A stretch of DNA of 64,000 bases, from positions 1-64,000 of the forward strand of contig JAPDFW010000112.1 of the NCBI GenBank assembly GCA_028826165.1. The letters run 5' to 3'. The notes below the pieces were generated by a model, which saw nothing but the letters and a program-made list of their open reading frames with translations, was not told where the DNA came from and did not search any database. This document shows, piece by piece, positions 1 to 64,000 of the stretch (positions within the stretch are counted from its first letter, which is position 1; every line of letters starts with the position of its first letter). The position numbers were made by a program, and so were the translations under genes. Origin of the DNA: Anaeramoeba ignava BMAN (lineage: Eukaryota; Protista; Anaeramoebae).

Positions 1-7025
<7,025 letters not shown>

Positions 7026-7146
7026 TTCTTTTACTTAAATACGTTTTTATTTGTTTTTATTTTTATTTTTGTTTTTAAAAGAAAAAAAATGAAAAAAAAA
7101 AAATTATTTTATTTTTTTCCTTTTTTTCTTTTTTTTTATTGAATGA

Positions 7147-7947
7147 ATGAAAAGAATTTTTATTGATATTTCTAAATGGAATTGTAATGAAAAAAACCTC
7201 AAAACATATTTTGATTTTATACAAATTGAAGAACAACAAAGAATAAGACAATTCTATCGATTTGAAGATAAAAAAAGAAGTTTAGCTGGAAGATTATTAT
7301 TAAAATTTAAATCAAGCGAAATTTATGGAAAAAAACCAAAACAACTTGAATTTGGAAGAACAATTTATGGAAAACCATATCTTATAGAACATTCTGAATT
7401 TGAAGCAAATATTTCTCATCATTCAAAATATGTTATTTTTGGATTTGAAGAATTTAACTGTCAAATTGGAGTTGATGTTGTTGAAATTAAAGAAGAAAAA
7501 GAAGAAAATCAAACGATCCACTTTTTTCAAGATTTTCAAGAATGCTTTACAAAAAAGGAATGGGAACAAATTCTTCAGCCTCTTCAAAACAAAGACAAGT
7601 TTATTCGTTTTTTTTGGTTTTGGAGTTTAAAAGAATCATTTATTAAAGCTGATGGAAAAGGTTTATCTTTTGGTTTGTTCAGAATTGAGTTTATAATTAA
7701 TTGGGAATCAATCATTTCTTTGAATTTTGTAAGAGGAGGAATTTCTAAAAATGATCCTATTCAGTTATTTATTGATGGTGTTTTTTCTTCTGATTGGATT
7801 TTTGAATCAACTTTTATTGATAATTCTTTTATTTTTTCTGTTTGTTTTAAAAATGTTAATCATCTTTTAAATTTTGATGAAATTCCTTTTCAAAATTTTG
7901 AAGAAATTTCTATTGATGAAATGTGTTCGAAAATGAAAGAAAAATAA
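7147..7947 (+). CDS. Sfp/Lys5-type 4'-phosphopantetheinyl transferase (AASDHPPT-like), intronless
   Basis: 266-aa ORF with YGKP, NISH, IGVDV and WSLKESFIKADGKGL motifs. Confidence 0.93.
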   Translation: MKRIFIDISKWNCNEKNLKTYFDFIQIEEQQRIRQFYRFEDKKRSLAGRLLLKFKSSEIYGKKPKQLEFGRTIYGKPYLIEHSEFEANISHHSKYVIFGFEEFNCQIGVDVVEIKEEKEENQTIHFFQDFQECFTKKEWEQILQPLQNKDKFIRFFWFWSLKESFIKADGKGLSFGLFRIEFIINWESIISLNFVRGGISKNDPIQLFIDGVFSSDWIFESTFIDNSFIFSVCFKNVNHLLNFDEIPFQNFEEISIDEMCSKMKEK

Positions 7948-8125
7948 ATAAATAGATTAAAAAGTGGAATAAAATTTTGATTTCTTTTATTTATTTTTTT
8001 TTTTGGAATTTTGGAATTTTTTTGGATTTTGGAATTTTTTTGGAAATTGAACAAAAAGAAAAGAAAAAGAAGAGAAAAAGGAAAAGAAAAAGGAAAAGAA
8101 AAAGGAAAAGAAAAACACTCAAAAT

Positions 8126-9303
8126 TTAACCATAATTCAAGCTAAAAATTTGATTGAAAATATAATATCCTCCATCTTGAGCAAGAAGAAAAGTTTCACT
8201 AAAGAATAATGGAGGTGTATTTCCTTCATCAAAAGCAATTTGACCAGAAACTAAAATTAAAACACTTCCATCTTGAATTGATGGTTGAGCAGCATAAGAA
8301 GTTACTTTATGTTCCAATCTTTTAAATTTTCGACTCTTTTTAAATTATTTATTAATTTAATTATAAAATTATTTATAAAATTATTTATTTAATTATTTAT
8401 TAATTTATTTATTAAATTATTTATTAATTTATTTATTAAATTATTTATTAATTTATTTATTAAATTATTTATTAATTTATTTATTAAATTATTTATTAAT
8501 TTATTTATTAATTTATTTATTAAATTATTTATTAAATTATTTATTAAATTATTTATTAAATTATTTATTAAATTATTTATTTATTTATTAAATTATTTAT
8601 TAATTTATTTATTAATTTATTAAATTATTTATTAATTTATTTATTAATTTATTTATTAAATTATTTATTAATTTATTTATTAAATTATTTATAAAATTAT
8701 TTATTAATTTATTTATTAAATTATTTATTAATTTATTTATTAATTTATTTATTAATTTATTTATTAAATTATTTATAAAATTATTTATGAAATTATTTAT
8801 TAATTTATTTATTAATTTATTTATTAAATTATTTATTAATTTATTAAATTATTTATTAAATTATTTATTAAATTATTTATTAATTTATTTATTAATTTAT
8901 TTATTGATTTATTTATAAAATTATTTATAAAATTATTTATTAATTTATTTATTAAATTATTTATTAATTTATTTATTAAAATTATTTATAAAATTATTTA
9001 TTAATTTATTTATTAAATTATTTATAAATTTATTTATTAAATTATTTATTAATTTATTTATAAAATTATTTATTAATTTATTTATTAAATTATTTATTAA
9101 TTTATTTATAAAATTATTTATTAATTTATTTATTAATTTATTTATTAAATTATTTATTAAATTATTTATTAAATTATTTATTAATTTATTTATTAAATTA
9201 TTTATTAAATTATTTATTAATTTATTTATAAAAATTATTTATTAATTTATTTATTAATTTATTTATTAATTTATTTATTAATTTATTTATTAAATTATTT
9301 ATA

Positions 9304-9353
<50 letters not shown>

Positions 9354-10154
9354 TTAATTTATTTATTAATTTATTTATTAATTTATTTATTAATTTAATT
9401 ATAAAATTATTTATTAATTTATTTATTAATTTAATTATAAAATTATTTATTAATTTATTTATAAAATTATTTATTAATTTATTTATAAAATTATTTATTA
9501 ATTTATTTATAAAATTATTTATTAATTTAATTATAAAATTATTTATTAATTTATTAAATTATTTATAAAATTATTTATTAATTTATTTATAAAATTATTT
9601 ATAAAATTATTTATTAATTTATTTATTAAATTATTTATTAATTTATTTATAAAATTATTTATTAATTTATTTATTAATTTAATTATAAAATTATTTATTA
9701 ATTTATTTATAAATTTATTTATTAATTTATTTATTAATTTATTTATTAATTTATTTATTAATTTATTTATTTATTAATTTATTTATTTATTTATTAATTT
9801 ATTTATTTATTAATTTATTTATTAATTTATTTATAAAATTATTTATTAATTAATTTATTTATTAATTTATTTATTAAATTTATTTATTAATTTATTAAAT
9901 TATTTATTAATTTATTTATAAAATTATTTATAAATTTATTTATTAAATTATTTATTAATTTATTTATTAAATTTATTTATTAATTTTACTGCAAATTCTT
10001 GAAGAATTGAATCAGTTCCTTTTGCTTGTCTTCCTTCATATGTTAACATAGAATTATCTCTATAAAAATATCCTATTTGTGTAGCATCTTGATCATAAGC
10101 TGGATAATAATTATCAACAAATTGTTGAGCAACAGTATCAAAAGATTCACCCAT
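8126..10154 (-). CDS. NTF2: Nuclear transport factor 2; exons 10154-9990, 8335-8126
   Basis: AQQFVDNYY...FYRDNSMLTYEG...ILQEFA|SRKFKRLEHKVT...LVSGQI...FSETFLL...YYIFNQIFSLNYG. A phase-0 GT..AAG intron joins the exons in frame (about 124 aa). Confidence 0.93.
8336..9989 (-). repeat. NTF2 intron (1654 nt) made of degenerate 12-13 nt A/T repeats (TTATTTATTAAA/T)
   Basis: Direct inspection; almost entirely A/T. Confidence 0.9.
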
Positions 10155-10500
10155 TTTTCTTTTAAAGAAAAATGAAAAAAAAAAATGAAAAAAAAATTAA
10201 AAAAATAAAAATATTTTTTTTTCTCCTTTTATTTTTTTTTCCCTTTTTGTTTTTGATGGCTAATTGTTCTAATTAAATAAAATAAAAAATAAAAAAATAA
10301 AAGGAAAAAATTTAATTTTTTTTTAATTGAAATTTATTTTTTTTTTCTCATTTCATTTTTTTATTTTTCCTTCTTCTTATTCTTTGTTTTTTTTTTTATT
10401 CTTTTTATCCATTTTTTTTTTTTTCAAATTTATTTCATTTAATTTTAAAACAAAACAAAACAAAACAAAAATTTAATTGAAAAACAACAATTGATTGCAA

Positions 10501-13500
10501 ATGATTAAGTTATATTTACTATTTTCTTTTGTTTTTTTTGGAATTGTTTTTACAATACCAAATCAAAAAGATGCTTTAGCTGATGTTTCACTTGGTTCAA
10601 CAGATGGTTTTACTTCTTTAATTCGTATTTTTATTAAATCAGGACCAAATGCAGAATTTGATACTTCAACTTCAAATTATAGGCTTGTTCGTTATTTTTT
10701 TATTTAAAAAAAAATTTTTTTTTTCTATTTTTATTCCAAAAATTACAATTAAAATTATAATTAAAATTCATTTATAAAATTAAAATTAAAATTAAAATTA
10801 AAATCAAAATTAAAATTCATTTATAAAATTAAAATTCAAATTAAAATTCATTTATTAAAATTAAAATTAATTCATTTATAAAATTAAAATTAAAAATAAA
10901 AATAAAATTAAAATTAAAATTAAAATTAAAATTAAAATTAAAATTAAAATTAAAATTAAAATTAAAATTAAAATTGAAATTAAAATTACAATTAAAATTA
11001 AAATTAAAATTAAAATTAAAATTAAAATCATTTATAAAATTAAAATTAAAATTAAAATTAAAATTAAAATTAATATTAAAAATAAAATTAATTCATTTAT
11101 AAAATTAAAATTAAAATTAAAATTAAAATTCAAATTAAAATTAAAATTAAAATTAAAATCAAAATCAAAATCAAAATCAAAATTAAAATTCATTTATAAA
11201 ATTAAAATTAAAATTCATTTATAAAATAAAAATTAAAATTAAAATCAAAATAAAATTAAAATTAAAATTAAAATTAAAATTAAAATTAAAATTAAAATTA
11301 AAATTAAAATTAAAATTAAAATTAAAATTAAAATTAAAATTAAAATTAAAATCAAAATTAAAATTAAAATCAAAATTAAAATCTAAAATTAAAATTAAAA
11401 TTAAAATTAAAATAAAAATTAAAATAAAAATTAAAATAAAAATTAAAATTGAAATTAAATTTTCTAGAGATTAGCTTATATTGCTTTTTATGGATTAATT
11501 CCTGCAGGAATTGGACTTTTGAGTTTTTTAATATTTTTTATTATTGAATGTTGTTGTTGTCGTGGTGTTTATCAAGAAGATGGAAAACGACAAGTTATTC
11601 GAATTCTTGCAATAATTTCTTTAATCTTTATTCTGTAAAAAGAAAATTCAAAATTTAAAAAAAAAATGAATTCAATTAACAAAAAAAACCCAAAAATTTG
11701 TTTCTACATTTAAAGTCCATTTTTAATACTTTCATTTGTATATGTTTCAAACACTGATAAGAAAGCACAAGATAAAACAAATGATATTAATGATAAAGCG
11801 AAAGCAAATGATGCTCAACTTTATGATTTTGGAAGTGAATTTTTCGTTCATTATGGAACACCTGGTGATTTAATTGCTTCATTTTCACAAAATTTCACAT
11901 CAACAAATACAGATAAAAAGGATTCAATCCAAAAATATTCCAAAATTTATTATGATATTTCTTTGGCTATTTTAGTTCTTGTGTTTCTTTCTTTCTTTTT
12001 CAGTAAATCAAAAATAATTTATTCAACAACTAATTTATTAAACAAATAATTTATTCTATAAATAATTTATTAAACAAATAATTTATTAAACAAAAAATTT
12101 ATTCTAAAAATAATTTATTAAACAAATAATTTATTAAACAAATAATTTATTCTAAAAATAATTTATTAAACAAATAATTTATTCTATAAATAATTTATTC
12201 TATAAATAATTTATTCAACAAATAATTTATTCAAAAATAATTTATTCAACAAATAATTTATTCAAATTTATCCAAATTTATCCAAATTTATTCAAATTTA
12301 TTTTAAAAAAAAATTAAGTTGCTTTCGCCATTTTTGGAAAGGGAATTAAATTTACCAAATTTTTCGCCTTCTTTTTGTTAATTTTAATTTGCATTATTAT
12401 GGGTGGTTATCTTGCAATTGCAGCTGGAGCCGAAGATGCCTTTTCTGCAGCAGAAAATCAAGAATCAGGTTAATATTTTAATAATTTAATATTTTAATAA
12501 TTTAATATTTTAATATTTTAATAATTTAATAATTTTAATATTTTAATAATTTAATATTTTAATATTTTAATATTTTAATATTTTAATATTTTAATATTTT
12601 AATTTAATATTTATATTTTAATATTTATAATTTAATATTTTAGGAATTGATTTTTTTGGTGGTTGTTTGTCTGATAGTATTCTGAATTATACTAATACAA
12701 CTTTAAGTAATGAAATTTCAGCAAATCTTGTTGATCTCAATAATTATACACAACCAACATATTTTGATCAGAATAATTATACTTTATGCAATGTAATTTT
12801 AAATTTAAATTTTAATTTTAATTTTTAATTTTAATTTTATTTTTAATTTTAGGCTTCTGAGTATGCTCCATATGTAACGGAAGTTGAAAATATTTTAAAT
12901 CAAACTCAGGTTTCTGTTACTTTGGAAGATGAATTTAATTCCTTCGTTTCTAATTGTTCATATTATTGGTCTATTTTTGAACCATATACTAATGATATCA
13001 CCCCATCTGCAGAAGTTGCTGCAACAGGTTTATTTTCATTAATGATTCTTTATTTATTCCTTACAATTGCTCTTTTTATTGGTCATGGAAGATGGGGTGG
13101 TGGTGTTACTTATAAAGATCCACAAAAAAAAAACAAAAACAAAGACAAAAACAAAAACAAAAAATCAAAAACCAAAAATAAATTTGATGTAAATATTTAT
13201 AATTTAATATTTATAATTTAATATTTATATTTTAATATTTATAATTTAATATTTATATTTTAATATTTATATTTTAATATTTATAATTTTAATATTTATA
13301 ATTTAATATTTATATTTTAATATTTATATTTTAATATTTATATTTTAATATTTATAATTTAATATTTATATTTTAATATTTATATTTAATATTTATATTT
13401 TAATATTTATAATTTAATATTTATAATTTAATATTTATAATTTAATATTTATATTTTTAATATTTATATTTTAATTTATATTTTAATATTTATATTTTAA

Positions 13501-15004
13501 TATTTATATTTTTAATATTTTATAATTTAATATTTATATTTTTAATATTTATAATTTAATATTTATAATTTAATATTTATAATTTAATATTTATAATTTA
13601 ATATTTTATAATTTTAATATTTATATTTTAATATTTATAATTAAATATTTATATTTTAATATTTATAATTTAATATTTATATTTTGAAATATTTTATATT
13701 TTTAATATTTATATTTTAATATTTATATTTTTAATATTTATATTTTAATATTTATAATTTTAATATTTATATTTTTAATATTTATGTTTAATATTTATAT
13801 TTTAATATTTATAATTTTAATATTTATATTTTAATATTTATATTTTTAATATTTATATTTTTAATATTTATATTTTTAATATTTATAATTTAATATTTAT
13901 AATTTAATATTTATATTTTAATATTTATATTTTAATATTTATATTTTAATATTTATATTTTTTAATATTTATAATTTTAATATTTTATAATTTTAATATT
14001 TATATTTTTAATATTTATATTTTTAATATTTATAATTTAATATTTATAATTTAATATTTATATTTTAATATTTATATTTTAATATTTATATTTTAATATT
14101 TATAATTTAATATTTATAATTTAATATTTATAATTTAATATTTATAATTTAATATTTATAATTTAATATTTATATTTTAATATTTATATTTTAATATTTA
14201 TATTTTAATATTTATAATTTAATATTTATATTTTAATATTTATATTTTAATATTTATATTTTAATATTTATATTTTAATATTTATAATTTAATATTTATA
14301 TTTTAATATTTATATTTCTTTTATTTTAATTAAAGGATCGATACAAAACTTGGAAAGATAAACAAAAAGAAGATCCTAAACCACCATTTCCAGAACCAAC
14401 AGGAGAAACAAGTTCTGATGAACCACCAAAGTACAAATCAAAATCAAAATCAGAATCAGAAAAAGAACAACAAAAATCAGAAAACGTAGTATCAGATCGA
14501 GAATATAATACTTTAAGAAGAGGAGATAACATTACAATTCCTCAAAACTTTATACCTGAAGATACAGATTCAGATCAAAAATCAAAATCACAATCAAGAT
14601 CCAGATCAAGATCCAGATCAAGATCCAGATCAAGATCACAATCAAGATCACAATCAAGATCAAGATCAAGATCAAGATCAAGATCAAGATCAAGATCAAG
14701 TGATTCTGGTTATGATTACGAAAGAGCTCAACAACAATTAGATTTAAACACAATGAAAAATAGAAATCCAGATGCAATCCAACTTGAGTTTATTAATGAT
14801 AACGAATCTTCTGATAAAGATAATATACATCATACTTATCATGTTGACCAACCAAATGGACAAGTTGATGATGCTTTGAAAAATTATAATCAAGAAAGAA
14901 AAAGTACTATCACTGCAAATGATGCAAGTATTTCCCAAATTTTGGATACTTACAAAAAACAACAGCAACAATTTGATCAATTTCAAGACCAACATAGTGA
15001 TTAA
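10501..15004 (+). CDS. Tweety/prominin-like five-TM protein with signal peptide and RS-rich cytoplasmic tail; exons 10501-10686, 11468-11634, 11716-12002, 12319-12468, 12644-12792, 12853-13188, 14336-15004
   Basis: Six GT-AG introns restore one open frame. FDTSTSNYRLRLAY-TM1-CCCCR, TM2, loop, TM3, TM4 (GGYLAIAAGAEDAF), GIDFFGGC, NCSYYWSIF...TGLFSL-TM5. The spacing resembles the Tweety family. Confidence 0.65.
10687..11467 (+). repeat. Intron filled with (AAAATT/AAAATC)n
   Basis: Hexamer tandem repeat. Confidence 0.9.
13189..14335 (+). repeat. Intron filled with ~15-nt repeat (TTTAATATTTATA[A/T]T)n
   Basis: Roughly 70 degenerate units. Confidence 0.9.
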
Positions 15005-15316
15005 AAGAATAAAGAATAAAAAATAAAAATCAATTCTAATAATTAATAATTCGTAACAATAAGAAAAACAAATTATTTGAAATTTTTTTCTTTTTTTTCT
15101 TTTGAAGTTTGCCAAGCCAATTTAATGAAAAAACTAAAAAAAAATTTATTTTTCCTTTTATTATTTTTAAAAGATTAATTTTAATTTTATCTTTTAAAAT
15201 TTAATTTTTTAAAATGGGAATTTTTCGATTAAATTATTTTAAAAAAAAAACAAAAACAAAAACAAAAACAAATTAAAGAATTAAAAACAAATTAAAGAAT
15301 TAAAAAGAATTTGATC

Positions 15317-16223
15317 TTATTTTGGAAGCATTTTAGCCAAAGTTGGAATTATTAATTGTTTTGATTGACGATAAAAACACAATTTAATTGAAGAACGAGG
15401 AACACGATATTTTGCTTGTTTAATGGTTTTTGATTCAATTTCTTGATAAGTAGTTTTTTTCTTATTAACGAAATTATTCAAAATAACAGAAAAAGGACGA
15501 GAAGCAAAGGAGGCTTGAGCAGAAGTAATTCCACCAAGAAGAATAGCAGTGGAAATTTGTGAAAACCAGTGCATTTGATTTGGAAGTAAATATTTCACAA
15601 TCCAATAATAATTGAATTCCCTAAATCCATGATAAAAAGTGGCATAAATTCCTTCATGAATAAAAAGATTTTGAAAATCTTGAAAAATTTGTGAAGATTT
15701 TTTTGGAGAAGAAATTAAATTAATTGGAGGAGAAATTAAAGAATTGGAAAGAATTGAATCTTTTGGATCATTTTGATTATTTTGATTATTTTCTTTTTCA
15801 GTTTTTTTTTTCCAATTTTCACAACAATTTCTCTTTTATTTTTTTTTTATACAAATTTAATTAAAAATAAAATAAAAAATAATTTTAATTTATTTTAATA
15901 TTTACATATAAAACTGTAGCTATAGATTTTGATACTCCAATACAAAATCCAGAAATAAAACCTAATTTCCATCTTTCTTCAGGTTTTAAATTAAGTTTTT
16001 TTGACCAATACCTTTTTAAATTTTCTACTAAAACATCATTTAAACCAGCTCTAATAAAAAGAGATTTTTTTTGAGTAAAAGTTGTTGGTTTTGAATTTAA
16101 TTTATATCTAACAATTAAATCTGCAGAAACTGAAGAAGATCCTCCAATTAAAAAAAATAAAGGATTAGAAATTAAAGGATTTAAAGAAGGTAAAAAATTT
16201 GTATTTATATTTTTATTTGTCAT
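15317..16223 (-). CDS. Divergent mitochondrial carrier (SLC25)-like protein; exons 16223-15906, 15832-15317 (about 277 aa)
   Basis: Spliced ORF with three Gly/Ala-rich hydrophobic segments, HEGIYATFYHG, ASRPFSVI (degenerate Px[DE]xx[KR]) and RVPRSSIKLCFYRQSKQLI (helix-6-like). Size is typical of carriers. Confidence 0.45.
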
Positions 16224-16377
16224 TTTAATTTTAATTTTAATTTAAAAAGAAGAAAAAATTTAAATTTAATTTTTATTTTTTTTTTTTTATTTATTTAAAA
16301 GGAGAAAAAAAAAATATTTTTATTTTAATTAAAAAAAGGAGAAATTCATTTTTTTCTTTTTAAATTAAATTTTTTAA

Positions 16378-19300
16378 ATGTCTTTTTCTTTTAAAAATAA
16401 TCAAACTTTTCCACAATCTTTTTTAATTCGTTCTCTTAAACAAATTCCTTATAAAGGAATTGCTTGGGTTAAATGGAGTTATGGAAATCAATCAAATCAA
16501 ACTGAAAAATCTTCTCTTTTAGGAAAAGGAAGTGTAAAATGGGATAAAAAAGATTCTATAAATATTTTAATTTCAAATGATGGAAAAAAATCTCATTTTT
16601 ATCCAAAACAATTAGATTTCTTTATTAATCTTGTATTTATTGCTCTTTTCCTTTTATTTCTTTATATTTACATTTTCTTCTTCTCGAATTTAAATCTAAA
16701 TCAAAATCAAAATCAAAATCAAAATCTAAATTTAAATCTAAATCAAAATCTAAATCTAAATCTAAATATAAATTAAAATATAAATCAAAATATAAATCTA
16801 AATCTAAATCTAAATATAAATCTAAATCTAAATCTAAATCTAAATCTAAATCAAAATCAAAATCAAAATCAAAATATAAATCTAAATCTAAATATAAATC
16901 AAAATCTAAATATAAATCAAAATCAAAATCAAAATATAAATATAAATCAAAATCAAAATCAAAATATAAATATAAATCAAAATCAAAATCAAAATTAAAA
17001 TCAAAATCAAAATCAAAATCAAAATCAAAATCAAAATCTAAATCAAAATCAAAATCAAAATTAAAATCAAAATCAAAATCAAAATCAAAATCAAAATCAA
17101 AATCAAAATCAAAATCAAAATCAAAATTAAAATTAAAATCAAAATAAAATCAAAATCAAAAATATAAAATAAAAATATAAATCAAAATCTAAATCTAAAA
17201 ATATAAATCAAAATATAAAATATAAAATAAATCTAAATCAAAATCAAAATCAAAATCAAAATCTAAATCTAAATCAAAATCTAAATCAAAATCAAAAATC
17301 AAAATCAAAATCTAAATCAAAAATCAAAATCAAATCTAAAATAAATCTAAATCTAAAATCTAAATCTAAAATCTAAATCTAAATCTAAATCTAAATCAAA
17401 TCAAAAAATAAATCTAAATATAAATCTAAATATAAATCAAAAATAAAAAAATATAAATATAAATATAAAAATCTAAATATAAATAAAAATATAAATCTAA
17501 ATCTAAATCAAATCTAAATCTAAATCTAAATCAAAATCAAAATCAAAATAAAAATCTAAATTTAAATCTAAATCACAAATCAAAATCTAAATCAAATGCA
17601 AAAATAAATATAAATCTAAATCAAAATCAAAATCAAAAATCAAAAATCAAAATCAAAATATAAATATAAATCTAAATCAAAATCAAAATTAAAATCTAAA
17701 TCTAAAAAATAAATATAAATATAAATCAAAATTAAAATCAAAATCAAAAAATATAAATCAAAATCAAAATATAAAATATAAATATAAATCAAAAATCAAA
17801 ATTAAAATCAAAAATCAAAATCAAAATCTAAAATCAAAATCTAAAATCAAAATCTAAATCAAAAATCTAAATCTAAATAAATAAATATAAATCTAAATAT
17901 AAAATCAAAATGCAAATCAAATCTAAATCCAAAAATCTAAATCAAAATCTAAATCAAAATCTAAATCTAAATCAAAATATAAATCTAAATAAATAAAAAA
18001 AATCTAAATCTAAATATAAAAATTTAAATCAAAATCTAAATCAAAATCAAAATCAAAAATCTAAATCAAAATCAAAATCAAAAATCAAAATCTAAATCAA
18101 AAATCCAAATCTAAATCAAAATAAATATAAATCAAAATCAAAATCAAAATCAAAATAAAAATCAAAATCAAAATCAAAATATAAATAAAAATCAAAATCA
18201 AAATCAAAATCAAAATCAAAATCAAAATCAAAATAAAAAATCAAAATCTAAATCTAAATCTAAATCTAAATCTAAAATCATAAATAAATCTAAATCTAAA
18301 TCTAAATATAAATCTAAATCTAAATCTAAAATATAAATCTAAATAAAAATCTAAATATAAATCTAAATATAAATCTAAAATCAAAATATAAATATAAATA
18401 TAAATATAAATATAAATATAAAATCTAAACTAAATCTAAATATAAAATCAAAATCAAAATCTAAATCTAAATCTAAAATAAAAATAAATATAAATATAAA
18501 TCAAAAATCAAAATATAAATATAAATATAAATATAAATATAAATATAAAATCTAAATATAAATCTAAATAAAAATCAAAAATATAAATATAAATCTAAAT
18601 ATAAATATAAAATCAAAATATAAATATAAATATAAATCAAAATATAAATATAAATCTAAATTAAAATCAAAATAAAAATATAAATCAAAAATTAAAATCA
18701 AAATCAAAATATAAAAATTAAAATCAAAATCAAAATATAAATATAAATCAAAATCAAAATAAATAAAATCAAAATCAAAAATCAAAATCAAAAAATAAAA
18801 TCAAAATCAAAATATAAATCAAAATTAAAATCAAAAATCAAAATAAAAAAATCAAAATATAAATAAAAAAATAAATCTAAATCTAAATCTAAAATTAAAA
18901 TCAAAATCAAAATCAAAATCAAAAATTAAAATCTAAATCTAAATATCTAAATCTAAATCTAAATCTAAATATAAATCAAAATTAAAATCAAAATCAAAAT
19001 CAGAATCAAAATCAAAATCTAAATATAAATATAAATCTAAATATAAATATAAATATAAATCTAAATATAAATTAAAATCTAAATCTAAATCTAAATCTAA
19101 ATCTAAATCAAAATCTAAATCTAAATCTAAATCTAAATCTAAATATAAATCAAAATCAAAATCTAAATCTAAAAAATCAAAAAAAATCAAAATAAAATCA
19201 AAATCAAAATATAAATGCAAATCTAAATCTAAATCTAAATCAAAATCAAAATCAAAATCAAAATCAAAATATAAATCAAAATCAAAATATAAATCTAAAT

Positions 19301-22210
19301 CAAAATCAAAATCAAAATCAAAATCAAAATCAAAATCAAAATATAAATCAAAATATAAATATAAATCTAAATCTAAATCTAAATATAAAATCAAAATCAA
19401 AATCAAAATCTAAATCTAAATCAAAATCAAAATCTAAATCTAAATCTAAATCTAAATTTAAATTAAAATCAAAATCAAAATCTAAATCAAAATATAAATC
19501 AAAATCAAAATCAAAATTAAAATCTAAATCAAAATCAAAATATAAATCTAAATATAAATATAAATCAAAATCAAAATCAAAATCAAAATCAAAATCAAAA
19601 TCTAAATCTAAATCTAAATCAAAATCAAAATCAAAATCAAAATCAAAATCAAAATCAAAATCAAAATATAAATCAAAATATAAATATAAATTAAAATATA
19701 AATATAAATTAAAAATAAAAATTGAAAAAAAAATAGATTCCAGATTCAAACCCAAATACAATTATAACTTCAGCAATTTCTTTCCCAGTTTCAGAATTTG
19801 CTCATATCCAAAAATCAAAAAAAGCACAAATCCCTTTAAAATTTAATCAATCTTTCAATACAAATCAAGCTTTTTTGGAAATTATTTTCTTTCCAATTTT
19901 AAATAATTCTCATAAACACTCTTTTTCTGCAAATTTAAAATCAAAATCAAATTTAAAATCAAATTCAAATTTAAATTCAGATTCAGATTCAGATTCAGAT
20001 TCAGATTCAGAATTAAATCATAAAAAAACCAATTCAACTGATAATAAAAATTTTAAATTTAAAGAAGAAGAATGGGAAAATAATATGATAAAATCAACAG
20101 AACAATTAATGAAGAATTTATTTGAAAAAAAAGCAAAACAACAAAATGAAAAAGAAAATGAAAATGAAAATGAAAATGAAAATGAAAATGAAAATGAAAA
20201 TAAAAATGAAAAGGAAAATGAAAAGGAAAAACAAAATTTAAAACAAAATCCAAATAAGAATATTGCTTCTAAATTAGAAAAAAAATTAACTCTTTTACAA
20301 TATCAATCTAGTCTAAATTCAATTATTGATTTGGAAAGAAAATTAATTACATCTGGACTTTATTTTACGGATGCAAAATATGAAAATGGATTCCCCATTT
20401 CATCCTGTTTAATTTTAAAAGCACTTGTTTATTGGGATGGATTAGGAAGCGAAAAGAAAAAAATAGTCGATGTTGTGGTCAATTCATTCCGAAATTTGAT
20501 TGAAGGATGCCAACAGGATATTTCCCAAATGAGCTGGGTTTTATCAAATTTATGCTTTATGATTAATTTAATACGTTCCTATCATTTCCAAAGTATAATT
20601 GAAAGGAAAAAGCAGAATTATCTGCATAACCAGAAAATTTCTAGAAAACCGGATTTTTTTTCAAATGTTTCAAACTTTCAAGAACAATTACTTGGATTAG
20701 CAAATGTAATTGTTTCTAATATGTGTCGTCTTATTAAAACTCAGGCATCTCAATCGTCAAAATACATGCTTGACGAAAATCAACAGGAAACAACAAAGGA
20801 ATTCAGCTCTTCTCATCCTATTGGCTTTATGCGTGGATTGTTGAATATTTTGTATGACAATTTTATACCAGAAATTCTTATCACAGCAATTTTTTCTCAT
20901 GCTATTGATTCCCTTTCGCAAAGTTTGATAAATCTCTTGCTCAATACAAAGGGATTATGCAGTTTTTCAATAGGAATCCATTTGAAAATTGTTATTTCTC
21001 AAATACTTGATTGGCTACAAAAATTGAAGATTCCTTACTCAAAGTGAATTTCCATTCAAAATCAAAATTCATTTATAAAATTTAAATTAAAATTAAAATT
21101 AATTTATAAAATCAAAATTATTCATTTGAAAATTCTTTTAGAACTGAATTTAATCATATGAAGCAACTTGTTGATGTTCTTTTAATGATTAAAAATGTAG
21201 CAGATGATTCTGAAAATGATTTTTCTGTATGTTCTGAAATTGGATCTAGTTTATCATTAGAAGAAATTTATCAAATTTTAATCAATTTTACTGTTGATCT
21301 GTAAATATAAATCAAACCAAAAAAAAATTTCTTTTTAAATATTTAAATTTTATTCCAATTTTTAAATAGTCATGATCCTGTTCCAATTCCTGAAGAAAAA
21401 ATACATCAATTTAAAATTTTCATGGAAAAAAATTCTCAACAAAATATTAAAGAAAAATCAATTCCTTCGGAAATACAAATTAATTACCATCATTTTAATT
21501 ATCCAGTAAATGGATGGGATGAAATTGAAGTTCCTCTTTCTGTTAAAACAATTCCTGAATTATCCTTTTTAAATCAAAATATACAAGTTTTAATTCAAAA
21601 ACAAAAAGAGGAAGAAAAGAAAATTCAACTTGGAAAAATACCTCATTTGAATGAAAATGAAAATCAAAATCAATTAAAAAATCAAAATCAAAATCAAATA
21701 AAAAATCAAAATCAAAATCAATTAAAAAATCAAAATCAAAATCAATTAGAAGATTCAGAAAAAGAAGAATATAGTGATGAATTTGGTAACGAATCTTCTG
21801 ATTCTGAAAAAGAAAAGAAACTTAAAAATCAAACAAAGAAATCAAATCAAAATTCCGCAAATTCTCATCAAAAAATTTCAAACACAATTGAAAATGATTC
21901 TCTTCAAATTAACAAAAATAAATCACAAAAAAATTATAATATAAATGATGAAAAATTTGCTAAAACTACTCAATCTTTTAATCAGAATAATTTTAATCAA
22001 TCACAATCAAATGAAGAGAAAATTGAAAAAGGAAATAAAGAAAGAAAAATAAATAAAAATAGAACAAAAAAAAAAGAACAAAAAAAAAAACAAAAAGAAG
22101 AAAAATTGAAAAGAGAAAAACAAAAAAAACCAACAAAAAGAAGAGCTTTTTTTAGTTGTATGATGAAAACTCAACCAGATGAAAAATCAAAAATGAAAAA
22201 TCAAAAATGA
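16378..22210 (+). CDS. NT-C2 (EEIG1/EHBP1-type) + Dilute (DIL) domain protein; exons 16378-16632, 19737-21043, 21142-21300, 21370-22210
   Basis: VKWSYG...GSVKW...ISFPVSEFA (NT-C2); WVLSN, LINLLLNTKGLCSFSIGIHLK, HMKQLVDVLL...LSLEEIYQILINFTVD (DIL). GT-AG junctions are in frame. Confidence 0.75.
16633..19736 (+). repeat. 3.1-kb intron of mixed hexamers (AAAATC/AAATCT/AAATAT)n
   Basis: Direct inspection; only a handful of G on the sense strand. Confidence 0.9.
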
Positions 22211-22325
22211 AAAATAAAAATAAATTGAATTGAATCGAATTAAATTCAAAATTTTTCCTTTTAAAAAAAAAAATGGACCGAAAAGTAAAAAAATTTTTTT
22301 TAAAAAGAAAAAAAAAAAAAAGAAT

Positions 22326-25300
22326 CTAAAAATCATCTTGAGAAAGATAAAAAGCATTAACAGCAAAATAAACAGCATTAGAAATAATAATATTTCCATC
22401 AGTATTTCTTCTCCAACAAGTTGTTCCAATAGCATCTGAAACAGGGAATAAATTAAGAGCCACAATCATTCCGAAATGAGGAAATTTTCTTTTATAAGCA
22501 ATCATAGGAAGATTATCATTCCAAAAAGCGACGCATTTAGAATTTTGAGTAACGGAAACTTTTACACGATAAGAACCAGATCCGCCATCAAAAGTTTTTA
22601 CGTTTTGAAGAAGAGGATGATCCAAATTTTTTTGAGCCAATTTTCCAGGAGAAAAAGTGATGTTTGTTCCTGTTGTTAATGGTAAAGTATCATTTGTTAG
22701 TATTTTTCCTTTTATATAATAAGAATCATCTGTTCTAAGTGAATTTCTACAACAAATAACTAAATTCCCGCCTTTTTCAACATATTCTGATAATAAATTT
22801 CCTAATAATTCTGGATTTTGATATTGACTGAATCGTGAATATGTGAATATTACTTGATATTCCATCATCTCTTCTAGTGTTGGTAATTCTGTTCTTGCAT
22901 CAATTAGTTTTGCTTCTGTTATTCCTTGACTTTTTACGCTTTCAAACACATCATTTCGAAATGATTGTCTGTCATCTGCTGCTAATACAAGGACTTTAAT
23001 CTTAAAATTATAATTAATATTATATTTGATATTTAAATTATATTTGATATTTAAATTATAATTGATATTTAAATTATATTTAATATTTAAATTATATTTG
23101 ATATTAAAATTATATTTGATATTTAAATTATATTTGATATTAAAATTATATTTGATATTTAAATTATATTTGATATTAAAATTATATTTGATATTTAAAT
23201 TATATTTGATATTAAAATTATATTTGATATTTAAATTATATTTGATATTAATATTATATTTGATATTAATATTATATTTGATATTAATATTATATTTGAT
23301 ATTAATATTATATTTGATATTAAAATTATATTTGATATTTATTATATTTGAAAATTTAAATTATATTTGATATTTAAATTTGATATTTATTTATATTTGA
23401 TATTAATATTATATTTGATATTTAAATTATATTTGATATTAAAATTATATTTGATATTAAAATTATATTTGATATTAAAATTATATTTGATATTAAAATT
23501 ATATTTGATATTAAAATTATATTTGATATTAAAAATTATATTTATATTTGATATTTAAATTATATTTGATATTAAAATTATATTTGATATTAAAATTATT
23601 TTAAATTATATTTGATATTTAAATTATATTTGATATTAATATTTAAATTATATTTGATATTTAAATTATATTTGATATTATATTTAAAATTTAAATTATA
23701 TTTGATATTTAAATTATATTTGATATTTAAATTATATTTGATATTTAAATTATATTTGATATTAAAATTATATTTTGATTTTAAAAATTTGATATTTGAT
23801 ATTTAAAATTATATTTGATATTTAAATTATATTTGATATTTAAATTATATTTGATATTAAAATTATATTTGATATTTAAATTATATTTGATATTTAAATT
23901 ATATTTGATATTTTAAAATTATATTTGATATTTTAAATTATATTTTGATATTTAAATTATATTTGATATTTAAATTATATTTGATAATTAATATTATATT
24001 TATATTTGATATTTGATATTTAAATTATATTTGATATTTAAATTATATTTGATATTTAAATTATATTTGATATTTAAATTATATTTGATATTTAAAATTA
24101 TATTTGATATTAAAATTATATTTGATATTTTAAAATTATATTTGATATTTAAATTATATTTGATATTTAAATTATATTTGATATTTAAAATTATATTTGA
24201 TATTAATATTATATTTGATAATTATATTATATTTGATATTTAAATTATATTTGATATTAAATTATATTTGATATTTAAAATTATATTTGATATTATTATA
24301 TATTTGATATTTAAATTATATTTGATATTAAAATTATATTTGATATTTAAATTATATTTGATATTAATAATTAATTTAATATTCATTTTAAAAATTTAAA
24401 TTATATTTGATATTTAAATTATATTTGATATTAAAATTATATTTGATATTTTAAATTATATTTGATATTAATATTATATTTGATATTAAAATTATATTTG
24501 ATATTAATATTATATTTGATATTTAATATATTTGATATTAAAATTATATTTGATATTTTATATAAAATTATAAATTATATTTGATATTTAAATTAAATTT
24601 GATATTTAAATTATATTTGATATTTTATTATATTTGATATTTAAATTATATTTGATATTTAAATTATATTTAAAATTTAAATTATATTTGATATTTAAAT
24701 TATATTTGATATTAAAATTATATTTGAAATTAAAATTATATTTGATATTTAAATTAAATTTGATATTTAAATTATATTTGATATTTAAATTATATTTGAT
24801 ATTTAAATTATATTTGATAAAATTATATTTAAAATTTAAATTATATTTGATATTTAAATTATATTTGAAATTAAAAATTATATTTGATATTTGATATTTA
24901 AATTATATTTGATATTAAAAATTATATTTGATATTAAAAATTATATTTGATATTTAAATTATATTTGATATTTAAATTATATTTGATATTAAAATTATAT
25001 TTGATATTTAAATTATATTTGATATTAATATTATATTTGATATTAAAATTATATTTGATATTTAAAATTATATTCAAAATTTAAAATTATATTTGATATT
25101 AAAATTATATTTGATATTTAAATTATAATTAAAATTATATTTGATATTAAAATTATATTTGATATTTAAATTATATTTGATATTTAAAATTATAATTTGA
25201 TATTGTATTATATTTGATATTTAAAATTATATTTGATATTTAAATTATATTTGATATTAATATTATATTTGATATTAATATTATATTTGATATTAAAATT

Positions 25301-26746
25301 ATATTTGATATTTAAATTATATTTGATATTAAAATTATATTTGATATTAAAATTATATTTGATATTTAAATTATATTTGATATTTAAATTATATTTGATA
25401 TTAAAATTATATTTGATATTAAAATTATATTTGATATTTAAACTATATTTGATATTTAAACTATATTTGATATTTAAATTATATTTGATATTTAAATTAT
25501 ATTTGATATTAATATTATATTTGATATTAATATTATATTTGATATTTAAACTATATTTGATATTTAAATTATATTTGATATTTAAATTATATTTGATATT
25601 TAAATTATATTTGATATTAATATTATATTTGATATTTAAATTATATTTGATATTTAAATTATATTTGATATTTAAATTATATTTGATATTTAAATTATAT
25701 TTGATATTAAAATTCATTTAAAATTATAATTAATATTATATTTGATATTTAAATTATATTTGATATTAAAATTATATTTGATATTATTATATTTGAAAAT
25801 TAATATTATATTTGATATTTAATATTATATTTGATATTAAAATTATATTTGATATTAAAATTATATTTGATATTAAATTATATTTGATATTTAAATTATA
25901 TTTAAAATTTAAATTATATTTGATATTAATACTTACTTCTTCCATTGGTATAATCTTTGACGTTCTTCGACTTTTATTTTCCCATAACTTCTTCTTACTA
26001 TCATTCAAAAAATCCTCTTCTAATTTTTTAATTAAAAACTCACTAACAATATTAGAACGTTGAACTTCCTTTAATTCATTAACATTCATAATATTAAATT
26101 GGAAAGATTCAATAAATTGATTTAATTTCAAATCAGATTTTTCAGAAAAATTAATCCACCAAAAAAGAAAAACTCGAAAAAGTTGAATTTCAGGAACAAG
26201 AAGATTTTCCAAATGAAGAACAGTTTGAACAACAAGAGGCGACAAACCAAGCAAAGCATCATTTTTTAAGAAAATGTCTTTTTCAAACTCAATAAATTTG
26301 AAGATTTTTTTTTTTAAAGAATCAATATTATAAGTTAAAGAAATTGATAATAAAGAAAAACAGTTTTCTTGATTTAAACTATTGGAGAATATTTGAGAGC
26401 ATTCCTCCTTAAGATCTGAGATGAGAAGGAAGTCAGCAGCTTCAAGAACAGCAATTGCTTGTTCAAATGAGTCCATATTAATTTTGTGTGTATAAACATA
26501 AGTTAAAATTATTTGAAAAATTTCCGGCGAAATATTTGGAACATAAATTTCTGCTATTTTTTTTCCTGATACTTCTTTCCATGATGCTCCATAAAACATC
26601 CTTTTCCAATACATTGAATTCATTGATAATATTAATTTATGTCCATGAAATTCTTCTTCTTCAATTCCTACTCGAAATATTACATCAGAAAATTTTCCTG
26701 TTTTTAAAATTGTTTCAAGTGATTCTAGAAGTGTTTTATAATTCAT
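22326..26746 (-). CDS. BTB-BACK protein with C-terminal alpha/beta (class I glutamine amidotransferase-like?) domain; exons 26746-25937, 23000-22326
   Basis: FSDVIFRVG...HKLIL...SMYWKRMF...ILTYVYT (BTB), then BACK. Exon 2: IKVLVLAAD...PTLEEMMEYQVIF...LGNLLSEYVEKGGNLV...HPLLQNVKTFDGG...LNLFPVS. Phase-0 GTAAGT..AAG intron. True ATG is at 26746; the ORF track starts at TTG. Confidence 0.85.
23001..25936 (-). repeat. 2.9-kb intron of an 18-bp minisatellite (TTATATTTGATATTTAAA on + strand)
   Basis: About 160 units by length; explains the IFKLYL/IKYNLN spurious ORFs. Confidence 0.92.
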
Positions 26747-26750
26747 TTCC

Positions 26751-26830
26751 AAAAATGAAAAAATGAAAAAATGAAAAATGAAAAATGAAAAATGAAAAAA
26801 TGAAAAATGAAAAATGAAAAAATGAAAAAT
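26751..26830 (-). promoter_or_regulatory. Tandem TCATTTT(T) initiator-like elements directly upstream of the BTB gene
   Basis: (AAAAATG)n on the + strand. The same motif precedes most ATGs in the window and matches the parabasalid Inr TCA(Y)(T/A). Confidence 0.55.
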
Positions 26831-26981
26831 TTAATTTACTTTATTTTTATTTAATTTTTAAAACAATTTCAAAAAAAAAATTTACTTTTTGATTCATACA
26901 CAATTAAAAGAAAAATATTTTCTATTGAATTCAAAAAAAAACCAAAAAAAAAAAAAAGTGGAATTCCAAAAATTGGAAAAT

Positions 26982-29900
26982 TTAAAAATCATCAGATGAT
27001 TCAAACCATTCTTTTTGTGAATAATTTTCTCTTTTTTCAAATTCTGGTAAAGTTCCTTGTTCAATTTTAATTTCTCCTAATTCTATTATTTTTTTTTTTT
27101 TGAATTGAATTAATTGAAATTAGAACAAAAAAATTGTTTTTTTTTTGATTAAGTAAAAAAAAAAATAAATACCAATTTCCTCTTTTGGTTTCATAAATCG
27201 AATTTTAGGTCCTAACATCATAAAACCTGATAATATTAAAAGTGCTCCTGAAATCCAAAAACCTAATTTATAATTTGCATCAAAAATACTTCCTGCAACA
27301 ACAGGACCAATAGTTCTACTTAAAGCTGATGAACTTTGAGCAATTCCCATAATTATTCCTATTTTTCATTTTGATTTTAATTTTAATTTTAATTTTAATT
27401 TTGATTTTGATTTAGATTTATATTTTGATTTAGATTTAGATTTAGATTTAGATTTAGATTTAGATTTTAATTTATATTTAGATTTAGATTTATATTTAGA
27501 TTTAGATTTAGATTTATATTTTGATTTAGATTTAGATTTATATTTATATTTATATTTTAATTTATATTTAGATTTAGATTTAGATTTATATTTAGATTTA
27601 GATTTATATTTATATTTATATTTATATTTATATTTAGATTTTGATTTATATTTTGATTTATATTTATATTTAGATTTAGTTTAGATTTAGATTTAGATTT
27701 ATATTTTAATTTATATTTAGATTTTTGATTTAGATTTAGATTTAGATTTATATTTTGAGTTTTAAATTTATATTTTATATTTAGATTTTAATTTATATTT
27801 ATATTTATATTTATATTTAGATTTAGATTTAGATTTATATTTATATTTAGATTTATATTTAGATTTATATTTATATTTAGATTTAGATTTAGATTTATAT
27901 TTTTAATTTATATTTAGATTTTGATTTAGATTTATATTTATATTTATATTTTGATTTAGATTTATATTTGGATTTTAATTTATATTTATATTTATATTTA
28001 TATTTTTGATTTTGATTTAGATTTAGATTTAGATTTAGATTTAGATTTATATTTTAATTTATATTTATATTTATATTTAGATTTATATTTAGATTTAGAT
28101 TTAGATTTAGATTTAGATTTAGATTTAGATTTAGATTTAGATTTAGATTTAGATTTAGATTTTGAGTTTAGATTTGAGATTTAGATTTTGATTTAGATTT
28201 ATATTTATAATTATATTTATATTTATATTTATATTTAGATTTATATGTTATATTTAGATTTATATTTAGATTTAGATTTAGATTTAGATTTGGTAGATTT
28301 AGATTTAGATTTAGATTTAGAATTTAGTTTAGATTTAGATTTAGATTTAGATTTAGATTTATATTTTATTTAGATTTATATTTATATTTATATTTAGATT
28401 TAGATTTAGATTTAGATTTAGATTTAGATTTAGATTTAGATTTAGATTTGGTTAGATTTATATTTAGATTTATATTTATATTTAGATTTTTGATTTAGAT
28501 TTTATATTTATATTTAGATTTAGTTTAGATTTAGTTTAGTTTATATTTAGATTTAGATTTATATTTAGATTTATATTTATATTTATATTTAGATTTATAT
28601 TTTGATTTATATTTAGATTTATATTTTGATTTATATTTAGATTTAGATTTAGATTTAGATTTAGATTTTGATTTATATTTATATTTAGATTTAGATTTAG
28701 ATTTAGATTTATATTTAGATTTAGATTTAGATTTATATTTATATTTAGATTTAGATTTAGATTTAGATTTAGATTTAGATTTAGATTTAGATTTAGATTT
28801 AGATTTAGATTTAGATTTAGATTTAGATTTAGATTTAGATTTAGATTTAGATTTGATTTTAGATTTAGATTTAGATTTAGATTTAGATTTTGATTTTGAT
28901 TTAGATTTTGATTTAAATTTAGATTTAGATTTATATTTATATTTAGATTTATATTTATAATTATATTTATATTTATATTTATATTTAGATTTTATATTTA
29001 GATTTAGATTTAGATTTAGATTTAAAATTTAGATTTTTGATTTAGATTTATATTTATATTTAGATTTTGATTTATATTTATATTTAGATTTAGATTTATA
29101 TTTATATTTATATTTATATTTATATTTATATTTAGATTTATATTTATATTTAGATTTAGATTTATATTTATATTTAGATTTATATTTAGATTTAGATTTA
29201 GATTTATATTTAGATTTATATTTAGATTTAGATTTAGATTTATATTTTAATTTATATTTAGATTTTGATTTTAGATTTAGATTTAGATTTAAATTTAGAT
29301 TTTGATTTATATTTAGATTTTGATTTAGATTTATATTTAGATTTTGATTTTGATTTAGATTTAGATTTTAATTGTATTTGGAAATTTACCTTTATCAGTT
29401 CTTTTCGTTGTAAAAGAAACTAAAGCCATAAGACAAGGAACTCGAAAAGCAGAAGAAACGGAAATAAGAAACATAACAAGAATATCAGTGCTCTTTGTTT
29501 TAGCTTCAGGAAGAACAGCAATCATAGCACCACCAAAAGGAACCATAACATAAACCATAGTTTGCAAATGAATTTTATTAGCCAAAAAACTCATAGCACC
29601 ACCTTGAACAATCAACAAGGTGAAGCCAGTCATCATATAAACATAACCAATATTTGATTGATCCAATCCAATTTGAAGCTTTTCACAAAGCAATGGATAA
29701 ATAATCATGATTCCTGTAAATCCAAGATTGGAAAAAAATAAAGACGCTTGAAAACGAACAAGAAACGGTCTCTTAAGAAGTAGCCAAAGAGCTTTAAAAA
29801 AGGTCAATGATTCAACAGGAACTTCTTCAGCAATCGCAACAATTTGAGTAAAATTCAACTTTTTTTCAACAACATAAGTTTCTTTCAAAAAAATCAAAGC

Positions 29901-30905
29901 AAACAAAAAACCGATAAACGTCAAACCGGCACTTGCATAAGAAACCCCCTTTAACCCCCATTGACTTAAAGATGATCCAATTGAAGGTCCGATTGCCAAA
30001 GCAAATCCAAACATCCCTCCTGAATATCCCATGTATTTTGCTCGATATTCGTTGGGAACAAGATCTGCAATCATTGCGCTTGTCAAGGAAATGAATCCCC
30101 CAAAAATTCCTGTTAATCCTCTGTATAAAGTCAACTCAATTATTGTGCGACTGAATGAAGTCACAAATAATCCAATCATTAATCCAAATAAACAAATCAC
30201 TAATAATTTTTTTCTTCCAAATTTTTTATCACTTAAAATCCCAAGAATAAAACTCGATATAAATTGTGTTCCTGAATAAGTCGCTTCAATCGCTCCAATT
30301 TTTAATGCATTTACATGATAATGTTCATAAGCATAAAACGGAATAATTGGAATTAAAATGGAAAAAGCAATGACAGCTAAAAATAAACAGAAATAAACAG
30401 TAAAAACTGCAACTTTATCAACTCCATCTCCCTTTTTAACTTTTTTATTAGGATCTTGATTTAAATTAGGGTCTTTTTTTGGATCTTGATTTAAATTTGG
30501 GTCTTTTTTTGGATCTTGATTTTCATTTGATTTTTCATTTGAATTTTCATTTGAATTTTCTTCTTGATTTTCTTCTTGATTTTCTTTTGGATTTTCTTCT
30601 CCTTTTTGAATCGAAATTTTCTTTTCATCAAATTCCTTTTCTTTTCCATTTTCCTCTTGATTTCCATTCGAATTAGAATTCAAATTCGATGTTTTGCCAT
30701 CTGATGTATTTATTGAATTTCTGCCTGTCATCGATTTTTGTGTTGAAAATGAAGTTGTCAAATTAATTACAGTTTCTGATTGACTTGTATAATTTGTAAA
30801 TTTCTCAAGATTAGTTCTTGTGTTGTTATTACTTTTGTAATTTTCTGGAATAACAACTGAATCAATTTCTATTTCATCTTCGGTGTCAATTTTTCGGTTA
30901 TTCAT
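26982..30905 (-). CDS. MFS transporter, DHA1/TetA-like, paralog 1; exons 30905-29390, 27358-27173, 27082-26982
   Basis: Motif A GILSDKKFGRK; RGLTG; motif C FALAIGPSIG; about 12 TM; C-terminus EWFESSDDF. Confidence 0.92.
27359..29389 (-). repeat. MFS1 intron 1 (2031 nt) of (TTTAGA/TTTATA/TTTTGA)n on + strand
   Basis: Hexamer tandem repeat. Confidence 0.92.
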
Positions 30906-31582
30906 TTTATTATTAAAAAAAAATAATTATAAATGAAATCAAATAAAAAAAAAGAAATGAAATCAAATAAAAAAAAAGAAATGAAATAAAAATGATGAAA
31001 TAAAAATTTTTTTTATTTATTGGTTTTTTTTTTGTCGTATTTTTTTAATTAATAAAAAGAGCCACGTTTTCTTTATTTTTAAAATAAAAATTTATCTTAA
31101 TTTGTTTTTTCTTTTTTTTCTTTTAAATTTCAATTTGATCAAATTTAAAACAAAAAAGAATTAAAAAAAAAAAAAAATTATTTATTAACAGGAAAAGAAA
31201 AAGAAAATTTTTTTTTTCTTTCATTTTCTTTTAAAAAAATTAAGATCAATTTAAAATCAATTTCTTACTTAAATTAAAAATTAAAATTTAAATTTTAAAT
31301 TAAAAAGTTTTGATGAATTATTATTTATTTTAAAAAGAAAATTAAATAGAAATGAGAAAAGAAAAATCTTTTTATTTTCCCATTTATTTTCAGCTGAGTT
31401 GTCATTTTTTTTTTCTCTTTTCAATTTAATCTTCTTATTCCAAATTTTGGAAAATGTAATTTAAAGAAAATCTCAACTAAAATGAATTGAATTTATCAAA
31501 TTCTAATTCAAAAGGAAAAAAGAATTTTTAATTTTTAATTTTGATTTTGATTTTAATTTTGATTTTGATTTTGATTTTGATT

Positions 31583-31903
31583 TTAATTATTAAATTTGTT
31601 AATTAATAAATCAAATAAATTTGGATTTGTTTGATTTAATTGAAAATAATCAATTCCAATTTTAATTTTATCAATTATTTCTTGTGTAATTTTAATTTCA
31701 TCTTTAATTTGATTTGAATAAATCCAATATTCAAATATTTGAAATGATTTATTACTTAATTCACTATAATCTCTAACTTTATTAGAAGTATCTTCTGTTA
31801 CAGATAAAAACATTCCTCGATATAATTCACTTCTCATTATTAATATTAATTTAGGAAATTTATATTGTTTTTCTTTTCTTTCAATTATAAAATCATTTTC
31901 ATT
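31583..31903 (-). pseudogene. 3'-terminal fragment of an RCC1-BTB gene
   Basis: ENDFIIERKEKQYKFPKLILIMRSELYRGMF...LLINKFNN*, nearly identical to the end of 36241-38071. Truncated upstream at the start of a tandem repeat. Confidence 0.85.
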
Positions 31904-32660
31904 AATTTATTTCAAAAATGGAATAAATAATATTAAATAATTAAATTTAAAATTAATTATATTTTATATATTTTATCAATATTTATTTATTTAAAATAAT
32001 ATAAAATTATTCCCAATAATTTAATAAAATTAATAAAATATTTTAATTAATTTATTTCAAAAATGGAATAAATAATATTAAATAATTAAATTTAAAATTA
32101 ATTATATTTTATATATTTTATTAATATTTCTTTATTTAAAATAATATAAAATTATTCTCAATAATTTAATAATTTAATAAAATATTTTAATTAATTTATT
32201 TCAAAAATGGAATAAAAGAATATTAAATAATTAAATTTAAAATTAATTTTATTTTATATATTTTATTAATATTTCTTTATTTAAATTAATATAAAATTAT
32301 TCTCAATAATTTAATAAAATTGAGAAGAAAATTGAAATATTTTAATAAATATAAATATTTAATTTTAATAATATTTAATAATAATTTAATTTAAATTTAT
32401 TTTATTTTAAATTGATATAATATTTTTATTTATTATATTAATATTTTATTTATTATTCCAATTTTAATTATAATAAAATATATTAAAAAGTGGAATAAAT
32501 ATTTTTTTAAATATATATATTTAATTTTAATAATATTTAATAATAACTTAATTTAAATTTATTTTATTTTAATTTGATATAATGTTTTTATTTATTATAT
32601 TAATATTTTTGATTATTTATTATTTCAATTTTAATTATAATAAAATATATTAAAAATAAA
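31902..32660. repeat. Three ~145-bp tandem repeats followed by two ~163-bp repeats
   Basis: TTCAAAAATGGAATA recurs at about 31911, 32056 and 32200; the second unit recurs at about 32357 and 32520. Confidence 0.85.
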
Positions 32661-33129
32661 ATTAAAAAATTAAAAAATTTTAAATAAATTGAATTTAACA
32701 TGATTGAATAAGGTAAACTTTCTAAAAAAATAATTTACTAATTATTCTATTTTTGATTTTGATTATAATTTATTAATATTTAAATATTAATTAATAATAA
32801 ATTTTATTTAATTTTTTTTATTTTAATATTTTAATTAATGAATTTAAATTTAATTATTATTAATTTCTATTTTCAATTTTTATTTTTATTTATTATATTA
32901 AAAATATTCAATTTTTTAAAATTTATTATTTTTTTTTTTTGGATTATTTTTTATTAATTAAATTTTTAATAAATATTTTAAATTAAAATTAAATTATTTA
33001 AAATTAAATTTGTTTCTTATTTATTATTTTAAAGAAATTAATTTGATTAAAAGTAAATTAAAATTGAATTAAATTTTGAAAAAAAAAATTAAAAAAAAAA
33101 AGTTTGATTTTCTTATTATTAATTAATTT

Positions 33130-34874
33130 TTAAATGAAATAAGTTTCAAGTTCATCAACAACCCATGAACTAAGAGAACCAGCTAAATAACTTTTACCTG
33201 AATCTGTATCAAAAGTAATTCCATTAGGTAGATTATAACTTTTACCAAAATTTGATTGACCTGTTTTTAAATCAGAATTTAATAGAAAATCACTTCCATT
33301 ACCAAACCATGGACCATTACTTAAAGCAGAAAGAATTGCATATTGAGGTTGTTTAATTGTAAACTTTGCAGGTATTCTATCTCCTTTATCATTTCTTAAT
33401 GAAAAAATAAATGCATTTGAGTCATTAATCCATTCTGCATTTGAATGTTTAAATCCAACTTGAGTAAAACCTCCAAAAATAAAATTATCTTTTGTTTTGA
33501 TAATAATTAATGTTTTTCCTTTCCCATCAACTGCTTTATGCCAATTTTGAGAATTAAATCCATCTCTTTTTGCTGAAAATCCTTTTTTCATTTTAGAAAA
33601 AAAATCATTATCATTTATCCATTCTTGTAATTTCTTAACATATTCAATATCTTGAATAATTTCTGAATCTGAAAATTGAGGAAAATTCTTTTGTAATTCC
33701 ATTTCTTGTTTCATTTTCTCAATTTCTTTCTTCCATTTCTCTTCAATTTCAATTTTCATTTGTTGATTTTCTTTCTCTTTATTCTCAACTTCTTTCTTCC
33801 ATTTCTCTTCAATCTCAATTTTCATTTGTTGATTTTCTTTGTTTTTATCATCAACTTCTTTCTTCCATCTCTCTTCAATTTCTTGTTTTTGTTCTTGATT
33901 TTCTTTGTTTTTATCTTCAATTTCTTTGTTTTTATCTTCAATTTCCTTTTCTTTGTTTTCAATTTCTTTATTTTTATCTTCAATTTCCTTCTCTTTGTTT
34001 TCAATTTCTTTTTGATTATCTTGAATAACTTTGTTTTGAATATCAACTAAAAAAGATTTAGGGAAAAAATCAAATTGTTTTAATTTATCAAAATCTTGTT
34101 TTGAAATTGAATCTTTATCAAATAATGAAAAAAAAGAATGAAATAATCTTTTCTTTTCAATTCCCTTTTCTTTTTCTTTTTCTTTTTCTTTCTTTCCTTT
34201 TAATCTTTGATTTCTTTTTCAATCCAATTATTCAAAAATTGAAAAAAAATCAAATTGAAAAATTTCTTTTTCTTGTTTAAATTGAATAAATTTGATAATT
34301 TCTTCTTTAGTTAAATTGAATAAATTCTCATTATTTTGAATTTGGGAAAAATTTTGATTTATTAATTCAAAACATTTTATTTCAATTTTATTTGAATTTA
34401 AATTTCGATTTTGGAATAAAAATTGGAAAAAATTTGAATAATTAATTGAATTTAAAATTTTTTTTTGAATAATTTCTTTCAATAAATTTAATTTAAAATA
34501 AATTGAAATTTCTAATAATTGAATAAGATTTTCTTGATTCTCAAAAGAAATATTTCCATAATAAATATAACTCAAAATTGATTCCATTTCTCTTTTTATT
34601 AAATTGATTTAAAGAAATAGAAAGAGATTCTTGCCTTAATGATTCATTAAAAAGGAGATCTTGAAGATAAAATTGATTTATGAACTTTAATTTCAAAAGG
34701 ATTTGATTTATTCTCAACAAAAATTGAAAAATCTTTAAATGAATTTCCATTTAAAAGGTTTGAATAATCTTTAATTAAATTTTTTGTTACTTTTTTTTCT
34801 AAATTTTTCATTTCATTTTCATTTTGATTTTGATTTGCATTTTCAATTTGGTTATTATTATTATTGTTATCCAT
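33130..34874 (-). CDS. BTB-(BACK)-coiled coil-TLDc protein, intronless, with at least 2 frameshifts (about 34650 and 34240)
   Basis: FKDFSIFV...VHKSILSSRSPF/FNE...ILSYIYYG (BTB); DSEII...FSAKRDGF...WHKAVDGKGKTLIIIKTKDNFIFGGFT...GPWFG...VDELETY (TLDc). Breaks are next to T/A runs. Confidence 0.85.
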
Positions 34875-35269
34875 TTTGTTTTTGTGTTTTTGTTTTTTGT
34901 TTTTGTTTTTGTGTTTTTGTTTTTAAAAAGGAAAAATGAAAAAAAAAATTTAACAAAAAAAAATAAAAAGTGGATTTTGAAAATAAATAAAAATATAAAA
35001 AATAAGAATAAATTTAAATTAATAATTAATTTAATTTTCTTTTTAATTTATTATTTTAAATTAATTTATTAATAAATTATTATTTTTTTTATTAATTTTT
35101 TTTATTAAAAAAAAAGGAAAATTATTTTAATTTAATTTTTAATTTAATTTTTTTTTTAAAATTATTAATAATAAATTTAAATTTTAAAAACAAATTTCCA
35201 AATTAATATTAATTCAATTTAATTCAAAAAAAAAGATAAAATTTTAATTTCAAAAATCAATTTTCAAAA

Positions 35270-36230
35270 TATTTTTAAATAATAAAATATTTAAATCTAA
35301 AACAATAAATTATTATTTTAATAATAAAATTAAATATTAAATTATATTTTTAAATTGATTTTAAATTAAATATTAAATTAAATCTGTTCTCAAAATATTT
35401 TTTTAAATATTTAAAAAAAATAAAAATTTAAAACATTAAATTATTATTTTAATAATAAAATTAAATATTAAATTATATTTTTAAATTAATTTATAAATTA
35501 AATATTAAATTAAATCTATTCTCATTTTTATATTTATATGTTAAATATTTAAATAATAAAATATTTAAATCTAAAACATTAAATTATTATTTTAATAATG
35601 AAATTAAATATTAAATTATATTTTTAAATTGATTTCTAAATTAAATATTAAATTAAATCTATTCTTATTTTATATTTTTATGTTAAATATTTAAATAATA
35701 AAATATTTTTAAAACATTAAAATTTATTATTTTAATAATAAAATTAAATATTAAATTATATTTTTAAATTAATTTATAAATTAAATATTAAATTAAATTT
35801 TTATATTTATATGTTAAATATTTAAATTAAAATATTTTAAATTAAAAAATATATTTTTATTTTTAATAATAAAATTAAATATTAAATTATATTTTTAAAT
35901 TAATTTATAAATTAAAATAAATTAAATCTATTCTTATTTTTATATTTATATGTTAAAATATTTAAATAATAAAATATTTAAAATCTAAAACATTAAATTA
36001 TTATTTTAATAATAAAATTAAATATTAAATTATATTTTTAAATTAATTTATAAATTAAATATTAAATTAAATCTATTCTCATTTTTTATATTTATATGTT
36101 AAATATTTAAATAATAAAATATTTAAATCTAAAACATTAAATTATTATTTTAATAATAAAATTAAATATTAAATTATATTTTTAAATTAATTTATAAATT
36201 AAATATTAAATTAAATCTATTCTTATTTTC
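35270..36230. repeat. About 7 copies of a ~140-bp AT-rich tandem repeat
   Basis: AAATCTAAAACA recurs at about 35293, 35567, 35981 and 36125, with variant units between. Confidence 0.85.
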
Positions 36231-36240
36231 TTTATTGATT

Positions 36241-38071
36241 TTAATTATTAAATTTGTTAATTAATAAATCAAATAAATTTGGATTTGTTTGATTTAATTG
36301 AAAATAATCAATTCCAAATTTAATTTCATCAATTATTTCTTTTGTAATTTGAATTCCATCTTTAATTTGATTTGAATAAATCCAATATTCAAATATTTGA
36401 AATGATTTATTACTTAATTCACTATAATCTGTAACTTTATTAGATTTATCTTCAGTTACAGATAAAAACATTCCTCGATATAATTCACTTCTCATTATTA
36501 ATATTAATTTAGGAAATTTATATTGTTTTTCTTTTCTTTCAATAACAAAATCTTTTTCGTTTTCATTTTCATTTAAATAAATTCTTTTCATTGTTTCTTC
36601 TATTTTTTCATTTGAATTTATAATTTCTTTAATTTCAGAATATAATTTTGGATTTATTTTGGAATTGTTTGAATAAATCATTTCAAATATTTGATTTGAT
36701 TCTTTAATTGATTTTTTTGAAATAATTTCTTGAAGTTTTTCAATTTGATTTTCATTTTGATTTAATCTATATTTCAATATTAATTTATGAGCTTCGATTA
36801 CTTCTCCATTTTCGGTTTTAAATGAAATATCACAAAATTCTTTTCTTCTAAATAATTTTATCAAATCTTCTTCAATATTGGAAAAAGAAGGAGGAGAATA
36901 ATAAAGAAATGATTTTCGAAATCCAGAATAAATATGATAATTGGAAATATCTTCATTAAATCTTAATTTAGGAAGTTCAATTTGAATTGGAATATATTGA
37001 TACAAATATCTATTTCCATTTCCTAATTGACTAAAATTATTACTTCCAAATCCTATTAATTTTGAATTGGAAGTTAAAATCAAATTATGAAGATTTCCAA
37101 CAGAAAAATCAAGAATATAATCATCATTTTCAAATAAAGATGATTTGATTTCAGTAAACTCTCTTATATTTTCATTTTTGCCAAGTCCATTATATTTATA
37201 ATTTCCACATGAATAAAGTTTTCTTTTTGTATTTTGATTTTCATCTTCATCTTCAATCAACATTATGGAATGAGCATATCCACATTGAATATCAATTATT
37301 TTGCCTTTTGGAATATTTTGGATTTTGGTTAATTTTTGGATTTTAAAAATTAATGATTCTTTTGTTGATTCTCCTAATCCAAGTTGACCATAATAATTAT
37401 CCCCGCATCCAAATAATTCTTGATTTGAATTTAAAAGAAAAACATGATGTGAAGAACTTCCTGAAAATATTTTAGAAACATTTTTCATCATTAAAATTGG
37501 TTTTTCTGTTTCTTTAAATGCTTCAGAATCAAAACCAAGTTGACCATATTGATTTGAACCAATTCCGTAAACATTTTGATTTGAAGTTAATAAGTAAATT
37601 GAATTGTGTCCAGAAACAATATCTTGAATTATTCTATCATTTTTATCTTCAATTAATGATGAAATATTGATAAATTCTTTTGGATTATTTGGATTTATAT
37701 CTTCTCCTTTGGCAAATACATTTCCTTCTATTCTTAAAATAGCTTCATTTTGATGTCCAACAGTTACTTTTTGAATATTTTCAATTTGGATTTTTTGAAG
37801 ATATGATTTTGGATTATTTTGTCTTAAATATTCTATTGCTTTTCCATTTTTAAAAAGGAAAATTGTTGAAAAATAACTTGAAACGATTTGTTTAATTTGT
37901 TTTTCATTTTCATTTTCATTTTCATTTTCATTTTCATTTTCATTTTCATTTTCATTTTCATTTTCATTTTCATTTCTCAAATTTAAATTGAATTGGTTTT
38001 GTTATTATATTTGGTTTATTTTTTAAAAGGGTTGGTGATTGATTTGAACCAAAAAATAAACAATCATTCAT
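36241..38071 (-). CDS. RCC1-repeat + tandem BTB protein, copy A, intronless; +1 frameshift at about 37975
   Basis: ATG at 38071 (MNDCLFFGSNQSP..., homologous to copy B); GSNQYGQLG, GDNYYGQLG, IQCGYAHS; FCDISF...AHKLIL; RSELYRGMF. Confidence 0.85.
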
Positions 38072-38109
38072 TTTTAAAAAGAAAAAAATGAAAAAAATGA
38101 AAAAAATGA

Positions 38110-38213
38110 AATTTTAATTTTAATTTTAATTTTAATTTTAATTTTTAATTTTTTTTTTAATTTTAATTTTTAATTTTTATTTTAATTTTAATTTTAATTT
38201 TAATTTTAATTTT

Positions 38214-38299
<86 letters not shown>

Positions 38300-38338
38300 C
38301 CAATCAATCAAACCAACCACCATCAATCAATCAACCAC

Positions 38339-38371
<33 letters not shown>

Positions 38372-38925
38372 CAATCCAATCAATCACCATCACCACCAAC
38401 CAACCAACCAACCACCAATACAATTACCACCAACCACCACCAATCAACCAACCACCAACCACCACCAAATCAATACCAATCCACCAATCAACCAATTAAA
38501 CCAATTACCAATCACCACCACCAATTCAATCAATCAATTAATCACCAAAATTACCAATTCCAATCAATTTCCAATCCAATCAATCAATTGATCAACCACC
38601 AATCAAAATTAACCAATCAATCAATTACCATCAATCAATCAGTAATCAATCAATCAAAATCACCACAAAAATACCAAAATCACCACCAAAATTAAAAAAT
38701 CAACCAAAAATCAATCAAAATCAATCAATCAATCAAAAATCAATCAATCAAAATTTAAATCAAAATCAAATTAAAAATCAAAATTAAAATTAAAATCAAA
38801 ATTAAAATTAAAATTAAAAATAAAAATTAAAATTAAAATCAAAATTAAAATTAAAATTAAAATTAAAATTAAAATCAAAATTAAAATTAAAATTAAAACT
38901 AAAATTAAAATCAAAATCAAAATCC
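38110..38925. repeat. Spacer of the inverted RCC1-BTB pair: (TTTTAA)n - degenerate (CAAT/CCAA)n - (AAAATT)n
   Basis: The flanking hexamer tracts are reverse complements. The centre is an irregular CAAT repeat. Confidence 0.85.
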
Positions 38926-38966
38926 AAAAATCATTTTTCATTTTTTTCATTTTTTTCTTTTCAAAA

Positions 38967-40886
38967 ATGAATGAAATTATATTTTTTGGTTCAAATCAAT
39001 CACCAACCCTTTTAAAAAATAAACCAAATATAATAACAAAACCAATTCAATTTAAATTTGAAAATGAAAATGAAAATGAAAATGAAAATGATAATGAAAA
39101 ACAAATTAAACAAATTTCAACAGGAAATTTTTCAACAATTTTCCTTTTTAAAAATGGAAAAGCAATAGAATATTTAACTGAAAATGATTCAAAACCAAAT
39201 CCTAAAAAAATTCAAATTGAAGAAAATATTCAAAAATTAGCTATTGGATATTATAATCAAGCTATTTTAACAATAGAAGGAAATGTATTTGCCAAAGGAA
39301 AAGATATTAATCCAAAAATTCAAATCAATTTATCAATATCTCATCATTAGTTGAAGATAAAAATGATAGAATAATTCAAGATATTGTTTCTGGTTCTAGT
39401 TCAATTTATTTATTAACTTCAAATCAAAATGCTTACGAAATTGGCGATAATTCTGATGGTCAACTTGGTTTTGATTCTGAAACATTTAAAAACAGAAAAA
39501 CCAATTTTAATGATGAAAAATGTTTCTAAAATATTTTCAGGAAGTTCTTCACATCATGTTTTTCTTTTAAATTCAAATCAAGAATTATTTGGATGCGGGG
39601 ATAATTATTATGGTCAACTTGGATTAGGAGAATCAACAAAAGAATCATTAATTTTTAAAATCCAAAAATTAACCAAAATCCAAAATATTCCAAAAGGCAA
39701 AATAATTGATATTCAATGTGGAGATGCTCATTCCATAATGTTGATTGAAGATGAAGATGAAAATCAAAATCCAAAAAGAAAACTTTATTCATGTGGATAT
39801 TATCAAAATAATGGACTTGACAAAAATGAAAATATAAGAGAGTTTACTGAAATCAAATCATCCTTATTTGAAAATGATTATATTCTTGATTTTTCTGTTG
39901 GAAGATACCATAATTTGATTTTCACATCCAATTCAAAATTAATAGGATTTGGATTAAATGATTTTAGTCAATTAGGAACTGGAGATACAAATGATCAACC
40001 AATTCCAATTCAAATTGAACTTCCTAAATTAAGATTTAATGAAGATATTTCCAATTATCATATTTATTCTGGAACTTGGAGTTCATTTCTTTATTATTCC
40101 CCTCCTTCTTTTTCCAATCTTGAAGAAGATTTGATAAAATTATTTGGAAGAAAAGAATTTTGTAATATTTCATTTAAAACCGAAAATGGAGAAATAATTG
40201 AAGCTCATAAATTAATATTGAAATATAGATTAAATCAAAATCAAAATCAAATTGAAAAACTTCAAGAAATTATTTCAAAAAAATCAATTAAAGAATCAAA
40301 TCAAATATTTGAAATGATTTATTCAAACAATTCCAAAATAAATCCAAAATTATATTCTGAAATTAAAGAAATTATAAATTTAAATGAAAAAATTGAAGAA
40401 ACAATTAAAAGAATTTATTTAAATGAAAATGAAAAAGATTTTATAATTGAAAGAAAAGAAAAACAATATAAATTTCCAAAATTAATATTAATAATGAGAA
40501 GTGAATTATATCGAGGAATGTTTTTATCTGTAACAGAAGATAAATCTAATAAAGTTACAGATTATAGTGAATTAAGTAATAAATCATTTCAAATATTTGA
40601 ATATTGGATTTATTCAAATCAAATTAAAAATGAAATTCAAATTACACAAGAAATGATTGATGAACTTCAAATTGGAATTGATTATTTTCAATTAAATCAA
40701 ACAAATCCAAATTTATTTGATTTATTAATTAACAAATTTAATAATCAAAATTCAAATACAAATCAAGAAAAGAAAAGAACAAGAGAATTTATAAATCAAT
40801 TAAATCAAACAAATCAAAATTTATTGAATTTATTAATTAACAAATTTAATAATCAAAATCAAAATCAAAATCAAAATTCAAATTGA
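38967..40886 (+). CDS. RCC1-repeat + tandem BTB protein, copy B, intronless; frameshifts at about 39320 and 39485
   Basis: ORFs 38967-39350 and 39429-40886 align with copy A once the frameshifts are corrected. Confidence 0.85.
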
Positions 40887-40969
40887 ACAATTTTAGAAAT
40901 GTTGTCTTGATATTTATTTTCAAAAACTATTTTTTTTTTGGAAAACAAATCAAAAAATTCTTTTAAAAA

Positions 40970-41120
40970 TTAAAAATAATCTGAAGAGACAAACCACTCA
41001 TTTTCTGAATAATTTTTCTTTTTTTCAAATTCTGGTAAAGTTCCATCATCAATTTCAATACTACTCATTTCTAAAAAAAAATAATAAATGAATAAATAAA
41101 TAAATAAATAAATAAATGAA

Positions 41121-41183
<63 letters not shown>

Positions 41184-42934
41184 ATGAATAAATGAATAAA
41201 TACCAATTTCATCTTGTTTTTGTTTTCTAATAGGTATTTTCGGTCCTAACATCATTAAACCAGAAACTATTAAAAGACAACCAGCTATCCAAAAACCTAA
41301 TCTATAATTTGCATCAAAAATACTTCCACCAACAATAGGACCAATAGTTCTACTTAAGGCGGATAAACTCTGAGCAAGTCCCATAATTGTTCCTATTTTT
41401 AAATTTCAATTTCCAATAAATGATTGTGATTTTGATTTTGGTTTTTAAATTCAAAAATACCTCTATCAGTCCTTTTTGTTGTAAAAGAAATTAAAGACAT
41501 AATGCAAGGTAAACGAAAAGCAGAAGAAATTGAAACCAGAAACATCATAAGAATATCTTTTTTCACAGTTGTAGCTTCAGGAACAATAAAAATCATAGCA
41601 CCTCCAAAAGGAACCATAATATAAACCATAGTTTGTAAATGAATTTTTTTAGTCAAAGTACCAATAGCACCTCCTTGAATCACTAAAAGAACAATTCCCA
41701 TCATCATATAAATGTATCCAATATTTGATTCAGTCAACCCAAATCTCAATTTTGCACAAAGCATTGGATAAATAATCAAAACGCCAGTAAATCCAAGATT
41801 AGAAAGAAATAGAGACAATTGGAAACGAACAAGAAAAGGTCTTTTGATTAATAATACAAGAGCTTTGAATGTTGTTAATCCTTCAACAGGAACATCTTCA
41901 GCAATTGCAACAATTTGTTTGAATTTCAGTGATTTTTTAACAACATAAGTTTCTTTTAAAAAAAATATTGCAAAAACAAATCCAATAAAAGTCAAAATGG
42001 CGCTTATATAACAAGCTCCTTTTAATTGCCATTTACTCACTGATGAACCTATTGTTGGTCCTATTGCTAATGCAAATCCAAATATTCCTCCAAAAAATCC
42101 TAAGTATTTTGCTCTATATTGAATAGGAACAACATCTGTAATCATTGCATTTGTTAAGGAAATGAATCCTCCAAAAAATCCAGTTAATCCTCTAAATAGA
42201 ATTAATTGAAGCAATGTTTTACTGAATGAAGTCACAAATAATCCAATCATTAATCCAAATAAACAAATCAATAGTAATTTCTTTCTTCCAAATGATTTAT
42301 CACTTAAAACTCCAAGAAAAAGACTTGATATAAATTGTGTTCCTGAATAAGCTGCTTCAATAACTCCAACTTTGAGTGCATTTGCTTGGAAATGTTCATA
42401 AGCATAAAATGGAATAATTGGAATTAAAATTGAAAAAGCAACAATTGCTATGAATAAACAGAAATAAATTGTTAAAACTGCAATTTTATCAACTTTTTCT
42501 ACTCCTTTTTCTTCATTATCATCATTTGAATCATCTTTTTTTGGATTTTTTTCTGGATTTTCTTTTGAATCTTCTTTTGGATTTTCTTTTGAATTTTCTT
42601 TTGAATTTTCATTTAAATTTTCTTTTGAATTTTCATTTAAATTTTCTTTTGAATTTTGAGTTTGAATTTGAATTTTCTTTTCATCTTGATTTGAAGTCCC
42701 ATTTGATTTTCCAGCTAAATTTTGATTTTGAATTTGAAATGGATTTTGTGATGTTGATGATTTATTATAATTGGAAACTGAACTTGTGATATTCATTATT
42801 GGAACTCTTGAATTTTGTTCCCTTCTTAGGTTTTGGAGATTAATACTTGTGTTGTTATTACTTTTATAATTTTCTTCAATAACAACTGAATTAATTTCTA
42901 TTTCTTCTTCTGTATCTATTTTTGGATTACTCAT
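40970..42934 (-). CDS. MFS transporter paralog 2; exons 42934-41461, 41392-41204, 41070-40970
   Basis: Same motifs and intron positions as paralog 1; ends EWFVSSDYF. Confidence 0.92.
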
Positions 42935-43369
42935 TAATTTAAAACTATTCTTTTAAAATTTTAAAATGAAATGAAATCAAAAAGGAAAAGAAAAAATAAT
43001 CTTTTTCGAATTTTTGTTTTTTTTCTCTTAAAAATTTAAAATTTGCCACGTTTATTTTAAACAAAAAAATTTTTTTTTTTCATTCTTTTTTCGTTTTTTT
43101 TTTTTTAACTAAAAAATATAAAAGAATAAAAATAACAACTGGCAATTTTGATCAAAAGAAATTTAACAATAAAAAAATTTTAATTTAATTTTTTTTTTGA
43201 TGAATGATAAAAACAATAAAAAAAAAAAAAATTAAAAATTAACCCCTTTTTTTGATTTGTTTTATTTATTTAATTTTTAACTTCAAGTTTTAATTGAAAT
43301 CAAATAATATTTTTTTTTTCAAATTAATTTTCAATTTTAAACAAAAGATTCGTGTTATTTTTTCTTATT

Positions 43370-43585
43370 AATTTCTTATTAAATTTTTGAATAAATTTTT
43401 GAATAATTTTTTAATTAAATTTTTTAATAAATTATTAATTAAATTTTTTAATAAATTATTGATTAAATTATTGATTAAATTTTTAATTAAATTTTTTATT
43501 AAATTATTTATTAAATTATTGATTAAATTATTGATTAAATTATTGATTAAATTATTGATTAAATTTTTGATTAAATTATTGATTA
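43370..43585. repeat. Intergenic 12-bp repeat (TTAAATTATTGA)n
   Basis: Source of the NNLI/IKLL spurious ORFs. Confidence 0.85.
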
Positions 43586-43725
43586 AATTTTTCTTTTTTT
43601 CCTTTTTTAAAAACAACAAAATTTTCTCAATAGATTTATTTTTTACTTTTCCTTTTATTTTCTTTTTTTTAAAAAACAATTTTTCAATACAAAAAAAAAA
43701 AGTGAAAAAAATCATTTCAAAAAAT

Positions 43726-45390
43726 TTAAAAATCATCAGAAGATTCGAACCATTTATTTTCTGAATAATTTTTCTTTTTTTCAAATTCTGGTAAAGTTTC
43801 TTGTTCAATTATAATATTATCCAATTCTAAATTAATTAAAAATAAAATAAAATTAGATTTAATTTAAATTTTTAAATTTAAAATAAAATATAAATAAATA
43901 CCAATTTCATCTTGTTTTTTTCTAAATGGGATTTTCGATCCAATCATCATTATTCCAGCTAATATCAAAAGACCACCAGCAATCCAAAAACCTAATTTAT
44001 AATTTGCATCAAAAATACTTCCACCAACAATAGGACCAATAGTTCTACTTAAAGCCATTGAACTTTGAGCAAGTCCCATAATTGTTCCTATTTTTAATTA
44101 TAAAAATTATTTCATTTTGAATTTTAATTATCCAAAAATAAAAAAGTGGAATATTCCAATTTCAATTCAATTATTTTGATTTCAAAAAATACCTTTATCA
44201 GTTGTTTTTGTTGTGAAAGAAATTAAAGCCATAATGCAAGGTTGTCTAAAAGCAGATGAAACCGAAATAAAAAACATAACAATAATATCAGTAGTTTTAG
44301 TTGTAGCTTCAGGAAGAATAAAAAGCATAATTCCTCCAAATGGAACCATAACATAAACTAGTGTTTGTAAATGGATTTTTTTAGATAAAGCACGTATAGA
44401 TCCTCCTTGAATTATTAATAACATAAATCCAGTCATCATATAAATATATCCAATATTTGATTCATTCAATCCATTATTTAACTTGGCAACAAGAAGTGGA
44501 TAAGTAATCAAGAGTGAAACATATCCAGTTCTTGCAAAGAAAAAAGCAATTTGGAAACGAACAAGAAAAGGTCTTTTCAAAAGTAATCCAATAGCTTTGA
44601 ATGTTGTTAATCCTTCAACAGGAATTTCTTCAGCAATTGCAATAATTTGTTTAAATTTCATTTTCTTTTTAACAACATAAGTTTCTTTTAAAAATATTAA
44701 AGCAAAAATAAATCCCATAAGCGTCAAAATAGAACTTGCATAACAAGCTCCTTTTAATTCCCATTTACTTAATGCTGATCCTATTGTTGGTCCTATTGCT
44801 ATCCCAAATCCAACAACAGCTCCAGAAAGTCCTAAATATTTTGCTCTATATTGAATAGGAACTATATCTGTAATCATTGCATTTGCTAATGAATTTAATC
44901 CTCCAAAAAATCCAGTTAATCCTCTAAATAAAATTAATTGAAGTAATGTTTGACTAAATGAAGTAACAAATAATCCAATCATTAATCCAAATAAACAAAA
45001 TACTAATAATTTCTTTCTTCCAAATGATTTATCACTTAAAACTCCAAGAAAAAGATTTGATATAAATTGTGTTCCTGAATAAGCTGCTTCAATTATTCCA
45101 ATTTGTAATGCAGTTGCTCCAAATTTTTTAAGTGCATAAAATGGAATAATTGGAACTAAAATTGAAAAAGCAACAATTGATAAAAATAAACAGAAATAAA
45201 TTGTATAAACTGATGCTTTATCAAGTTCATCTTCTTCTTTTTTCTTTTTTGATTTTTCATTTTCATTTTCATTTTCATTTTGATTTTCATTTTCATTTTC
45301 ATTTATGTTCGTTTTCTTTTTCTTTTTTTCTTCAATTACAACTGAATTAATTTCTATTTCTTCTTCTGTATCTATTTTTGAATTATTCAT
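43726..45390 (-). CDS. MFS transporter paralog 3; exons 45390-44193, 44087-43902, 43826-43726
   Basis: Same motifs and intron positions; ends KWFESSDDF. Confidence 0.92.
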
Positions 45391-45538
45391 TAATTTAAAA
45401 CTATTTTTAAATTTTTATATTTTATCTTTAAAAGAAAAAAAAAAGAAAAAGAAGAAGAAAAATGAAATTTTTCATTTTCTATTTATTATTTATTTTTGAA
45501 TAAAAAAAAATAGAAAAAATATATGATTTTCTTTTAAA

Positions 45539-47358
45539 TTAAAAATCATCAGAAGATTCAAGCCATTCATTTATTGAATGTGGTTTTTTTGGTAATTCAG
45601 GTAAATTTCCTTCTTCTATTTTAATATCATTCATTTCTAATTAAATATAAATATAAATATAAATCAATTAAATATAAATCAATTAAATATAAATCAATTA
45701 AATATAAATCAATTAAATACCAAATTCTTTTATTATTTTCATAAATGAAATTTTGCTTCCACACATCATTAATCCTGCAAATATTAAACATATTCCTGAT
45801 ATCCAAAAAACTAATCTATAATTTACATCAAAAAGAGCACCTCCTGCAATAGGTCCAATTAATCTACTTAATGAACCTAAACTCTGAGCAAGTCCCATAA
45901 TTGTTCCTATTTTTATATTTTATATTTTATTTTTTTTAAAAAAGTGGAATATTCCATTTTTGTTTTTTTGAATTGATTTTTGAAAATATTTTGGAATTAT
46001 TTTTGAAATTATTTTTGAATTATTTTTGAAATTATTTTTGAATTATTTTTGAATTATTTTTGAATTATTTTTGAATTATCTTTTTGATTTGATTTGATTT
46101 GATTTGATTTGATTTGATTTGATTTGATTTGATTTGATTTGATTTGATTTCAAAAAATACCTTTATCAGTTTTTTTTGTTGTAAAAGAAATTAAAGCCAT
46201 TAAACATGGATACATAAAAGCAGAACCAAGTGAAATAAAAAACATAACAATAATATCAGTAGTTTTAGTTGTAGCTTCAGGAAGAATAATTATCATAATT
46301 CCTGAAAATGGAACCATAACATAAATCATAGTTTGTAAATGGAATTTTTTAGATAAAATACCCATAGCTGCTCCTTGAATTATTAATAATATAAGTCCAT
46401 TCATCATATAAATATATCCAATATTTGATTCATCCAATCCAATTTTCAATTTGGAAACAAGAAGTGGATAAGTAATAATAAGAGCAGTGAATCCAGTAAT
46501 TGAAATAAAAAAAGATAATTGGAAACGAACAAGAAAAGGTCTTTTCAAAAGTAATCCAATAGCTTTGAATGTTGTTAATCCTTCAACAGGAATTTCTTCA
46601 GCAATTGCAATAATTTGTTTAAATTTCATTTTCTTTTTAACAACATAAGTTTCTTTCAAAAATATTAAAGAAAAAACAAATCCAATTAATGCTAAAATAG
46701 AACTTGCATAAGAAACTCCTTTTAATTCCCATTTACTTAATGCTGATCCTATTGTTGGTCCTATTACAAAAGCAATTCCAAAAACAGCTCCAAAAAGTCC
46801 TAAATATCTTGCTCTATATTGAATAGGAACAATATCTGTAATCATTGCATTTGTTATTGAAATGAATCCTCCAAAAAATCCAGTAAATCCTCTAAATAAA
46901 ATTAATTGAGTTAATGTTTGACTAAATGAAGTAACAAATAATCCTATGGCTAATCCAAATAAACTAATCACTAATAATTTCTTTCTTCCAAATGATTTAT
47001 CACTTAAAACTCCAAGAAAAATGCTTGATATAAATTGTGTTCCTGAATAAGCTGCTTCAATAATTCCAACTTGTAATGCATTTGCTCCAAATTTTTTGAG
47101 TGCATAAAATGGAATAATTGGAACTAGAATTGAAAAAGCAACAACTGATAAAAATAAACAGAAATAAATTGTATAAACTGATGCTTTATCAATTCTATCT
47201 TCTTCTTTTTTCTTTTTTGATTTTTCATTTTCATTTTCATTTTCATTTTGATTTTCATTTTCATTTTCATTTATGTTCGTTTTCTTTTTCTTTTTTTCTT
47301 CAATAATAACTGAATCAATTTCTATTTCTTCTTCTGTATCTATTTTTGGATAATTCAT
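45539..47358 (-). CDS. MFS transporter paralog 4; exons 47358-46161, 45906-45721, 45636-45539
   Basis: Same motifs and intron positions; ends EWLESSDDF. Confidence 0.92.
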
Positions 47359-47501
47359 TAATCGAAAAAATAATTTTTAAAAAAAGAAAAAATAAAAATA
47401 AAAAAAAATTTTTTTTTATTTTTGAAAGAAAAAAAAATAATCAAAAAAAAAAGAGAAGAAGGAAGAAAGAAAAAGGAAAAAATATATGATTTTCTTTTAA
47501 A

Positions 47502-50416
47502 TTAAAAATCATCAGAAGATTCAAGCCATTCATTTATTGAATGTGGTTTTTTTGGTAATTCAGGTAAATTTCCTTCTTCTATTTTAATATCATTCATTTC
47601 TAATTAAATATAAATATAAATATAAATCAATTAAATATAAATCAATTAAATATAAATCAATTAAATATAAATCAATTAAATATAAATCAATTAAATATAA
47701 ATATATTAAATATAAATCAATTAAATACCAAATTCTTTTATTATTTTCATAAATGAAATTTTGCTTCCACACATCATTATTCCAGTTAATATTAATAATC
47801 CTCCTGATATCCAAAAACCTAATCTATAATTTACATCAAAAAGAGCACCTCCTGCAATAGGTCCAATTAATCTACTTAATGCTCCTGAACTCTGAGCAAG
47901 TCCCATAATTGTTCCTATTTTTATATTTTATTTTATTTTTTTTTAAAAAAGTGGAACATTCCATTTTTGTTTTTTTGAATTGATTTTTGAAATTATTTTT
48001 GAATTATTTTTGAATTATTTGAGTTTTAATTTTGAAATTATTTTGGAATTATAAAAAAAGTGGAATATTCCATTTTTATTTTTGATTTGATTTTGGAATT
48101 ATTTTTGATTTGATTTTGAAATTATTTTTGATTTGATTTTGAAATTATTTTGAAATTATAAAAAAGTGGAACATTCCATTTTTATTTTTGATTTGATTTT
48201 GGAATTATTTTTGATTTGATTTTGAAATTATTTTTGATTTGATTTTGAAATTATTTTTGATTTGATTTTGAAATTATTTTGGAATTATAAAAAAATGGAA
48301 CATTCCATTTTTATTTTTGATTTGATTTTGGAATTATTTTTGATTTGATTTTGAAATTATTTTGGAATTATAAAAAAAGTGGAATATTCCATTTTTATTT
48401 TTGATTTGATTTTGAAATTATTTTTGATTTGATTTTGAAATTATTTTGGAATTATAAAAAAAGTGGAACATTCCATTTTTATTTTTGATTTGATTTTGGA
48501 ATTATTTTTGATTTGATTTTGAAATTATTTTGGAATTATAAAAAAAGTGGAATATTCCATTTTTATTTTTTTGAATTGATTTTGAATTTATTTTTGAAAT
48601 TATCCTTGAATGATTTTGAAATTATTTTGGAATTATAAAAAAAGTGGAATATTCCATTTTTATTTTTGATTTGATTTTGGAATTATTTTTGATTTGATTT
48701 TGAAATTATTTTTGATTTGATTTTGAAATTATTTTGAAATTATAAAAAAGTGGAACATTCCATTTTTATTTTTGATTTGATTTTGGAATTATTTTTGATT
48801 TGATTTTGAAATTATTTTTGATTTGATTTTGAAATTATTTTTGATTTGATTTTGAAATTATTTTGGAATTATAAAAAAATGGAACATTCCATTTTTATTT
48901 TTGATTTGATTTTGGAATTATTTTTGATTTGATTTTGAAATTATTTTTGATTTGATTTTGAAATTATTCTAAAATTATAAAAAAATGGATCATTCCATTT
49001 TTATTTTTGATTTGATTTTGGAATTATTTTAATTTGATTTCAAAAAATACCTCTATCAGTTGTTTTTGTTGTAAAAGAAATTAAAGCCATTAAACAGGGA
49101 TGTAGAAAAGAAGATCCAAGTGAAATAAGAAACATCATAAGAATATCAGTACTTTGGGTTTTAGCTTCAGGAAGAATAATTATCATAATTCCTCCAAAAG
49201 GAACCATAATATAAACTAGTGTTTGTAAATGGAATTTTTTAGATAAAACACCCATAGCTGCTCCTTGAATCAATAATAACACAAACCCATTCATCATATA
49301 AATATATCCAATATTTGATTCATCCAATCCAATTCTCAATTTGAAAACAAGAAGTGGATAAGTAACCATAAGTCCTGTAAATCCAACATTTGCAAAGAAA
49401 AAAGATAATTGAAAACGAACAAGAAAAGGTCTTTTCAAAAGTAATCCAATAGCTTTGAATGTTGTTAATCCTTCAACAGGAATTTCTTCAGCAATTGCAA
49501 CAATTTGTTTAAATTTCATTTTCTTTTTAACAACATAAGTTTCTTTCAAAAATATTAAAGCAAAAATAAATCCCATAAGCGTCAAAATGGCACTTGAATA
49601 ACAAGCTCCTTTTAATTCCCATTTACTTAATGCTGATCCTATTGTTGGTCCTATTACAAAAGCAATTCCAAAAACAGCTCCAAAAAGTCCTAAATATCTT
49701 GCTCTATATTGAATAGGAACAACATCTGTAATCATTGCATTTGTTATTGAAATGAATCCCCCAAAAAATCCAGTAAATCCTCTAAATAAAATTAATTGAG
49801 TTAATGTTTGACTAAATGAAGTTATAACTAACCCAACTACTAATCCAAATAAACAAATCAATAATAATTTCTTTCTTCCAAATGATTTATCACTTAAAAC
49901 TCCAAGAAAAAGACTTGATATGAATTGTGTTCCTGAATAAGCTGCTTCAATAACTCCAACTTCTAATGCATTTGCTCCAAATTTTTTAAGTGCATAAAAT
50001 GGAATAATTGGAATTAAAATTGAAAAAGCAACAATTGATAAAAATAAACAGAAATAAATTGTTAAAACTTCTATTTTAGGTACTTCACTTCCTTCTTTTT
50101 TCTTTTTTGATTTTTTTTTTGATTTTTCTTTTGGATTTTCAATTGATTTTTCATTTGGATTTTCTTTTGATTTTTCATTTGGATTCTCTTTTGATTTTTC
50201 ATTTGGATTTTCTTTTGGATTTTCATTTGGATTCTCTTTTGATTTTTCATTTGGATTTTCTTTTGGATTTTCTTTTGGATTTTCAATTGAATTTTGATTT
50301 GAATTTTTGATCATTTTTCCTTTTGAGTTTCCTTTTATTTTTCTTTTCCTTTTTTCTTCAATTACAATTGAATTAATTTCTATTTCTTCTTCTGTGTCTA
50401 TTTTTGGGTAATTCAT
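47502..50416 (-). CDS. MFS transporter paralog 5; exons 50416-49051, 47914-47729, 47599-47502
   Basis: ATG at 50416 by homology (MNYPKIDTEEEIE); ends EWLESSDDF. Confidence 0.92.
47915..49050 (-). repeat. MFS5 intron 1: higher-order repeat of a palindromic TGGAA(T/C)ATTCCA unit plus 23-bp subrepeats
   Basis: 11 palindrome copies, spaced mostly about 84, 106 or 129 bp apart. Confidence 0.88.
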
Positions 50417-50706
50417 AATCAAATCAAAAAAAATTTTTTTTTTTAAAACTAATAATAACAATTAGAAAAAGAAAAAAAGAAAGGAAAAGTAAAAAAAAAA
50501 TAAAAATAAAAAAATTTTATTTTTCTTTATTTAAAAAAAAAAGAAATTAAATCAACAAAAAAAAAAAAAGAAATTAACACGTTTCATTTGAAAAAAGATC
50601 AAAATTTTTTTTTCTACTTTTCTTTTTCATTTTTTTCATTTTTTTTCTCCTTTCTTTTTATTTATAAAATTTATTTAAAATTAATAAAATTAAAATTAAA
50701 AAAAAA

Positions 50707-53179
50707 ATGTCAAATAAAAAATTTCCTTCAATTTATAAAAAAATTATTCAACAAAATAAAAGAAGAATTAAATGGATTTCTAAAGAATTAAAAATTACTT
50801 TAAAATCAATAAAAGAATTTGAAGAAAAACTTAAAAAATTATCTTTTCAAAAAGAAAAAGAAAAAATACAAAATCAAATTAATCATTTAATAGAATTTAA
50901 AAAAATGTTAGATAATAAACTAAGCTTTTTAAATGAAGGAATAATTAAACAAAAAGCAATACTTAAAAGTAGATTTATTTAATAAAGCAAAATCAAAATC
51001 AAATTTAAAATCAAAATCAAAATCAAAATCAAAATCAAAATCAAAATTAAAATCAAAATTAAAATCAAAATCAAAATTAAAATCAAAATTAAAATCAAAA
51101 ATCAAAATTAAAATTAAAATTAAAATCAAAATTAAAAATCAAATCAAAATCAAAATTAAAATTAAAATTAAAATCAAAAGCAAAATCAAATTAAAATCAA
51201 AATTAAAATCAAAATCAAAATCAAAATCAAAATCAAAATTAAAATCAAAATCAAAATCAAAATCAAAATCAAAATTAAAATCAAAAATCAAAATTAAAAT
51301 CAAAATTAAAATCAAAATCAAAATCAAAATCAAAATTAAAATTAAAATCAAAATCAAAATTAAAATCAAAATTAAAATTAAAATCAAAATCAAAATGAAA
51401 ATCAAAATCAAAAATCAAAATTAAAATTAAAATTAAAATCAAAATTAAAAACCAAATTCAAATTAAAATCAAAAATTAAAAAAAGAAAAAGCACAGAAAA
51501 ATCAAAATCAAAAACGTTGTAAAGAATTAAAATGTGTTTGCATTTCAGATACACATATGAAACACAACGAAATGGAAAAAATCCCAGAAGGAGATATATT
51601 AATACATTCTGGAGATTTCAGTAGAAGAGGATATGATTTTGAATTTGAAAATATCAATAAATGGCTTAGTGAACTGCCACACAAATATAAAATTGTAGTT
51701 GCAGGAAACCATGATCAAGGATTAGAAAATGAACCAGAAAAATCACTAGCAATATTATCAAATATAATTTACCTTCAAGATGAAGGAGTTCAAATCAAAG
51801 GATTTAATTTTTGGGGAAGTCCTTATCAACCCAATTATTGTCAGTGGTCTTTCAATCTTCCAAGAGGAAAAAAACTTCTTAAGAAATGGAAATTAATCCC
51901 AAAAAATGTTGATGTTGTTATTACTCATACTCCTCCTTTTGGAATTCTTGATCAACAAGTAAACCATGAAAAATCTTCCCTTAATCAAAATGATTTTGAA
52001 AATATTGGTTGTCAAGATTTACTTAAAATTATATCAAATATTCGTCCTTTATTTCATGTCTTTGGTCATGTTCATAGAGAATATGGCTTTATTTTTAAGG
52101 ATTCTACTTATTTTATTAATGCTAGTTCTGTTAATCAATATTTCCTTCCAAAAAATATTCCTATTGTTTTTATTCTTTCTGAAAATCCAAAAATTTTAAC
52201 TAATTCAATTGAAAATAAAAATAAAAATAAAAATAAAAATCAAAATCAAAATCAAAATCAAAATAAAAATAAAAATAAAAATAAAAATCAAAATGAAAAT
52301 GAAAATGAAAATGAAAATGAAAATCAAAATCAAAATGAAAATCAAAATCAAAATAAAAATATAAATCAAAATGAAATTGAAAATAAAAATGAAAATCAAA
52401 ATGAAAATCAAATTGAAAATGAAAATGAAAATCAAAATCAAAATGAAAATGAAAATAAAAATCAAAATCAAAATCAAAATCAAAATGAAAATGAAAATCA
52501 AAATCAAAATCAAAATCAAAATCAAAATCAAAATCAAAATCAAAATGAAAATGAAAATCAAAATCAAAATCAAAATGAAAATCCAAAAATTTTAACTAAT
52601 TCAATTGAAAATAAAAATAAAAATAAAAATCAAAATGAAAATAAAAATGAAAATCAAAATAAAAATGAAAATCAAAATGAAAATCAAAATGAAAATGAAA
52701 ATGAAAATCAAAATCAAAATCAAAATGAAAATCAAAATCAAAATGAAAATCAAAACCAAAATCAAAATCAAAATCAAAATAAAAATGAAAATCAAAATCA
52801 AATTGAAAATAAAAATGAAAATCAAAACCAAAATCAAAATCAAAATGAAAATGAAAATCAAAATCAAAATCAAATTCAAAATGAAAATCAAAATAAAAAT
52901 CAAAATAAAAATGAAAATCAAAATGAAAATGAAAATCAAAATGAAAATCAAAATCAAAATCAAAATCAAAATGAAAATCAAAATGAAAATAAAAATCAAA
53001 ATCAAAATGAAAATCAAAATCAAAATCAAAATCAAAATCAAAATAAAAATCAAAATCAAAATCAAAATAAAAATCAAAATCAAAATCAAAATAAAAATGA
53101 AATTGAAAATGAAAATGAAAATAAAAATGAAAATAAAAATGAAAATCAAAATGAAAATCAAAATGAAAATCAAAATTAA
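50707..53179 (+). CDS. Calcineurin-like metallophosphoesterase (MPPED/239FB-like) with N-terminal coiled coil and long N/Q/E tail; exons 50707-50968, 51486-53179
   Basis: CISDTH, HSGDFS, VAGNHD, THTPP and FGHVH motifs. A phase-1 GT..AAG intron filled with (AAAATC/T)n links the upstream ORF in frame; this exon-1 link is less certain. Confidence 0.85.
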
Positions 53180-53388
53180 AATGAAAATTTAAATTTAAAA
53201 TTAAAATGAAATTTAATTAAATTTGTGAATTATTGTAAATTTTGGAAAAGAAAAGAAAAGAAAAGAAAATTAAATTTCAATGAAAAAAAAAGAATATTTT
53301 GATTAAGAAGAAAAGTAAAACAAAACTGTATTTGTTGAAAAATTTTGATTCAAAAAAAAATGAATATTTTTTCTGGAATTAGATTTTT

Positions 53389-55183
53389 TTACACAATAAA
53401 GAATTCCAATAGATCTGTAATAGAAATAACACCAATAACTTTATTATCTTTGTCAATACAAACAAGTCTTGAAACATTAATTTCTGCAATTTTTAAAATA
53501 ACTTCTCTAATAGTTGTTTCCAAAGTGCATGAATATAAAATAAATTCTGAACTAAGTCTCTTTCTTTTTTGGGCTAAAGCTTCTGAAATTGAAATATTTA
53601 AATCATCAAGTGATTCATTAACAATAAAATCCTTTTTTTTATAAATCAAAAATTTTTAATTGAATTCTTTTTTTAATTGAATTTTTTTTTAATTGTTACT
53701 GTAATATCAGAACGACTGAAAACATCTACTAATTCATTATTTTCAGAAACAACTGGTACTCCACTAATTCTTTTTTCAGATAATAATCTCAAAACTTCAA
53801 TTAATGGTTGATCTGATGTTACAGAAATAATTGAATCAAATCTCCCAATTTTAAATTCACCAAGTGTTTTATTTAATGCTGGATGAATTAATTCAAGCTA
53901 AAATATTATTATTAAATATTATTATTTAAATATTATTATTGAATATTATTATTGAATATTATTATTGAATATTATTATTAAATATTATTATTTAAATATT
54001 ATTATTGAATATTATTGTTAAATATTTTTATTGAATATTATTATTTAAATATTATTATTAAATATTATTATTAAATATTATTATTAAATATTATTTGAAT
54101 ATTATTAAATAATTTTTGATAAAATTCTTTTACATTATCAACAACAAATCGTAAAACATGTATATGTTTAATAACATATAAAATTGTTGAAGGAGAATCA
54201 GGATCAATCTAAATTAAAATTTGATTTTTGAATTAAAATTTGATTTTTGAATTAAAATAATTATTCAATAACACACAATAGGTAAACGATGGAAATGCTT
54301 TTCAGAAAGTTGTTTAATAGCATCAAACATTCGAGTTTGAGGATAAATTGAGATTAATTGACCAGGCATTTTTTTAATTTTTCTCCATTGTGAAATGGTG
54401 CAATTATTCATTTCATGAATTTTTTTCTGTTCATAAAAATAACATACAATATCAACAACATCAGTAACAGTTAACATCCCAATATATTTATTATTTTCAG
54501 AATCCCAAAGTGGTGCACTTTGATATTCTATTTAATAATTCAATTTAAATAAATTTTGAATTTAAATTAATTTTGAATTTAAATTAATTTTGAATTTAAA
54601 TTAATATTCAATTTAAATAAATATTGAATTTAAATAAATTTTAAATTTAAATTAATTTTCAATTTTTAAATTAATTTTGAATTTAAATTAATTTTGAATT
54701 TAAATAAATTTTGAATTTAAATCAATATTGAATTTAAATTAATATTGAATTTAAATAAATTTTGAATTTAAATTAATATTGAATTTAAATTAATATTGAA
54801 TTTAAATTAATATTAAATTTAAATAAATATTGAATTTAAATCAATTTTGAATTTAAATTAATATTAAATTAAAATTAATTTTCAATTTAAATAAATTTTG
54901 AATTTAAATAAATATTGAATTTAAATTAATTTTGAATATAAATTAATTAAAATATTAAATATTAAAGCAACTCACGTTGTTCTGCTAAAGCTTGAAAAGC
55001 ATATTTAAGCCTAAGATTTGTATCAATAACAACAACTTTCCCACTTTGTGGAATTAAATCATAACATTTATGAAGTCGTAAAAAATTAGCTATTATTCTT
55101 CGAATAAAATCAAGTTCATCAATTGGTTCATTTATTATTTCTTTTTTTTCTTGTTTTTCTTTATTTTCTTTATTATTTTGCAT
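53389..55183 (-). CDS. SNF4: AMPK/SNF1 gamma subunit (4 CBS); exons 55183-54976, 54527-54277, 54208-54134, 53897-53700, 53631-53389
   Basis: CYDLIPQSGKVVVIDT, AFQAL, SAPLWDSE...GMLTVTD, HRLPIIDP, RISGVPVV, VFSRSDI, GVISITDLL. Confidence 0.92.
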
Positions 55184-55416
55184 TTTTTACTTTTTAAAAA
55201 AAAATGAAAAATGAAAAATGAAAAATGAAAAAAATTTTAATTTTAATTTTAATTTTGATTTTTGATTTTGATTTTAAATTTTAATTTTAATTTTAATTTG
55301 AAATTCAAAATAAAAGTGGAATTAAAAATGGGAAATTTTAATTTTAATTTTTTTAAATTTAATTCAAAAAAAAAAAGGAGAAAAAATTTTTTTCATTTTT
55401 TTCATTTTCAAATTTA

Positions 55417-57931
55417 ATGACAACTAAAAAAGGCAAAGTTTTTGGATTTAAAATCACATCAGAAACACCAATTCATCCATTTTTACAAGAATGTGTTACA
55501 TTTTTACTTCAAATTCAAAATCCAAATCCAAATTTATTAGTTTCACAATTTAATAAAGATATTCTTAATTCAACAAAGAAAGTTATCAATAAAGATAAGA
55601 CTATTGAATTAGATGGTTTAGGTCCTGTTCTTGTTTCTGCTTTAGTTAAACAATTTTTAGCTGATTTAGTTACTCCTTTAATTCCAACTAATTATTATAA
55701 ATTATTCGAAAAAGTTTTAGGTTTTTATATTAATTTTAATTATAATTATAATTTTAATTATAATTTTAATTTTAATTATAATTTTAATTTTTAATTTTAA
55801 TTTTAATATTAATTTTAATTTTAATTTTAATTTTAATTTTAAATATAATTTTAATTTTAATTTTAATTTTAATTTTAATTTTAATTTTAATTTTAATTTT
55901 AATTTTAATTTTAATTTTAATTTTAATTTTAATTTTAATTTTAATTTTAATTTTAAATTTAAATTTAATTTTAATTTTAATTTTAATTATAATTTTTATA
56001 TTAATTTTAATTTTAATTTTAATTTTAATTTTAATTATAATTTTAATTTTAATTTTAATTTTAATTATTAATTTTAATATTAATTTTAATTTTAATTTTA
56101 ATTTTAAATTTTAATTTTGATTTAAATTTTAAATTTTAATTTTGATTTAAATTTTAAATTTTAATTTTGATTTAAATTTTAATTTTATTAGAACAACCAG
56201 AATCAGAACAAAATTCAGCTCTTATGAGTGTTATTGAAAAAATTCCTTATCCTAATCTTAAAATGTTGGAATTAATTTTGCAATTATTATCTCATTTTAT
56301 TAATACTGAAAAATTAAATGAAATAACTCGTTCAACTTTTAATATTTTTGGATCATTAATGTTTCGAACAGAATCAAGTGAAAATATGGATTTTATAATT
56401 TTTATAATTTCAAAGAATTCTAAAAGCGTTTCAGAATATATTTCACAAGTAAAACAAAATAAATATTAAAATATTATTAAATTATTAAATTATTAAATTA
56501 ATTATTAAATATTATATTAATTATTAAATTAAATATTAATTATTAAATTAAATATTAATTATTAAATTAAATATTAATTATTAAATTAAATATTAATTAT
56601 TAAATTAAATATTAATTATTAAATTAAATAAATTAAATATTAATTATTAAATTAAATATTAAATATTAAATTAAATATTATTAATTATTAAAATATTAAA
56701 TATTAAATATTAAATATTAAATATTAAATATTAAATATTAAATATTAAATATTAAATATTAAATATTAAATATTAAATATTAAATATTAAATATTAAATA
56801 AAATTAAATATTAAAAATATTAAATTAAATATTAAATATTAAATTAAATATTAAATTAAATATTAAATATTAAATATTAAATATTAAATAAAATTAAATA
56901 TTAAAAATATTAAATTAAATATTAAATTATTAAATTATTAAATTATTAAATTAATTATTAAATAAGCTCGAAAACTCAAATGAAGACATCCATCTTGGAG
57001 AAAAAGAACTCAAAAAAAAACTAAAACAAATCGAAAAATCCAAAAAGAAGATCGAGAAAATGCATACGATTTATTACAAAGAGAAGTTGAGCGACTTTAT
57101 CATCAACAAACAGAAATGCAAACAAAATATGAAAACAAACTGGATATAATTCTTCAAGAAAACAAAGAACAAAAAGCAGTTATTGACGGATTTCTTGCAC
57201 AAATCACAACAACTGAAGAAACCCATTTAACTTCACAAGAAGAATTTGAAAATATAAACAAAAATCGAGAAGAAATCCAAAAAGAAATCGAAGAAAAAAC
57301 AGAATCATCAAAAAAAATTGAAGAAGAAATTCAAAAAGAAAATTCAAAATCAAATGAACTAAATCAATCGATTCAAGAACAAAGAAATAAATTTCAAGAA
57401 CTGAGTCTAAAATCAACAGATGAAGTCGCCAATTTTGAACTTGAATATGATTGGAAAAATTTCTATATTTCTCAAATTGAACAAAAAAGAGATCAATTAT
57501 CTTTAGAAATGAAAAAATCATTAAAAAGAATGGATAAAATTCCTCTTGAAAAATTTCGAAGTCAAAAAGAACTTGCAAATTTAGAAAAAGAATTAGAAGA
57601 TGAAAAACAACGTTTGCAATCCGAAAAAACAATTTATAACTCAAGAAAAGAAGAATTCACTTCATTTCTAAAAGGATTCGAAACTGAAAAAGAAAAAATC
57701 AAAAAATCACGTCTTGAAAAGAAGAAAGAATTGTTTAATTTAGTGAATGAACTTGAAGATTATCTTAAAATTAGTTTAAATCCTCAAGAACTGATTGAAA
57801 AAAATCAAAAAGTTTTACTTTATAAACAAGATTTAACAAATTCTGTTGCAATTATTGAAAAACAAATGGAACAACTTACACTTCTTGATAAAGCAATTAT
57901 GCAAAAGGAAAATCAATTAAGAAATATTTGA
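55417..57931 (+). CDS. RhoGAP-like domain (no arginine finger) + long coiled coil; exons 55417-55720, 56192-56448, 56967-57931 (one base missing near 57012-57046)
   Basis: VFG...IHPFLQECV...VSALVKQFLADLVTPLIP...IPYPNLKML...IFGSLMFR. The C-terminus is heptad-rich. Confidence 0.7.
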
Positions 57932-58172
57932 GAATTTCTGTTTCTTTTCTTTTCTTTTCTTTTCTTTTCTTTTTTTTTTAAATGATTTTAATCCATTAAA
58001 TTAACTCAAAAAAAAAGGAAAAAATATTTTTTAAATTTTGTTTTGAAGATTTTTTTTATTATTAAATGAAAGGATTTAAAAAATGTCTTGTTTTTTGTTT
58101 AAAAAAAAGATTAAAATTGTATTTGGAAAGTTTTGTTTGAAAAATTCTTTTTTTTTCTTTTGTTTTTTAAAG

Positions 58173-59034
58173 TTATTCTTGTCTTTTTCCAATGTAACCA
58201 AATACAGCTAGAAATAGAACAACTCCACAAACAAAAAATTCTGCAAATTCTTTCTTATTTATTAAATGATTTTTTTCTTGTTTTCCTGAAGAGAATTTTA
58301 AGCGTACGCTTACTACAAATTTTAATATAAATTTAATTTTAAATTCAAATATAATTTTAATTTAAATTTTTGGATTTGATTTTAATTTTAATTTTAAATT
58401 TAATTTTAATTTTAAATTTTAATTTTGAATTTAATTTCAATTTTAATTTTAATTTTATAAATGAATTTTAATTTTAATTTTAATTTTAATTTTAATTTTA
58501 ATTTTAATTTTAATTTTAATTTTAATTTTAATTTTAATATTAATTTTAATTTTAATTTTAATTTTTAATTTTAATTTTAATTTTAAATTTAATTTTAATT
58601 TTAATTTTAATATTAATTTTGATTTTAATTTTAATTTTATAATTTAATTTTGATTTTAATTTTATAATTTAATTTTGATTTTAATTTTAATTTTAATTTT
58701 AATATTAATTTTAATTTTAATATTAATATTAATTTTGATTTTAATTTTAATTTTGATTTTAATTTTAATTTTGATTTTAATTTTATAAATTAATTTTAAT
58801 TTTAATTTTATAAATGAATTTACCTGTTAAAATGAAAAATCCAACTGCTGAAATAAAAGCAGCTAAAAATGCATTAAAAGGAAAATTTCCTGCTACAATT
58901 ACATAAACAAACATCATAATTCCTGAAATAAACTGCCAAAGTAAAAAAGCATCAAATATTTTTAATGGAGCTGATGTTTGTGTTCGATATTCTTGTATTA
59001 ATTTTTTCACAATTTGAAAAAAAGTTAATGCCAT
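58173..59034 (-). CDS. DAD1: Oligosaccharyltransferase subunit DAD1/OST2; exons 59034-58824, 58312-58173
   Basis: LKIFDAFL...GNFPFNAFLAAFISAVGFFILT|VSVRL...EFAEFFVCGVVLFLAVFGYIG. Confidence 0.93.
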
Positions 59035-59099
59035 TTATTTAAAAAAAATTGAAAATTGAAAAATGAAAAAATGAAAAAATGAAAAAAAATTTTTTTATT

Positions 59100-59490
59100 T
59101 AAAAAAAGAAGAAAAAAATTTTAATTTAATTTTGAATTTGATTTTGAATTTGATTTTCATTTTGAATTTGAATTTTGATTTGAATTTGAATTTGATTTTG
59201 AATTTGGATTTGAATTTAATTTTGATTTTGGATTTGATTTTGATTTTGATTTTGAATTTGAATTTGAATTTGAATTTGAATTTGATTTTGAATTTGAATT
59301 TGATTTTGATTTTCATTTTGGATTTGAATTTTAATTTTAATTTTGATTTTGAATTTGATTTTGATTTTAATTTGTATTTGAATTTGAATTTGAATTTGAA
59401 TTTGAATTTGAATTTGAATTTGATTTTGAATTTGAATTTGATTTTGATTTTGGATTTGAATTTTATTTTGAATTTGAATTTGATTTAGAA
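59100..59490. repeat. Intergenic (TTTGAA/TTTGAT)n hexamer tract
   Basis: Lies between the RanBPM stop and the DAD1 start. Confidence 0.9.
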
Positions 59491-59497
59491 TTGAAGT

Positions 59498-62400
59498 TTA
59501 TTTTTTAACAATTTCACGAGCATTCAATAATCCAACAAAACCAGCATCAATATTCAACAAAGAGGAACAAATTTTTATAAAAACAAAATGTTTGAGCATT
59601 TTTTCAAGAAGAGAAGATTTTGGATGTTTTTCAAACTCCAATAATAATTCAATAGTTAAATTTGCAATAATTTCTCTTTCTTTTTGACTAAATAAATAAT
59701 TTAAAGGAGATTTTAAAGGATCTTTATAAGATAATAAAGATAAAATGCGCTGAATTTTTGTTCCTTGAATATATTGTTTCCATAATTCTCGATTTGCAAT
59801 TTTAAAATGTGTATCTTCTTTTTGTTTATCTTCTTTTTCTGAATTCATTAAATGCTTATTTTCGTTTTTTGGTTCTTGAAAAGCAAAATTGAAAAATCCT
59901 GGTTCAATAATTTCTTCATCAGGAAGGAAATTATAATTGATATTTGTTCTATTTCTATTTTGATTTCTATAACTATGTCCATTTCTATTTCTCCTATTTC
60001 TATTTCTATTTCTTTCTCTTATTGGACTTCTACTTCTTTCTCTTATTGGACTTCTACTTACTCTCCTTATTGGACTTCTACTTACTCTTCTTATTGGAGG
60101 ACTAATACTTCTTTCTCTTATTGGAGGACTAATACTTCTTTCTCTTATTGGAGGACTAATACTTCTTTCTCTTATTGGAGGACTAATACTTCTTTCTCTT
60201 ATTGGACTTCTACTTACTCTCCTTACTGGAGGACTAATACTTACTCTTCTTATTGGACTTCTACTTACTCTTCTTATTGGACTTCTACTTACTCTTCTTA
60301 CTGGACTTCTACTTACTCTCCTTATTGGACTTCTATTTACTCTTCTTATTGGACTTCTACTTACTCTTCTTATTGGAGGACTAATACTTCTTTCTCTTAT
60401 TGGAGGACTAATACTTCTTTCTCTTATTGGAGGACTAATACTTCTTTCTCTTATTGGAGGACTAATACTTCTTTCTCTTATTGGACTTCTACTTACTCTT
60501 CTTATTGGACTTCTACTTACTCTTCTTATTGGACTTCTACTTACTCTTCTTATTGGAGGACTAATACTTCTTTCTCTTATTGGAGGACTAATACTTCTTT
60601 CTCTTATTGGACTTCTACTTACTCTTCTTATTGGAGGACTTCTACTTACTCTCCTTATTGGACTTCTACTTACTCTTCTTACTGGACTTCTACTTACTCT
60701 CCTTATTGGACTTCTACTTACTCTCCTTATTGGAGGACTTCTACTTACTCTTCTTACTGGACTTCTACTTACTCTCCTTATTGGACTTCTACTTACTCTC
60801 CTTATTGGACTAATACTTACTCTTCTTATTGGAGGACTAATACTTACTCTCCTTGAAAAAATAGAACTAATACTTCTTTCTCTTATTGGACTAATACTTA
60901 CTCTCCTTATTGGAGGACTAATACTTACTCTTCTTATTGGACTAATACTTCTTTCTCTTATTGGACTAATACTTACTCTTCTTATTGGACTTCTACTTAC
61001 TCTCCTTATTGGACTTCTACTTACTCTCCTTATTGGACTTCTACTTACTCTTCTTACTGGACTTCTACTTACTCTTCTTATTGGACTTCTACTTACTCTT
61101 CTTACTGGACTTCTACTTACTCTTCTTACTGGACTTCTACTTACTCTTCTTACTGGACTTCTACTTACTCTTCTTATTGGACTTCTACTTACTCTTCTTA
61201 TTGGACTTCTACTTACTCTTCTTACAAAAACAGGACTAATACTTCTTTCTCTTATTGGACTTCTACTTACTCTTCTTATTGGACTTCTACTTACTCTCCT
61301 TATTGGACTTCTACTTACTCTTCTTATTGGACTTCTACTTACTCTCCTTGCAAAAATAGAACTAATACTTCTTTCTCTTATTGGACTAATACTTCTTTCT
61401 CTTACTGGACTAATACTTACTCTTCTTATTGGACTTCTACTTACTCTTCTTATTGGACTTCTACTTACTCTTCTTACTGGACTTCTACTTACTCTTCTTA
61501 CTGGACTTCTACTTACTCTTCTTACTGGACTTCTACTTACTCTTCTTATTGGACTTCTACTTACTCTCCTTACTGGACTAATACTTACTCTTCTTATTGG
61601 ACTTCTACTTACTCTCCTTACTGGACTTCTATTTACTCTCCTTACTGGACTTCTACTTACTCTTCTTACTGGACTTCTACTTACTCTTCTTATTGGACTT
61701 CTATTTACTCTTCTTATTGGACTAATACTTCTTTCTCTTATTGGACTTCTACTTACTCTTCTTACTGGACTTCTATTTACTCTTCTTACTGGACTTCTAC
61801 TTACTCTTCTTACTGGACTTCTACTTACTCTTCTGGAAATTAAATGAGGAAATCTTGACCTTCTATTAATTGCAGTTATACCCACTTGCCTTCTTATCAA
61901 AAATCCTCTTCTTTGTGGTCTATTTCTAATGTTTGGCATCATATAATTACTTTGGGTAAAATTCGAAAATTCGTTATCACTATCACTAGAGCTATCACTA
62001 GAACTATTAGTATTTATAAATGAATCTTCTGAATCACTCGATGTATCACTTGTTGTATCACTTGTTGAATCACTTGTTGAATCAACATCTAAAACCTCTC
62101 TTTCGGGAACAAATATCCTTGAAAATTCATCTCTTCTTCTTGTTGTTCTTTCTCTCGTCCTTCTGAGCCTTCTCAAAACTAATTCTCTTTCTCTATTGCG
62201 CTCAATTTCAACCTCTCTTTCTGCTAAACCCCTCGAAAACCTGTTATGACTTATACGCTCGTTTCGTGGAGAAATCCGATCCAAACCACCTCTACCAATT
62301 ATATGTTCATTTCTTGGTAAATGCGGAAAACGATTCGAAATTCTCCATTCAAGTCGATTTCTCAAATTATCATTAACTGAACGCCTTCTTGCTCTGGCAT

Positions 62401-63980
62401 CCATTTCGTTAAACATATCTATATTCAAAAACGAGGATATTTGCTCTCGAAATTCATTTTCATTTTCATTTTCATTTTCATTTTCATTTTCATTTTCATT
62501 TTCATTTTCATTTTCATTTTCATTTTCATTTTCATTTTCATTTTCAAATTCATCTTCATTTTTAATTCTTTGTCTCTTTTGATTTGTTTGAGGCTCATTT
62601 TCCTTTTTGGTTTTTATTTCTTTGCAAATGTATTCGTTCTCAATTTTTTGTTTCAATAAATTCAAATCTTTTCCCAACAAAATCAATGATTGAACATCAA
62701 GTTGATCATTCTGAATTTCCGCGATAAACTCTTGAGCTTTAAGAGCCAATAGCAAATCTTCTTGATTTTCCAAAAAACTTGGATAAGTTTGTTCCAAATT
62801 TGAAATTGCCTGCTTAATTTTCCCATCCAAAATCAACTGGAATATTTCCTTTCTGTTTTCAATTGATTTCTTGATATTCTGGATATTTGATATCTGAGGG
62901 AGTTCGTGCCCAAATGATTTGGATTGATTGATAAATGCCTGCAAAGTTTTAGAGTATCCTCTGTTGATTAAGTGAGACAAAACGAGTTCATTCCCAAACA
63001 AATTGATAAAATGAGAATCGGAAAATATTTCCAAAAAAATTTTTTTTTTCTGTTCGGAAATAAAATGCTGGATATCAAATTTAAATGGCGCATTTCCAAA
63101 ATTAGCTTTTAAAATTTCACCACGCGATCTAAATCCAACAAAAGGATAAAGTCTGACACCCAGATTAACATTTCGGAAGGCAATAGGCAAATCCTTTCCG
63201 TTTTTTGTGTAAAAAACAGATTTGTTGATGCAATTTAAACAGCATCCAATTATGTCACCAGTAGTGTAAGTGGGTCCATAAGGTGTTCCTCTTCCATGTG
63301 ATTCGAATTTCTTGCCATCATCTCCGTGGTATCCAAATGAATAAAAATCCCATCCTGGCATTCTATTTGTTGGGACTTTCTCTGCTGATAACCCAATTCC
63401 AATATATCCATGTTCTCCTGCTGAAATGATTGTCATTTCATAATAAAATATTCCGTTTGTGTTTAAAATTGGGTTGTCTGCTCGAATGGAAGCTGCTTCA
63501 CTATCATCTCTTCCTTTTTTTATTTTGTAGATGAATTATATTTTTAAGATATTTTTTTTTTGTTTAAAATTTATGTGTATTTTTACCTAATCCAGTATAA
63601 ATGACTTTTAATCCTTCATCTTCTAAATCAATTAACTTAGATTTATCTTGTAAATTAAATTTTTGAGGTTGTTTTGGGTATTTTTCATGGAGATATTCTG
63701 GGATCAATTTTTCAATTTCATTTTCAATTTCATTTTCAATTTCATTTTCGATTTCATTTTCAATTTCATTTTCAATTTCATTTTCGATTTCATTTTCAAT
63801 TTGAATTTGATTTTGATTTTCATTTTCATTTTCAATTTCATTTTCATTTTCAATTTGAATTTCAATTTCATTTTGATTTATATTTTCAATTTGATTTTGA
63901 TTTTCATTTTGATTTATATTTTCATTTTGATTTTCATTTTGATTTTGATTTTGATTTTGATTTTGATTTATAAATTGCAT
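59498..63980 (-). CDS. RanBPM/RanBP10/GID1 homolog (SPRY-LisH-CTLH-CRA) with large low-complexity insertion; exons 63980-63587, 63513-59498
   Basis: [11 protein letters not shown]...FYYEM...YIGIGL...RMPGWD...GYHGDDG...[13 protein letters not shown] (SPRY); [10 protein letters not shown] (LisH); [14 protein letters not shown]...LKAQEF (CTLH); LSLLSYKDP...SPL...REIIA...LEKML (CRA). The start codon is near the window edge and may lie further upstream. Confidence 0.9.
60005..61835 (-). repeat. Coding 24/27-nt tandem repeat encoding RRVSRSP(I/V), RERSISP(P)I
   Basis: About 75 in-frame units. Confidence 0.95.
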
Positions 63981-64000
63981 AATAATAAAAAAAGAAAAAA

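Follow-up and report, generated by a model that had tools for sequence, protein, structure and literature searches.

In the anaerobic amoeba Anaeramoeba ignava, most large introns are filled with short tandem repeats, and we observed that about five-sixths of the arrays inside transcription units carry their C on the sense strand. This orientation rule is strong and follows the direction of transcription, but it is not absolute. The analysis covered positions 1 to 64,000 of contig JAPDFW010000112.1 (the window, 64,000 nucleotides) and 200 kb of a second contig (C1), a total sample of 264 kb out of the 42.8-Mb genome. Arrays were located with TRF, array and intron lengths are those of the assembly (built with long reads), and gene strands are our own ORF-based calls. 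Sense-strand C, G, AG and GT counts were taken inside the splice dinucleotides, and the "transcribed" zone was approximated by distance from coding sequence.

Large introns of ordinary genes consist of tandem repeats

All introns described here begin with GT, end with AG and join the flanking open frames in phase, and TRF found repeat arrays where the initial annotation had placed them. The genes concerned are ordinary ones (MFS, BTB, NTF2 and rabenosyn-like). The NT-C2/DIL intron (16633 to 19736, plus strand; 3,104 nt) is built of AATCTA/AATCAA hexamers and holds 357 C and 7 G on the sense strand, with a sole internal AG at 19002-19003, in agreement with the earlier description of hundreds of C, about 8 G and one AG near 19002. 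As also described, the MFS1 transporter intron (27359 to 29389, minus strand; 2,031 nt; AAATCT/AAAATC hexamers) is the mirror image, with 217 sense C (176 CT dinucleotides) and a single G. An 18-nt array occupies the BTB/POZ intron (23001 to 25936, minus; 2,936 nt; 153 C and 7 G on the sense strand), placed by mapping of protein P0008, and a 12-nt A/T-only array occupies the NTF2 intron (8336 to 9989, minus; 1,654 nt; 2 sense C, 0 G), identified by TRF, Pfam and its GT..AG ends.

These large gaps are true GT-AG spliceosomal introns. The MFS1 junction (29390|27358) is joined both in the public protein P0001 and in the transcript-derived EukProt protein P0003, with full identity over the C-terminal 254 residues, junction included, and removal of the intron at the RNA level is thus seen through P0003. 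The BTB junction (25937|23000) is joined in the public A. ignava protein P0008, which maps to 25937-26746 and 22329-23000, and P0037 likewise maps across an array. The NTF2 intron divides one domain, its exons matching Pfam NTF2 positions 1-49 and 52-115, and the exons of an ArsM-like gene align to residues 82-203 and 208-249 of 4kw7. For the NT-C2/DIL intron the support is confined to homologue domain architecture: exon 1 aligns to the NT-C2 domain of homologues in which a single protein contains both NT-C2 and DIL. Pfam searches of exon pieces did not bring up the Tweety-like identity proposed for another gene.

TRF delimited further arrays throughout the window. On the plus strand, a putative intron with weak splice scores is predicted at 10687 to 11467 (AAAATT/AAAATC hexamers; 26 sense C, 3 G), and base counts and TRF characterize predicted introns at 12469 to 12643 (175 nt; TTAATATT array with zero C and zero G) and 13189 to 14335 (1,147 nt; 14-nt A/T array; 1 sense C, 2 G). 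Another is predicted at 55721 to 56191 (471 nt; TTTTAA array; 0 C, 3 G). AAATCA hexamers lie between plus-strand coding segments at 50984 to 51474 (53 sense C, 3 G), and a 7/19-nt A/T-only array lies between plus-strand exons at 56460 to 56964. The minus strand has a predicted intron at 53898 to 54133 (236 nt; 13-nt array; 8 sense C, 1 G), a 17-nt array between exons at 54542 to 54948 (17 sense C, 5 G) and an AATTTT-type array adjoining an exon at 58318 to 58810 (11 sense C, 2 G). The 3' flanks share the skew, as had been noted: a 12-nt array follows MFS3 (43367 to 43589, minus; 10 sense C, 1 G) and CAAATT hexamers follow the SPRY/CTLH gene (59117 to 59492, minus; 57 sense C, 2 G).

In the sample as a whole, arrays of at least 100 nt make up 61-70% of the non-coding DNA. 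At least half of the length is array in 46 of the 56 predicted introns longer than 150 nt and in 29 of the 32 longer than 500 nt. The longest predicted array intron measures 4,168 nt, which equals the longest intron length reported for the genome (PMC11550330 supplement).

Introns probably grew in place

An intron at one position, with the same boundaries, is common to five MFS paralogues on the minus strand, at lengths of 68, 105, 254, 1,136 and 2,031 nt. Besides the MFS1 intron, these are the unexpanded MFS2 copy (41393 to 41460, ends GTATTTTT..AAAAATAG, mapped with P0002), the MFS3 copy (44088 to 44192, 8 G and 5 C, P0006), the (AAATC)n-bearing MFS4 copy (45907 to 46160, 29 sense C and 4 G, P0005) and the MFS5 copy (47915 to 49050, P0004). 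The last is composed of 23/84/106-nt units containing a GGAATATTCC palindrome and has 143 C, 33 G, 2 AG and 6 GT on the sense strand. Constant position and ends combined with differing length indicate that the intron grew in place, most likely by a slippage-type process. An origin as introners or transposons is opposed by the same fixed position and ends over lengths of 68 to 2,031 nt. Repeat units each carrying their own sense-strand GT..AG were not found in the arrays, which have only 0-7 sense G over kilobases.

Sequence matches at other loci consisted of simple repeat only. The initial annotation had regarded the unit of each intron as private; among three arrays compared, this holds for the BTB 18-mer, which had no outside match above 81%, but not for the AATCTA-type array, common to the NT-C2/DIL and MFS1 introns and to more than 20 other contigs (85-89% identity), nor for the NTF2 12-mer, with matches of 88-94% on other contigs.

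Array orientation follows transcription

Every array of the window that bears C or G, 13 in total, has its C on the sense strand (p ~0.0002 in a two-sided sign test), and orientation switches within 3.3 kb between a plus-strand and a minus-strand gene. The claim that C always lies on the sense strand thus stands for the window, but it fails on contig C1, where verified introns have 108 sense G and 3 C (353145-354066, with merely 2 AG and 1 GT) and 19 sense G and 1 C (366577-367033). In the 200 kb of C1, 24 of 29 skewed arrays between same-strand genes were concordant with the rule (24:5). Looser cut-offs gave 34 of 41 (34:7; p = 2.5e-5), and strict flanking exons only gave 21:7. The five long discordant arrays are all of the TGA type, and discordant and concordant arrays were found side by side.

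Since a 5- to 20-nt unit taken from ~92% A/T DNA holds at most one C or G, each array is bound to be one-sided in C or G. The near absence of G from any one array is therefore a trivial by-product of amplification, and it is the orientation alone that calls for explanation. The same exclusivity was seen in intergenic arrays, with 107 C and 0 G, and 5 C and 175 G, in divergent spacers.

A weaker skew extends to short introns and near flanks

More generally, sense-strand C exceeds G about 1.3- to 1.7-fold and A is also in excess (A over T ~1.2-fold) in short introns and in both flanks to ~200 nt, and these excesses vanish farther away. Short introns have a C/G ratio of 1.66 at a G content of 2.8%; flanks at 0-200 nt from coding sequence have ratios of 1.3-1.6, the 5' and 3' sides alike, and beyond 200 nt the ratio is 1.0. 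Stray C over G inside A/T-only arrays came to ~1.6 by hand tally, and among rare derived variants within arrays the T>C rate was 0.035 and the A>G rate 0.019. At four-fold sites in exons C/G was merely 1.23.

Cryptic splice-site avoidance is a familiar constraint on introns, in which AG/GU are counter-selected and an AG-exclusion zone precedes the 3' splice site. In A. ignava neither individual sites nor the 3' end region of introns showed an AG-specific deficit: normalized G/C ratios were 0.68 for AGA, 0.83 for AGT, 0.51 for TGA and 0.56 for TGT; AG and its mirror CT had similar frequencies in predicted introns; and G was not depleted over the final ~37 nt leading up to the 3' splice site. 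That the harmless TGA context is as depleted as the AG/GT contexts argues against avoidance of splice dinucleotides as the main cause. What we observed instead was a borderline, suggestive near-absence of arrays that multiply AG/GT on the sense strand. CT/AC arrays, which would carry AG/GT if inverted, were concordant 19:1, and TCA/TGA-type arrays 15:6 (Fisher one-sided p = 0.053). A second criterion, comparing 2 sense-AG with 8 sense-CT arrays, gave p = 0.11, and a further variant p = 0.45. The idea in the initial annotation that expansions are tolerated only where they create no AG/GU therefore has suggestive support for whole arrays and not for single sites. Splice-site profiles held little beyond GT and AG on an A/T background.

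Origin of the orientation bias

The best explanation, to which we would assign an even chance of being right, combines two processes. Ordinary GT-AG introns and intergenic spacers would have been enlarged in place by slippage-type amplification of short A/T-rich units, and the general skew would reflect a transcription-linked asymmetry of mutation or repair, which amplification of skewed seeds may then have multiplied. Purifying selection against arrays that put many AG/GT on the pre-mRNA could form a second layer; this is possible but not established. Transcription-linked bias had been offered as the alternative in the initial annotation, and the comparison proposed there favors it: the flanks are as skewed as the introns (C/G 1.3-1.6), with no extra AG depletion in introns. 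The sign of the skew follows gene orientation and fades more than 200 nt from coding sequence, as expected of a transcription-type asymmetry. Several observations stand against the explanation. The sense strand is enriched in A+C, the opposite of human and mouse introns (PMC10030826). The array bias of 83% exceeds the ~62% that seeds drawn with the background skew would give (p ~0.005-0.02, own calculation), the surplus lies in arrays with AG/GT if inverted, as selection predicts, and the skew at exon four-fold sites is small. We know of no mutational mechanism shown to fit an A+C sense skew.

The pattern appears closer to an asymmetry of mutation or repair that repeat growth has multiplied than to an intron code lacking G. 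The latter had been proposed in strict form, with introns recognized by an A/U/C-only alphabet, and several large window introns with 0-7 G over 1.6-3.1 kb resemble it. It is refuted, and retains next to no credence, given verified introns with 108 (C1, 353145-354066), 33 (MFS5), 19 and 8 sense G; short introns contain 2.8% G and intergenic arrays are just as one-sided. A softer version, in which satellite growth is policed by splice grammar, seems to us rather unlikely, though not negligible. In ~92% A/T introns any pre-mRNA G would be a potential cryptic site and selected against, G would in effect punctuate splicing, and arrays could expand only in an orientation or unit that does not multiply AG/GU. 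It agrees with the 19:1 and 15:6 split, with the TGA type of all five long discordant arrays, with the scarcity of AG and GT in the verified intron with 108 G, and with the sparse splice profiles. It is opposed by the single-site deficit being no larger in AG/GT contexts than in TGA, by the parity of AG and CT, by the undepleted stretch before the 3' splice site where AG matters most, by array-level tests that are borderline and criterion dependent, and by TGA-type arrays, harmless either way, that still lean 15:6. If true, repeat expansion would be under a form of selection for which there is no description elsewhere. With its thousands of arrays, A. ignava offers a natural test of whether splice signals constrain intragenic repeat expansion.

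Selection might also disfavor G whatever its context, in nascent non-coding RNA or on the non-template strand, for example to limit R-loops or RNA structure over long transcribed repeats, but this appears improbable. The deficit is indeed context independent, tied to the direction of transcription and strongest in long arrays, and GC skew is stated to favor R-loop formation in a review (PMC10030826); however, inverted arrays would have just ~5-12% G, far from R-loop- or G4-prone, and sense-G arrays are present in verified introns. We consider it very unlikely that the bias is unrelated to transcription and reflects chance, a skew set by replication direction or an artefact of assembly. Each gene block supplies few independent arrays and genes on C1 are clustered by strand, but the sign test (p = 2.5e-5), the flip of orientation with gene strand within 3.3 kb and the adjoining of concordant and discordant arrays speak against such a reading, and an artefact is countered by the long-read assembly and by the 4,168-nt match to the longest reported intron.

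Comparison with known systems

The A. ignava genome paper reports the number and size of introns as well as the extreme A/T content; the passages and supplements searched make no mention of long introns as tandem arrays, of arrays forming about two-thirds of the non-coding DNA, as they do in our sample, or of their orientation relative to transcription. Human and mouse introns have a transcription-associated excess of G over C and of T over A on the sense strand (reviewed in PMC10030826). The A. ignava skew is similar in following the direction of transcription in non-coding transcribed DNA. It differs in sign, with sense C>G and A>T, so that the mammal-type G+T excess on the non-template strand was not found and A+C was in excess on the sense strand instead; in A. 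ignava strand-specific damage and repair may thus be balanced differently. Moreover, unlike in mammals, tandem amplification here turns a ~1.6-fold skew into near-absolute, one-sided kilobase blocks.

Other very A/T-rich protists, Dictyostelium and Plasmodium among them, also hold many short tandem repeats in their non-coding DNA, and their introns are short. A. ignava resembles them in base composition and in the repeats of its non-coding DNA; to our knowledge, intron-filling kilobase arrays with a strand-orientation rule have not been reported from genomes of that type. Satellite-filled giant introns transcribed with their gene occur in the Drosophila Y-linked fertility genes kl-3 and kl-5 (PMC6508621), and the A. 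ignava introns are likewise almost wholly simple tandem repeats. Whereas those introns are megabase-sized and confined to a handful of testis genes with a dedicated expression programme, the ones in A. ignava measure 0.2-4.2 kb, lie in ordinary genes genome-wide and, unlike those of kl-3 and kl-5, show a sense-strand orientation bias.

Tandem-repeat arrays in the noncoding DNA

The assembly that contains the window comprises 42.8 Mb in 147 contigs and, according to the accessible part of the A. ignava genome paper, was built from Nanopore plus Illumina data (PMC11550330). We analyzed the window, which has a G+C content of 18%, together with 200 kb of a second contig (C1:200001-400000), amounting to 264 kb or 0.6% of the genome. 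Coding segments were called with a self-trained codon model, introns were predicted, and arrays were detected by TRF. Gene strands were taken in part from our own coding-segment calls, and exons were compared one by one.

Arrays of at least 100 nt accounted for 31-38% of the 264 kb and for 61-70% of its noncoding DNA. At least half of the intron was array in 17 of 24 predicted introns of 150-500 nt, in 14 of 16 of 500-1000 nt, and in 15 of 16 longer than 1 kb. In the accessible part of the genome paper, introns number 32,108, most often measure 76 nt and at most 4168 nt, contain 8.14% G+C, and are nearly always bounded by GT and AG (PMC11550330); the longest array intron predicted in the 264 kb is likewise 4168 nt. 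We saw neither tandem repeats nor G depletion mentioned in that part of the paper (PMC11550330), and our literature searches gave no account of satellite introns poor in G, whether for A. ignava or for other protists.

TRF recovered all arrays listed in the initial annotation, with agreeing base counts. Its description of the repeat units as private to each intron was overstated, since two of three arrays tested match other loci. The AATCTA-type array of the NT-C2/DIL gene shares 85-89% identity with the array of MFS1 (one of five tandem MFS transporter paralogues on the minus strand) and with those on more than 20 further contigs, and the NTF2 12-mer array has matches of 88-94% elsewhere in the genome. 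For the BTB 18-mer, matches outside reach at most 81%, compared with 86-89% within its own array. Resemblance between units this simple need not reflect common descent, but repeat units are still not unique to single introns.

Array-filled gaps as introns

The best supported of the array introns is the 2,031-nt intron of MFS1 (27359-29389, minus strand). MFS1 is annotated as protein P0001, with matching segments at 29388-30905, 27174-27356, and 26985-27083, and P0003, a transcript-derived EukProt protein, is identical to P0001 over the last 254 residues, across the intron junction. We thus conclude that this array is removed from the RNA. In its N-terminal part, P0003 shows blocks of exact match to MFS5 and MFS2; the transcript assembly behind it is probably chimeric, combining sequence of the tandem paralogues.

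The BTB intron (23001-25936) is present in the public annotation via protein P0008, and for the rabenosyn-like P0037, the third of the annotated proteins, a 2.2-kb 18-mer array lies within an annotated intron. The NTF2 intron (8336-9989) lies within a Pfam NTF2 domain, with positions 49 and 52 on either side of it. The putative NT-C2/DIL intron (16633-19736) starts with GT, ends with AG, and is in phase 0. Exon 1 of this gene aligns with the first half of NT-C2 in homologues that carry NT-C2 and DIL in a single protein. For exon 2, no alignment to the NT-C2 profile was obtained with the first 100 residues and no Pfam match with the first 160; support for this intron is therefore indirect, coming from domain architecture and phase. 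The window's own NT-C2/DIL protein was not among the matches of the representative search.

Growth of an intron in place

One intron position is common to all five MFS paralogues. The ends of this intron are nearly identical (5' GTATTTTT or GTAAATTT; 3' AAAAATAG), while its length is 68, 105, 254, 1136, or 2031 nt. The series provides direct evidence for the in-place enlargement of an ordinary short intron by repeat amplification.

The copies in MFS3 (44088-44192) and MFS5 (47915-49050), both on the minus strand, contain the palindrome GGAATATTCC, which occurs in many copies in the MFS5 intron and is the source of most of the sense-strand G there. P0004 (MFS5) and P0005 (MFS4) have annotated last exons that match exactly at one and the same location, 45542-45637 (minus strand); either the two genes have identical last exons or the MFS5 model borrows the exon of MFS4.

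Orientation of the arrays

The initial annotation had placed C on the sense strand whichever strand the gene occupies. This held for all 13 C- or G-bearing arrays in the window and was broken by sense-G introns on C1. The sign of the skew reverses between the plus-strand gene at 16.6-19.7 kb and the minus-strand gene at 23.0-25.9 kb, and since orientation flips with gene strand over a few kilobases, a skew set by replication direction is excluded. Among arrays of at least 150 nt with a skew of at least 0.7 lying between same-strand coding segments in the 264 kb, 24 were concordant (C on the sense strand of the flanking genes) and 5 discordant; looser cutoffs gave 34 and 7 (p=2.5e-5). When only strong, nonrepetitive flanking exons were admitted, as a check on spurious open reading frames derived from the arrays themselves, the bias was still present at 21:7.

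The sense strand of intron C1:353145-354066 contains 108 G and 3 C, and its flanking exons align with residues 82-203 and 208-249 of the arsenic methyltransferase 4kw7; intron C1:366577-367033, in a VPS13-like gene, contains 19 G and 1 C. Such G-rich introns refute a strict A/U/C-only intron alphabet, as had been proposed. Two further discordant arrays are intergenic (L005:4434-4643 and L009:5446-5759 in our pieces of C1, corresponding to C1 244434-244643 and 285446-285759). They have TTGAA-type units and occupy spacers between same-strand genes, one of them starting 46 nt 3' of the rabenosyn-like stop codon.

Arrays in divergent and convergent spacers are equally one-sided (e.g., 107 C and no G, or 5 C and 175 G). 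In DNA this rich in A/T a short unit has a single C or G, so that amplification yields C-only or G-only arrays anywhere. The near-absence of G in one array is therefore trivial, a by-product of amplification, and only the choice of strand calls for explanation. The array at 38214-38736 (plus strand), in a divergent spacer, is of (AATC)n/(CAAC)n type, has a C content of 32% with 2 G, and lies 38 nt 5' of the first coding segment of the plus-strand RCC1-BTB gene; it may belong to a 5' UTR, an intron, or the promoter.

Background skew and splice-site avoidance

A modest excess of C over G spans all noncoding parts of transcription units. In predicted introns the sense-strand C/G ratio was 1.66 for short, 1.9 for mid-sized, and 2.3 for long introns, with A/T at ∼1.2. 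In flanks drawn from convergent and divergent gene pairs, C/G was 1.3-1.6 within 200 nt of coding sequence, 3' and 5' alike, and ∼1.0 beyond. Skew in flanks as well as introns is the outcome that the initial annotation had assigned to mutation bias, and the orientation of the arrays is likewise tied to transcription. Fourfold sites in exons gave a C/G of 1.23, and stray C outnumbered stray G in A/T-only arrays by ∼1.6 (hand tally). Rare derived variants within arrays were T>C at 0.035 per site versus A>G at 0.019 (p=0.07).

The other idea, that repeats expand only where they create no AG or GU, predicts a specific loss of these dinucleotides. We counted isolated G or C in distinct contexts with A/T only within ±4 nt, normalized by the A/T parent triplets. 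Sense-strand G/C ratios were 0.68 for AGA, 0.83 for AGT, 0.51 for TGA, and 0.56 for TGT, with overlapping bootstrap intervals; no single-site depletion specific to AG/GT was found in the 264 kb, the harmless TGA being depleted at least as much. In predicted introns AG is about as common as its mirror CT. The stretch of ∼37 nt preceding the 3' splice site contains G and C in balance (87 versus 83), to which some mis-set acceptors may contribute, whereas farther 5' C exceeds G about twofold. With no C excess in these ∼37 nt, seeding of C by a CTAAT-like branch motif was rejected.

The arrays themselves give a borderline hint in the other direction. Those with C in CT or AC, whose inversion would bring AG or GT into the sense strand, were concordant 19:1, versus 15:6 for TCA/TGA-type arrays (Fisher one-sided p=0.053), and all 5 long discordant arrays are TGA-type. 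By a second criterion the contrast was weaker, with sense AG amplified in 2 arrays versus sense CT in 8, and sense GT in 2 versus sense AC in 5. All arrays together were 83% concordant, more than the ∼62% that seeding would yield under the background skew; the bias of TGA-type arrays (71% concordant) is not above that expectation. Given the single-site null and this borderline hint, we regard selection against the multiplication of AG/GT as a possibility that is not proven. The general skew would reflect a strand asymmetry in mutation or repair brought about by transcription; array seeding would multiply this skew, and a splice-grammar filter may add to the orientation bias. The transcription-linked skew of human and mouse introns has the opposite sign (PMC10030826), and Drosophila Y-linked genes also have satellite-filled introns, although at a very different scale (PMC6508621). 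In the congener A. flamelloides, introns are not depleted in G+C.

A G-rich sense strand was also seen in a 24-nt coding repeat of ∼73 copies (60017-61834, minus strand) within the SPRY/CTLH gene, whose reading frame (59498-63436) is uninterrupted for 1312 codons. Each unit carries GTAAGT, a strong 5' splice-site look-alike, and several AG; if the repeat indeed belongs to an exon, that exon tolerates dozens of donor sites resembling the consensus. In the large gene at 372-7034, an 89-nt T-rich run (3438-3526, minus strand), which TRF scores at 72% matches to poly-T and which is rich in A on the sense strand, sits at the junction of two overlapping open frames; it may represent an intron, or else a homopolymer error in the assembly that shifted the frame.
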